From Octopus vulgaris (Eukaryota), in NCBI GenBank assembly GCA_951406725.2, contig CATOCA020000001.1, positions 2,976,001-3,040,000 on the forward strand: a stretch of DNA of 64,000 nucleotides, read 5' to 3'. Both the position numbers and the translations under genes were made by a program. This document shows positions 1-64,000 of this stretch, one piece after another. Numbering within the stretch: position 1 is the first letter of the stretch; the number at the start of each line of letters is the position of its first letter. The notes below the pieces were generated by a model. That model was not told the origin of the DNA and did not search any database. It saw nothing but the letters and a program-made list of their open reading frames with translations.

Positions 1-61
1 ACATATATAAACCTATATACATATACACACACACATATATACATGTACATACACATACGTA

Positions 62-125
<64 letters not shown>

Positions 126-704
126 TACATATACACATATACATGTATACATACGCAAAAATGATACACATATATACACATACACACACACAGACAGATG
201 CATATACATACATATATATATATAAATTACATATCTATATAAATACATACATAATACACATATACACACACATATATATACATTCATGCATATACATATA
301 CAAGTATACATACACATACATACACACACACGCGCACACATACATATACACACACACATATACAAATACATACATACACACATACACACACACATATATA
401 TACATACATGTACACATATACATATATATATATATCAACAAGGGAGGGTAAAGTTAATTAGTTATTAATCAATTTCATCAAGTGTTCAGTATGTAAAGGG
501 ACCATTATTATTTTGAGTAAACAATGTTAGAGGGAAAAAAATTCTCTAAGTAGTGGAAGAGGCTAAAAAACTTTATTGGCTGCTATTTCTAGAAAGTTTA
601 GTATGTGGCAAAGTAATTTATTTTATTTTACTAAGCCCTAATTATATAATATTTTATACATACATACACATACATAAACACATACATTTACACATACATA
701 TGCA
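1..704. repeat. Left arm of long inverted repeat (PLE 3' region)
   Basis: Reverse complement of 2461-~3172. The ORF track shows the same peptides on opposite strands (MEEAKKLYWLL at 553+ and 2612-). Confidence 0.95.
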
Positions 705-769
705 TATACATATATACACATATACATACAAACACATATACACATATACACACACACACACATACAAGC

Positions 770-812
<43 letters not shown>

Positions 813-1055
813 AATATATATACATATATATTTTTACATGCATACATACACACACACACACATAATACATGCGTATATTCCTACTGTACCCATGCATTTC
901 TATACATATATACATACATACGATACACATATACAAGCGTGCACATATAATATGTGAAAGGTCTTAGGAGAAAAGGTAATCGTGGGTGCTACGGGAACAG
1001 TGGGGTTGGGGGGGTTGGGGGGGGTTGTAGGGGGGGGTTGTAGGGGGGGTTGTCA

Positions 1056-2460
1056 TCAATCAGGTTGCCGGGTAGGTCTATAGTTCTTGTAGTTCGCATA
1101 CTTCTTATGCATGCAATTTGGGGAGTGTTCTGAAAATTTGTTAAGGAGAGGGCCTTTGGCGAACAAGATCTCTAGGCTCTCTGATATGCATAGGTCACAG
1201 CAGGTATGTCCTCCTGTGTACGAGCGCGCCTTCTGTAGTAGTTTCCACTTGGTCTTGAAGGGGATTGAGTTCCTTTTAAGGTACCAGATGTGGGCGGCGA
1301 GGGTAGTTTGGTTGGATTTATCCTGTCGCCGGAACGAGTGTGTATGTGCGTACCAGCGGGTCTTAAAGCTGTTTGACGTCATTCCAATGTAGGATTTACT
1401 TTTATCGTCAAGGCCTGATCTTACCTCGCATTTATATACTAGGTCCCTCTGTAGGCAGTTGTTGTTGAGGGGGCAGGTGGTTTTATCATGGCAGTTGCAA
1501 TTGCTATCGGACGTTGGATGGGCCCCGGAGAAAGTAGATATGTTAAGTTTTTTCACATTGTTGTTGGCTAGGTTCCTGGCTAGGTTGGGCGTGGTAGAGT
1601 AGGAGAGTCTAATAGTGTTCTTATTTAGGATAGTGTAGTACTTATGTTGGGTGGGGAAGTGTTTCTGTAGGAGAGTGAAAAAGATCTTAGCTACAGGTGT
1701 AGCGACCTCACGGTTGAAGGGGGGTTGTACCAGCTAATGTGTCTTCGTCTATTTTTCCTGGGTTGGCGTGGGGCTATACTAGTGTAGGTAATCTTATCTT
1801 TAAAACCACTGCGGGCCAGGGCCTCGTTGTAATAGGGGGCTGCGGCCTTAAAGATATCTTCCGTGGCGGACAGGCTAGAGATTCTAATTGAGACACTTTT
1901 TACTAGGTTATCTAATATATTTCTGGGGTGGTTGGAATTGATATCTATATATCTAAGGGATTCATTTGGTTTGTGGTACGGGTAATAAAGTGAGGTTTTT
2001 AAGTCGAGGGTGACATCTAGGAAGTTAGCCTTTGTTAAGTTGGATTCTAGGGTAATCCTAAGGCCTAAGTTTTTAAAGAAGGTGTGAAGATTTTTCCGGA
2101 ACCCATCCGTGGTCCTGGGGTTTATATTGTGGAGGGCGAAAAGGCCGTCATCTCGGTAAAGACCACCGGAGAGGCCTGTGAATAGGGTTTTCAGCCTATG
2201 GAGGATGAAAAGGCCCACTAGGTCACTTATTTCAGCAGAGTCGTTAGCACCCATGCTGACGTCGAAGGGGGTCACAGATTTTTTGTTGATCCAGTGGGAT
2301 CCGTCATAGAAAAGAAAAGTCTTACGTGCGTGGAGGATCACATCTTGCTCGGCCTCGGTGATGGTGGAGGACCTCCTGGCGAAGTTAATCGCATCGATCA
2401 GCAAGCTCTCCGATATAGAGGCGTAGTAATCCTCGATATCCAGTTGTAGGAATCGGGTGT
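1056..2460 (-). pseudogene. PLE reverse transcriptase + GIY-YIG endonuclease, 5'-truncated, one frameshift
   Basis: Motif A FLQLDIEDYYASI starts at the 2460 junction, then SMGANDSAEISDLVG, LYRDDG, FLDVTLDL, WYNPP. One base is missing in the G run near 1719-1724. The other frame continues FNREVATPVAKIFFTLLQKHFP...SYSTTPN into CNCHDKTTCPLNNNCL, VYKC, YIGMT, FKTRWYAH, CDLC..E, CMH. Confidence 0.9.
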
Positions 2461-3039
2461 TGCATATGTATGTGTAAATGTATGTGTTTATGTATGTGTA
2501 TGTATGTATAAAATATTATATAATTAGGGCTTAGTAAAATAAAATAAATTACTTTGCCACATACTAAACTTTCTAGAAATAGCAGCCAATAAAGTTTTTT
2601 AGCCTCTTCCACTACTTAGAGAATTTTTTTCCCTCTAACATTGTTTACTCAAAATAATAATGGTCCCTTTACATACTGAACACTTGATGAAATTGATTAA
2701 TAACTAATTAACTTTACCCTCCCTTGTTGATATATATATATATGTATATGTGTACATGTATGTATATATATGTGTGTGTGTATGTGTGTATGTATGTATT
2801 TGTATATGTGTGTGTGTATATGTATGTGTGCGCGTGTGTGTGTATGTATGTGTATGTATACTTGTATATGTATATGCATGAATGTATATATATGTGTGTG
2901 TATATGTGTATTATGTATGTATTTATATAGATATGTAATTTATATATATATATGTATGTATATGCATCTGTCTGTGTGTGTGTATGTGTATATATGTGTA
3001 TCATTTTTGCGTATGTATACATGTATATGTGTATATGTA

Positions 3040-3111
<72 letters not shown>

Positions 3112-3172
3112 TAATAAAGTGTATGTACATGTATATATGTATGTGTGTATATGTATATATGTTTATATATGT
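2461..3172. repeat. Right arm of long inverted repeat (part verifiable within the window)
   Basis: Starts tgcatatgtatgtgtaaatg, the reverse complement of 685-704. The match continues, with small differences, to the window start. Confidence 0.95.
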
Positions 3173-3382
3173 GAGTATGTAGTGATATAAGTATATGCAT
3201 GTGTATATGTGTGTGTGTGTATATATATATATATATGTATGGGTATGTGTATCAGTGTATATGTATATATGTATGTGTGTGTGTATGTATGTATGTATAT
3301 GTGTATATTTGTATGTGTATATGTGTATATATATGATATATATGTGTATGTATGTGTATGTATGTGTATGTGTATGTATGTG

Positions 3383-3438
<56 letters not shown>

Positions 3439-3715
3439 TGCGTGTGTGTATGTATGCATATATGTATGTATGCATGTATATGTGTATGTATATATATGTG
3501 TGTAAGTGTGTGCATAAATGTATATGTAAGTATGTGTGCGCGTATGAGTATGTATGTATGCTTGCACACGTGTATATATATGTGTGTGTGTGTATATATA
3601 TGGATGCGCGTGCGTGTGTGCACGTGTATGGGTACGCATGTATATGTGTATGTGCGTGTATGTGTATACGTGTATGTATGTATGTGTGTGCGTAGATTTG
3701 TATATGTATGTGTGA

Positions 3716-3756
<41 letters not shown>

Positions 3757-3930
3757 TGGGTGTGTGTATGCGTATAAATGCATGTAAGTATGGATGTATG
3801 GATGTATGTATGTATGTATACGTATGTATGTGTGTATGTGTGTAGGTATATATATATGTGTGTATATATGTTTGTGTATGTATATATATGTGTATGTATG
3901 TGTGTGTATATGTATGTGTGTATGTGTATG

Positions 3931-3970
<40 letters not shown>

Positions 3971-4510
3971 TATGTATCTGTATGTAGGAGTATATATGTG
4001 TGTGTGTGTATGTATATGTGTGTATATATATATATATGTATATTTATTGGTGTATATGTATAGACTAGCCTCCTAAAGTGTAGACACGAATCTGTAGGTA
4101 CGAGTACGTATGTGTATATACGTGAACGTATGTAGATGTTTGTATGTATGAATATAACGCGTGCGTACGTGTATGTGTATGAGTGTACGAATGGGTGAAT
4201 GTACGCGCTAATGAGTGTGCGTGCGGGAATGAGTACTTGCCTTCTAGTAGACAGACAAATGGACATGCAGCCATAGCCAGGATTCTTAGCTCTAGCGATC
4301 AAAGATAACAAAAGTAATAAATGAAGATAATAAAATTAAAATTAGGGAATGGGCCTGTATTGGATTGTATATATATATATATATATTATATATATTTGTA
4401 TGTATGTATGTGTGTATGTGTAGGTATGTATAGGTACACATGTGTATGTGTATGTGTATGTATATGTGTGTATGTATGTATGTGCACACATGTATATATA
4501 TGTATGCGTG

Positions 4511-4541
<31 letters not shown>

Positions 4542-4851
4542 GTACATAGGTGTATGTGGGTGTATGTATATATAGGTGTAAATATGTGTATATAGGGAAC
4601 TAGGTGTGTTGTGTGTGCATGAGTGTATGTGCGTATGAATATATATTTTTCTGTGTATATATGTATGTGTGGTCGTGGGTATATATATATATATACATGT
4701 GTGTATGCGTGCATGCATGGGAGTGAGTGTATGCATATATACGTGTGTGTATGTGTAGACAGGTATAGGCATGTGCATGTGTATAAATTTGTATATGTGG
4801 GCGGGTGTATGTATGTGTGTATGTAGATATGTATGTATGTGTGTATGTATG

Positions 4852-4910
<59 letters not shown>

Positions 4911-5250
4911 ATATATATATGTGTGTGTAGATACGTATACATGTGTGTATAGGTATAAGTGAGAATCTCCTTATTTACCTATAACTCTATCCCCCCTTTT
5001 TTTATATATATATTTTTATATATATATATTTTTTATATATATTTTTTATTTTTTTATATATTTTTTTATTTTTTTATTTTTTTATTTTTTTATTTTTTAT
5101 TTATCTATTCTTTCATCTAACTTACCACTGACTCCTTGACCACTCCCCCAAGTATGATATTTTGCGCTATGCCTACCCCCAAAAAGTCCCCCACCACCAC
5201 TCCTTTAAACCTGCCTAAATGTATAAATGCTAATACAATTCTTGTTAAAT

Positions 5251-5301
5251 AGCTTCCTGAAGATTTCTCTTGAATGAAACAGTACTAGTCCTGTAGAAGC
5301 T
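5251..5301 (+). ncRNA. Type I hammerhead ribozyme (PLE-associated)
   Basis: Stem I AGCTTC/GAAGCT; core CTGAAGA (5257-5263); short stem II ttc-tctt-gaa; GAAAC (5276-5280); stem III ACAG/CTGT enclosing palindromic ACTAGT; cleavage triplet GTA (5293-5295). Confidence 0.85.
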
Positions 5302-5306
5302 CCTTC

Positions 5307-5349
<43 letters not shown>

Positions 5350-5406
5350 TATATACATACACACATATATACATACATATATACATACATATATACATAC
5401 ATATAT

Positions 5407-5478
<72 letters not shown>

Positions 5479-5479
5479 C

Positions 5480-6947
5480 TTAGAATAACTTAGAAAGGTT
5501 TTGGCCAGTATTGGCCCAGGCCATGTCTAACTTAATAGCACCACCTGGCGAAGTCTTTCAATTCAGGATTTGGGCACCAAGGCCCATTCGAGCAGACAGT
5601 TATTGTTTGCGGAGACATATCTTGGTGTGGGTGGTTTGTCCGGGACTGTTTGAAGGAATTTGTCCAAAGACTTCCTTGAATTTTGTGTTGTCAGTTTCTG
5701 TTTTGACGTGTCCTGGTGTAATGTTGAAGAGAGCGGGTCCAATGGAGATGAAATGATTGTGCCGTATTGTTGTTATGAGATGTGATTTAGATTTTTGTTG
5801 TGGACGGATGGCACGTGGTCCAAGCCTTGGATGTATTTTGAAGGTGATGCCAACATCATTCGGACAGTGCTGATGGAATATTTTCCACATCATACAGATA
5901 ATTTAGCGTTCACGGCGTCGTTGGAGTGAAAACAGTTTCAGTTTCTTTAGTCTACCCCAGTAGTCAAGGTCTGACATGCCATCTATCTTTTTCCTGATTG
6001 ACCTTTGGGGAGCTTCAATTCTCATAATATTTTGTTTTGTGTAGGGAGACCACAGTGGACAGTAGTATTCAAAGTGGGGTCGGGCAAAAGTGGAGAAGAG
6101 AAGGATAATGGTGTGGGAATCTCTCGACTGGAAGGTTCTGAGAATCCAGGAACACATTCTGCGGGCCATATCAACTTTGCTGCTTATATGTGTAGCCCAG
6201 CTTATGTTGTTGTCCACTGTTACTCCCAAGTCTCTGATGTTGTTAGACGCCATGAGAATTTCTCCAGAAGGAAGAGAGTATGGGAGTTTTAGAGCGTCCT
6301 CCCTTCCAAAGTGGATCAGTTCGAATTTGTCTTCGTTTAGTAACATGTTATTCTTTTCCGCCCATTGGAGAACAGCCAGTAGGTCTGACTGAAGGCTTAT
6401 TCGGTCAAACACGCCATTGATGACCTTCTGGAGCTTGGAATCATCAGCGAAAGTTCTGATGTTATTGTGTTTCATGGTGTCAGTAATATCATTTATGTAG
6501 ATGATGAAGAGAAGTGGGTCCAACACAGTGCCGTGTGGGACACCACTGCTGACTTTGGCTGGGCTGGATTTGACTCCTTCGACTACAACATGTTGGGTTC
6601 TGTTAGACAGGAAGCCCTTGATCCACCGCAGCAGCTTTCCAGTGACACCAATATTGGACAGCTTTCTCAAAAGGATCTTATGATCAACCCTGTCAAAGGC
6701 CTTGCTGAAATCGAGGAAGATGACATCAGTGTTGGAGCCCTCTCCCAAGGCTCTCAAAATGACATCAAAATGATGCAGTAGCTGCGTCAGGCAATCTCTT
6801 CCATTACGGAATCCATGCTGGTTGGAGTTCAGCATATTATGACTCTCAAGGAAGGGAGTCATACGCGATCTCAGCACTCTCTCAAATACCTTAATGATAT
6901 GAGAGGTGAGTGAGATTGGACGGTAATTCACGGCAAGCGATTTGTTT
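5480..6947 (-). mobile_element. CR1/Jockey-group LINE, 5'-truncated (RT and C-terminus), flanked by (TA)n
   Basis: ORF 5903-6931: NYRPISLTS, QHGFR, DFSKAFD, SGVPHGTVLDP, FADDSKL, DLGV, LWSPY, SLQRRRER. Frameshifted continuation in 5600-5893. Confidence 0.9.
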
Positions 6948-6983
<36 letters not shown>

Positions 6984-7129
6984 CAAAGCAATTAAGATTC
7001 AAGTAACTTCCAATGAATTTACTTGAATGTGGTACTTAACTTAGATGCACCAGAAAAACTATATGGTGTTATCCATACAGTAATGTGGGGTGATTATAAA
7101 CGAGAAAGAAGCAACAGGAATGGATTGGT

Positions 7130-7220
7130 TTTTAGTACAATTGTTTCATACAAAGACAGGCTTTATTACAAGTTGCAAAAATTGCAGCAGATAAAAGTGT
7201 CCCGTACTCATCAGCTAAAA
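7130..7220 (-). ncRNA. Type I hammerhead ribozyme
   Basis: Minus strand reads TTTTAG CTGATGA gtacgggaca...tgtctttgtat GAAAC AATT GTA CTAAAA: 6-bp stem I, full core, minimal stem III within palindrome ACAATTGT. Confidence 0.85.
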
Positions 7221-7454
7221 TACATTTGTGTTCTCTAGACATCTTAGTGGGTGAGGTTATACTCATGAAATATTGGAGATAGTTCCATTAGAGGCAGATA
7301 TAGGTTGTAAACAGTTTTCCAAAGTTCCTTAATGATGATGCACAGTCTTATCACAGATTTTTAAAAGCTTATTAGTTTCGAAGAGAAGATGAATCAATCC
7401 ATAGTGTGGATTTAAATTTCCAGAGATATCTCTGGAAATTTCTGCCAACACGCC

Positions 7455-7611
7455 ACCTTCTTTCAGTTTCTGTCTACCAAATCCACTCCCAAGGCTGTGC
7501 TTGGTCTGGGGATGTAGTAGAAGACACTTGCCCAAGGTGCCACACAGTGGGACTGAACCCAGGATCATATGAGTGGGAAGCCAACTTCCCAACCACAAAG
7601 CCACACCTGCA
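7455..7611 (-). mobile_element. tRNA-derived SINE, 5' part
   Basis: Minus strand gcaggtgtggctttgtggttgg...gggttcagtcccactgtgtggcaccttgggcaagtgtc has A/B-box-like motifs. Homologous to 25670-25830. Confidence 0.75.
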
Positions 7612-8169
7612 CTCATGGCTTCTAATAATTAATTAGCATTAAGAGATGCAAATTAATAAACTTTGGCCCAAACCATGACTAAAAGTTAACAAAATTCATT
7701 CAGTCTCCTTTCATCGCATCAACCATCGAATGAGAAACCATTTCGAAAGAAAGAAAAAAGCTTTTCAACTTTTATTGTTCTTTACTGTTTTTTATTATTT
7801 GTTTGTCTTTTTAATGAACTTATCTTTTGGTATCTGAGGGGTTTTGGTCAAACTTCCGCCACTGCCATCACCAACACCACCAGTGAAAAGTACAGAAGTA
7901 CAAGTCTGAATAAAATCAAATAAAACTCTGAAATCAGTGCTCCAGTATGGCCACAGTCTGATTGGAACCAGTTAAAAAATAAAAGGAAATGTCAGAAGTG
8001 AGTGATGTAGTCTTGACATGATCAGGTTCGGTGTGAGCATTCCGTTGTTAGAACCATGACTAATTAATTCAGAGTTCTGTATTAGTTTAGATAACTCCAT
8101 GGTGTTGAAGGTGACGTGGCGGAGGAGGACGTGTTTCTGAGCTCTGTTGAGTCATTGAGGGCTTTTATG

Positions 8170-8290
8170 GGTTACAAGCCAAGTGAGACCATAACCTCAT
8201 GGCCTATGCCAGCAGGTGTAACCAGCCTACTTATGCGTACCTTTCCTTCATTGGACACTAAACTCTGCTTGCGAAGACCTGTTGAGGCTC
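8170..8290. repeat. Fragment of the repeat family seen at 10960-11087, opposite orientation
   Basis: caagtgagaccataacc...acttatgcgtacc...gaagacctgttgaggc is the diverged reverse complement of 10966-11073. Confidence 0.65.
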
Positions 8291-8431
8291 ACTGTCCAAG
8301 GCTACGACCCCCCAATGAGCGCTATGGCGGCCAGGGCTCGGCTCGGCTATATACAAATATAGGTGTGTGTGTATGTGTATATATATATATGTATATACAA
8401 ATATATGTGTATATGTGTATGTTTATACGGT

Positions 8432-9025
8432 TTGGATTTCTATTAACAACAACCACCTGCATGATTAGCAATAAAATAATTCGTTTTTTTGGTGGCTGGG
8501 TGTCAGAAAATTTGAACTAGTCTGCTGGGTTTAACTTTTAGATTAGTCATGCGTTGCTAAAGAGGAGGGTAATTTAGATAAATTTTATAAAGGCAGTACA
8601 GTAGGCATAGGGCCCACATGAATTTGTTTTCGAATGAAAAATACTTTAATTCTACTACACTTGCCTCTTATATACATGGTTTAAAGAGTAATGAGAAAAG
8701 ATATTCTTTGGAATGGTCTGTTATTTTGAGGGACCCTTACTTCAGAGTAAATATAAATAAGTATAAGTTATGTGTTAAGGAATCCCTTCCATCCTTAAGT
8801 TTTTGGGCCCAAAACTTTAAATTTGCTGAGGTGATCCCTTTCTGCAACCATAGGTTTTCATCTACTCTTTGAAAGGGTATAGAAATAAAAATGGTTGTAA
8901 TAAAATTGTATAGGCTTACGGGAATTTGAAACCGGCCCGTTTGAATTTCTATTAACGACAACCAATTGCATGTTTAAGTAATGAAATAATGTTGTTTTTC
9001 TTTTGTGGGTGTTAGAAAATTTGAA
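8432..9025 (+). mobile_element. Decayed PLE endonuclease fragment between two short direct repeats
   Basis: ORF 8618-8872 STTLASYIHGLK...LEWSVI...KLCVKES...CNH parallels the GIY-YIG C-terminus at 1056-1400. Direct repeats at ~8432-8516 and ~8941-9025. Confidence 0.65.
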
Positions 9026-9136
9026 TAGCATTGTCAATGCGAGTTGTGCATTGTTGTACTTTGGATAATGTTATATTTTTGAGATTTGTTAATTGTTGTT
9101 AATGTTGTTTCTTTTTCTTCCCCATTTTTGGGTGAA

Positions 9137-10370
9137 ATGGAGGAAAAACGAATAGGCAGTTACACCGCGGTGGCGGGCAAAAGCCTGCCAGCTGACATTC
9201 TGCGATTGAAAGAATTTGTGTTGGAGCAGAAGGATTTCGGAAAGTACAAGGATTATTTAAAAAGAGGGAGACTGCCTTAGGCTGATACCCCCGGGAGAAG
9301 CGATGGAAAGAGCAGAGAGGAAAATAATAATATACAGAATGCTGGATGTAGAAACAAAAAGAGTGGAAGTAGCAGATGAATGCCTGAGCGAAGTGAAGGG
9401 AGTAACGAGGTTTTATACTCGTGGAAGGAAGTATGGCACGGTGGAGGTTCACTTCGTGAATGAGGAGGAAACGAAAAAGTACTCCACGATGCTGTTGAGA
9501 TCAGCCAGGTGGGCACTTTTGCCAACCTAATGTGGTAAAAGAGTGGCAAGAGTACAGATAGGGAGAGTGCCACCCAAAATAGAGGAGGAATGGCTGTTGG
9601 AAGCTATCCTGTACAACTGTGAGGAGGAGACCAAGATTATCAAGGTGGCAAAATTGGCTGAGATAAACTGATGGGGATTTAGACTGGAAATCTTGATCCA
9701 TATAACCCTGCTTGACTTGCACAAGATAGCAGAGGAGTTGGTGCTCCCCGATGACACCCGGCTGAGAATTGTGGTGGAAGGGAAGCCTCCAGTATGTTAT
9801 AATTGCGGTACAAGAGGACACATGAAGGCAAGGTGTCCCCAGAGACGAGGAAAGAACAGAGAACTAAGCAGAGGTGGAGGAAGTAATAGTGGTGGAGGAA
9901 AAGGAGGAGGAAATAGGGGGCAGAAAAAGAACAAGTGCGGAGTCACTGCCAAAACTGAAAAAGAAGAAAAAAGCGGTAAAAGTACAAGAGAAAAAATTAG
10001 TAGAGAAAAGAGGCGAGTGAAAATCGAACCCCAGAGCCAACAACAAGAAGGAGAGAAGAAATAGACAAAGAGGAGAAATATGAGGAGTGGAAAGGGGAAG
10101 TAAGGAGGAGAATGGAATATGTGAGGCAAAGAAAGCAGCCGACTGAATGATGATAATTTACGATAAGATTGTGTGAATTGAGGAAAAGATTGCAAAGGTG
10201 AAGAATTTAATAAGAGTAAGACTGGATGAAGAGGTGTTTGGTAGCGAGGAAAGAGCAGTACTGTTGGAGAGAGAGAGAGTCGAGAAATTGACGGAATTGT
10301 TTGGAACAAGAATAAGGAAAACTGGACTGTACATTTCAAAGAAAGCAACGAGAATGAAATTCTTTGAAAA
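9137..10370 (+). pseudogene. LINE (L1/Tx1-like) ORF1 remnant with CCHC zinc knuckle
   Basis: Broken reading frames: MEEKRIGSYTAVAG..., GTVEVHF, LRIVVEGKPPVCYNCGTRGHMKARCP, then a Lys/Glu-rich tail. Stops and frameshifts present. Confidence 0.7.
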
Positions 10371-10547
10371 ACCAAAAAAAAAAAAAAAAAAAGAAAATTT
10401 TTTTTCGAGGATATTGTTTACTTTAATATTTGTGTCTTTGTGAAATAGATGTTGGTTGGATTATGTTCTTCATTATCTTTGTATTAATGGCGGTGGAGAA
10501 GGATGGCGTTCCAGTGTCTTTTGTTTATTTTAACTCATTAAATTCAT

Positions 10548-11087
10548 AATCATCATTATCGTTTAGCGTCCGCTTTCCATGCTGGCATGGGTTGGACGGT
10601 TCAACTGGGGTCTGGGAAGCCAGCAGGCCCAGTCTGATCTGGCAATGTTTCTACGGCTGGATGCCCTTCCTAACGCCAACCACTCCTTGAGTGTAGTGGG
10701 TGCTTTTTACGTGCCACCGGCACAGGTGCCAGACCCGTCTGGCAAACGGCCACGATTGGATGGTGCTTTTTACGTGCCACCGGCAACGGGGCCAGGCGAG
10801 TCTGGCAAATGGCCACGAACGGATGGTGCTTTTTACGTGCCACCGGCACGAGGCCAGTCGGGGCGGCGCTGGCAACAGCCACGTTCGGATGGTTCTCTTA
10901 CGTGCCACCGGCACTAGTATCACAGCTGCAATTTCCATTGATGCTGATCGATTACGATTCTCACTTGCCTCAACAGGTCTTCACAAGTAGAGTTTTGTGT
11001 CCCAAGAAGGAGCGGTATGCATAAGTGGACTGGCTACATCCCGTGTAGAGGCCACGGGTTATGGTCTCACTTGTCCTGCCGGGTCTT
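10548..11087 (-). mobile_element. Non-autonomous retroposon (RTE-like tail) with internal ~63-nt tandem repeats
   Basis: Four copies of ggtgctttttacgtgccaccggca at ~10699, 10762, 10825 and 10891. (ATG)n-like tail on the - strand at ~10548. Confidence 0.65.
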
Positions 11088-13019
11088 GTGTAATTAAAAT
11101 TACTTCATCAGTAAATGAAGGATTTAAAATATTCTTCCTTCCCCCCATCCCCATCCACTCTAATACTCCAATATAAATATCTTTTATAGGTAATTCCAGC
11201 CTGAAGAATTCAATATGTTATATAATAATAATAATAATAATAATAATGATTTTAGTCAGTTGTCTGTTTGCTCAACAATATCAAAAATATGTTTGGGAAA
11301 TTATTGGCAGATACATTCGTTTGCTTCCTGGAAAACTGAAAATTGAGAATAATTTTTTAGCCTGAAGAGAAGGTGTGGAAGGATGAGCGGGAGGAGAGGT
11401 GGTGGTCATGGGGAAGACTCTTGTAAAGGATTATTCCTGTTGAAATTAAGTAATGAGATTATTAACTGAAAACATGTAAACTTGTCTTGTTCAATTATCA
11501 ATGTCCCTTAAGTGTTGCATTATCTACACAAGTGCAATCTCTGAAATAATTTGAAAACAGCTAAATTGAATTGAGAAGAAATAATTAAATTAAAAACAGA
11601 AGACATTGATAATGCTTGTTCTTTTCTGAAGAATTATATTTGACAGAAGGAATTACACAATGTTGTTGTTATTAACAATGCTGTTCAAATATTTGCTTTT
11701 AAATTTCTCATTTCTATATTAAAAAATATATAACACTGCTCCTAATGAAAACTGTTTTTCTTTTCTTTTTATCTTGCTTTAAATTTTTAAATTTAAAAAT
11801 CAAACAAAATGTATTAAGGGGGTAAAACGTAGTGACTTCATACAAAATTTTAATATGAAACAAATTCACAAACTGGAATAAAAACAAAAAAATTATCATA
11901 CTTCAAATAAACTTGCAGACATAAGTCCATTAAAGGCATCATTATGAAAACATATTCAAAATTTGGTTATTAATAACCAAATAGTAGAAACCGATTGACA
12001 AGATGAGACATTTCAAATAGATTTTTTATAATGAACTGCTGTCAAATGTAAATAAAGGAAATGTTAACACAGGAGATAATGACTGCGAACGATCTGCTAA
12101 TTAAAGTGCAATTAGCAACATGGGTGATGGTTTAATTAGCAACACTCACTGGTAAAGAAAAACAGGGATTACCTCCCTTGCCTTTCAACTCCATCCAAGC
12201 ATGTTCCATGCATTAAATACCTGCCAGTTGTTACTTGGGGATTCGACAGGATTGTTAGCGGATTGCTTAGAATGTATTGAAGTAGTCATTCTGGCATTCT
12301 GTGCCCTGAGTTCAAATCCCATCAACGTCAACTTTGCTTTTTCATTCTTTCAATACAACATCAGGTACTGAAAGGAATACATCATTATATTTTGCACTCT
12401 CTCATTCTCTCTCTCTCTCTCTCTCTTCTTTCTCTCTCTCACTCTTTCTCTCTCTCTCTCTCTATCTCTCTCTTTCCTTGAAAGATTTCTACTGTGGTTT
12501 GACAGAGAGAGGGGTTAACTACATCATGTTTTAAATACCCAAATATGAGTGTGAGGAAGGCGTCCTTATGATTCTGACAACATATGATGACTGAAGACAG
12601 GGAATGGATATGAATAGACCCCCTCATCAATAGATATACCCAATACTCAATCCTATTGAACAACCACAGTTATCTGTGGTAGTAGTAAGTACATCAGATA
12701 AAAATGCTATCTGATGCGTCTACTGAAAATCTAAGCAGGGTCCTGTCAAACTGTTCCTGTCTATTTATTTGCACAAGCTAATAATGAACCAATGAGAGAT
12801 CGTGTATGTGGTGGTTAGGTCTGTTAGATGTAGCAGCCACATCTGCCTCGTATCTTAAAACAAGGACATGTGAACTCACATGGTTATATGGTCATTGCAA
12901 ATAGGAAAAAGACAGGATGGTCACAGCTAGAATGCTTTTGATCTCAGGCCTGCGCAGTCAGGGTTGACCAAGGGCTAAACAGCACATTTTATTATTAGTA
13001 TTGTTGTTGTTATTGTTGT

Positions 13020-13450
13020 TAAGGTGACGGAAATGTGAGCACATCAGGCAAAACGCTTAGTAGCATTTCTTCTGACTTTACATTCCAAATTCTGATTACC
13101 ATGAAGCTGACTTTGCCTTTCATCCTGTTAGGGTCAGTAAAATAGGTACCAGTTGAGTACTGGGGTTGATTAATGGACTATATATTCCACTTTACCAAAA
13201 TTATTTTTATCTTCATCATCATAATCATCATTATCATTATGGCGGCATGTTGGCAGAAACATTAGCACATTGGACAAAATGCTTAGCAGCATTTTATTCA
13301 CCTTTATGTTCTGAGTTCAAATTCTACAAAGGTAGACTTTGACTTTCATCCTTTCAGGGTCAATAAATTAACTATCAGTGAAACACTGGGGTCATTGTAA
13401 TTGACTAATCATCCTTCCCCAAATTTCAGGCCTTCTGCCTTTAGTAGAAG
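13020..13450 (+). mobile_element. Two adjacent decayed SINE copies (family of 22585-22817)
   Basis: ggcagaa..ttagcac..gacaaaatgcttagc..gttctgagttcaaattc..gactttg.ctttcatcctttc.gggtc..taa occurs twice. Weaker copies at ~12255-12370, 32712-32915 and 33610-33715. Confidence 0.7.
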
Positions 13451-13456
13451 TTATTA

Positions 13457-13522
<66 letters not shown>

Positions 13523-13524
13523 TA

Positions 13525-13668
<144 letters not shown>

Positions 13669-13683
13669 CATCATTATTATTAT

Positions 13684-15414
<1,731 letters not shown>

Positions 15415-15739
15415 GGAATTTTTTTCCGGCTAAACTTTTCACTCACTTCTTTACAATAAAATTATGTCATTTAATGCAATCGGTAATGTGATATTCCCTT
15501 CAGTTTCATATTAAAGAAAAGCTTAGGCAGGGTTGTGTATCTAATTGCTTCATACACACAGACACACACACACACACTCACAATCGTACACATCAACTCT
15601 CCTCCTCTTCTTTCCCCTCTCTCCCTTCTATCACTCCCTCTCCCCACTCTCTCATTTTAACTCTTCCACTTCCACCGCCAATCATCATAATCTGCTGACT
15701 GAAACTTTTCAAACCGAAATAATATAATTAGAAATACAG

Positions 15740-15787
<48 letters not shown>

Positions 15788-16054
15788 CTTTATATTTTCA
15801 ATTTATTTTTACCTTTCACTTTTTGCAGAAGGCAACCAGAATACTGGAGACTATCTGCAATAGAAATACATTAAACAGGTTAGAGGCCCCTGCATGTCCT
15901 CCTCTCCCTCTTCCCCTCACTCCTAGGAAAATAGGACATCAAACTATTGAATGTTTGGGTACAGATGAGCTGTTGAAGTTTGGAATATAATTATGTGTCA
16001 ATTATTATAATCGTTATATCAAAGCAATACTTGGGCAGAGTTATATATCTCAGT

Positions 16055-16169
<115 letters not shown>

Positions 16170-16797
16170 AGGACATATCCTTCACACCACAAAATCCTCG
16201 CCTGTCATCCTTCTTTCGTATAAAATATTGCTACTTTGATAACGAAAATTCTTTTACCTTAACTTTAAAGCTGCTAAAACCTTTAATTCCTCTTCAGAAT
16301 TGTTATAATTTCTCTATCATATACTTTACTTTACAAACGTACTTTTCTGATACGAACTATTGTTAAATGAATTTGTATCGTTTGCTTCCATGTCAATCAT
16401 TATATATACCATTTAAATTATTATCGTTATTGATAACGTGATTTTCTGAAGTGACACTATCGTTAAATGAATCTATCTACTGCTCACAAGACATATTTGG
16501 CTGCTATTTCTAGCACATCCAGCTTAAGCTTCAGAGATTCTTCACGAAGAGAATGGTGGATGACAATGTGAACACTGGAGGGTCTAACAAAGAATTTAGA
16601 AATGTACTTCATTTTAATGTTGGCTTTTGACATTGTATTTGGGAAGAGATCGATGATCAATAGTTATCGAGCAAAAGTGAGATGATTCTAAAACATGAAA
16701 AATCTATCGTCTGATCGTATAACAATATTTTAATCATTTCCGGTTAATGTCGCTTTTAAACGATTTTATGTTCCATAGCTACTAAATTTCTTTGACG

Positions 16798-16850
<53 letters not shown>

Positions 16851-17215
16851 CTCTATAACACGCACGATCAAACACACAGACACAAATTTCACACCTTACT
16901 ACTAAGTGTATTTGACGTTTGTCTACCTCACACACACAATAACACATACACACACAGACACAAATGCAGTTATATACACACTCATACACATACACAATCA
17001 CTCGCAATCATTAACACAAGCACACACCCGCACATCATCATACATACAGCATACATATTGTCCCCTACCTATTTTTACTACTCCCTCCTTCTACCCATTT
17101 TTTAAGTCATTGCTTATAACGGATTATTTAAAAAAAACACTCATTGTCACTGTGGTCACCATGTAGGCAATCATCAAAAATTTTGTTCGTCTTGTGGCTG
17201 AAAGAGGCTCTTAAT

Positions 17216-17298
17216 CTTTCCTGATGAGAAGATGGCATAATGCACCATTTATTCCTTCGGAATTAAAATTATGCCGTCTTCGAAACATGTGTCGAGAG
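17216..17298 (+). ncRNA. Type I hammerhead ribozyme with long stem II
   Basis: CTTTC CTGATGA GAAGATGGCATAAT...ATTATGCCGTCTTC GAAAC ATGT GTC GAGAG: 14-bp stem II (one G-U), minimal stem III with palindrome ACATGT, GTC cleavage triplet at 17291-17293. Confidence 0.92.
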
Positions 17299-17473
17299 TA
17301 AAAACCTCGTTCGACTCCATTCTTTCATTTATTCATATAAATAACACAAATTTGCACACAAGAACCCGGAGTTTCTACCCTTGACAGGTCACTTCAACTG
17401 TGTTTTCCGACGTGAATTGCTACCCAGGTATCGGTTAAACGAATTTTCCATGCTAGGATAATTCATTCACCTA

Positions 17474-17532
<59 letters not shown>

Positions 17533-17908
17533 CAAATACATGAATATATACGTTTATATAATTCTGATAACTGTGTGTGCGTGTTTATATATATATATAT
17601 ATATATATACATATACACACACATACACACACACACACAGATATCACAATTTGTAAAATAGTACTTAGATTATTTCAAGTTAATTTCAGTTACGCGGATG
17701 TAAACAGTCTCATGCAGTTACGCATATACACACACACACATACATACACACACGCAACACCAGACAGTGACATAATTTTCATTTCTCCATTTCTGCTGGA
17801 ATGCTAATGTCGGGGAAGAAGGAGGGTATACTGAGTAAGTGAAGGGAATTAAAATGTATCAATCTCACCAAATCCTTAGTACATGGTTATGTAGCTAATA
17901 GCATCACA

Positions 17909-17973
<65 letters not shown>

Positions 17974-19271
17974 CCCTCTTCCTCTTCTTTCTCCCTCCCT
18001 CTCTCCCTCTCTTTCTATCACTTTCTTTCCCCTCTCTCATTTACACTCTTCCACTAGCAGCGCCCATCTTTGACTGCTGACGCAAACTTTTCATATCGGA
18101 TTCATATAATGAGAAATAAAGACGCCAATCTATATTTACACACACAGACACACACACACACACACGCACACACATATATATATATATATGCATAATTGTG
18201 TGCTACTTCAATGAAAAAATGTATGGTAAATAAACAAATGACGCAATATATATATATGCGCACATATATATATATATAGATATATATAAACATTCACTAA
18301 CTCTTACGAACAGAGACTAACAGCACTTTATTGGTAAGTTACGATTTTCATTATATTATATCGGCCTTCTATTGGCCATTGTCCAGTCTCCTCAACAGCA
18401 TTAAGGATGGGATAAAAAGGTTCTCCACCGTTAAGACTTCATAAGTTTGTGTCCCCAAATTACCTAAAATGTTTTTTTATGCTTTTATTTTTACTTCAGT
18501 AATTTTCAGTTAACCCATTAGCATTGGCACTGGCCACGTCGGGCCCAAATATTCTTCCTGTTTTCTGTTGAAACTGAACAGATCAGCCCTTTCACAACCA
18601 CCATGCAAAGTTATTCTAAAAGTAAGCAATCACATAATCAAAATCTCAAAGCTAGAAGATAACGTATGATTAATTGTAAACGATGTGAATAAATAAGTAA
18701 TTCATCTGAATGTTGAAGGAGTATCCCCTTCTAGCTTGTACAATAATGAAACAGCAATTCCATCTCAAATTACAAGTGGGGTCTTTTTAAGGACACATTT
18801 CAGGTTGAGGGAGTGGTTAAGAATGTTAGTAGTACAAAAAATCGGGTCGGTATTTTTCTTAGTAGTTGAGTTTTGTTAATTATTGTTTGAAGCCGAGAAG
18901 GGTCAAATGACAGTAGAGGCGGTTGAAATGCAAAAATTTGAAGAAATTTGTGATGTGTGTTGGTGAGATTTAGGAGGCTGAGAGGAGGATGAAAAATCGA
19001 TTGATCATAATACTTGGAATAAATTTGGGATGCGTGTTATATATATTTATATTTCTGTGGGTATCTATATATATATATGCTGACTACTTAATGTTTTTAA
19101 TACTGTGTATTAATGTAGGAGTTTATATGTATATATATTGTGCGTATATGTGTGTGTGTTTGCATGTATGTATGTAAGAGCTTGTATGTATATATTATGT
19201 ATTTGTAAATGTGATGTATATATTATGTATTTGTAAATGCAAGTTTGGATATTTCAGATTTATTGCATATG

Positions 19272-19363
<92 letters not shown>

Positions 19364-19499
19364 CATATATATACATATGCATACACACACACACACACAT
19401 AAGCTATTTGGAATGTGTTCACTTGTCGATTGCCGCCTCATGTTCTAATGTTTTACATTAGAACTTTGGTGGACCTCGGGGCTTGCTATAGGATTATTT

Positions 19500-19940
19500 A
19501 GAATTAGTGAAGTGCATGAATGTCGGGCAGTATTTATGCTTACGATAAAAAATAACGTCAGAGAATTTAACAGCGAGGAGTTGTGGAGGCGAAGAATAGT
19601 TAATGACCCTTTTATACATAACATACATTTACCTATATTTGTGTTGTAGAGGGGAGCTTCACATACTATGGACCACGATAGAGCGTATTGGACATTGTTT
19701 TGAATTGAGGTTGTATATGTGTGTTGCTAAAGATTGAAATAGTTTAGATTTGGGATTAGTGAAAGAATACATATGAGCACGACAACGGCATTCGAAATCC
19801 TCAGTGCCATAAATATACACCCTTGCCTGGTGGGTGCATGGGGTCATCACGTGGCACTTATAGATTACGCTTTTGAGGAGACAGGTGTCTGCATACCGTA
19901 TATTTCAGAAGCGCGACAGTTGCAAGTGGTTGGGGTTTAC
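19500..19940 (-). mobile_element. Decayed PLE GIY-YIG endonuclease fragment
   Basis: Minus-strand pieces TTCNCR, CLLKSVIYKCHV, TEDFECRCRAHMYSF...LATHIYNL, APLYNTNIGKCMLC, collinear with the 1056-1556 peptide. Confidence 0.75.
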
Positions 19941-20544
19941 TATTAGTAATGTTGATGTTGGTTGGTTTGTTGTTAGTGGGGAGAATCTAAATTAGGATTT
20001 ATATTAGTATCGGATTGGGAGTTTGTAATGGAACTAATATCTATCGTCTAGTAGATAGGGTTGTAGAATGTTGGCTTAAGTTTAGTATTATACAATTGAG
20101 GTGGCTTATTAAGGTTTGTATTATTGTATTGTCAAGGCTAGCTTGGGATTTTGGGGAAAATTTTGGTTTTATCCACACATAAAGCCTACCGGTGTTTTAT
20201 AAAGACTTATGGAACCACGGGTCCGCTGCTAGCTTTGTTGTTGTTGTTGATGTGTATGTATTTTCAAAATGTTTTATTCTTCAACTTTGAGATGTATTGT
20301 TGATTTTTTTATTTTATCTTACTATAATCAGCAACAAACACCTTCCGTCAATATTAAATTCTTTATTGGATAAAAAAAAACCTTATCAAAACTTGAAGGT
20401 AAAACAAAACAAATGTGCTTTGTTTTCTTCCAGGCACAAATGTCCTGTAGCAATAGTCTTTCATCGACCGACCTTTCCTCCAAAAAAATCAGTGGAATCA
20501 TTCGATCTCCATACACAAATTATTTTCCTCCTGGAACTATAAAA

Positions 20545-20635
20545 AAAGTTACACACATTAGGCGCACCTTTCTCTAAGCGGCACACTAAATTTCCCAGGT
20601 AAAAAATAGCGGCTTATACACCGGAAAATACGGTA
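20545..20635. mobile_element. Possible Tc1/mariner-pogo (Tigger-like) terminal fragment
   Basis: gcggcttatacaccggaaaatacgg-TA resembles Tigger-type TIR ends with a TA target. No clear partner TIR found. Confidence 0.4.
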
Positions 20636-21119
20636 TTTCTTTTTTTGTCATATTCATATCGACTTTCAGTCCATAAACGTTACACAAACACTTGACTGCG
20701 CATGCCTGAATGTCTACATTAAAGTATTTTCTAAGCTAAATTCTCTGCCTGATCTACAGGCTCATTAGGCCCCCAGTATATCTCGGTATCGAACGTATTT
20801 CAACACACAAGGATACAACACACCGGATACCAGTCTGTCGCAATGTTAACCCCTGGTTAATGCTGGTACTTTTCAGATGAGAGCACTGGAAGTGTCTTTC
20901 TCGTGGACACAACTTACCGAAACAATAATCCATACGCCTATATGTGTGTGTGTGCGCGCTTATGTACATATCCGTGTGTATGTGTGTGTATTTTTGTATG
21001 CATGTACACACACACACACACACACAATCTTTTATTCTTTTAATCTTTTGCTTATTTAAGGTGAATTTCAAAGTCGTTATGCCAATCACATAATCCCCTT
21101 CCGACATAGGCCAAAAGTA

Positions 21120-21350
21120 AAGCTACGAAACTGGCTAAGTTTGGAAGAAAACGAAACACCACATGTGACTGGATGGGAAGTAATTGAGAATCCATAACTT
21201 ATGTGAATGGATCGAATAAATATAAACATTGTTTAGCTGAAAGAGTGCATATCCTGTTCAGATCTAAGATGCTTAATTCTCTATTGGACTCTAGGTCGGG
21301 AATTTTCAGTCGTTGTCAAGTATAAATATATTTTGAAGAACTGGAAAATT
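21120..21350 (+). mobile_element. Decayed PLE GIY-YIG C-terminal fragment
   Basis: ATKLAK...GWEVIE...YVNGSNKYKHCLAERVHILF...LDSRSGIFSRC across frameshifts. Confidence 0.6.
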
Positions 21351-21496
21351 CCGTCTATTCTTGATTAAATTTTTGATATCTTTTTAGCCTTATAATTCAA
21401 GGTCTAACGAGGAGAACTCTTAAATGCTGTTTTTACTTTTCCCTTTTCCCATTTTCGTTTTTGTGCTTTCGCTTTCCGATTTCCGGAACACTGGGC

Positions 21497-22345
21497 ATGC
21501 TGTGGAAGACATGCACTGGGGCTGCGGCATCTCCAAACATTCTGCGTAAACGGTGAACAGGTGTGGTCATCGTTTGTCAAACAGGCTTTTCCACATCTCA
21601 TCTCCTTCAGTAAGCTGCAGTCCGTGGGTCAAGAAGAGACCGAGGAAGGGTTACTGGCATCTGGAATGTTGCTAGGCACTCACTGTCCTCTACCAGGTGG
21701 GCAATGCGATCAGTGGAAAATCCACTCTGAAGTTCTATGGAGGGTTAGTGGAGGGAAAGTGCGATGAAGCACTTGGAGAGACGCTAGGCGTTGACAAAAT
21801 TGAACTAACCAGTCTGTTGAGGAGGACTTTCAAGACGGGGATAATGGATAACTTCTAGAAGTCCCTTGCTTTGCAGTGCTATCGGGGGGCACTGCCGGAT
21901 CGAGATAAACTCTACAAGCACGGAAGCGCTGTCTGACCGACCTACCCGAGATATGCGCAGAGCGATGAAAGCGTTCTGCACGCACTCGTCCAGTGTCCTT
22001 GCATTACTGACTTGTGGAGTTATGTTGAAAAGCTGTTATTAAGTGTAGGGAGTTTCTATCTATCGGCCGAGTCCGTAGTGAAGATCGATCAGCCGCTTTC
22101 CATCAGTCCGGAAGGTCAGGCAATTTACTTCTGTCTAATAGCAGTAGCGAAAGAGGCTGTATTGTGGACCAGGTTAAAAGGACTAAAGGCAAGGACTTTT
22201 CTCTACGGCGAATCACGGGTCAACTTTTTCAAAGTTTCTTAGGAAAGGAAGATAAGTGTGCAGAGTGAAGTGCTGCCTCCCAGTACATTTGCCAAAATGT
22301 GGATGAACAGAGAAAATGGTACGTGTGAGTGGACCTACTCTAATA
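21497..22345 (+). mobile_element. L1/Tx1-like LINE ORF2 C-terminal remnant
   Basis: HALGLRHL, CYRGALPDRDKLYKH, HALVQCP...LWSYVEKLL, AVAKEAVLWTR. Homologous to 24450-25035. Confidence 0.65.
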
Positions 22346-22584
22346 ACACGCCTTTGGGCTAGTGAATTTGAGAGGGAGGAGAGTGCTCTTCCCAGATGCC
22401 CTCGAAGCGTCGAGTGGTTCAGGATTGGGGTGGGGGTACCTGAGCCAACTCCAGGGGATTACCTGCACCTATTACGAACTTTCATTGTTATATTCTTTTG
22501 TCGGATATCATTGTTATTCTTTTAACTGTGTACTCGTTGTCTCTGTGTTAAATCCCCACTGTCCATGTCTACTGTGTCCTGTTT

Positions 22585-22817
22585 CTTTACTACCCACAAG
22601 AGGCTAAACACAGAGAGGACAAACAAGGACAGACAAACGGATTAAGTTGTTTATATCGACCACAGTGCGTAACTGGTACTCCTTTAATCGACCCCGAAAG
22701 GATGAAAGGCAAAGTCGACATCGGGGGGAATTTGAACTCAGAAGGTAACGGCAGAAGAAATACCGCTTAGCATTTCGCCCGACGTAATAAAGATTCTGCC
22801 AGCTCTCACCGCCTTTT
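22585..22817 (-). mobile_element. tRNA-derived SINE, near-complete copy
   Basis: Minus strand aaggcggtgagagctggcagaatc...ctgagttcaaattcc...gactttgcctttcatcctttcggggtcgattaa...gtaccag; B-box-like GAGTTCAAATTCC. Confidence 0.75.
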
Positions 22818-22854
22818 CTACTGTATCTTCTCCGATAAGCCGGCCCTATTGGCA

Positions 22855-22957
<103 letters not shown>

Positions 22958-22958
22958 G

Positions 22959-23467
22959 TAGGGGTTGTTGAAGGATGTTGAACGAAGATGTAGCCCATCG
23001 TCTTGGTATAGAGGATGAGCTCCAGCAAATATTCTGCTCAATACCACAGATTTGCTTGCTCGACGTTAACCAGTTGAGCACGTCCCTTAGTGGCTGATGA
23101 TATGTGCATCTCTGATCACAAGCAGAAGTAGTGGGGGAGTATCATAGCCATGTGTTGAGAGGGATTTTTTGGGGTTTGAATAATTCACCTCTGGAAACAT
23201 GGGTGTTTCGTTCAAAATCCTTAAACAACCCTTACTCAGGGACCTTTTGAGCAGGATGTGTTACTAGACCAGATGAAAATTCTAACTGGGCCCCACCTAC
23301 AAAGTCATGTGCTGTTAATCTTGATATGAGATCATCATGTCGCGCACTTATGGTTGTGATGCATGTGCCTGGTGTACCCATATCAGACGGGTTGTCATGA
23401 TGGGTATAGTGGGCTTCGTATATCTTACCCTAGTGTCACTTTGATGGCATGCACTGCTCTCTCAATC

Positions 23468-23469
<2 letters not shown>
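22959..23469 (+). mobile_element. ~510-bp non-coding element bracketed by (AAT)n tracts
   Basis: (AAT)n at 22855-22957 and 23470-23497. Internal inverted repeat 22960-22986 vs 23207-23234. Confidence 0.5.
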
Positions 23470-23557
<88 letters not shown>

Positions 23558-23893
23558 GGAAATCTCTTCCGGCTAAACATTTCACTCACTTCTTCACAAT
23601 AAAATTATGTCATTTAATGCAATCGTTAATGTGATATTCCCTCCAGTTTCATATTAAAGAAAAGCTTAGGCAGGGTTATGTATCTAATTGCATCACACAC
23701 ACAGACACACACACACACACACACGAACAAGCATACACATCAACCCTCCTCATCTTCTTTCCCCTCTCTCTCTCTCTCGTTTCTCTCTCTTCCTCTCCCC
23801 CTCTCTCAATTTAACTCTCCCACTTCCACCGCCAATCATCATAAACTGCTGACTGAAACTTTTCAAATCGAAATGATATAATTAGAAATACAG

Positions 23894-23950
<57 letters not shown>

Positions 23951-23954
23951 GTGT

Positions 23955-25040
23955 GTCTTAGGATGTGGAATGTTCGTATCCGCTAACACGGACCAAGTCA
24001 TCATAATACTGTCCACGAAGCGTTGATAGGGGCAAAGCTTGTCCAAGAGAAGTCGGTGGGCCTGCAAATCGGCAGTTGGAGAGGCAGACCCATACCAACC
24101 GACAGTTTGTAGGTGGCTAAACGGAAAGACAGGTAAAACTGTTTGGGGTCTGGTCTGCTGTAGACCCCGAAATGGGACAACAACGGGTGGGAGGTGACGA
24201 ACAGGATAGTCGATCTCACCCAGAAATTGGCAGAGAGGAAGCTGTTCGTGAAGGGTCGAGTCGAGGTGGCGAATGCGTACATCCCTTCCGTCATCTATGA
24301 CTGCCTGAATGTAGTCCCATGCCAGATAAAGTTAGAGCGTTTGTTATTCCGCTTTCTAAAGAAGGGACGTGTTCCGCTCATCAGAATGTCCATCTGCTGT
24401 AAGCTACCTCTCAGTGGAGTACTGGACATGTCGTTGCTAATGATTCGCAGACATACGCTGAGACTGCGACATCTCCTGCGTTTCTTTAACGGTGAGCATG
24501 GGGGATTGACTGTTTGTGAAGCGGGTCTTTCCGCAGCTCGTCTCACTGAAGAAGCTACAGTACTGAGTCAAGCGTTGGCCAAGAAAGGGCGCTTGGCACC
24601 TGGAGTGTCGGCAAGCTTTCACAGCTTTCTGCCAGTCGGGCAACGCGGGCGTTGATAGTTCCACTATAGATTTCTATAGGGGATTAGTAGAGGGGAAAGA
24701 ACAACGACGAAATCGGGGTAAATTCTGGGCGTTGGTGGGGGAATCAACTAACTGGTCTTTAACTTCCAGGAATCCCTGGCCTGGCAGTGCTACCGGGGAG
24801 CTCTGCCGATTCAAGACAAGCTCTACAGATACGAAAGTCTTGTCGGACGGATATGTCGGGGATGTGTGCAGGCCGATGAAATAGTCCTGCATGCACTCGT
24901 CCATCCAGTTTACGAGCCGAGTTCATTGTAAAGATCGCCCCGCCACCTTCTTTAGGCCGGGAAGGAAAAGCAGTTTCTTCTGCCCGGTGGCTAAACAAGT
25001 AGTGTGGTGGACGAGACTGAAAACATTAAAGACTAAACCT
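23955..25040 (+). mobile_element. L1/Tx1-like LINE ORF2 remnant (RT thumb and downstream)
   Basis: ERKLFVKGRVEVANAYIPSVI...LERLLFRFL.KG...ICCKLPLSGVLDM...RRHTLRLRHL. Confidence 0.75.
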
Positions 25041-25404
25041 CCTTCACAATGAAATTATGTCATTTAATATTATCATTTAATATTATCATTAATATTCACT
25101 TCAGTTTTATATTAAAGAAACTCATAGGCATGGTTATGTATCTCATTGCATCACACACAAACACACACAGACACACAGACACACGCACACAGACACACAC
25201 ACAGATACTGGAAGACAATTAGTTTTTTTTCAATTTCCTTTTTTAACTTTCACTTTTTGCAGAAGGCATCAAGAATACTGGAGACTTTCTCAGATACAAA
25301 TACGTTAAACAGTTTAGAGGCCCCTGCATGTTTTCCTCTCCCTCTTCCCCTCACTCCTATGAAAATAGGACATCAAACTATTGAATGTTTGGGTACAGAT
25401 GAGC

Positions 25405-25830
25405 TCTCTCTCTCTCTTTTTTACTCTTTTACTTGTTTCAGTGATTTGAATGTGGCCGTGCTGGAGCACCGCCTTTTGTCGAGTAAATCGACCCAAGGAC
25501 TTATTCATGTAAGCCTAGTACATCTTCTATCGGTCTCTTTTGCGGAACCGCTAACTTACAGGGACATAAACACACCAGCATCGGTTGTCAAGCGATGTTG
25601 GGGGGGGGGCGGGACAAACACTGACACACAAACACACACATAGAAATATATATATATGCATATATACAACGGGCTTCTTTCAGTTTCTGTCTACTAAATC
25701 CACTCACAAGGCTTTAGTCGACCCGAGGCTATAGTAGAAGACGCTCGCCCAAAGTGCCACGCAGTGGGATTGAACCCGGAACAATGTGGTTGGTAAGCAA
25801 GCTACTTACCACACAGCCACTCCCGCGCCT
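25405..25830 (-). mobile_element. tRNA-derived SINE, near full length, inserted into one copy of a duplicated block
   Basis: Minus strand ggcgcgggagtggctgtgtggt...gggttcaatcccactgcgtggcac (A/B boxes). The paralogous site at ~15970 (cagatgagct-gttgaagtttggaat) lacks it. Confidence 0.8.
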
Positions 25831-25907
25831 ATAGAAGTTAGGAATATAATTGTGTCAATTATTATAATCGTTATATATCTCAGTGCATCACACACACACA
25901 GGCACAA

Positions 25908-25972
<65 letters not shown>

Positions 25973-26580
25973 AGGACGTATACACTTGAAGACCCTTCAC
26001 CACAAAATCCTCGCCTGTCATCCTTCTTTCGTATAAAATATTATTACTTTGATTACGAAAATTCTTTTCCCATAACTTTAAAGCTGCTAAAACCTTTAAT
26101 TCCTCTTCAGAATTGTTATAATTTCTCTATCATATACTTTATTTCACAAACGTAATTTTCTGAAACGAACTATTGTTAAATGAACTTGTATCGTTTGCTT
26201 CCATGTCAATCATTATATATACCATGTAAATTATTATCGTTATTGATAACTTGATTTTCTGAAGTGTCACTATCGTTAAATGAATCTATCGTCTACTCAG
26301 AGGAAATATTTGGCTGCTATTTCTAGCACATCCAGCTTAAACTTCAGAGATTCTTCACGAAGAGAATGGTGGATGACAATGTGAACACTGGAGGGTCTAA
26401 CAAAGAATTTAGAAATGTACTTCATTTTAATTTTGACTTTAGACTGTGTATTTCGGTAGAGATCGATGATCAATAGTTATCGAGCAAAAGTGAGATGATT
26501 GTAAAACATGAAAAATCTCTCGTCTGATCGAATAACAATATTTTGATCATTTCCGGTTAATGTCGCTTTTAAACGATTTT

Positions 26581-27030
26581 TCTCAAATATTTTTTGTTTC
26601 TTCCTTTGCTTCTGACGTTATTTCTTTGATACGAAAGTTTCTTGAGAGTATTACTTCTTCTCTGCCCCTCCACTGTTCATAAGTGTTGGCTAGGTTTTCA
26701 TTGTTTAGGGCTCTGCAATAAGCTTGGTTTCTTTTATTTAATATCTTAACCCGGATGTTTTTCATTTGATTTCTCTTTTTGTATGTCTCCTTTTTCCAAG
26801 CTGAGTTCATTCAATTCTTTTAGTACGTCTTGTGTGGTTGAATTTAGGTTGTGGATATCCGTTTCTGGAGTTCTGCTTTGGTTCTCATTTTGGTGTTGGT
26901 ATGTAAGAAGGGAATAAAGTGTTTCTATGTAGATTTGCGTCTTTTGCGCCATTTCATGGAAGGCATCAGCAAGATATTCATGTTTTCTCATGGTTGAAAG
27001 TTTTTGGTAAATTTCTTATAATATTTCAGA
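26581..27030 (-). pseudogene. Duplicated ORF remnant, probably transposon-derived (second copy 28805-29250)
   Basis: ILNKRNQAYCRALNNENLANTYEQW...LSRNFRIKEITSE with frameshifts. No splice structure seen; family not determined. Confidence 0.4.
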
Positions 27031-27091
27031 TTTCAGTGATTCGGCATACACACACACACACACACCTAAATGTGCATGAATGTATGATATA

Positions 27092-27135
<44 letters not shown>

Positions 27136-27136
27136 T

Positions 27137-27173
<37 letters not shown>

Positions 27174-27609
27174 AATGTTAGTAGTACAAAAAATCGGGTC
27201 GGTATTTTTCTTAGTAGATGAGTTTTGTTAATTATTGTTTGAAGCCGGGAAGGGTCAAATGACAGTAGAGACGGTTGAAATGCAAAAATTTGAAGAAATT
27301 TGTGATGTGTGTTGGTGAGATTTAGGAGGCTGAGAGGAGGAGGAAAAATCGATTGATCATAATACTTGGAATAAATTTGGGATGCATGTTATATATATTT
27401 ATATTTCTGTGGGTATCTATATATATGCTGACTACTTTATGTTTAATACTGTGTATTAATGTAGGAGTTTATATGTTTGTATATTGTGCGTATATGTGTG
27501 TGTGTTTCCATGTATATATGTAAGCGCTTGTATGTATATATCATGTATTTGTAAATGTGATGTATTTGTAAATGCAAGTTTGGATATTTCAGATTTATTG
27601 CATATGCTC

Positions 27610-27642
<33 letters not shown>

Positions 27643-27658
27643 TATATATATATATATT

Positions 27659-27710
<52 letters not shown>

Positions 27711-28130
27711 TGCATTCATAGACACACATACACACACACACACACACGCATCTAAACTATCTAACATCTACACCGGGGAACTCTGCCGATTCAAGACAAG
27801 CTCTACAGATACGAAAGTGTTGTCGGACGGATATGTCGTGGGTGTGCACAGGGCGATGAAATAGTCCTGCATGCACTCGTCCGTCCAGTTTATGAGCCGA
27901 GTTCATTGTAAAGATCGCCCCGCCACCTTCATTTGGCCGGGAAGGAAAAGCAGTTTCTTCTGCCCGGTGGCTAAAGAAGTAGAGTGGTGGACGAGACTGA
28001 AAACATTGAAGACTAAACCTCCTTCACAGAAAAATTATGTCATATAATATTATCATTTAATATTATCATTAATATTCGATTCAGTTTTATATTAAAGAAA
28101 CACTTAGGCATGGTTATGTATCTCATTGCA

Positions 28131-28182
<52 letters not shown>

Positions 28183-29302
28183 ACACACACAACAGGACAT
28201 ATACAATTGAAGACCTTTCACACCACAAAATCCTCGCCTCTCATCCTTCTTTCGTATAAAATATCGTTACTTTGATAACGAAAATTCTTTTCCCATAACT
28301 TTAAAGCTGCTAAAACCTTTAATTCCTCTTCTGAATTATTATAATTTCTCTATCATATACTTTATTTCACAAACGTAATTTTCTGATACGAACTATTGTT
28401 AAATGAATTTGTATCGTTTGCTTCCATGTCAATCATTATATATTCCATTTAAATTATTATCGTTATTGATAACGTGATTTTCTGAAGTGACACTATCATT
28501 TAATGAATCTATCGTCTGCTCAGAGGAAATATTGGGCTGCTATTTCTAGCACATCCAGCTTAAGCTTCAGAGATTCTTCACGAAGAGAATGGTGGATAAC
28601 AATGTGAACACTGGAGGGTCTCACAAAGAATTTAGAAATGCACTTCATATTAATTTTGACTTTAGACGTTGTATTTGGGAAGAGATCGATGATCAATAGG
28701 TATCGAGCAAAAGTGAGATTGATTCTAAAACATGAAATATCTGTCGTCTGATCGAATAACAATATTTCGATCATTTCCTGTTAATGTCGCTTTTAAACGA
28801 TTTTTCTCAAATACTTTTTGTTTCTTCCTTTGCTTCTGACGTTATTTCTTTGATACGAAAGTTTCTTGAGAGTATTACTTCTTCTCGCCCCTCCACTGTT
28901 CATAAGTGTTGGCTAGGTTTTCATTGTTTAGGGTTCTGCAATATGCTTTGTTTCTTTTATTAAATATCTTAACCCGGTTGTTTTTCATTTGATTTCTCTT
29001 TTTGTATGTCTCCTTTTTCCAAGCTGAGTTCATTCAATTCTTTTAGTACGTCTTGTGTGGTTGAATTTAGGTTGCGGATATCCGTTTCTGGAGTTCTGCT
29101 TTGGTTCTCATTTTGTTGTTGGTATGTAAGAAGGGAATAAAGTGTTTCTATGTAGATTTGCGTCTTTTGTGCCATTTCATGGAAGGCATCAGCAAGGCAA
29201 TCATTTTTTATCATGGTTGAAAGTTTTTGGTAAATTTCTTCTAATATTTCAGATTTCAGTGATTCGGCACACACACACACACACACACAAATTGCATGAA
29301 TG

Positions 29303-29420
<118 letters not shown>

Positions 29421-29793
29421 GATATATACATATACATGAATATATACGTATATATAATTCTGATAACGGTGTGTATGTTTATATATATATATATATACAT
29501 ATATACACACACAGATAGATATCACAATTTGCAAAATAGTACTTAGATTATTTCAAGTTAATTTCAGTTCCGCGGATGCAAACAGTCTCATGCAGTTACG
29601 CATATACACACACACACACAAAACCCACTTCTTCTTCTTTCTCCCGCCCTATCTCTCTCTCTCTTTCTATCACTTTCTTTCCCCTCTCTCATTTACACTT
29701 TTCCACTATCAACGCCCATCTATGACTGCTGACGCAAACTTTTCATATCGCATTCATATAATGAGAAATAAAGACGCCAATATATATCGACAG

Positions 29794-29862
<69 letters not shown>

Positions 29863-30915
29863 TAATTGTGTGCGTTGTGTTCCGCTACTTCAATGAAAAA
29901 ATGTATGGTAAATAAACAAATGACGCAATATATATATATGCGCACATATATATATATATAAACATTCACTAACTCTTACGAACAGATGCGAAATCACTTC
30001 TTTGGTAAGTTACGATTTTCATTATATTATATCGGCCTTCTATTGGCCATTGTCCAGTCTCCTCAACAGCATTAAGGATGGGATAAAAAGGGTCTCCATC
30101 GTTAAGTCCTCATTAATTTGTGTCCGCAAATTACCTAAAATGTTTTTTTATGCTTTTATTTTTACTTCAATAATTTTCAGTTAACCCATTAGAATTGGCA
30201 CTGGCCACGTCGGGCCCAAATATTCTTCCTGATTTCTGTTGAAACTGCACAGATCAGCCCTTTCACAGCCACCATGCAAAGTTATTCTAAATGTAAGCAA
30301 TCACATAATCAAAATCTCAAAGCTAGAAGATAACGTATGTTTAATTGTAAACGATGTGAATAAGTAATTCATCTGAATGTTTAGGGAGTATCCCCTCCTA
30401 GCTGGTACACTAATGAAACAGCAATTCCATCTCAAATTACAAGTGGGGTCTTTTTAAGAACACATTTCAGGTTTGAGGGAGTGGTTAAGAATGTTAGTAG
30501 TACAAAAAATCGGGTCGGTATTTTTCTTAGTAGTTGAGTTTTGTTAATTATTGTTTGAAGCCGAGAAGGGTCAAATGACAGTAGAGGCGGTTGAAATGCA
30601 AAGAATTTGAAGAAATTTGTGATGTGTGTTGGTGAGATTTGGGAGGCTGAGAGGAGGATGAAAAAGCGATTGATTATAATTTGCTTCGTTTGATTTAGGG
30701 CCATTTTTATTTGTTCACTAGCAGTATTACTCACCTCGTGCGCTCGTGCGTTCTATGCACGCGCGAATTAATCCAAACTTGGTTTTAAAATCAAGCATTT
30801 AATGACCTCTATTTTTGCGCTTAAGTGTACCATTTCCTCAATAGGAAGTACGTATAAGTGTTTCATAATTTTTTTTTGATCAAATAATTGCATTGTTGAA
30901 TTATTCTTTTAGATC

Positions 30916-31708
30916 AGTATTTCTCAACGGGGATTTCAGAGGAGAGTTTCAGGGAGTCGCTGGCGATGTATCGTGATGATCAAAAATCCGGCCTGCTAAA
31001 ATTTGGTTAGTGATTCAAACTGCAGACTCAACGCAAAATGGTCATATTTAATTCAAAGCGTTAAAAATGTTATGAAAACAATTGGTATGAGTTCACAAAG
31101 TCCAAACGATTAATACGAAAAAACCCTCCAGGCTACACCCCGAAAATTCATTTCGTTGCCGAATTTCTACAATGTTTACGGCGATTCGTTTTTATATCTT
31201 GATTTGTTTATTTTTCATGCAATTTACGCATGCTTGCACGCGTGGTGAACACAGTTCACGTCAAACAGCTGACTGAGTAAAGTTCACTATTCAATGCATG
31301 GGAGAAGGCCTAAACAAACACATTATCGATTTTTGCACTTGCGAGATGAATTTCGGAACAGAAATAGCGCAGTTCAATTTTCATTCGCCTAAACTTTAAG
31401 TGACCCATGTTTGGTGATTCTACGATTTGTTGGCTAGGAGGAGATGTGCCGGGAAGTAAAAGACACAGACACACACACAGATACACAGACAGACACACAA
31501 GTTGAGTTTTATATATATAGATTTACGTTCATGCTTTATTCTTGTTTTCAGTAAAAAAAAATAAGTAAAATGAAATCATGATAGTTCATTTAAGGAAAAC
31601 TTTGTATGAACGCTTCTAAAACTGGGGTACAGGAAAAATCCTTTGTTACCATACAGTTGCTTGTGGGGTCCCATCGGATTTAACGAACCAACCGGGTTTA
31701 CAACCACT
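30916..31708. mobile_element. Possible decayed hAT-like MITE with a nested Helitron-like repeat end
   Basis: Imperfect TIRs cagtatttctcaac / gtttacaaccactg. Internal ...gacacacaagttgagttttatatatatagat at ~31490-31522. Target duplications do not match. Confidence 0.3.
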
Positions 31709-32067
31709 GTGTATTTAGGGTCTACGAAACTCATGGTTCACTAGTTTTGTAAATATATTAGACCCCACCCCCGAAGATGGTTACAGAGTGTAGGAGTGCG
31801 TTTGTGTTTGTGTGTGTGTGTTTGGTGTTTTCTTTGATATTATTACGCGTTAAATCTATAATATTTTTATAAATTTCTTCACACTAATTTATCGAAATTT
31901 AATTTTTGAGCTTTAAATATCCAATCACGAAAACAAAACTATATTTGTCATGTGGACCAGGTGTGAATTTTAGTTGCTTCGGAGAATCTGCAATTTGAAG
32001 TTAATAACATTGAAATCTCTGACATTTCCTATTTTCTTCTTTTACAGATAAATCTACGCCTGGCAAT

Positions 32068-32258
32068 ATGTTTCACCACGTAGTATCATATAGACGGTCT
32101 CTTGTGTTGATACTGTGTACGATATTGTTTTTGGAGACTCAAGCTGATTCAGATATATGCAACACATGTAATTGCAATTCACTTACAACGAGAATAAATT
32201 GTATAAATCGCAATTTACTATCAATTCCACAGCCAATTCCGACGAATGTTAAATATTT
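32068..32258 (+). CDS. LRR protein first coding exon: signal peptide + LRRNT cap
   Basis: Acceptor ttttcttcttttacAG ends at 32047; ATG at 32068. MFHHVVSYRRSLVLILCTILFLETQA-DSDICNTCNCNSLTTRINCINRNLLSIPQPIPTNVKY. Ends TT|GTAAGT (phase 2). Confidence 0.92.
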
Positions 32259-34599
32259 GTAAGTATTTGACACTTTCTACGTATTTTCCACATCCAATAT
32301 TTTAAATTCTCATTGATTATGTTCTCAGCTAATCGCTTATGCTGTTTATCTCACAGCTTTAAGCACAATCTTATGTTAGAGTAAAACAAATCGATATGTT
32401 ACCTGTTGTGAAGTCAAATAAACTGTTTCCTACCATATTGAATTTATAATATATAACATCGCATACACAGAGATTGGATATGACTAGTATCTGTCTTTGA
32501 TGTCATTTGTCTGAACTTATCAAATCTTACGGTATATTCAATGAACGGACAGTGTAAAAACTTTAGTGCTAAGAAAACGTGTATTCCACATAGTTATATT
32601 ATATCATTAATTAGTTGAATTGTTGCTTATTATTACAGTAATATGATATATCAGTTGATCGTGTCACAGAATAATTGTTAATTATTTTTTTTGTTAATTT
32701 TATAATAGAATATGCAGCGAGCTATCAGAATCGTTGTGCACGCCAGACAAAATGTTGAGCGGTATTTCGTTCGTCTTTACGTTTCGATTTTAAATTCTGT
32801 CGAGGTTGACTTTGTTTTTCATTCTTTTGGAGTCGGTAAAATAAATAGCAATTTATCTCTGAGATCAATGTAAAGGACTTGTCCCTTTCCCAAAATTTCA
32901 GGTTTGTTCCTATGGAAGAAATTATTATTTTTATAATTAAAAATGAAACAGATGGATTAAACAGCAGATAATGACGAGATCCGCTTAAATTGCCAAATTC
33001 TTAAAATACCTAAGTGAAGAAATCAAAATAGTGTTATTTTAACAAATTATGAGGAATTTATTTTTGATAGAATGTCATCAGTAAAATTTACCCTATCATG
33101 AACACAATAAACCTTATTACAAAATTATAGAAGGTTAATTGAAGTTTCGGCTGATTGATGTATCCCCGTTCACCTGAAAACTTACGTAATTTTTAAGTAA
33201 ATTATTAAAATTTAACGTCTCAAGAAATGGAATAGAATAAAAAAGAGTAATTATTTGATACATGCAATCATAACAAATACTCTGTTGGAACACATTGCTC
33301 TTCCAGGTGATTATTTCCAGTTAATTGGCTTACATCATTGCATTAATCACCTTAAACTTTCAGTTTTAATCAAATATTCTAATACTAAAGTGGATCAATT
33401 CATTCGATCAGATCTATTTCTCAAAACATTTGGAACGTTTTGACAAAATGAGAAATCCTAATGTAAAATAAAGAGAAAAGTTTCAATAATGGAATTCCTA
33501 AATCTCGTATAACTCAAGATGTTGAATAGTAAAGTTGAAGTTCTGTTTAATAAGTTAGATATTTTCATCGTTCATAACTTGAGCGAGGTTTGGCACAAAT
33601 CATTTGACCGTCTAGCAGAATACATTGCGTTCTGACACACGGCAATCTGACTTCAAGTCCCGCTAAGGTCAACCTTGCGTCATTCATTTCCGAGATCAAT
33701 AAAAACTTATAACAGTTCAATGAACAAATGCAACTATGACGACGTCGAATATGACACCTTGCAGTATATTGTCTAGTTGTTTGTGATCTGAGTTAAAATC
33801 CCACACTTTTTATTTTACCGATTTTGAAAAAAGGATCAGACACGTTTTATAACTCCTGCAAGATCTCCAATACTTGTGAGGCAGATATCATTAATATTCC
33901 GTTTGAGCTGTTGCAGGTCAACCTTTACAGGAATAATGAAGAGGGATGCTACTTAGGGGAGGAAGGATTTAGCATAGGTAGTTAATAATGGGAACAAACT
34001 GAGGTTTAATACAACAAGAAAAAGAAGCAAAGGACTAAAAAAAGACGAAAAAACTAAGGCAATGTATGTAATCACATCCCTTTTTTAAATAACACCCTAA
34101 GCCAGTTAAATCACCATGTAAGGTTGTTCTCCTTTGTAGCACATGACTCAAAATTATATCAGGGTTTCCCCACTCTGCCTTCACCAATTCTATTAATAAA
34201 TCCCTTTCTATTTCTGTTATGTTTTCCTTCCTAGTCTATTATTTCAGTCTTGAAGTTTTGGGGGTTTATTTTTGTGAAGAACTTTTATGCATCAATTATG
34301 CAAAGGAAAGGAGTTTACTTTTGCAAAGATAAATTACTTTTGACAGCAAAGTGTAATAACAAATAGAATGCTCATTGGACAGAAACAAGATATTTATAAA
34401 TAAAGCTGACTTCTGAGATGATAAAAATATCTTCCACTGAAAACTGATGTTGCAACGAATGCTTTGTAAATCTAATTCAAATCACAAATATTTTGAACAT
34501 CCATTCTTTTCTCATATTTTACATGCATGTGTGTTTTTCATTCATACTTTACGTGGTGACTTAAATCCGTTTTATATCTTATATAATAAACTACCCGTA

Positions 34600-35365
34600 A
34601 ATCGAACAGAACCTTCGTGAAGAAGAAAAGAAAGCCTTACAAACTGAAGAATGACAATTCAATCATCCTAAAAGAAACCGATTAGGGAAGGGTGATAGCA
34701 GTCACGGACCAAGACTACTATAAAAATAAAATATTGGAAACAGACTAATCCTGCTACAAGGAAGAACCAAGACACCCGGAAAAAGTAATAGTGAATACAC
34801 TCAAAAGTCTGATAAATGAATACCAACGTTCATTCACAGATAAAGAGAAAGATTATTTATGCAGCTCTGTAATGAAAGAGAGTAATTTCTATGGATCACC
34901 CAAGATCTGCGAATGCTCCAAAATGCAAGGATCAGCATATAAAAATACTAAGACCTACTGACATCAAATTGAGACCAACAGTTGCTGGACCTTGAGCCCC
35001 AACACAACAACTGAGCCATCTTTTGGATATACTCCGCAAACCGTTATGCCCATTAATGGCCAGCTATACCCGAGACGATATGGATTTCCTCAAGCACATT
35101 CCACCCACTGTCCCAGAACGTACTATAGTGACAAGTTTTGATTAATTTTTACACTAATACACATCACACTTTGGGCCTGGAAGCAATCAAACACTGGGTA
35201 GAAAAACATAGCGGACGGATGGACGAACGCTTCAAAACGCATTTCCAAAGACACACGCCGGGAACTAGAAGACAACACCTTTAGATTCGATAATAAACTA
35301 TATCGACAGATAAAAAGGACATCACTACGGGGACGAGGTTCGCACACATACTCGCACCCAGAGGT
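34600..35365 (+). mobile_element. Decayed PLE reverse transcriptase fragment in the first coding intron
   Basis: LKNDNSIILKETD*G..., FYGSPKI, LRPTVAGP, LSHLLDILRKPL, DDMDFL, GLEAIKHW, NTFRFDNKLYRQIK. Confidence 0.8.
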
Positions 35366-35764
35366 AGATATACATATGTGTGTATATTTCTGAGTGTATA
35401 TGTGTGTATATTTCTGAGTGTATATATGTGTATGTGCTTATATGTGCATACATGTGCGTGTATGTGTGTGGATGTGTGTGTTGGTACATAGAGACGCAAG
35501 TCAAGTAAGAAATAAACATGAAACAGCTGCCACATTGAGACATTCTTCTTCTTCTTCTTCTTTTTCTTCCTCTTCTTCTTCTTCTTCTTCTTCTTCTTCT
35601 TCTTCTTCTTCTTCTTCTTCTTCTTCTTCTTCTTCTTCTTCTTCTTCGTCTTCTTCTTCTTCTTCTTCTTCTTCTTCTCCGTCTTCTTCTTCGTCTTCTT
35701 CTTCTTCTTCTTCTTCTTCTTCTTCTTCTTCTTCTTCTTCTTCTTCTTCCTCCTCCTCCTTCTT

Positions 35765-35795
<31 letters not shown>

Positions 35796-35868
35796 TTATT
35801 ATTATTATTATTATTATTATTCTTCTTCTTCTTCTTCTTCTTCTTCTTCTTCTTCTTTTTCTTCTTCG

Positions 35869-35899
<31 letters not shown>

Positions 35900-36032
35900 C
35901 CTCCTCTTGGTCTTCTTCTTCTTCTTATTATTATTATTCATCTTCTTCTTCTTCTTCTTCGTCTTCTTCTTTTTCTTCTTCTTCTTCTTCTTGTAATCTT
36001 CATCTTCTACGCCTTTTATTTCTTCTTCTGTT

Positions 36033-36064
<32 letters not shown>

Positions 36065-36354
36065 TTCTTTATCTTCTTCTTCTTCTTCTTCTTCTTCTTC
36101 TTCTTCTTCTCCTTTCTCCTTTCTTCTTCTTCTACTTCTCCTTCTGTCTTTCAATCCTTTTTCGGTTTTCATCTTGAACTCCTTCATTTTCCATGTCTAC
36201 TTTTTCTTGTTCTTGTTCTTCTTGTTCTTGTTGTTCTTCTTCTTCTTCGTTATCTTTCTTCTTCTTCTTCCTTTCATTCTGAAGTCACAGTTTTTGGTGT
36301 TTTCTCACAAATATTTTCAATATAATCTATTTTACTCTTTCTTTACTGCTATAG

Positions 36355-36426
36355 AAATCTTGAAGGGAACAACATTGCAACCATCAAAGAAGGAGCATTC
36401 ACGGGGCTTTCGAATTTAAAGACATT
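36355..36426 (+). CDS. LRR cassette exon A1 (72 nt)
   Basis: tAG|A...TT|GTAAGT; (L)NLEGNNIATIKEGAFTGLSNLKT. Confidence 0.92.
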
Positions 36427-37610
36427 GTAAGTTCGTTCAGTTTCTTGATACTATTATCCGAAAGTAATAATTGATGCTGATATATAAGCTCACAAATGTA
36501 TAAAATTTCAGACTGCGCCAAACAAAATCAATTCAAATTTGTAGAATGAACACGATTTAGGAAGATACAAAGAGAATATGAGAGAGCGAGACAATGTGAA
36601 AGAAAGAGAGAGAATTTGGGGGAGAAAGTGAAATAATAGGAAAAATATAATGTTCCTTTATTGTAGTTGCTTTGTTTCAATTCGCATCTCAATAACTCAT
36701 TTTTGTTCCCCAAATTTCAATGATTTTGATATGAATTTGTATTAGAAATGGTAACGTTTGTGAGTTCACATGTTTGCATCAAATATGTTTAGCTGAAGTA
36801 TATATGTATGTTCATATATAAGTGTAGTTCTGTGTGAAATGTGACTATATTATTCCTTTATTTTATATTTTGCATCCTCCTCCATTTCTTATTTCAATAT
36901 TCTCCTTCGTATTTCGATATTATCATTCAACTTCGAATTTTGTCATTCACTTCACGTTATTTATGTAATAGAGCAACTGAAGTGGAAGCGGAAAATATAT
37001 ATTCGAATAATATAGTCACATACATTCTATCTGTAAACCTGAAATACTTACTGTACTTGTAAGCTGGAATATTTGGCCTGATACAATTAAACTGCTGATA
37101 TATTTCTTGTAAGCGTGTGTTTTCTAATATTCTTGTGACAATGAAGCGATATGAAATAAATAATCTCTCTCACCATATTTCCACAAGGGTGAGTGGGAAT
37201 ATGTGTGATGTGAGTGTCCGTATCACCTTACGTCGTTGATATTATCAATATAGGTATGTGTATGAGTGCATTTGGATATGTTGATTTCTGAAACCGTATA
37301 TTCCCTGACCTTTTAGCCAAGTTCTCTCCTTCAAACGTTTGTTCCCTGTCCCTGAAATATCTCCTGTTTTTTCTTTGACTACATTTTCTCTTTCACCTTC
37401 TTGAACACCATGATTTTCAATGTGTCTTCTTCTTCTTCTTCTTCTTCTTCTTCTTCTTCTTCTTCTTCTTCTTCTTCTTCTTCTTCTTCTTCTTCTTCTT
37501 CTCCTCCTTCTTCTTCTTCTTCTTCTTCTTCTTCTTCTTCTTCTTCTTCTTCTTCTTCTTCTTCTTCTTCTTCTTCTTCTCCTTCAACTTCTTCTTCTTC
37601 TTCTCCTTCA

Positions 37611-37641
<31 letters not shown>

Positions 37642-37681
37642 CTTCTCCTCCTCCTTCTTCTTCTTCTTCTTCTTCTAATTC

Positions 37682-37713
<32 letters not shown>

Positions 37714-37726
37714 CTCCTCTACTTCA

Positions 37727-37757
<31 letters not shown>

Positions 37758-37823
37758 CTTCCTCCTCCTCCTCCTTCTTCTTCTTCTTCTTCTTCTTCTT
37801 CTTCTTCTTCTTCTTCTTCTTCA

Positions 37824-37906
<83 letters not shown>

Positions 37907-37957
37907 TTCTTCTTCTTCTTCTTCTTCTTCTTCTCCTTCTTCTTCTTCTTCTTCTTC

Positions 37958-37988
<31 letters not shown>

Positions 37989-38163
37989 CCTTTCTTCTTC
38001 TTCTTCTTCTTCTCCTTCTTCTTCTTCTTCTTCTCCTTCCTTCTTTTTCTTCTTCTTCTTCTTCTTCTTCTTCTTCTTCTTCTCCTCCTCCCCCCACCCT
38101 CCCCATCTTCCTTCTTCTTCTTCTTCTTCTTCTTCTTCTTCTCCTCCTCCTCCTTCTCCTTCA

Positions 38164-38194
<31 letters not shown>

Positions 38195-38342
38195 CTTCTC
38201 CTCCTCCTCCTCCTCCTTCTTCTTCTTCTTCTTCTTCTTCTTCTTCTTCTTCTTCTCCTTCAACTTCTTCTTCTTCCTCTTCTTCTTCTTCTTCCTTCTT
38301 TCTTCTTCTTCTTCTTCTTCTCTTCTTCTTCTTCTTCTTCTT

Positions 38343-38373
<31 letters not shown>

Positions 38374-38829
38374 TTTCATAAACTTACTCCCGTACTTTCT
38401 GCTTCGTCAGTTTTCTCCTTTTTCTTTCTCTTCTACTCTTTTCTGCTATTCTCATTCTCCTCCTTCCCATTCTGCACCTCTTCTCTTCTCTCCTCCCCTC
38501 TCTTCCTCCAATCTCCTTTTTCTCCTCCTCCACGCCTTCTCCACTTTTCCCGCCCCCTACATATCACCTTTCCCACCTCCTCATCCCCTCATCCCCCTTC
38601 TACCCCTCCTCATTCTTCTCATTCTCCTCCCCTTCTCGTCACCCCTACCCGCTTCCTCTCATCCCCGTACGTCTTCTTCTTTTCTTCTTCTTCTACTTCT
38701 TCTTCTTCTTGTTCTTCTTCTTCATTATCCCTATTCTTTCTCTCTCTTTCATTCTAAAGTCACAGTGTTTGATGTCGTATCACAAATATTTTCCATATAA
38801 TCTATTTTACTCTTTCTTTACTGCTATAG

Positions 38830-38901
38830 AAATCTTTGGAACAACAACATTGCAACCATCAAAGAAGGTGCATTCACGGGGCTTTCGAATTTAAAGACAT
38901 T
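38830..38901 (+). CDS. LRR cassette exon A2 (72 nt)
   Basis: tAG|A...TT|GTAAGT; (L)NLWNNNIATIKEGAFTGLSNLKT. Confidence 0.92.
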
Positions 38902-41177
38902 GTAAGTTCGTTTAGTTTCTTGATACTATTATCCGAAAGTAATAATTGATGCTGATATATAAGCTCACAAATGTATAAAATTTCAGACTGCGCCAAACAA
39001 AATCAATTCAAATTTGTAGAATGAACACGATTTAGGTAGATACAAAGAGAATATGAGAGAGCGAGACAATGTGAAAGAAAGAGAGAGAATTTGGGGGAGA
39101 AAGTGAAATAATGGGAAAAATATAATGTTCCTTTATTGTAGTTGCTTTGTTTCAATTCGCATCTCAATAACTCATTTTTGTTCCACAAATTTCAATGATT
39201 TTGATATGAATTTGTATTAGAAATGGTAACGTTTGTGAGTTCACATGTTTGCATCAAATATTTTTAGCTGAAGTATATGTGTATGTTCATATATAAGTGT
39301 AGTTCTGTGTGAAATAAGAATATATTATTCCTTTATTTTATATTTTGCATCTTCCTCCATTTCTTATTTCAATATTCTCCTTCGTGTTTCGATATTATCA
39401 CACCAACTTCGAATTTTATCATTCACTTCACGTTATTTATGTAATAGAGCAACTGAAGTGGAAGCGGAAAATATAAATTCGAATAATATAGTCACATACA
39501 TTCTATCTGTAAACCTGAAATACTTACTGTACATGTAAGCTGGAATATTTGGCCTGATACAATTAAACAGCTGATATATTTCTTGTGAGCGTGTGTTTTC
39601 TAATATTCTTGTGACAATGAAGCGATATGAAATAAATAATATCTCTCACCATATTTCCGCAAGGGTGAGTGGGAATATGTGTGATGTGAGTGTGCATACC
39701 GCATTCCGTCGTTGATACTATGAATATAAGAATGCGTATGAGTGCATTTGAATATGTTGATTTCTGATTCCGTATATTCCCTGATTTTTCAGCCATGTCT
39801 TCTCGCCCAAAATCTTTCATTCTATCCTTGAATTATTTCCTGATGTTTGGAGAACATTTTCAGTTTCATCTTAAACACCATGATTTTCAATGTGTCTTCT
39901 TCTTCTTCTTCTTCTTCTTCTTCTTCTTCTTCTTCTTCTTCTTCTTCTTCTTCTTCTTCTTCTTCTTCTTCTTCTTCTTCTTCTTCTTCTACTTTCAACT
40001 TCTTCATCTACCCTTCCTCCTCCTCCTCCTTCTTCTTATTATTATTCTTTATTCTTTTTCTTCTACACCTACTTTTTCCCTATCATCCTCTTCCTCCTCC
40101 TTTTTCCTCTTCCTTTCTTCTACTTCTTTTTTCATCTTCTTTTTTTCTACCCAATCCTCTCTGCCCCTCCTCCTCCTTTTTCTTCTTGTAATTCTCCTCC
40201 TCCCTTCCACTCCTGCTCCTTTTCTTCTTCTGCTTCTTCTTCTAATTCTTCTTCTTCTTCTTCCTCCTCCTTCTTTCTTTTCTTCTTCTCATTCTTCTAT
40301 TTCTTTTTTTTCTTCTTATATTCTTCTTCTTCTTTTACTTCTTTATCTACTTCTCCTCCTACCCCCCTTTCTTCTTATATTCTTCTTTTTATTATTCTCA
40401 TCCTCCTCCTCCTTCTCCTTCATCTTCTTCTCCTTTTTCATCTTCTCCTACTTATTCTCCCCCTTCATACTCCTACTCCTCCTCCTTTTTCCTCTTCTTC
40501 CTTCTTCTTCTTCTTCTTCTTCTTCTTCTTCTACATCTCCTCCTCCTCCTTCTCCTTCTTAACTTCTGTTTTTGTTATTCTCTTTCTCCTCCTCCTCCTC
40601 CTCCTCCTCCTCTTTCTTCTTCTTCATCTTCTTTTTCCTGCTTCAACTTCTTCTACGTCTTCTTCTTCTTCTTCCCTTCCTTCTTCTTGCAATTCTTCTT
40701 CTTCCCCTTCTTCTTCTTCCCTTCCTTCTTCTTCTTCTTCTTCTTCTTCTTCTTCTCCTTCTTCTTCTCCTTCTTCTTCTTCTTCTTCTTCTCCTTTCTT
40801 CTTTCTACTTCTTCATCTAATTCTCCTCCTCCTCTTCCTCGTCTTTCTTATTCTTATCTTCTTCTTCTTGTTATTCTCTTCCTCCTCCTCCTCCTCCTCC
40901 TCCTTCTTCTTCTTTTACTTTTTCTCCTACATCTTCTTCCCTTTTATCATCCTCCTCCTCCTTTTTCCTCCTATTCCTTCTTGCTCTTCTTTTTCTTCTA
41001 CTTCTTCTTTCTTCTTCTTCTAATTCTTCTTCGCCTCCTCCTCTTCCTTCTTCTTCGTCTTTTTCTTCTTCGTTATCTTTTTTCTTTTTCTTCCTTTCAT
41101 TCTGCAGTCACAGTGTTTGATGTTGTATCACAAATATTTTCCATATAATCTATTTTACTCTTTCTTTACTGCGATAG

Positions 41178-41204
41178 AGATCTTGGAGGGAACAACATTT
41201 CAAC
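41178..41204 (+). pseudogene. Truncated type-A LRR cassette
   Basis: Type-A acceptor module, then DLGGNNIS, breaking at caac into a CTT tract; no donor. Confidence 0.85.
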
Positions 41205-41428
41205 TTCTCCTACATCTTCTCCCCCCTCCTCTTCCTCCTTATCTTCTTTTCCCCTTCCCCCTCCTCCCCTTTCTTCTTCTTCTTCTTCTTCTTCTTCTTC
41301 GTCTTCTCCTTTTCTTCTTCATTTCGTATTATTTTCCTATAATTTGTCCCTTTTCATAAAGAACAATATTGAATATGTTATCGCAATTCACACTATGTCA
41401 ATCTAACCAATATTGTTTCCTGCTTCAG

Positions 41429-41500
41429 ACGTCTTTCCTACAATAAAATTTCAAGGATTGAAAAAGAGATGTTTCAAGGCCTTCACGACTTAGAGATATT
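41429..41500 (+). pseudogene. LRR cassette B1 with mutated splice donor
   Basis: cAG|(L)RLSYNKISRIEKEMFQGLHDLEI followed by ATAAGT instead of GTAAGT. Confidence 0.8.
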
Positions 41501-42538
41501 ATAAGTTCTTTCAATGTTGTCTTTTATACATGAGGAATATACTATGTCTTTAAATTTAATATCCCCTTATTTCCATGTTTTCTCACTCTCTATTACTGTA
41601 AATCATATTCAGTTCTCATATTCGTGTTATATTTATTTGATTGAGTCTGAACATGTCAATGACTGTCAGTTGATAATTGTCTGCATAAAAATGTTATTCC
41701 TGCAAATATATATGTGTATGTTCATATGTATGTATGTATCTGCACTATTAATATAAGTTTTAGCTACTATTTTCTTACACATTGTTCTCTTGATTCTGTG
41801 GTGCCGTGTGGTTATTTATCCACACTTCCACCGAGATAATTTTTTTGTTATTGTTGTTGTTGTTGTTATGTTCTTCTTCTTGTAATTATCCTTTTCCCCT
41901 CCTCCCCCACCTCCCTCTCCTCCATTTTCTTCTTATTATTATTATTGCAATTCTCCTCCTCAACCTCCCCTCTTCGTCCTACTCATCATCCTTTTTCTTC
42001 AGTTTCTTCGTTCTCTTCTATTTTTCTTCTTCTTCATCTTCTTCTTCTTCTTCTCCTTTCCTTCTTCATCTTCTCCATGTTCCTCTTCTTCTTCTACTTC
42101 TTTCTCTTCTTTGTCTTCTTCTTTTTCTTCTTATTCTTTTTCTTCTTTTTCTTCTCTGTACTTTCTGCTCCGACACTGTTCTCCCTCTTTTCCATTCTCT
42201 GCCAATTCTTCATCTTATTCTCAGTCTCCTGTCCCTCCTGCTCCTTCTGCAGCTACCCCCAGCTGCCCCTCCTCAGTCATCCCTTCCTTTGTCCTCCTCC
42301 TAACATCCCCGCCTCTCCACCTCCTCGTCAATTCTCCTTCCTCTTCTTCTTCTTCTTCTTTCTTCTTCTTCTTCTTCTTCTTCTTCTTCTCCTTCTCCTT
42401 TCTAGTTCTTCTTCTTCTTCTTCTTCTTCTTCGTAATCTTTCTTCTTTTTCTTCCTTTCATTCTCAAGTCACAGTGTTTGATGTCGTATCACAAATATTT
42501 TCCATATAATCTATTTTACTCTTTCTTTACTGCTATAG

Positions 42539-42610
42539 AGATCTTGGAGGGAACAACATTTCAACCATCAAAGAAGGTGCATTCACGGGGCTTTCAAATT
42601 TAAAGAAATT
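42539..42610 (+). CDS. LRR cassette exon A3 (72 nt)
   Basis: AG/GT intact; (L)DLGGNNISTIKEGAFTGLSNLKK. Confidence 0.92.
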
Positions 42611-43765
42611 GTAAGTTCGTTTAATTTCTTGATACTATTTTCCGAAAGTAATAATTGATGCTGATATATAAGCTCACAAAAGTATAAAATTTCAGACTGC
42701 ACCAAACAAAATCAATTCGAATTTGTAGAATGAATATGATTTAGGAAGATACAAAAAGAATATGAGAGAGCGAGACAATGTGAAAGAAAGAGAGAGAAAG
42801 TGAAATAATAGGAAAAATATAATGTTCCTTTATTGTAGTTGCTTTGTTTCAATTCGCATCTCAATAACTCATTTTTGTTCCACAAATTTCAATGATTTTG
42901 ATATGAATTTGTATTAGAAATGGTAACGTTTGTGAGTTTACATGTTTGCATCAAATATTTTTAGCTGAAGTATATGTGTATGTTCATATATAAGTGTAGT
43001 TCTGTGTGAAAGGTGAATATATTATTCTTTTATTTTATATTTTACATCCTCCTCCATTTCTTATTTCAATATTCTCCTTCGTGTTTCGATATTATCATTC
43101 AACTTCGAATTTTGTCATTCACTTCACGTTATTTATGTAATAGAGCAACTGAAGTGGAAGCGGAAAATATATATTAGAATAATATAGTCACATACATTCT
43201 ATCTGTAAACCTGAAATACTTACTGTACTTGTAAGCTGGAATATTTGGCCTGATACAATTAAACTGCTGATATATTTCTTGTAAGCGTGTGTTTTCTAAT
43301 ATTCTTGTGACAATGAAGCGATATGAAATAAATAATCTCTCTCACCATATTTCCGCAAGGGTGAGTGGGAATATGTGTGATGTAAGTGTGCATAGCGCAT
43401 TCCGTCGTTGATACTATGAATATAAGAATGCGTATGAGTGCATTTGAATATGTTGATTTCTGATTCCGTATATTCCCTGATTTTTCTGCCATGTCTTCTC
43501 GCCCAAAATTTATCGATCTCTCCTTGAATTATTTCCTGATATTATGAGAACATTTTCAGTTTCGTCTTGAACACCATGATTTTCAACGTATCTTCTTCTT
43601 GTTCGTCTTCTTCTTGTTCTTGTTCTTCTTCTTCTTTCACTTCTTCTTCTCCTTCTTCTTCTTCTTCTTCTTCTTCTTCTTCTTCTTCTTCTTCTTCTCC
43701 TTCTTCTTCTTCTTCTTCTTCTTCTTCTTCTTCTTCTTCTTCTTCTTCTTCTCCTCCTCCTCCTT

Positions 43766-43796
<31 letters not shown>

Positions 43797-44643
43797 TCTT
43801 CTTCATTTTGTTATTCTCCTCCTCTTCCTCCTACTTCTTCTTCTTATTCTTGTTGTTGTTGTTGTTGTTCTTCTTCTTCTTCTTCTTCTTCTTCTTCTCC
43901 TTCTTCTCCTTCCCCTTCCTCCTCCTCCTTCTCTTTTCCTCCATTTCCTTCTCCTTCTTTTTCTTCTTCTTCTTCTTCTTCTTCTTCTTCTTCTTCTTCT
44001 TCTACTTCTTCTTCCTCTTCTTTTTCCTGCTTCTTCTACTTATTCTTCTCCTCACCATCCTCTTCATTCTTCTACTTCTTCTTTTTCTTCCTCCTCTTTT
44101 TAATCTTCTACATCTTCTTCTTCTACTCCTCCCTCTGCTCCTCCTCCTCCTATTCCCCCTCCTGCATCTCATTGTCCTCCCCCGTCCTCAACCTACTTCT
44201 CCTCATCTCCGCCTACTCCTCCAACTCCTCCTCTTCTACTTCTTCTCCCACCTCCTCTTCCTCCTTGTCTTCTTATTTTCCCCATCCCCTCCTCCTCTTC
44301 TTCTTTGTCTTCTTGTCCTCTGCTCTTCCTCCTCCTATGTTCCTTCCTCTCCTTCATCTCCTTGTCCTCTTCCGTCCTCCTTCTTCTTCTCCTTCTTCTC
44401 CCCCTCCTCCTCCTCCAACTCCTCCTTCTTCTACTTCTTCTCCCCCTCCTTTTCCTCCTAGTCTTCTTCTTTTGCGCTTCCCCTCCTTCTTCTTCTTCTT
44501 CTTCTTCTCCTCAATCTCTTTCCTGTTCCTCTTCTTCTCGTATTATTTTCCTTTAATTTTGTCCCTTTTCATAAAGAACAATATTGAATATGTTATCGCA
44601 ATTCACACTATGTCAATCTAACCAATATTGTTTCCTGCTTCAG

Positions 44644-44715
44644 ACGTCTTTCCTACAATAAAATTTCAAGGATTGAAGAAGAGTTGTTTCAAGGCCTTCA
44701 CAACTTAGAGAAATT
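44644..44715 (+). CDS. LRR cassette exon B2 (72 nt)
   Basis: AG/GT intact; (L)RLSYNKISRIEEELFQGLHNLEK. Confidence 0.92.
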
Positions 44716-46687
44716 GTAAGTTCATTCAATGTTGTCGTTTATACATGAGGAATATACTATGTCTTTAAATTTAATATCCCCTTATTTCCATGTTTTCTCA
44801 CTCTCTAATACAGTAAATCATATTCAGTTCTCATATTCGTGTTATATTTATTTGATTGAGTCTGAACATGTCAATGACTGTCAGTTGATAATTGTCTGCA
44901 TAAATATGTTATTCCTGAAAATATATATGTGTATGTTCATATGTATGTATGTATCTGCACGATTAATATAAGTTTTAGCTACTATTTTATTTCACATTGT
45001 TCTGTTGATTCTGTGGTGCCGTGTGGTTATTTATCCACACTTCCACCGAAATAAATATTTTGCTGTTGTTGCTGTAGTCTTTGTTGTTGTTGTTGTTGTT
45101 GTTGTTGTTCTTCTTCTTCTTCTTCTTCTTCTTCTTCTTCTTCTTCTTCTTCTTCTTCTTCTTCTTCTTGTTCTTCTTGTTCTACTTCCTCGTCTTCTTT
45201 TTCTTCTTGTCCTTCTTCTTCTTCTTCTTCTTCTTCTTCTTCTTCTTCTTTTCTTCTTTTCTTTCTTGTTCTTCTTGTTCTACTTCTCCTTCTCCTTCTT
45301 CTTCTTTTTCTCCACCTCTACTTCCTCTTCTTGTTTCCTTCTTGTTCTTATTCTATTTCTTCTTCTTCTTCTTCTCTTCTTCTCTTTCTTGTTCTTCTTC
45401 ATCTACTTCTTCTTCTGTTCCTTCTTCTTCTTTTTCTTCTCCTCTACCTCCTCTTCTTATTTCCTTCTTGTTCTTCTTCTTTTTCTTCTATTTCTTCTTC
45501 TTCTTCTTCTTCTTCTTCTTCTTCTTCTTCTTCTTCTTCTTCTTCTTCTTCTTCTTCTTCTTCTTCTTCTTCTTCTTCTTCTTCTCCTCTACTTCCTCTT
45601 CTTCTTTCCTTCTTGTTCTTCTCCTTGTACTCCTTCTTCTTCTTGTTCATCTACTTCTCTTCTTCTCTTTCTTGTTGTTGTTGTTCTTCTTCTTCTCCTT
45701 CTTCGTCTTCTTCTTCTTCCCTTATTCATTATATTACCATATAAATTCTTTCTTCACGTAATGAACATTATTCAATATTTCGTGTTATATTTATTTGATT
45801 GAGTCTGAACATGTGAATGACTGTCAGTTGATAATTGTCTGCATAAAAATGTTATTCCTGCAAATATATATGTGTATGTTCATATGTATGTATGTATCTG
45901 CACGATTAATATAAGGTTTAGCTACTATTTTCTTACACATTGTTCTCTTGATTCTGTGGTGCCGTGTGGTTATTTATCCACATTTCCACCGAGATAATTT
46001 TTTTGTTATTGTTGTTGTTGTTGTTTTGTTCTTCTTCTTGTAATTATCCTTTTCCTCTCCTCCCCCACCTCCATCTCCTCCATTTTCTTATTATTATTGC
46101 AATTCTCCTCCTCAACCTCCCCTCTTCGTCCTACTCATCATCCTTTTTCTTCAGTTTCTTGTTCTCTTCTATTTTTCTTCTTCTTCATCTTCTTCGTCTT
46201 TTTCTCCTTACCTTCTTCATCTTCTTCATGTTCCTCTTCTTCTTCTACTTCTTCCTCTTCTTTGTCTTCTTCTTTTTCTTCTTATTCTTTTTCTTCTTCT
46301 TTTTCTTCTCTGTACTTTCTGCTCCGACACTGTTCTCCCTCTTTTCCATTCTCTGCCAATTCTTCATCTTATTCTCAGTCTCCTGTCCCTCCTGCTCCTT
46401 CTGCAGCTAACCTCAGCTGCCCCTCCTCAGTCATCCCTTCCTTTGTCCTCCTCCTAACTCCCCGCCTCTCCACCTCCTCGTCAATTCTCCTTTCTCTTCT
46501 TCTTCTTCTTCTTCTTCTTCTTCTTCTTCTTCTTCTCCTTCTCCTTTTCCTTTCTCCTTCTTGTTTTTCTTCTTCTTCTTCGTTATCTTTCTTCTTTTTC
46601 TTCCTTTCATTCTAAAATCACAGTGTTTGATGTCGTATCACAAATATTTTCCATATAATCTATTTTACTCTTTCTTTACTGCTATAG

Positions 46688-46759
46688 AGATCTTGGAGGG
46701 AACAACATTGCAACCATCAAAGAAGGTGCATTCACGGGGCTTTCAAAATTAAAAGAATT
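46688..46759 (+). CDS. LRR cassette exon A4 (72 nt)
   Basis: AG/GT intact; (L)DLGGNNIATIKEGAFTGLSKLKE. Confidence 0.92.
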
Positions 46760-47842
46760 GTAAGTTCGTTTAATTTCTTGATACTATTTTCCGAAAGTAA
46801 TAATTGATGCTGATATATAAGCTCACAAATGTATAAAATTTCAGACTGCACTGAAGAAAATCAATTCGAATTTGTAGAATGAACACGATTTAGGAAGATA
46901 CAAAGAGAATATGAGAGAGCGAGACAATGTGAAAGAAAGAGAGAGAATTTGAGAGAGAAAATGAAATAATAGGAAAAATATAATGTTCCTTTATTGTAGT
47001 TGCTTTGTTTCAATTCGCATCTCAATAACTCATTTTCGTTCCCCAAATTTCAAAGGTTTTGATATGAATTTGTATTAGAAATGGTAACGTTTGTGAGTTC
47101 ACATGTTTGCATCAAATATTTTTAGCTGAAGTATATGTGTATGTTCATATATAAGTGTAGTTCTGTGTGAAAGGTGAATATATTATTCTTTTATTTTATA
47201 TTTTACATCCTCCTCCATTTCTTATTTCAATATTCTCCTTCGTGTTTCGATATTATCACACAACTTCGAATTTTGTCATTCACTTCACGTTATTTATGTA
47301 ATAGAGCAACCGAAGTGGAAGCGGAAAATATATATTCGAATAATATAGTCACATACATTCTATCTGTAAACCTGAAATAATTACTGTACTTGTAAGCTGG
47401 AATATTTGGCCTGATACAATTAAACTGCTGATATATTTCTTGTAAGCGTGTGTTTTCTAATATTCTTGTGACAATGAAGCGATATGAAATAAATAATCTC
47501 TCTCACCATATTTCCACAAGGGTGAGTGGGAATATGTGTGATGTGAGTGTGCATACCGCATTCCGTCGTTGATACTGTGAATATAAGAATGCGTATGAGT
47601 GCATTTGAATATGTTGATTTCTGATTCCGTATTTTCCCTGATTTTTCAGCCATGTCTTCTCGCCCAAAATTTATCGATCTCTCCTTGAATTATTTCCTGA
47701 TATCTTGAGAACAATTTTAATCTCGTCTTGAATACCATGATTTTAAAAGTGTCTTCTTCTTCTTCTTCTTCTTCTTCTTCTTCTTCTTCTTCTTCTTCTT
47801 CTTCTTCTTCTTCTTCTTCTTCTTCTTCTTCTTCTTCTTCTC

Positions 47843-47873
<31 letters not shown>

Positions 47874-47952
47874 CTTCTTCCTCTTCTACTTCTTTCCTTC
47901 TTCTTCTCCTTCTTCTTCTTTTTGTTCTTTTCTTCTTCTACTTTTCCTCCTC

Positions 47953-47983
<31 letters not shown>

Positions 47984-48781
47984 TCTTCTTCATTTTGTTA
48001 TTCTCCTCCTCTTCCTCCTACTTCTTGTTGTTGTTGTTTTTGTTGTTGTTGTTCTTCTTCTTCTTCTCCTTCTTCTCCTTCCCCTTCCTCCTCCTCCATC
48101 TCTTTTCCTTCTTTTTCTTCTTCTTCTTCTTCTTGTTCTACTTCTTCTTCCACTTCTTTTTCCTTCTTCTTCTACTTATTCTTCTCCTCACGATCCTCTT
48201 CATTCTTCTACTTCTTCTTTTTCTTCCTCCTCTTTTTAATCTTCTACATCTTCTTCTTCTACTCCTCCCTCTGCTCCTCCTCCTCCTATTCCCCCTCCTG
48301 CATCTCATTGTCCTCCCCCGTCCTCAACCTACTTCTCCTCATCTCCGCCTACTCCTCCAACTCCTCCTCTTCTACTTCTTCTCCCACCTCCTCTTCCTCC
48401 TTGTCTTCTTATTTTCCCCTTCCCCTCCTCCCCTTCTTCTTTGTCTTCTTGTCCTCTGCTCTTCCTCCTCCTATGTTCCTTCCTCTCCTTCATCTCCTTG
48501 TCCTCTTCCGTCCTCCTTCTTCTTCTTCTTCTTCTTCTCCCCTCCTCCTCCTCCAACTCCTCCTTTTTCTACCCCTTCTCCCCCTCCTCTTCCTACATGT
48601 CTTCTTTTCCCTCTCCCCCTCCTCCCCTTCTTCTTTGTCTTCTTCTTCTCCTCAATCTCTTTTCTGTTCCTCTTCTCGTATTATTTTCCTATAATTTTGT
48701 CCCTTTTCATAAGGAACAATATTGAATATGTTATCGCAATTCACACTATGTCAATCTAACCAATATTGTTTCCTGCTTCAG

Positions 48782-48853
48782 ATATCTTTCCTACAATAAA
48801 ATTTCAAGGATTGAAAAAGAGATGTTTCAAGGCCTTCACAACTTAGAGACATT
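48782..48853 (+). CDS. LRR cassette exon B3 (72 nt)
   Basis: AG/GT intact; (L)YLSYNKISRIEKEMFQGLHNLET. Confidence 0.92.
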
Positions 48854-49672
48854 GTAAGTTCTTTCAATGTTGTCGTTTATACATGAGGAATATACTATGT
48901 CTTTAAATTTAATATACCCTTATTTCATGTTTTCTCACTCTCTATTCAGTTCTCATATTCGTGTTATATATTCGTCATATTCAGTTCTCATATTCGTGTT
49001 ATATTTATTTGATTGAGTCTGAACATGTCAATGACTGTCAGTTGATAATTGTCTGCATAAATATGTTATTCCTGAAAATATATATGCGTATGTTCATATG
49101 TAGGTATGTATCTGCACGATTAATATAAGTTTTAGCTACTATTTTATTTCACATTGTTCTGTTGATTCTGTGGTGCCGTGTGGTTATTTATCCACACTTC
49201 CACCGAAATAAATTTTTTGCTATTGTTGCTGTAGTCTTTGTTGTTGTTGTTGTTGTTCTTCTTCTTCTTCTTCTTCTTCTTCTTCTTCTTCTTCTTCTTC
49301 TTCTTCTTCTTCTTCTTCTTCTTCTTCTTCTTCGTCTCCTTCTTCTTCTTGTCCTTCTTCTTCTTCTTCTTCTTTTTCTTTTCTTCTTTTCTTTCTTGTT
49401 CTTCCTCTTCTAATTCTTCTTCTCCTTCTTCTTCTTTTTCTCCACGTCTACTTCCTCTTCTTGTTTCCTTCTTGTTCTTCTTCTATTTCTTCTTCTTCTT
49501 CTTCTTCTTCTTCTTCTTCTTCTTCTTTTCTTGTTCTTCTTCATCTACTTCTTCTTCTTTTTCTTCTCCTCTACCTCCTCTTCTTGTTTCCTTCTTGTTC
49601 TTCTTCTTGTTCTTCTTTTTTCTCTTCTATTTCTTCTTCTTCTTCTTCTTCTTCTTCTTCTTCTTCTTCTCC

Positions 49673-49704
<32 letters not shown>

Positions 49705-49814
49705 CTTCCCTCTACTTCCTCTTCTTCTTTCCTTCTTGTTCTTCTCCTTGTATTCCTTCTTCTTCTTGTTCTTCTACTTTTCTTCTTCTCTTTCTTGTTC
49801 TTCTTCGCCTTCTA

Positions 49815-49845
<31 letters not shown>

Positions 49846-50599
49846 TTCCCTTATTCATTATATTACCATGTAAATTCTTTCTTCACATAATGAACATTAT
49901 TCAATATTTCGTGTTATATTTATTTGATTGAGTCTGAACATGTCACTGACTGTCAGTTGATAATTGCCTGCATAAAAATGTTATTCCTGAAAATATATAT
50001 GTGTATGTTCATATGTATGTATGTATCTGCACTATTAATATAAGTTTTAGCTACTATTTTCTTACACATTGTTCTCTTGATTCTGTGGTGCTGTGTGGTT
50101 ATTTATCAACACTTCCACCGAGATAATTTTTTTGTTATTGTTGTTGTTGTTTTTGTTCTTCTTCTTGTAATTCTCCTTGTTCTTCTTCTTCTCCTTCTCC
50201 TTCTCCTTCTTTTCCTTTTCTTCTTCTTCTTCTTCTTCACCTCCTCCTCCTCCTCCTCCTCCTTCCCCTTCTTCTATTTCTTCTTCTTCATTTTCTTCTT
50301 TTTCTGCTTCTTCTTTTTCTCCTCCTCCTCCTTCTTCTTCTTTTCTTCTTCTTCTTCTTCTTCTTTTTTCTTCTTCTTCTTCTTTTTCTCCTTCTCCTCC
50401 TCCTTCTTCTTTTTCTCCTCCTCCTCCTCATTCTTCTTCTTCTCCTCCTTCTTCTTCTTCTTCTTCTTCTTCTTCGTCTCCTCCTCCTCCTCCTCCTTCT
50501 TCTTCTTATTCTTATTCTTCGTCTCCTCCTTCTTCTTCTTCTTCTTCTTGTTCTTCTTCTTGTTCTTCTTCTTGTTCTTCTTCTTCCCTTATTCATTAT

Positions 50600-50725
50600 A
50601 CTACCATATAAATTCTTTCTTCACATAATGAACATTATTCAATATTTCGTCGCAATTACATACGATGTGAAACTAAGCAAAGTTTCTTCCTGCCTCATAT
50701 ATCTTCTGAACGATGACATTTTTTG
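50600..50725 (+). pseudogene. Relic type-C cassette with dead acceptor (further copies at ~61305-61430 and ~61760-61882)
   Basis: tcgcaattacatacgatgtgaaactaagcaaagtttcttcctgc(c/t)tcAT|atatctt aligns with the type-B acceptor tcgcaattcacactatgtcaatctaaccaatattgtttcctgcttcAG|atatctt. It is followed by YLLNDDI. Confidence 0.6.
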
Positions 50726-52678
50726 GCATTTCCTTAATATATCGACGAATCAACTACTTGACTCTATTCATGATATATCTCTTTGAATGTGCCTGGACAT
50801 GACAACGACTGGCATTGTCGTTAGATTAATTTCTTCTTCTTCTCCTTCTTCTTCTTCTTCTTCTTCTTCTTCTTCTTCTTCTTCTTCTTCTTCTTCTTCT
50901 TCTTCTTCTTCTTCTTCTTCTTCTTCTTCTTCTTTATCTTCTTCTTCTTCATTTCTTCTATTCTTCTTTTCTCTTCCACTTCTCCTTCATTTTCTTCTTG
51001 TAATTCTCTTCCTCCTCCTCTTCTTCCCCTCCTCCTCCTTTTTCTTCTTGTAATTCTTATCCCCCTCCCCCTTCCCATCCTGTTCCTTTTTCTACTTCCT
51101 CTTCTTCTCCTTCTTTTTCTCCTCCTTCTTCTTCTTATTATTATTCTTCTACATCTTCTCCTTCTTCTCCTCCACCTTCTTCTTCTTCTTTTTCTTCTAC
51201 TCCTCCTCGTCTTCCTCCTCCTTCTCTTTCTTCTTCTTCTTCTTCTTCTTCTTCTTCTTCTTCTTCGTCTTCCTCCTCCTTCTCCTCCTCCTCCTCCTTC
51301 TTCCTCTTCTAATTGTTTTTCTTCTTCTTGTTCTTCTTGTTCTTCTTTATTTTCTTTATTTATTTCTCTTCCACCTCCTCTCCACCCCTCCTCCTCCTTT
51401 TTCTTCTTGTAATTCTCCTCCTCCCCCTCCCCTCCTGCTCCTTTTTCTTCTCCTTCTTCTTCTCTTCCTCGTCCTCCTTCATTTTCTTTTTCTTCTTCTC
51501 TCTTTTCTACTTCTTTTTTTCTATTTCTTTTTCTTCTTCTTTTTCTCCTTCATCTTCTTCTTCTACGTCTTCTTCTTCTTCTTCTTCTTCTTCATCTTAA
51601 ACTTCTTCTTCATCTTCTTCTTCTTCTTCTTCTCTTTCTTCTTTATCCTCTTATTCTTCGTCCTCTCGCCTGCTGCTCCTTCTCTTTCTTCTTCTTCTTC
51701 TTATTATTATTATTCTTATTCTCTTCCTTCGTCTTCTACCTCTCCTCCTCGTCCTCCTTCTTATTCATTTTTTCTTCTTCTTCTTCTTCCTCCTCTTCTT
51801 GTTTTTCTTCTACTCCTACTTCTTCCACTTTATCCTCCTCCTCCTCCTTTTTCCTCTTCCTTCTTCTTCTATTCCTTTTTTCCCCTTGTTTTTCTAGTTC
51901 TTCTAATTCTTCTTCTTCTTCTTCTACTTCTCCTCCTCGTTTTCCTCCTTCTTTTTTCTTCTTCTCTTTCGTCTACTTCCTTTTTTTTCTTTTTCTACTT
52001 CTTTATGTACTTCTCCTCCTACTTTTTTCTTCTTCTTATCTTCTTCTTTTTGTTATTCTCCTTCTCCTCCTCCTCTTTCATCTTCTTCTTCTTCTTTCTT
52101 CTACTTCTTCTTATTCTTCCCTTTCATTCTCCTCCTCCTTTTTCGTCCTCTTCCACCTTTTTCTTCTTTTCTTCTCCTTCTTCTCCTTCTTCTACTTCTT
52201 CTTATTCTTCTTCTCCTCCTCCTCCTCTTCTTCTTCCCCCCTCCACCTCCTCATCCTCCTTCTTTTTCTTTTTCTTCTTCTTCATCTACTTCTCCTCTTC
52301 CACTTCCTCTTTCTTCTTCTTATCTTCTTCTTTTTATTATTCTCCTCCTCCTTCTCCTTTCCTTCTTCTTTTTCTTCTTATCCTAGTTCTTCTTCCCTTT
52401 TATCCTCCTCCTCCTCCTTTTCCTCCTAATCCTTATTCTTCTTCTTTTTCTTCCTCTTCTTTTTCTTCTTCTTCATTCTTCTTCTTCTAATTCTTCTTCT
52501 TCTTCTTTTTCTTCCTCTTCGCCTTCTCCTCCTCCTTTCTTCTCCTTATTCTTGATTTTCTTGTTCTTCTTCGTTATCTTTCTTCTTCTTCTTCCTTTCA
52601 TTCTGAAGTCACAGTTTTTGGTGTTTTCTCACAAATATTTTCCATATAATCTATTTTACTCTTTCTTTACTGCAATAG

Positions 52679-52750
52679 ACGTCTTTGGAAGAACAACATT
52701 GCAACCATCAAAGAAGGAGCATTCACGGGGCTTTCAAATTTAAAATACTT
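52679..52750 (+). CDS. LRR cassette exon A5 (72 nt)
   Basis: AG/GT intact; (L)RLWKNNIATIKEGAFTGLSNLKY. Confidence 0.92.
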
Positions 52751-54501
52751 GTAAGTTCGTTCAGTTTCTTGATACTATTTTCCGAAAGTAATAATTGATG
52801 CTGATATATAAGCTCACAAATGTATAAAATTTCAGACTGCGCCAAACAAAATCAATTCGAATTTGTAGAATGAACACGATTTAGGAAGATACAAAGAGAA
52901 TATGAGAGATTGAGACAATGTGAAAGAAAGAGAGAGAATTTGAGAGAGAAAGTGAAATAATAGGAAAAATATAATGTTCCTTTATTGTAGTTGCTTTGTT
53001 TCAATTCGCATCTCAATAACTCATTTTTGTTCCCCAAATTTCAATGATTTTAATATGAATTTGTATTAGAAATGGTAACGTTTGTGAGTTTACATATTTG
53101 CATCAAATATTTTTAGCTGAAGTATATATGTATGTTCATATATAAGTGTAGTTCTGTGTGAAATGTGACTATATTATTCCTTTATTTTATATTTTGCATC
53201 TTCCTCCATTTCTTATTTCAATATTCTCCTTCGTATTTCGATATTATCATTCAAATTCGAATTTTGTCATTCACTTCACGTTATTTATGTAATAGAGCAA
53301 CTGAAGTGGAAGCGGAAAATATATATTAGAATGATGTAGTCACATACATTCTAATATATATTTAAGTACATTTTCAGTTTCGTCTTCAACACCATGATTT
53401 TCAATGTGTCTTCTTCTTCTTCTTCTTCTTCTTCTTCTTCTTCTTCTTCTTCTTCTTCTTCTTCTTCTTCTTCTTCTTCTTCTTCTTCTTCTTCTTCTAC
53501 TTCTTCTTTTTCTCCTCCTCTTTTTAATCTTCTACATCTTCCTATTCTGCTCTACCCTCTGCTCCCTCTGCTCCCCCTCCTCCCCTCTTTTACTTCTTCT
53601 AATTCTTCTTCTTCTTCTCCTTCTTTTTCTCCTTCTTCTCCTTCTTCTTCTTCTTCTTCTTCTACTTCTCCTCCTCGTCTTCCTCCATCTTTTTCTTTTA
53701 TTCTTCTCTTTCTACTACTTTTATTTTTCTTCTTCTTCTTCTTACTTCTCCTTCTTCTTCTTCCCTTTCATCCGCCTCCTTCTTCTTTTTTCTCACCTTC
53801 TTTTTTTTCTACTTCTTCTTCTTCTTCCTCTTCTTTTGCTTCTACTTGTTATTCTTCTTCTCCTTCTTCTCCTTCTCCTTCTTCTTCTACTTCTCCTCCT
53901 CGTCTTCCTTCTTTTTTCTTTTTCTTCTTCTCCTACTTCTACTTTCTACTTCTTCTCTTCCTCTTTCTCCTCTTCCTCCTCCTTCTTCATATCCTTCTTC
54001 TTTTTCCTGCTTCGTCTTCTTCTTCGTCTTCTTCCTTTTCCTCTTCTTCTTCTCCTTTTTCCTTCCTCTTCTTTTCCTTCCTTTTCTTCTTTTTCTCCTC
54101 ACCGTCCTCCTTGTACTTCTTCTTTTTCTTCCTCCTCTTTTTAATCTTCTACATCTTCTTCTTCTTCTAGTCTACCCTCTGCTCCTCTTCCTATTTTCCT
54201 CTCCCTCCTGCATCTTCTGGTCCTATTCCGTCCTCAACCTTCTTCTTTTCCTCCACTCCTTCTCCTCCAACTCCTCCTTTTTCTACCTCTTCTCCCCCCT
54301 CCTCTTCCTCCATGTCTTCTTCTTTTGCGCTTCCCCTCCTCCCCTTCTTCTTTGTCTTCTTCTTCTCCTCAATCTCTTTCCTGTTCCTCTTCTTCTCGTA
54401 TTATTTTCCTATAATTTTGTCCCTTTTCATAAAGAACAATATTGAATATGTTATCGCAATTCACACTATGTCAATCTAACCAATATTGTTTCCTGCTTCA
54501 G

Positions 54502-54573
54502 ACGTCTTTCCTACAATAAAATTTCAAGGATTGAAAAAGAGATGTTTCAAGGCCTTCACAACTTAGAGAAATT
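54502..54573 (+). CDS. LRR cassette exon B4 (72 nt)
   Basis: AG/GT intact; (L)RLSYNKISRIEKEMFQGLHNLEK. Confidence 0.92.
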
Positions 54574-55711
54574 GTAAGTTCTTTCAATGTTGTCGTTTAT
54601 ACATGAGGAATATACTATGTCTTTAAATTTAATATCCCCTTATTTCCATGTTTTCTCACTCTCTAATACAGTAAATCATATTCAGTTCTCATATTCGTGT
54701 TATATTTATTTGATTGAGTCTGAACATGTCAATGACTGTCAGTTGATAATTGTCTGCATCAAAATGTTATTCCTGAAAATATATATGCGTATGTTCATAT
54801 GTATGTATGTATCTGCACTATTAATATAAGGCTTAGCTACTATTTTCTTACACATTGTTCTCTTGATTCTGTGGTGCCGTGTGGTTATTTATCCACACTT
54901 CCACCGAGATAATTTTTTTGTTATTGTTGTTGTTGTTGTTTTGTTCTTCTTCTTGTAATTATCCTTTTCCCCTCCTCCTCCACCTCCTTCTCCTCCTTTT
55001 TCTTCTTCTTGCAATTCTCCTCCTCAACCTCCCCTCTTCGTCCTACTCATCCTCCTTTTTCTTCAATTTCTTCTTTCTCTTTTTCTATTTTTCTTCTTCT
55101 TTCCTTCTTCGTCTTCTTCTTCTTTCCTTCTTCATCTTCTTCATGTTCCTCTTTTTCTTCTTCTTCTTCTTCTTCTTCTTCTTCTTCTTCTTCTTCTTCC
55201 TTTTCTTTGTCTTCTTCTTCTTCTACTTCCTCTTCTTCTTCTTCTTCTTTCTTCTTCTTCTTCTTCTTCTTCTTCTTCTTTTTGTTCTTTTTCTTTTTTC
55301 TTCTCTGTACTTGCTGCTCCGTCACTGGTCTCCCTCTTTCCCATTATCTGCCAATTCTTTCTCTGATTCTCAGTCTGCAGCTCTTCCTGCTCCTTTTGCT
55401 GCTACACCCAGCGGATCCCTGCTCAGTCACCCCTTCCTTTGTCCTCCTCCTAACCTCCCCACCTCTCCACATCCTCCGCCTCCTCCACCTCCTCGTCAAT
55501 TCTCCTTCCTCTCCTTCTTCTTCTTCTTCTTCTCCTTTCTTCTTCTTCTACTTCTTTTTCTTCTTCTCCTACTTCACCTCCCCCTCCTTCTTCTTCTTCT
55601 TCTTCGTTATCTTTCTTCTTTTTCTTCCTTTCATTCTCAAGTCACAGTGTTTGATGTTGTATCACAAATATTTTCCATATAATCTATTTTACTCTTTCTT
55701 TACTGCTATAG

Positions 55712-55783
55712 AGATCTTGGTGCCAACAACATTGCAACCATCAAAGAAGGTACATTCACGGGGCTTTCAAATTTAAAAGAATT
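55712..55783 (+). CDS. LRR cassette exon A6 (72 nt)
   Basis: AG/GT intact; (L)DLGANNIATIKEGTFTGLSNLKE. Confidence 0.92.
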
Positions 55784-56960
55784 GTAAGTTCGTTTAATTT
55801 CTTGATACTATTTTTCGAAAGTAATAATTGATGCTGATATATAAGCTCACAAATGTATAAAATTTCAGACTGCACTGAAGAAAATCAATTCGAATTTGTA
55901 GAATGAACACGATTTAGCAAGATACAAAGAGAATAGGAGAGAGCGAGACAATGTGAAAGAAAGAGAGAGAATTTGAGAGAGAAAGTGAAATAATAGGAAA
56001 AATATAATGTTCCTTTATTGTAGTTGCTTTGTTTCAATTCGCATCTCAATAACTCATTTTTGTTCTCCAAATTTCAATGATTTCGATATGAATTTGTATT
56101 AGAAATGGTAACGTTTGTGAGTTTACATGTTTGCATCAAATATTTTTAGCTGAAGTATATGTGTATGTTCATATATAAGTGTAGTTCTGTGTGAAATATG
56201 AATATATTATTCCTTTATTTTATATTTTGCATCTTCCTCCATTTCTTATTTCAATATTCTCCTTCGTGTTTCGATATTATCACACCAACTTCGAATTTTG
56301 TCATTCACTTCACGTTATTTATGTAATAGAGCAACTGAAGTGGAAGCGGAAAATATATATTAGAATGATGTAGTCACATACATTCTATCTGTAAACCTGA
56401 AATACTTACTGTACTTGTAAGCTGGAATATTTGGCCTGATACAATTAAACTGCTGATATATTTCTTGTAAGCGTGTGTTTTCTAATATTCTTGTGACAAT
56501 GAAGCGATATTAAATAAATAATATCTCTCACCATATTTCCGCAAGGGTGAGTGGGAATATGTGTGATGTGAGTGTGCATACCGCATTCCGTCGTTGATAC
56601 TATGAATATAAGAATGCGTATGAGTGCATTTGAATATGTTGATTTCTGATTCCGTATATTCTGATTTTTCAGCCATGTCTTCTCGCCCAAAATTTACCGC
56701 TCTATCCTTGAATTATTTCCTGATATCTTGAGAACAATTTTAATCTCGTCTTGAATACCATGATTTTAAAAGTGTCTTCTTCTTCTTCTTCTTCTTCTTC
56801 TTCTTCTTCTTCTTGTTGTTGTTCTTCTTCTTCTTATCTTACTGAAACAATTTTTCTCTCTTCTTCTTCTTCCATTCTTCTTCTTCTTGTTCTTCTTCTT
56901 CTTCTTCTTCTTCTTCTTCTTCTTCTTCTTCTTCTTCTTCTTCTTCTTCTTCTTCTTCTT

Positions 56961-56991
<31 letters not shown>

Positions 56992-57259
56992 TCTTCTTCT
57001 TCTTCTTCTTCTTCTTCTTCTTCTTCTTCTTCTTCTTCTTCTTCTTCTTCTTCTTCTTCTTCTTCTTCTTCTTCTTCTTCTTCTTCTTCTTCTTCTTCTT
57101 CTTCTTCTTCTTCTTCTTCTTCTCTTCTTCTTCTTCTTCCCCTTCTTCTTCTTCTTCTTCTTCTTCTTCCTCTTCGTCTTCTTCTTCTTTCTTCTTCTCT
57201 TCTTCTCTTCTTCTTCTTCTTCTTCCTTCTACTTCTTCTTCTTCCTCTCGTCTTCTTCT

Positions 57260-57291
<32 letters not shown>

Positions 57292-57881
57292 TTCTTCTTC
57301 TTCTTCTTCTTCTTCCTTTTCTTTGTCTTCTTCTTCTTCTACTTCCTCTTCTTCTTCTTCTTCTTCGTCTTCTTTCTTCTTCTTCTTCTTCTTCTTCTTC
57401 TTCTTCTTCTTCGTCTTCTTCTTTCCTACTTCTTCTTCATGTTCCTCTTCGTCTTCGTCGTCTTCTTCTTCTTCCTCTTATTTTTCTCCTTCTTCTTCCT
57501 TTTCTTTGTCTTCTTCTTCTACTTCCTCTCCTTCTTCTTCTTCTACTCCCCCTTCTTCTTCTTCTTCTTCTTCTTCTTCTTCTTCTTCTTCTTCTTCGTC
57601 TTCTTCTACTTCCTCTTCCTCCACTTCGTCTTTTTCTTCTCCTTCTTCTTTTTTTTTCTCCTTCTTCTTCTTCTTCGTCTTCTTCTTCTTTCCTACTTCA
57701 TCTTCTTCATGTTCTTCTTTTTCTTCTTCGTCGTCTTCTTCTTCTTCTTCCTCTTATTTTCTCCTTCCTCTTATTTTCTTCCTTTTCCTTGTCTACTTCT
57801 TCTTCTTCCTCTTCTTCTTCTTCTACTCCCCCTTCTTCTTCTGTATCTTCTTCTTCGTCTTCTTCTACTTCCTCTTCCTCC

Positions 57882-57912
<31 letters not shown>

Positions 57913-58699
57913 CTTCTTCTCCTTCTTCTTCTTCTTCTTCTTCTTCTTCTTCTTCTTCTTCTTCTCCTTCTTCTTCTTCTTCTTCTTCTTCTTCTTCTTC
58001 GTCTTCTTCTTCTTTCCTACTTCATCTTCTTCATGTTCCTCTCTTCTTCGTCGTTTTCTTCTTCTACTTCCTCTTCTTCTTCTGCTTCTTCTTCTCCTTC
58101 TTCTTCTTCTTCTGTATCTTCTTCTTCTTCTGCATCTTCTTCTTCTTCTTCTTCTTCTTCTTCTTCTTCTACTTCCTCTTCTTCTTCTTCTTCTTCTTCT
58201 TCTTCTTCTTCTTCTTCTTCTTCTTCTTTTTCTTCTTCTTTTTCTTCTCTGTACTTTCTGCTTCGTCACTGGTCTCCCTCTTTTCCATTCTCTGCCAATT
58301 CTTCCTCTTATTCTCAGTCTGCAGCTCTTCCTCCTCCTTCTGCTGCTACCCGCAGCGGCCCCCTCCTCAGTCATCCCTTCCTTTGTCCTCCTCCAAACAT
58401 CCCCGCCCCTCCATCCCCTCCACCTCCTCCACCTCCTCGTTAATTCTCCTTCCGTTTCTTCTTCTTCTCCTTCTTCTTCTTCTTCTTCTTCTTCTTCTTC
58501 TTCTTCTTCTTCTTCTTCTTCTTCTTCTACTTCTTCGTCTTCTCCTACTCCACCTCCTCCTCTTCCTCCTCCTTCTCCTTCTTCTTCTTCTTCGTTATCT
58601 TTCTTCTTTTTCTTCCTTTCATTCTGAAGTCACAGTGTTTGATGTTGTATCACAAATATTTTCCATATAATCTATTTTACTTTTTCTTTACTGCTATAG

Positions 58700-58771
58700 A
58701 CTTCTGAGATGGAACAACATTTCAACCATCAAAGAAGGAGCGTTCACGGGGCTTTCGAATTTAAATACATT
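58700..58771 (+). CDS. LRR cassette exon A7 (72 nt)
   Basis: AG/GT intact; (L)LLRWNNISTIKEGAFTGLSNLNT. Confidence 0.92.
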
Positions 58772-60486
58772 GTAAGTTCGTTCAGTTTCTTGATACTATT
58801 TTCCGAAAGTAATAATTGATGCTGATATATAAGCTCACAAATGTATAATATTTCAGACTGCACCGAACAAAATCAATTCAAATTTGTAGAATGAACACGA
58901 TTTAGGAAGACACAAAGAGAATAGGAGAGAGCGAGACAATGTGAAAGAAAGAGAGAGAGTTTGAGAGAGAAAGTGAAATAATAGGAAAAATATAATGTTC
59001 CTTTATTGTAGTTGCTTTGTTTCAATTCGCATCTCAATAACTCATTTTTTTTCCCCAAATTTCAATGATTTTGATATGAATTTGTATTAGAAATGGTAAC
59101 GTTTGTGAGTTTACATGTTTGCATCAAATATTTTTAGCTGAAGTATATGTGTATGTTCATATATAAGTGTAGTTCTGTGTGAAATGTGACTATATTATTC
59201 CTTTATTTTATATTATGCATCCTTCTCCATTTCTTAATTCAATATTCTCCTTCGTATTTCGATATTATCATTCAAATTCGAATTTTGTCATTCACTTCAC
59301 GTTATTTATGTAATAGAGCAACTGAAGTGGAAGCGGAAAATATATATTAGAATGATGTAGTCACATACATTCTAATATATATTTAAGTACATTTTCAGTT
59401 TCGTCTTCAACACCATGATTTTCAATGTGTCTTCTTCTTCTTCTTCTTCTTCTTCTTCTTCTTCTTCTTTCTTCTTCTTCTTCTTCTTCTTCTTCTTCTT
59501 CTTCTTCTTCTTCCTCTACTTCTTCTTTTTCTCCTCCTCTTTTTAATCTTCTACATCTTCCTATTCTGCTCTACCCTCTGCTCCTCCTCCTCCCCTCTTT
59601 TACTTCTTCTAATTCTTCTTCTTCTTCTCCTTCTTTTTCTCCTTCTTCTTCTTCTTCTACTTCTCCTCCTCGTCTTCCTCCATCTTTTTCTTTTATTCTT
59701 CTCTTTCTACTACTTTTATTTTTCTTCTTCTTCTTCTTACTTCTCCTTCTTCTTCCCCTTCATCCGCCTCCTTCTTCTTTTTTCTCACCTTCTTTTTTTT
59801 CTACTTCTTCTTCTTCTTCTTCTTCTTCTTTTGCTTCTTCTTGTTATTCTTCTTCTCCTTCTTCTCCTTCTCCTTCTTCTTCTACTTCTCCTCCTCGTCT
59901 TCCTTCTTCTTCTTCTTCTTCTTCTTCTACTTCTACTTTCTACTTCTTCTCTTCCTCTTTCTCCTCTTCCTCCTCCTTCTTCATATCCTTCTTCTTTTTC
60001 CTGCTTCTTCTTCTTCGTCGTCTTCTTTTTCCTCTTCTTCTTCTCCTTTTCTTCCTCTTCTTTTCCTTCCTCTTCTTATTTCTTCTCCTCACCGTCCTCC
60101 TTGTACTTATTCTTTTTCTTCCTCCTCTTTTTAATCTTCTACATCTTCTTCTTCTACTCTACCCTCTGCTCCTCTTCCTATTTTCCTCCCCCTCCTCCAT
60201 CTTCTGGTCCTATTCCGTCCTCAACCTTCTTCTTTTCCTCCACTCCTTCTCCTCCAACTCCTCCTTTTTCTACCTCTTCTCCCCCCTCCTCTTCCTCCAT
60301 GTCTTCTTTTCCCCTTCCCCCTCCTCCCCTTCTTCTTTGTCTTCTTCTTCTCCTCAATCTCTTTCCTGTTCCTCTTCTTCTCGTATTATTTTCCTATAAT
60401 TTTGTCCCTTTTCATAAAGAACAATATTGAATATGTTATCGCAATTCACACTATGTCAATCTAACCAATATTGTTTCCTGCTTCAG

Positions 60487-60558
60487 ATATCTTTCCTACA
60501 ATAAAATTTCAAGGATTGAAAAAGAGATGTTTCAAGGCCTTCACAACTTAGAGACATT
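60487..60558 (+). CDS. LRR cassette exon B5 (72 nt), identical in sequence to B3
   Basis: AG/GT intact; (L)YLSYNKISRIEKEMFQGLHNLET. Confidence 0.92.
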
Positions 60559-61259
60559 GTAAGTTCTTTCAATGTTGTCGTTTATACATGAGGAATATAC
60601 TGTCTTTAAATTTAATATCCCCTTATTTCCACGTTTTCTCACTCTCTAATACAGTAAATCATATTCACTTCTCATATTCGTCTTATATTAATTTGATTGA
60701 GTCTGAACATGTCAATGACTGTCAGTTGATAATTGTCTGCATAAAAATGTTATTCCTGAAAATATATATGTGTATGTTCATATGTATGTATGTATCTGCA
60801 CTATTAATATAAGTTTTAGCTACTATTTTCTTACACATTGTTCTCTTGATTCTGTGGTGCCGTGTGGTTATTTATCCACACTTCCACCGAAATAAATTTT
60901 TTGCTATTGTTGCTGTAGTCTTTGTTGTTGTTCTTGTTCTTGTTCTTCTTCTTCTTTTTTCCTCTTCTTTTCTTCTACTTCTTCTTTTTCTTCTTCTTCG
61001 GCTCCTTCTTCTTCTTCTTTTTCTTCTACTTCTTCTTCTTCTTGTCCTTCTTCTTCTTCTTCTTCTTCTTCTTCTTCTTCTTCTTCTTCTTTTTCTTTTC
61101 TTCTTTTCTTTCTTGTTCTTCCTCATCTACTTCTTCTTCTCCTTCTTCTTCTTCTTTTTCTCCTCCTCTACTTCCTTTTCTTGTTTCCTTCTTGTTCTTC
61201 TTCTATTTCTTCTTCTTTTTCTTCTTCTTTTCTTCTTCTCTTTCTTGTTCTTCTTCATC

Positions 61260-61291
<32 letters not shown>

Positions 61292-62079
61292 CCCTTATTC
61301 ATTATATTACCATATTAATTCTTTCTTCACATAATAAACATTATTCAATATTTCGTCGCAATTACATACGATGTGAAACTAAGCAAAGTTTCTTCCTGCT
61401 TCATATATCTTCTGAACGATGACATTTTTTTCGCATTTCCTTAATATATCGACGAATCAACTACTGGACTCTATTCATGATATATCTCTTTGAATGTGTC
61501 TGGACATGACAACGACTGGCAGTTATTTATCCGCATTGCCGTTAGATTAATTTCTTCTTCTTCTTCTTCTTCTTCTTCTTCTTCTTCTTCTTCTTCTTCT
61601 TCTTCTTCTTTCTTTTTCTTCTTCTTCTTCGTCTCCTCCTCCTCCTCCTCCTCCTCCTCCTTCTTCTTCTTCTTATTCTTATTCTTCGTCTCCTCCTCCT
61701 TCTTCTTCTTGTTCTTCTTCTTGTTCTTCTTCTTGTTGTTCTTCCCTTATTCATTATACTACCATATAAATTCTTTCTTCACATAATGAACATTATTCAA
61801 TATTTCGTCGCAATTACATACGATGTGAAACTAAGCAAAGTTTCTTCCTGCTTCATATATCTTCTGAACGATGACATTTTTTCGCATTTCCTTAATATAT
61901 CGACGAATCAACTACTTGACTCTATTCATGATATAGCTCTTTGAATGTGTCTGGACATGACCACGACTGGCAGTTATTTATCCGCATTGCCGTTAGATTA
62001 ATTTCTTCTTCTTCTCCTTCTTCCTCTGCTTCTTCTCTTTCTTCTTTTTCTTTTCCTCCTTCTTCTTCTTTTTTCTTCT

Positions 62080-62120
<41 letters not shown>

Positions 62121-62689
62121 TTCTTCTTTTTCTTCTTCTTCTTCTCCTTCTTCTTCTTCTTCTCCTTCTTTTTCTTCTTCTTTTTCTTCTTCTTCTTCTT
62201 CTTCTTCTTCTTCTTCTCCTCCTTATTCTTCTTCTTCTTCTTTTTCTTCTTCTTTTTCTCCTTCTTCTTCTACTTCTTCTTCTCCTCCTCCTCCTTCTCC
62301 TTGTTTTTCTTCTTCTCCTCCTCCTCCTCCTCCTCCTTCTTCTTCTCCTTCCTCTTCTTCTTCTTCTTCTTCTTCTTCTATGTTAGCACTGAGGACATCC
62401 TCAATAAAATGAGTATTTTTGGTCACTCCAAGTTCGTCACATTTTGTGTAGTGGACACTAAGGACTTGATTCCCTCTACCCATCTATTGACATCGATTTT
62501 GCTGGAGTATAATGTAATGAGATTGTCTGTGAAATGTGAAGTGAGGTCAACTCGCGTGATCCGTGTCTCGTTCTTAGACTATATATTCTACCCCGCCAGA
62601 TCACAGATTCTTAGACCACCAACCATCACTTCAGCAGTAAATAAATGCACCACTGAGCGCTGGTGTGGCTTGACCCTACCCACTCAACT

Positions 62690-63580
62690 CCCTGAGAACA
62701 ACAATTAGAAGAAAGGAATGATTGCACAGGCAGTAGGAGCTAGCGTAAGAACCACATTGAAGAACCACAGACTAAAGTATAACTAGTTTAGTTTAGTTTA
62801 ATTTTTTGTCTCAAAAAGCAAAAGCAAGGCCATGTAGGGGGACAGGGCGTTATGTACAGGGAGGGTGGTCATACAAAGAGTTGAGGCTATTTCTAGTCAA
62901 GAGAGACTTTGAACCGAGCGGTCGTCGGCATCTTCACTATCTCGTCCGGCAGCTTATTCCACGGATCCGCAACCCGGATGGAGAAAGCCCCTCTCCTTCG
63001 ATTGAGATGAAATCGTCGTAGATAGAGCTTTTCGGAGTGACCCTGCAGCCGACGCTCTGGAGCAGGAGTGAAGAACAGCTCTTTCGAGAGTTTACACTTT
63101 CCGCTTATGATGTAGTGAGCAAGAATGAGATCACCACGGCGTCGTCGTTTTTCGAGAGAACAAATGTCGAGCGTCTTCGGCCTTCCTTCATATGACAAAT
63201 GCTTGAAACTATACATGTAAGTTCAAGGTGCAGCCATTTGTGTCGGTGTATCTGGAGATATTGCCGGCCTCTTCATGACCTGGTGGATCAGAAAACCTAA
63301 GCAATCCTTGGCAAAACAGTCTACAACTCTTCTAATTTACTGTAGGTATATAGATGGCATTAATATCACAGTTAAGACCAGCTCTGATAACGGTAATGTG
63401 GAAACTGAGAGGAACATAATGGAGAGCATCCAGCAAGTAGCCAACTCCATCCACCCAAGTATCAAGGTGACTATAGATTATCCCACCCGGCACCCCAACA
63501 TTTGACTCCCCGTCCTTGTTACTGAACTTCACTTAGAGATTGTGAACAACAGAGTGCAGCTCTTCCACTCCTATTACATG
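62690..63580 (+). mobile_element. Decayed PLE reverse transcriptase fragment, interrupted by the CR1 piece
   Basis: MIAQAVGASVRTTLKNH before the insertion. After it QGAAICVGVSGDIAGLFMTWW, YCRYIDGIN, ANSIHPSIKVTIDYP, LPVL. Confidence 0.7.
62782..63217 (-). mobile_element. CR1-type LINE 3' end nested in a PLE RT remnant
   Basis: LSYEGR...SLEKRRRRGDLI...GHSEKL...FSIRVADPWNKLP...FKVSLD; short (AAACT)n-like tail at ~62782-62800. Confidence 0.85.
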
Positions 63581-64000
63581 ATTTAATTAGTAATTCAGTT
63601 CTCAACCTAATTAATTGCATCGTTTTGGCAATGATGATCGAGATGTAAGCTACATTTGGAGCTGAAATAATTGGAAATTGATTCTTTAAAATAGTTATTT
63701 CAAAGTTTTCGAGGTAAAAAATGGCAGCGTAAGGCGAATAAGTGACTTTGAATCAAAATATCTCAGTTATTTCCAAAGGAAATGTGTAGATTAATAAAAT
63801 TTAAAAGAATGTCTTCATGGGGAAGACTCTTTTAGTAAAAATCCCGTTATAAAAATCAACCAAGAAAAAAGAAGTGTGACTTTTAGCGACGTAGAATTGG
63901 TAACAATTAAATCCACGTCGAAGTGTTCTAATGCTTCTGATATTTGTTTGCCAATGATTTCCAATAAAGTTTGATGAGCTATCCTTGTTCTTCATTGTCT

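Follow-up and report, generated by a model that had tools for sequence, protein, structure and literature searches.

Swappable one-repeat LRR exons in an octopus gene derived from an adhesion GPCR expansion: a candidate fast-evolving recognition family

A 64,000-nucleotide stretch of the Octopus vulgaris genome (GCA_951406725.2, CATOCA020000001.1:2976001-3040000; referred to here as the window) contains an array of short exons, each encoding one leucine-rich repeat (LRR). The locus raises the question of what gene this array belongs to, how its repeats diversify and what they might bind. An earlier note, made from the sequence alone, had proposed a rapidly changing recognition receptor. On balance we favor the reading that an adhesion GPCR (aGPCR) gave rise, by loss of its 7TM, to a secreted protein whose variable head is encoded in the window. 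The protein would belong to a diversifying, germline-recombining family that probably binds a fast-changing ligand, likely of microbial or parasite origin.

Architecture of the array and of the complete gene

Exon 1, encoding the signal peptide and the LRRNT cap, is followed by 16 units in the order A A [A' B*] A B A B [C] A B A A B [C C], exactly as the earlier note had described. Eleven of them are intact 72-nt phase-2 LRR exons (seven of type A and four of type B), and the others are one B with a dead donor, one truncated A and three B-like remnants. Twelve 72-nt one-repeat exons had been counted initially; the twelfth, B* (41429-41500), has this length, but its donor reads AT. The features are as follows:

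32048..32258 (ATG at 32068), + strand: exon 1, signal peptide and LRRNT cap; RNA-type contigs span 32046-32258 and end at the splice sites
36355..36426, + strand: LRR cassette A1, intact, 72 nt, phase 2
38830..38901, + strand: LRR cassette A2, intact
41178..41204, + strand: A', truncated cassette merging into a pyrimidine tract, without donor
41429..41500, + strand: B*, 72-nt cassette, donor reads AT, presumed skipped
42539..42610, + strand: LRR cassette A3, intact
44644..44715, + strand: LRR cassette B1, intact
46688..46759, + strand: LRR cassette A4, intact, included in database model P0002
48782..48853, + strand: LRR cassette B2, intact
50587..50814, + strand: C remnant 1, degraded acceptor region resembling that of B, lacks the AG
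52679..52750, + strand: LRR cassette A5, intact, included in database model P0002
54502..54573, + strand: LRR cassette B3, intact
55712..55783, + strand: LRR cassette A6, intact
58700..58771, + strand: LRR cassette A7, intact
60487..60558, + strand: LRR cassette B4, intact
61293..61521, + strand: C remnant 2
61745..61972, + strand: C remnant 3
35543..62379, + strand: pure and degenerate (TTC)n/pyrimidine tracts, in every inter-cassette intron
62380..64000, + strand: remainder of the intron leaving the window
G000:C31:3040936-3078708, beyond the window: 13 more exons (capping LRR, LRRCT, two LU, three SEA, two HRM, three SEA and a terminal exon)

Each 24-aa LRR is encoded by a single symmetric phase-2 exon, so adding or losing a whole unit of exon and flanks leaves the reading frame intact. 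The window cassettes were indeed copied together with their intron flanks, as had been claimed: identity is 91-98% across 280-790 nt, and whole-cassette blastn matches reach E-values of ~1e-46 to 1e-66, far beyond chance. The C units are what is left of acceptor regions: they match the B 5' flank together with the beginning of the exon at 75-79% identity and have lost the AG.

The gene extends 39 kb past the end of the window. It has an open frame of 767 aa, all 24 introns are GT-AG, and the domain order is signal peptide-LRRNT-LRRs-LRRCT-Ly6/uPAR-SEA-HRM-SEA-tail. The 3' extension had been suggested as a way of finding LRRCT, TM, TIR, GPCR or kinase exons; it yielded the LRRCT, but neither a membrane segment nor a 7TM. 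No hydrophobic segment follows the signal peptide (the highest hydropathy beyond residue 30 is 0.87), and the GAIN domain with its GPS motif is absent from the gene, in which only 1.4 kb separates the last SEA exon from the terminal exon. No secretin-type 7TM exon is present in the 40 kb around the 3' end, and the genome search, in which 128 of 370 candidates were scored, gave no 7TM match near the gene. With GAIN and 7TM lost, the product is predicted to be secreted and not to be a signaling receptor, which qualifies the earlier term "recognition receptor".

The modular ectodomain with HRM gives LRR and weak HRM matches in Pfam. In a wide structure search with the model of the relative P0117, the LU fold scored Z 7.2-7.6 (middling) and the SEA fold Z 8.8-9.7, and LU is matched by Pfam in a Lingula relative. 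An atlas search with the LU region gave no usable match, and Foldseek with the LU-SEA model returned nothing at E 0.001. The whole-protein model of P0016 is poor (mean pLDDT 55, with the LU region under 50); its top Foldseek matches are generic LRR matches, VLR-like proteins among them. Current gene models misdescribe the family, as the database model of the window gene, P0002, includes two of the 11 cassettes and lacks the LU exons.

Relationship to octopus adhesion GPCRs

The window gene derives from an octopus-specific aGPCR expansion (group 3) by deletion of GAIN and 7TM. Of the 18 other loci fetched, 17 share its SEA-to-tail junction in collinear form, at 89-98% identity, and the remaining one shares part of it, whereas both of the loci that adjoin 7TM exons match only the tail. 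A GAIN domain with GPS is present in the neighboring paralogue P0007, and a 7TM is present in paralogues. The window gene and its 7TM-bearing neighbor share 93-97% DNA identity over exon 1 and the ectodomain region after the array, and the neighbor groups with three listed group-3 proteins (SH-aLRT 100; 11 octopus rows in an 18-row tree). Three O. bimaculoides relatives found here are assigned to group 3 in the supplements of PMC6408891. The family, which the earlier note had not recognized as described, therefore belongs to a published expansion. The suspected cephalopod origin is supported by exon 1, which is 100% identical to a protein labeled Octopus vulgaris. An LGR/GRL101-type or TLR/Slit identity was also considered, and it is ruled out by the downstream LU-SEA-HRM exons and by 7tm_2 in the paralogues.

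For group 3, the published account notes LRRs in 5 of 22 members together with branch-level positive selection (Ritschard 2019, PMC6408891), whereas the sites test found none; published expression is mixed (skin, viscera, nerve cord, testis, broad). The sequences in that study were gathered by 7TM Pfam signatures, so that 7TM-less forms would be missed, and the accessible part of its text describes no exon-cassette structure, site-specific variation, gene conversion or 7TM-less forms. Adhesion GPCRs may thus spawn secreted ectodomain-only genes that escape 7TM-based surveys.

The domain order LRR-LU-SEA-HRM-GAIN-7TM is shared, at ~30% identity, with lophotrochozoan aGPCRs of Aplysia, Physella, Saccostrea, Gigantopelta, Lingula and Tubulanus (automatically named ADGRG2/G4/G6/A3-like). 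The relatives seen have a short LRR block with few repeats and a full 7TM, in contrast to the young octopus clade, with its 2-15 near-identical hypervariable cassettes and mostly without 7TM. This clade comprises ~20 near-identical genes, some membrane-bound and most 7TM-less, and many of its proteins are predicted to be secreted. The paralogous arrays that the earlier note had suggested looking for include 15 young ones, in which 103 of 118 cassettes are intact; these cassette totals are lower bounds, as they come from 21 fetched arrays and the upstream parts of at least eight 7TM-less loci do not contribute to them.

A single 12-Mb contig (C31), on which small indels are common, carries 11 of the 15 young arrays, and some copies are located at contig ends, as might be seen if the array and its paralogues were uncollapsed haplotypes or mis-joined repeats. 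Such an assembly artefact is highly improbable. A diploid yields at most two copies per locus, the 91-98% identical units carry distinct tracts, and the 85 intact A cassettes of the 15 young arrays encode 81 distinct proteins. An independent run reproduces exon 1 and the first cassette of one paralogue exactly, and arrays of the same kind are found in a sister species.

Variation, exchange and turnover of cassettes

Amino acid change clusters at four to six positions of the LRR strand, and the scaffold is fixed, with N9, I11 and L1 invariant in all 85 A cassettes. In these cassettes pN is 0.49-0.64 at x5, x7, x8 and x3, compared with π of 0.05-0.08 in the intron flanks, and it is 0.43 at six strand positions, which we take to be the concave LRR face, versus 0.049 at the other codons. 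At x5, 82 of 85 cassettes have T as the third base, while the first two bases vary and give 13 amino acids. Between paralogues, the same pattern is found in the B cassettes, the capping repeat and LRRNT. Within the window, four codons, picked after the family-wide result was seen, were compared with their surroundings: the 21 A-A pairs differ at 52% of four-codon bases, 5.8% of the remaining exon and 3.8% of the 3' flank, and the six B-B pairs at 16.7%, 1.7% and 3.3%, respectively. This upholds the earlier claim that a recent cassette expansion is combined with variation aimed at a few positions. Even among the 23 pairs with flanks less than 1% diverged, 47% of hot-codon bases differ. In the six concave codons pN/pS is only 1.15 for A and 7.6 for B, counted over cassette pairs that are not independent. 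The value for A is low because multi-hit codons inflate pS, so the argument for selection depends on the contrast with the introns. At synonymous sites, exon diversity (0.175) is higher than diversity in the flanks, which indicates that old variants are recycled.

Cassettes trade short tracts across genes. Identical 9-nt patches recur in up to six genes, and for 62 of the 85 A cassettes the nearest flank neighbor sits in a different gene. In the 64 of 85 rows that were retained, the four-gamete test fails for 47% of intron site pairs, linkage is lost over ~25-50 nt and Rm is 40 in 900 nt, revealing heavy short-tract recombination in the introns. In a poorly resolved intron tree of 72 of the 85 cassettes (13 of 69 branches starred), clustering by gene was detected for the window gene (three changes versus 6.8 when shuffled) and for none of six other genes. 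TTC tracts make up 49% of bases 36355-60558, compared with 0% of bases 1-32000. In 64 of 66 A-A and 18 of 19 A-B introns, pyrimidine tracts adjoin both the 3' flank and the 5' flank that follows; the same cut-off is reached in 1 of 16 B-A and 0 of 2 B-B introns, for which the reference B flank stopped before the tract. The role of TTC in the exchange is a correlation, as the tracts fill about half of each intron and breakpoints will often lie inside them by chance.

Turnover is rapid between paralogues and between sister species, in agreement with the earlier proposal: only 2 of 44 young-type cassette rows of O. sinensis match the O. vulgaris genome exactly. One 7TM gene keeps five cassettes in order in O. 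sinensis, four of them identical. Fifteen of the 118 young cassettes are broken, and nine young cassettes have a frameshift between two preserved splice sites. Exon 1, the capping exon or the LRRCT is damaged in four genes. By a rough estimate, exon breakage is no rarer than the frequency of short intron indels beside the exons would produce, and many of the copies may therefore be pseudogenes or contain indels from assembly; the underlying indel-type table does not separate assembly error from decay.

These broken copies, together with the recycled variants and the closeness of non-concave pN to flank π, would be in line with mostly neutral churn, in which copies of a truncated aGPCR spread through TTC tracts and segmental duplication, mostly to decay, and old variants are shuffled without selection. 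We regard this as quite unlikely, since neutral conversion should homogenize the four codons in the same way as the 390 flanking bases, whereas the youngest pairs differ ~70-fold more at these codons. The base usage at x5, the repetition of the pattern in B cassettes, capping repeat and LRRNT, and the splicing of paralogues also argue against it.

Evidence for splicing comes from contigs of four runs from four studies, compared over the exon 1 region, which cover exon 1 and not its unique intron; the runs were guessed to be RNA, and none is on record as such. Contigs of two runs extend from exon 1 into A cassettes, one of them matching the paralogue at C31:10.81 Mb exactly, and in this single assignable contig exon 1 is joined to the first cassette with no skip. 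Splicing of exon 1 to cassettes, on which the proposal of the earlier note depended, is thus supported for paralogues; none of the contigs in these four runs was assignable to the gene in the window itself. In O. sinensis, database entries give one locus 13 isoforms, which differ in steps of 24 aa, and a second locus seven. In some of these isoforms a repeat looks like one cassette fused mid-exon to another, an outcome expected when reads from near-identical exons are mis-mapped, and the lists were therefore not accepted as proof of skipping.

Diversity might instead be made mainly within the individual, by combinatorial skipping of symmetric exons (Dscam- or ROCO-like) or by somatic conversion between cassettes. 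All cassettes are in-frame symmetric exons, the O. sinensis isoforms have the expected form, and the O. vulgaris model of the window gene skips 9 of 11 cassettes. This explanation seems fairly unlikely, given the hybrid appearance of some isoforms and the unskipped contig, and germline differences already account for the observed diversity.

Possible function and comparison with known systems

Swappable one-repeat exons that change far faster than the surrounding DNA suggest an inherited, fast-evolving recognition system, and the function of the window gene may be immune, allorecognition or chemosensory. In the favored reading, that of a germline-diversified binder of microbial or parasite ligands, the ancestor would be an octopus LRR-LU-SEA-HRM-GAIN-7TM aGPCR. 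Unequal crossover, favored by TTC tracts, would change the repeat number, germline gene conversion would recombine binding-face patches, and diversifying selection would keep the recombined patches. The concave face would bind the fast-changing ligand, most likely surface molecules of microbes or parasites at barrier tissues, and the soluble forms could serve as opsonins or decoys, or as co-receptors of the 7TM forms.

The same anatomy and diversification could serve a ligand made by the octopus itself, in a self/non-self, cell-identity or chemotactile code of skin, suckers and arm nerve cord, comparable to clustered protocadherins or an allorecognition locus. LU and SEA domains, both present in the window gene, are common in neural and epithelial surface proteins, and the match of the LRR model to Slit, NGL and 5T4 is about as good as that to VLRs. 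In addition, Ritschard 2019 (PMC6408891) reports enrichment of O. bimaculoides group 3 in axial nerve cord, suckers and skin and suggests a protocadherin-like role. We hold this as a tentative, minority option, because the near-complete turnover of the repertoire between sister species and the many broken copies appear to fit an arms race better than a wiring code, and most young copies, having lost the 7TM, are no longer cell-autonomous. If it were correct, the family would be a candidate self-recognition or arm/sucker identity code.

A bolder reading is that an octopus aGPCR became an anticipatory recognition system, in which paired signaling (7TM) and soluble receptors take their binding faces from a common pool of >100 cassettes. 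TTC-assisted crossover and germline micro-conversion would reshuffle this pool, and individual animals would widen it further through combinatorial exon skipping or through somatic conversion in their blood cells. We consider this reading unlikely; if true, a mollusc would have a functional counterpart of the VLRs.

For the favored reading of a germline-diversified family, one analogy is to agnathan VLRs. VLRs, like the octopus family, have membrane and secreted forms, and they carry a stalk with a GPI or membrane anchor. Both have an LRRNT-LRR-LRRCT solenoid with a variable concave face and conversion-like reuse of cassette patches. The likeness, raised in the earlier note, holds for the concave-face pattern but is an analogy only: VLR germline genes are described as incomplete and assembled somatically by cytidine deaminases, a process that draws on non-functional donor cassettes and takes place in lymphocyte-like cells. 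The window gene, in contrast, has a complete germline frame, canonical splice sites border its cassettes, which are exons, and it is germline copies between which exchange is seen. True VLR identity is ruled out by this complete, in-frame gene. There is no VLR-type anchor, as the window gene has no hydrophobic C-terminus and continues after LRRCT with LU-SEA-HRM-SEA.

Our literature searches found no description of this cassette system, and a 2026 review, in its accessible part, names FREPs for molluscs and no diversified recognition receptor for cephalopods. The octopus family is a concrete candidate with measurable predictions (binding residues, soluble copies and between-animal repertoires), and it presents aGPCRs, usually conserved, that evolve like immune receptors. 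Among invertebrate systems, the crab 'VLR2' is also an LRR protein with varying LRR content, and its isoforms differ in bacterial binding. It is a single splicing-diversified gene, for which the accessible text reports neither multigene cassette exchange nor a GPCR origin (PMC10045472). The sea-urchin SpTransformer (Sp185/333) genes are, like the octopus family, young and clustered, with short tandem repeats that edge the duplicated units and are proposed to drive duplication, deletion and conversion. They encode an unrelated protein, the repeats flank whole genes and not single exons, and immune function has been shown there (PMC5103432, as far as its accessible text goes).

A structural parallel is provided by the brown-algal ROCO genes, candidate immune LRR receptors that share with the window family 72-bp phase-2 one-LRR exons, exon shuffling and diversification, and that have four positively selected concave-face sites (PMC11378527, accessible part). 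The algal proteins are intracellular ROC-COR GTPases with documented alternative splicing, whereas the octopus proteins are extracellular and aGPCR-derived; six family proteins give no Pfam match to a ROC-COR GTPase domain, and the exon map of the window gene has no room for one. The two cassette systems are convergent, not homologous as systems.

Anatomy of the array and of the complete gene

The array opens with exon 1 and continues with 11 intact 72-nt exons (7 A and 4 B), all of them framed as AG-72-GT with phase-2 boundaries. The cassette order described in an earlier note, A A [A' B*] A B A B [C] A B A A B [C C] (decayed copies in brackets), is borne out in the sequence, and so is the duplication of cassettes together with their flanks, since exon-plus-flank copies are 91–98% identical. 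The same note's count of twelve 72-nt exons took in the donor-dead B, whereas 11 are intact. The three C remnants match the B acceptor region at 75–79% and have lost its AG. TTC-type tracts make up 49% of bases 36355–60558 and are absent from bases 1–32000. The window spans G000:C31:2976001–3040000, and 13 further exons of the gene lie past it, up to C31:3078708:

Exon 1, 32048–32258: signal peptide and LRRNT
Truncated A, 41178–41204
B with dead donor, 41429–41500
Exons beyond the window, in order: capping LRR, LRRCT, two cysteine-rich, three SEA, two HRM, three SEA, short terminal exon

The 3' extension thus supplied the LRRCT exon that had been looked for, but neither GAIN nor 7TM was found in the gene. 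When joined by script, its exons form 767 codons with no internal stops and GT-AG borders at 24 of 24 introns, and no hydrophobic segment was found in this product past the signal peptide. Domains were assigned through a structure model of a relative, P0117 (mean pLDDT 80), in which the cysteine-rich part resembles Ly6/uPAR three-finger domains with middling scores (Lypd6b Z 7.6, Prod1 Z 7.5) and the part that follows resembles SEA domains (TMPRSS6 Z 9.7, isolated SEA Z 8.8). A Lingula relative has a Pfam LU-type match at the position of the cysteine-rich part, and in the O. sinensis proteins P0010, P0019 and P0052 the LU domain also occurs in tandem (2–3 copies).

Several direct duplications (0.2–1.1 kb, ∼95% identity) lie upstream of exon 1, at 15426–30680. 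Two open frames, one of 347 aa (∼5900–6950, − strand) and one of 366 aa within the gene (G000:C31:3071710, + strand), look like what we take to be non-LTR reverse transcriptase fragments.

Origin from adhesion GPCRs

The peptide encoded by exon 1 has a 100% identical match in P0002, an Octopus vulgaris protein labelled 'adhesion GPCR G6-like' whose database model contains only cassettes A4 and A5 and leaves out the LU exons; all 21 matches to this peptide were Octopus proteins. In full-length paralogues the ectodomain is followed by GAIN, GPS and a secretin-type 7TM. The window gene's last SEA exon is followed by an intron that starts like the pre-GAIN intron of these genes and ends at a terminal exon that in one full-length paralogue stands 3' of the 7TM, and ∼22 kb of that paralogue is absent between the two ends. 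Among 18 other loci fetched by close terminal-exon match, 17 share this junction collinearly (89–98% identity) and one partially; the last SEA exon has no stop in any of the 17, and both loci beside 7TM exons match the tail only. It follows from the collinearity in 17 other loci that a single deletion has been amplified to at least 18 copies. The former cytoplasmic tail exon is retained (L004:8656–8708, in the 7TM-less gene), and ends in a sequence that may be a PDZ-binding motif and would now lie outside the cell. Because it is without GAIN and 7TM, the window gene is an adhesion-GPCR derivative and not itself an adhesion GPCR.

The domain order of the full-length paralogues recurs in Aplysia, Physella, Saccostrea, Gigantopelta, Lingula and Tubulanus, with ∼30% identity. 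Ritschard et al. 2019 (PMC6408891) list three O. bimaculoides relatives in their supplements under group 3, a subset of octopus adhesion GPCRs. A tree built on GPS-7TM, with 18 rows, places the 11 octopus rows on one side of a branch with SH-aLRT 100; among them are these three relatives and the 7TM-bearing neighbour of the window gene. The family is therefore the known octopus-specific adhesion-GPCR expansion, so the earlier impression of an undescribed gene does not extend to the family as such. No description of its cassette exons, site-specific variation or 7TM-less forms was found in the literature searched, which excluded most subscription papers; the diversification system is real and, within this known expansion, apparently undescribed.

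The window gene and its neighbour (C31:2.95 Mb) form an inverted duplication, 93–98% identical both upstream and across most of the ectodomain region, with 11 cassettes in the former versus 2 in the latter. From this we infer that LRR heads may move between soluble and membrane backbones. The two genes lie head to head, 56 kb apart. The upstream duplication is a mosaic (window 2461–5477 and 11921–33889 versus G000:C31:2950136–2976704, 93–98%), of which the inverted repeat 1–704/2461–3172 is a part. The GPS exons of the youngest 7TM-bearing members (L078, C31:2.95 Mb; L072, C30:18.89 Mb) carry RLK where HLT is usual, and older 7TM-bearing members keep HLT; given what we take the motif to mean, the youngest may not self-cleave. 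A tandem cluster of ∼15 apparently single-exon secretin-type 7TM frames (400–700 aa, ∼32% identity to the query) was seen at G000:C9:28.42–28.88 Mb.

Cassette diversity and its source

Searching the genome with exon 1 gave 43 candidate matches, of which 40 were scored and 15 reached at least 91% identity. The arrays mapped were 19 plus 2 older ones. The 15 youngest hold 2–15 cassettes each, 118 in total and 103 intact, and encode 81 distinct peptides among 85 intact A cassettes and 17 among 18 B. On the motif LxxLxLxxNxL, positions x5, x7, x8 and x3 of the A cassettes each show 12–13 amino acids (pN 0.49–0.64), N9, I11 and L1 are unchanged, and the intron flanks of young cassettes have a pi of 0.05–0.08; these diversity figures are pairwise counts on related sequences. 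At six strand positions, picked from general LRR geometry, pN is 0.43 versus 0.049 elsewhere. Within them pN/pS is 7.6 for B; for A it reaches only 1.15, since pS is inflated by multi-hit codons. The third base at x5 is T in 82 of 85 A cassettes, and the capping repeat and LRRNT have the same variability bias. In the window alone, the four codons differ by 52%, the remaining exon by 5.8% and the flank by 3.8%, in agreement with the targeted variability first noticed there. The anatomy and germline hypervariability of the system are well supported.

Frameshifts affect nine young cassettes whose two splice sites are intact, and in four genes a constant exon is broken, at a frequency that, by a rough estimate, is about that expected from intron indel rates; they are either pseudogenes or assembly errors. 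As one 12-Mb contig carries 11 of the 15 young arrays, some of these may be alleles. Opposite-strand cassettes (L058:1268–5367, G000:C5:141.88 Mb), for which no exon 1 was found, lie directly upstream of a 15-cassette array and mark an inversion inside or beside it. For the 13-cassette array L044–L046 (G000:C31:4.20–4.23 Mb) no capping exon or LRRCT was found, and database model P0018, a chimera or annotation artefact, ties it to ankyrin repeats. Older members (L080–L084, G000:C29:13.40 Mb; L066–L070, C30:18.47 Mb) have 13–17 one-LRR exons from earlier block duplications, and cassette turnover is therefore an old habit of the family.

Even in 23 cassette pairs with flanks less than 1% apart, bases of the hypervariable codons are 47% different. 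Identical 9-nt patches occur in up to six genes, on flanks at ordinary distance, and 62 of 85 A cassettes have their nearest flank in another gene. When the comparison is restricted to intron DNA (64 of 85 rows, 88 sites), the four-gamete test fails for 47% of site pairs. Past 25 nt, r2 drops from 0.10 to 0.03 (permutation p 0.001), and a stretch of 900 nt requires at least 40 crossovers; recurrent mutation may contribute to these counts. Together with the cross-gene patches and flanks, these signals point to conversion of short tracts as a frequent event across the family. Within the window gene, local tandem duplication is indicated by 3 label changes versus 6.8 when shuffled, on a weak tree. 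In 64 of 66 A–A and 18 of 19 A–B introns the unique flanks run up to pyrimidine tracts, and two older genes, with mostly diverged flanks, have only ∼1 kb of pyrimidine tract in 40–50 kb. With SpTransformer as the model (PMC5103432), we infer by analogy a possible causal role for the TTC tracts.

Expression, turnover and comparison with known systems

Exon 1 is covered from acceptor to donor by contigs of four presumed-RNA runs from four studies, with zero coverage of unique intron, and the contigs of two runs extend on into an A cassette. One of these two contigs joins exon 1 variants to the first cassette of a 7TM-less paralogue (C31:10.81 Mb) without mismatch; the other is at least 2 bases off every mapped cassette. 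None of the contigs in these runs could be assigned to the window gene. The between-species comparison that had been called for showed that, among mapped arrays, 2 of 44 young-type O. sinensis cassette rows (36 distinct) match O. vulgaris exactly, though unmapped arrays could hide more, and that in one 7TM gene the order of five cassettes is preserved, with four of the five identical. In the available parts of PMC6408891, group-3 expression is mixed in O. bimaculoides (viscera, nerve cord or broad in some members, 87% testis in one, and 71% skin in P0064/P0212) and is in gills in C. minor. P0064/P0212 has a Death domain at its C-terminus.

For the octopus cassette family as a whole, we lean towards candidate microbe or parasite recognition as the most likely function. 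Its likeness to the VLRs, raised in the earlier note, holds for the outcome; the octopus germline gene is complete, however, so the family does not belong with the VLRs. In how it works, the family resembles the brown-algal ROCO genes, which likewise have 72-bp phase-2 LRR exons, with selection on the concave face (PMC11378527).

Follow-up and report, generated by a model that had tools for sequence, protein, structure and literature searches.

Leucine-rich-repeat exon cassettes in an octopus locus of the adhesion-GPCR family: junction architecture, strand variability and candidate sources of diversity

Described one-repeat-per-exon systems and the octopus locus

Two studies on brown algal ROCO genes describe 72-bp phase-2 exons that encode one leucine-rich repeat (LRR) each and are intensely shuffled, with selection at four concave-face sites and annotated splice variants (Zambounis et al. 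2012, PMC3341825; Teng et al. 2024, PMC11378527). Tetrahymena genes carry tandem phase-2 LRR exons of an equal length of 90 bp with a junction amino acid; exon number varies among paralogs, and unequal crossing-over has been proposed as the cause (PMC6564038, available portion). In human NLR and Slit genes, frame-preserving LRR exons of 69–87 bp have their border fixed inside the beta-sheet, and LRR-exon skipping was described in the sections accessible (Hoss et al. 2019, PMC6642158).

The DNA analysed here, called the window below, comprises 64,000 nt of Octopus vulgaris (assembly GCA_951406725.2, contig CATOCA020000001.1, positions 2,976,001–3,040,000, forward strand). As in the algal genes, all 11 intact cassettes in the window are 72-bp phase-2 exons of one LRR. 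However, according to the accessible descriptions, ROCO proteins are cytoplasmic LRR-ROC-COR GTPases of algae, whereas the octopus exons encode an extracellular arm capped by LRRNT and LRRCT in an animal adhesion-GPCR (aGPCR) family; the two are likely a parallel design and not orthologous. The Tetrahymena exons differ in their length (90 rather than 72 bp), in their occurrence in thousands of genes, in their association with retrotransposons and, in the text available, in having no GPCR link (PMC6564038). The human cases described concern isoforms of single genes, such as NLRP3 without exon 5 (PMC6642158, available part), in contrast to the recent multi-kb exon amplification and the hypervariable copies common to paralogs in the octopus.

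Within octopuses, the closest counterpart is group 3 of the octopus-specific aGPCR expansion of Ritschard et al. (2019; PMC6408891), whose members, as outlined there, combine LRR, GPS and an adhesion 7TM domain in tandem clusters. Paralogs of the present gene match this architecture; unlike group 3, the copy in the window lacks GAIN and 7TM. The assignment is suggested by shared architecture rather than by a comparison with the group 3 sequences. The main text of that paper contains neither "splic" nor "LRR"; in the parts accessible it describes no exon cassettes, and its authors lean towards a neural adhesion role for the octopus aGPCR family.

Like arthropod Dscam1 and the variable lymphocyte receptors (VLRs) of jawless fish, the octopus locus is an array of variable modules able to give many recognition surfaces. 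Unlike at Dscam1, no docking element was found in a search of 32259–64935, and the annotated models show no mutually exclusive choice. In VLR loci, non-spliced cassettes serve to fill in a germline gene that is itself incomplete, whereas the octopus germline gene is complete and its cassettes are spliceable exons. To our knowledge, no variable-receptor system has been established in cephalopods. No paper describing these octopus cassettes was found in the open literature, subscription journals being outside the scope of the search. The locus presents a GPCR family in which cassettes are shuffled, four strand residues are hypervariable and the membrane part has seemingly been lost from many copies. 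It raises the testable question of whether octopus recognition proteins are diversified between individuals, cells or both.

The cassette array and its exon junctions

All features lie on the + strand. The annotated model of the locus (P0001) begins, on the evidence of the model and a tblastn search with it, with an upstream coding exon (17801–17834, MLMSGKKEGIL) followed by a donor GT at 17835. The LRRNT-cap exon (32048–32258) is 100% identical to P0001, contains an ATG at 32068 with a likely signal peptide (judged by eye rather than with a predictor, and with no 19-residue window of P0001 exceeding a hydropathy of 1.6) and ends in TT|GTAAGT. Seven of the intact 72-nt cassettes are of type A (NNIATIKEGAFTGL-like): cassettes 1 (36355–36426, NLEG...KT), 2 (38830–38901, NLWN...KT), 3 (42539–42610, DLGG...KK), 5 (46688–46759, DLGG...KE), 7 (52679–52750, RLWK...KY), 9 (55712–55783, DLGA...KE) and 10 (58700–58771, LLRW...NT). 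The other four are of type B (YNKISRIEKEMFQGL-like): cassettes 4 (44644–44715, RLSY...EK), 6 (48782–48853, YLSY...ET), 8 (54502–54573, RLSY...EK) and 11 (60487–60558, YLSY...ET). Two further copies bring the array to 13: a dead type A copy truncated to its 5′ part (41178–41204) and a type B copy, likely dead, whose donor reads AT instead of GT (41429–41500). Self-alignment showed that the cassettes sit one each in tandem-duplicated intron units of 1–4 kb (35543–62380), which have abundant (TCT)n tracts, invariably in sense orientation, and are mostly 75–91% identical across 1–4.8 kb.

Past the window end, in continued window numbering, the gene proceeds with a constant LRR exon (64936), the LRRCT exon (about 75830) and the last exon (about 102660), with Cys-rich, SEA-like and HRM exons between the latter two. 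The downstream exons of P0001 keep an open frame and agree with the genome sequence.

The initial annotation claimed that every exon ends in TT and begins with A, and that every junction thereby restores the same leucine. Within the window this was confirmed: the LRRNT exon and 11/11 intact cassettes end in TT|GT, 11/11 cassettes begin with AG|A, and every forward junction among them gives TTA, the second L of LxxLxL. The rule loosens beyond the array. The next LRR exon (64936) ends in AT|GT and gives Ile at its junction, and the 103 intact cassettes found in 14 paralogs start with A in 93 cases, G in nine and T in one, and end in TT in 92, CT in seven and AT in four; the junction residue in paralogs can also be Ile, Phe or Met. 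The AlphaFold2 model of the paralog P0003 supports the view that the junction lies inside the beta-strand, each strand being a hybrid of two exons: the junction residue is central in each of the predicted strands (63–65, 87–89, 111–113, 135–137, 159–161 and 183–185).

Other parts of the annotation required amendment. Any subset of cassettes is indeed in frame, but what preserves the frame is phase 2 together with the length of 72, not TT/A. All of the 2^11 subsets counted are in frame, yet they would yield only 2016 distinct proteins because cassettes 6 and 11 are identical. Skipping was expected to create new surfaces, and the 78 possible forward junctions do give 45 distinct strand words, compared with 12 under full inclusion. 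The upstream exon, however, supplies just one of the four hypervariable strand residues (exon codon 23), and each strand would thus be altered at one or two positions; the bigger effect would be which repeats adjoin.

The uniform exon ends are ordinary LRR-gene construction, since the cassettes arose by recent copying from two ancestral exons (type A exons differ among themselves by 4–16/72 nt, type B exons by 0–5) and single-LRR phase-2 exons with their border inside the strand have been published for algal ROCO, Tetrahymena and human NLR genes. Splice sites were copied along with the exons, and the 11 matching ends are therefore not 11 independent events. The TTA junction would be a by-product of an ancestral intron within a conserved hydrophobic core codon, with no dedicated device; TT/A as a designed recombination signal was considered and rejected. 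As a known LRR gene architecture, the TT|A rule itself matters little.

Family membership, paralogs and hypervariable strand codons

Judged from its sequence, the gene is a member of the octopus LRR adhesion-GPCR family. Profile searches of P0006, an inverted full-length neighbour, identified LRR, GPS and 7tm_2 (PF00002, E 6.6e-34), and GAIN/GPS is present in both P0006 and another paralog, P0022. The long extracellular arm is homologous to that of full-length members, with 93–96% DNA identity to the inverted neighbour over several kb. This arm comprises LRRs, a weak HRM match and a SEA-like fold predicted in a paralog, a domain name read from secondary structure. Confidence is mostly low for residues 210–373 and 465–559 of the structural model, and the Cys-rich and HRM parts were accordingly given no structural name. 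Fold and PDB sequence searches returned generic extracellular LRR proteins. An LGR/GRL101 identity was considered and rejected, since PF00002 and GPS were identified in the paralogs and the profile search reported no LDLa.

No GAIN, GPS or TM exon was found on the + strand within 120 kb beyond the window end, although the same queries detect them in the inverted neighbour. P0001 has no GAIN/GPS and no 19-residue window above a hydropathy of 1.6, hence no hydrophobic window, and no TM1 exon was found downstream on the + strand of C31 among the matches scored (34/34). Because the GAIN and 7TM exons are absent, this copy is likely a secreted offshoot of the adhesion-GPCR family. It runs into the family's last exon, a look shared by seven of the 14 catalogued paralogs; three carry GAIN and TM1, and the remaining four are ambiguous.

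Cassette number and order vary among paralogs, as in ROCO-type phase-2 arrays with one LRR per exon: the 14 catalogued genes, a set that leaves out paralogs on C2, C5, C14, C29 and others, hold 2–21 cassettes each. Diversity is thus present in the germline. Several paralogs have cassettes in common, and the nearest exon sits in a different gene for 58 of 68 type A cassettes. Whole-gene duplication could partly account for the pattern of nearest neighbours in other genes.

Substitutions were compared in the 68 close type A cassettes, a set from which the cassettes of two C30 genes were excluded as more distant. The codons of interest, exon codons 1, 3, 4 and 23, were chosen after inspection of the data; their pN was 0.50, 0.64, 0.56 and 0.57, respectively, whereas the 18 framework codons had a pN of 0.044 and a pS of 0.169. 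Near intron flanks had a pi of 0.05–0.06, placing change at the four strand codons approximately tenfold above introns. In 163 pairs with downstream introns less than 2% different, the four codons had a pN of 0.54 against a pS of 0.18, and the rest a pN of 0.047. At codon 3 alone, pS (0.73) exceeds pN (0.64), and in the window's seven type A exons by themselves pS is about as high as pN. These values point to diversifying selection on concave-face residues at codons 1, 3, 4 and 23, as measured by pairwise counting, rather than with a codon model, on non-independent, recombining sequences. In the structural model, the variable residues are predicted to flank the mid-strand junction Leu on the concave, binding side. 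Such four-residue variation would suit a fast-evolving recognition protein.

Germline variation, splicing and rival explanations

The explanation that we consider probable, while leaving considerable room for others, is that the locus encodes the LRR arm of a likely secreted aGPCR-family member whose diversity arises from germline diversification and selection, with some cassette skipping. The arm would be built as one 72-nt phase-2 exon per repeat, and its binding face would diversify in the germline through exon duplication, loss and exchange, together with selection on the four strand residues. Unequal crossing-over between microsatellite-rich units may alter cassette number and order, and selection would be exerted by a ligand that itself varies, most probably of microbial or non-self origin. 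The mRNA would mostly join cassettes in genomic order, at times skipping one or several in frame, and such skipping is a likely second layer of diversity.

RNA contigs were examined from four of the 24 listed runs that contain the LRRNT exon (the kinds of run are guesses, none being recorded as RNA). In 4/4 runs, contig coverage is confined to the exon, with a splice at 32258; this exon-only cover and the loose ends at the donor indicate spliced material in the four runs. The alignment covered 32001–33500, a range in which cassette-skipping joints could not appear. Contigs reaching the junction differ from this copy by 3–10 letters, and the only junction assignable to a gene, matching a paralog at C31:10.81 Mb, joins the LRRNT exon to that gene's own first cassette. 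The contigs accordingly show the first splice only, and do not show it for this exact copy. Three loose 5′ contig ends had no match within the window, and one of them was also unmatched in 60 loci. A spliced cassette start from run X15 has no exact match in the assembly, which is consistent with variation between individuals or species. A protein search for transcript-derived short proteins returned five annotation proteins and nothing else.

Annotated models depict more variable splicing. P0001 uses only two of the 11 cassettes (5 and 7). Of 17 O. vulgaris models, P0054 could be placed in none of the 14 genes and was left uncounted. Among the other 16, nine omit intact cassettes and six use every intact one; P0011, out of frame in a broken cassette, was counted as neither. 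Three O. vulgaris genes each have two models differing by cassettes, and one gene has alternative first cassettes with optional second and third ones. From protein sequences alone, 13 isoforms are listed for one O. sinensis RefSeq gene, in which the LRRNT exon is followed by any of seven different units; a second gene has seven or more isoforms, and O. bimaculoides isoforms X2–X4 each lack one of several well-diverged repeats. Cassette-skipping isoforms are thus annotated in three Octopus species, some of them seemingly mapping chimeras: 4/13 RefSeq isoforms of the O. sinensis gene and 1/3 in a second cluster contain units whose 5′ and 3′ halves come from different cassettes. These look like mis-mapped transcripts, as would be expected if reads from recombinant alleles, paralogs or template switches were forced onto GT/AG.

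The chimeras, the cassettes shared by paralogs, the transcribed cassette missing from the assembly and the complete models would also fit constitutive splicing of all intact cassettes in order, with annotated skipping arising from other individuals' alleles and mis-mapping. We regard this as unlikely: the repeats missing from O. bimaculoides X2–X4 are too different for easy mis-mapping, and skipping of symmetric in-frame LRR exons is described for NLRP3 (PMC6642158) and for algal ROCO genes (PMC11378527).

Combinatorial alternative splicing as the main source of diversity, with many in-frame subsets that are perhaps cell-specific as in Dscam, appears slightly less plausible still. The compatibility of all junctions, the numerous O. 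sinensis isoforms, the sparse cassette use of P0001 and the O. vulgaris gene with alternative and optional cassettes would favour it. Against it, the donors are consensus GTAAGT, the introns measure 1.2–4.4 kb, and the annotated proteins contain stretches of consecutive cassettes (up to 13/21, from models); since isoforms include neighbouring cassettes together, their use is not mutually exclusive. The chimeric isoforms and the single gene-assignable RNA junction also weigh against it. A search of 32259–64935 for docking- or selector-like inverted pairing found no non-simple match of ≥18 nt with dust on and two weak inverted matches (E 3.4) with dust off, a search that short or weak pairings would escape.

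A broader conjecture, to which we give rather little credence, is that octopuses draw on this aGPCR family for a repertoire of LRR recognition proteins resembling VLRs, some secreted and others in the membrane. Positively selected one-repeat exons, shuffled in the germline, would be combined further by cell-specific splicing, with possible half-exon swaps at an internal AG|GT, and the soluble proteins would partner the 7TM copies or serve as their decoys.

A neutral, decaying array, amplified by microsatellites within the pseudogene of a truncated receptor and serving no selected function, is very unlikely. Broken cassettes (12/115 in 14 paralogs, some of which assembly errors may account for), the lack of GAIN/7TM and the mismatches between the RNA contigs and this copy agree with decay. 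However, 11/13 cassettes here are intact, the framework is purified, change is focused on the four strand codons, the downstream exons of P0001 are open, and family members are transcribed and spliced in all four runs examined.

Finally, the cassettes could act as donor sequences in gene conversion or in the somatic rearrangement of DNA, on the pattern of lamprey VLRs. This reading is suggested by the 24-residue repeats with a hypervariable concave face, the VLR structures among the fold matches and the chimeric units in transcript-based models, but is highly improbable for a complete germline gene in which each cassette is a spliceable exon ordered between LRRNT and LRRCT, the fold match being unspecific and common to LRIG1, chondroadherin and the Nogo receptor.

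Exon design and origin of the junctions

In the window (G000:C31:2976001-3040000 of the 2.8-Gb O. vulgaris genome), the forward strand carried an LRRNT-cap exon with a likely signal peptide (32048-32258), which ended TT|GTAAGT, and an exon scan recovered 11 intact 72-nt LRR exons (cassettes) between 36355 and 60558. All 11 started at AG|A and ended at TT|GT, and when concatenated in genomic order they kept an open reading frame of LRRs with Leu at each junction, as the initial annotation had described. Its placement of the junction inside the beta-strand was supported by prediction: in an AlphaFold2 model of the paralog P0003 (33-sequence alignment; block pLDDT 80-97, residues 31-190), the predicted strands each centred on the junction residue. 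On the same strand, two dead cassettes were present, one of sequence class B at 41429 (donor AT) and one of class A at 41178 (truncated), and the LRR exon that follows, shortly beyond the window at 64936, ended AT|GT. Four of the seven type A exons contained an internal AG|GT at Glu-Gly (exon codons 12-13; 38830, 42539, 46688 and 55712).

The uniform junctions are not due to chance, yet they do not represent 11 events, because the exons descend from two ancestors and their splice sites lie inside the duplicated units. Over 72 nt, type A copies differed pairwise at 4-16 positions, type B copies at 0-5, and A from B at 27-35; self-alignment placed every cassette, splice sites included, within a duplicated 1-4 kb unit. 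The claim that every subset of cassettes remains in frame held, although the TT/A ends are not needed for it, as a length of 72 and phase 2 alone suffice. Among 103 intact cassettes of 14 catalogued paralogs, the last two bases were TT (92), CT (7) or AT (4) and the first base was A (93), G (9) or T (1). Since these varied ends allow Leu, Ile, Phe or Met at the junction, the constraint is for a hydrophobic residue of the core. The rule for the junctions therefore holds, as an already known LRR gene architecture. The same design has been described for algal ROCO genes (72-bp, phase-2 LRR exons, with gonadotropin receptors cited as phase 2 too; PMC11378527), Tetrahymena (90-bp phase-2 exons with a junction amino acid; PMC6564038) and human NLRs (fixed exon borders within the beta-sheet; PMC6642158).

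Germline diversification of the cassettes

The 14 genes contained 2-21 cassettes each (115 in total, 12 broken), and germline diversification of these cassettes was supported. In 68 close type A cassettes (64 distinct), pN at exon codons 1, 3, 4 and 23 was 0.50, 0.64, 0.56 and 0.57, with a framework pN of 0.044 (18 codons) and an adjacent intron pi of 0.05-0.06. In 163 pairs of cassettes whose downstream 250-nt introns differed by < 2%, the four codons gave pN 0.54 and pS 0.18 and the other codons pN 0.047 and pS 0.16, all being pairwise counts on related, recombining sequences with the four codons picked after inspection. At codon 3, pS (0.73) exceeded pN in the 68 cassettes, and pN and pS were not separated in the window's seven type A exons alone. 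The hypervariable codons correspond to the x residues of LxxLxLxxN that flank the junction Leu, which by LRR convention lie on the concave face. Four selected, concave sites have likewise been reported for ROCO exons (PMC3341825, PMC11378527). For 58 of the 68 cassettes the nearest exon belonged to another gene, which would fit exchange or block duplication.

In the region separating the LRRNT exon from the constant LRR exon (35571-62380), every (TCT)n tract of at least 8 units was sense-oriented, with no GAA tract of at least 5 units on that strand. Such tracts could facilitate unequal crossing-over, or could be bound by pyrimidine-tract proteins favouring skipping.

Cassette use in models and RNA contigs

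Combinatorial splicing of the cassettes is possible, and annotated models lend indirect support to cassette skipping. Of 17 O. vulgaris models, 16 were mapped; intact cassettes were omitted in nine, all were used in six, and one was out of frame. P0001, the model of the window's gene, used 2 of 11, and three genes had two models each that differed by cassettes. The reference annotation is described as drawing on Iso-Seq, short reads and PASA updates and merging these with ab initio predictions (10.1101/2023.05.16.540928); individual models, P0001 among them, may therefore be partly predicted. RefSeq genes of O. sinensis had up to 13 isoforms each, differing by 24-residue units. Chimeric units, half one cassette and half another, appeared in 4 of the 13 isoforms of one O. 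sinensis gene and in one of three isoforms of a second cluster, with breakpoints at the Glu-Gly codons where AG|GT occurs in many type A exons. The simplest explanation is that transcripts from recombinant alleles or from paralogs, or products of template switching, were forced to fit a splice-like site; real half-exon splicing at the internal AG|GT, which lacks a pyrimidine tract, is unlikely. True skipping is best supported in O. bimaculoides, by a paralog whose repeats are well diverged and whose isoforms X2-X4 each lack one repeat. A compact O. vulgaris paralog (L056-L059, G000:C30:18.377-18.412 Mb; 21 intact cassettes in 34 kb, two models using 10 and 13) suits a splicing test better than the window.

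Contigs of all four sequencing runs compared over 32001-33500 covered the LRRNT exon and at 32258 passed into an LRR cassette start, and the following intron had no cover in these runs save for one contig of low depth and a short repeat. The junction-reaching contigs differed from the window's copy by 3-10 letters: one matched a paralog (C31:10.81 Mb) with its LRRNT exon joined to its own first cassette, and another entered a cassette without an exact match in the assembly. The LRRNT-to-cassette splice is thus confirmed for the family; skipping is not among what the contigs show.

The 2^11 (2048) subsets counted earlier are arithmetically correct but encode only 2016 distinct proteins. The hybrid strands proposed as new surfaces do increase in variety, as the 78 forward junctions yield 45 strand words and full inclusion 12; the new chemistry is modest, because the upstream exon supplies a single hypervariable residue (codon 23). 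Changes in repeat adjacency matter more than junction residues. Dscam-type exclusive choice is unlikely, since a search of 32259-64935 for docking/selector-like pairing found none and models contain neighbouring cassettes together.

Probable loss of the receptor part and neighbouring features

Of 27 candidates in a protein search with the LRRNT exon, 22 matched; all of these carry Octopus names, many of them "adhesion GPCR G6-like", and P0001 matched at 100%. The inverted full-length neighbour P0006 has LRR, GPS and 7tm_2 domains. Beyond the window, the gene continued through LRRCT, Cys-rich, SEA-like and HRM-like exons to its end at ~102700, and in the 120 kb beyond the window end, queries for GAIN, GPS and TM1 matched the neighbour alone, with none on the gene's strand. 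As its last exon is homologous to sequence that full-length copies carry behind their TM exons, we infer that GAIN-7TM was deleted, and the product would likely be secreted. Seven of the 14 catalogued genes looked similarly truncated, three were full length and four were not assigned. The family's last exon (L004:8657-8708) had at least 17 further copies (95-99% identity; C31, C30, C2, C5, C14, C7 and C1) and close TM1 exon copies numbered six (≥ 93%), which suggests more truncated than full-length copies.

The inverted neighbour, a paralog placed head to head with the window's gene (L011-L016, G000:C31:2.90-2.95 Mb, minus strand), has only two cassettes and retains GAIN, GPS and TM exons. It shared 93-96% identity with the window's gene in several multi-kb blocks, introns included, placing a membrane copy beside a likely secreted one. 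An octopus-specific adhesion GPCR expansion, to which this family may belong, has been described: 5 of its 22 sequences contain LRRs, it shows signs of positive selection, and it is expressed in nerve cord, suckers, skin and gills (PMC6408891). In the octopus adhesion-GPCR family of the window's gene, the LRR arm is built from cassettes and probably under positive selection, and many copies are likely secreted.

P0001 also lacks two intact Cys-rich exons (81067-83315, past the window end) present in models of paralogs, and in O. sinensis some proteins carry the Cys-rich domain two or three times, pointing to modularity beyond the LRRs. Positions 63347-63466 are 90% identical to an exon through which the model P0018 links an ankyrin (MIB2-like) gene with an array of LRRs, and ankyrin exons lie downstream at ~171955-173950. 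The joining in P0018 is probably an annotation fusion, and the LRR-aGPCR and ankyrin genes may have been co-duplicated. Upstream (1-30700) were minus-strand retroelement-like ORFs starting near 1733, 2515, 6946, 9500 and 15461, together with local duplications (15327-30680) and an inverted repeat (1-704/2461-3172).
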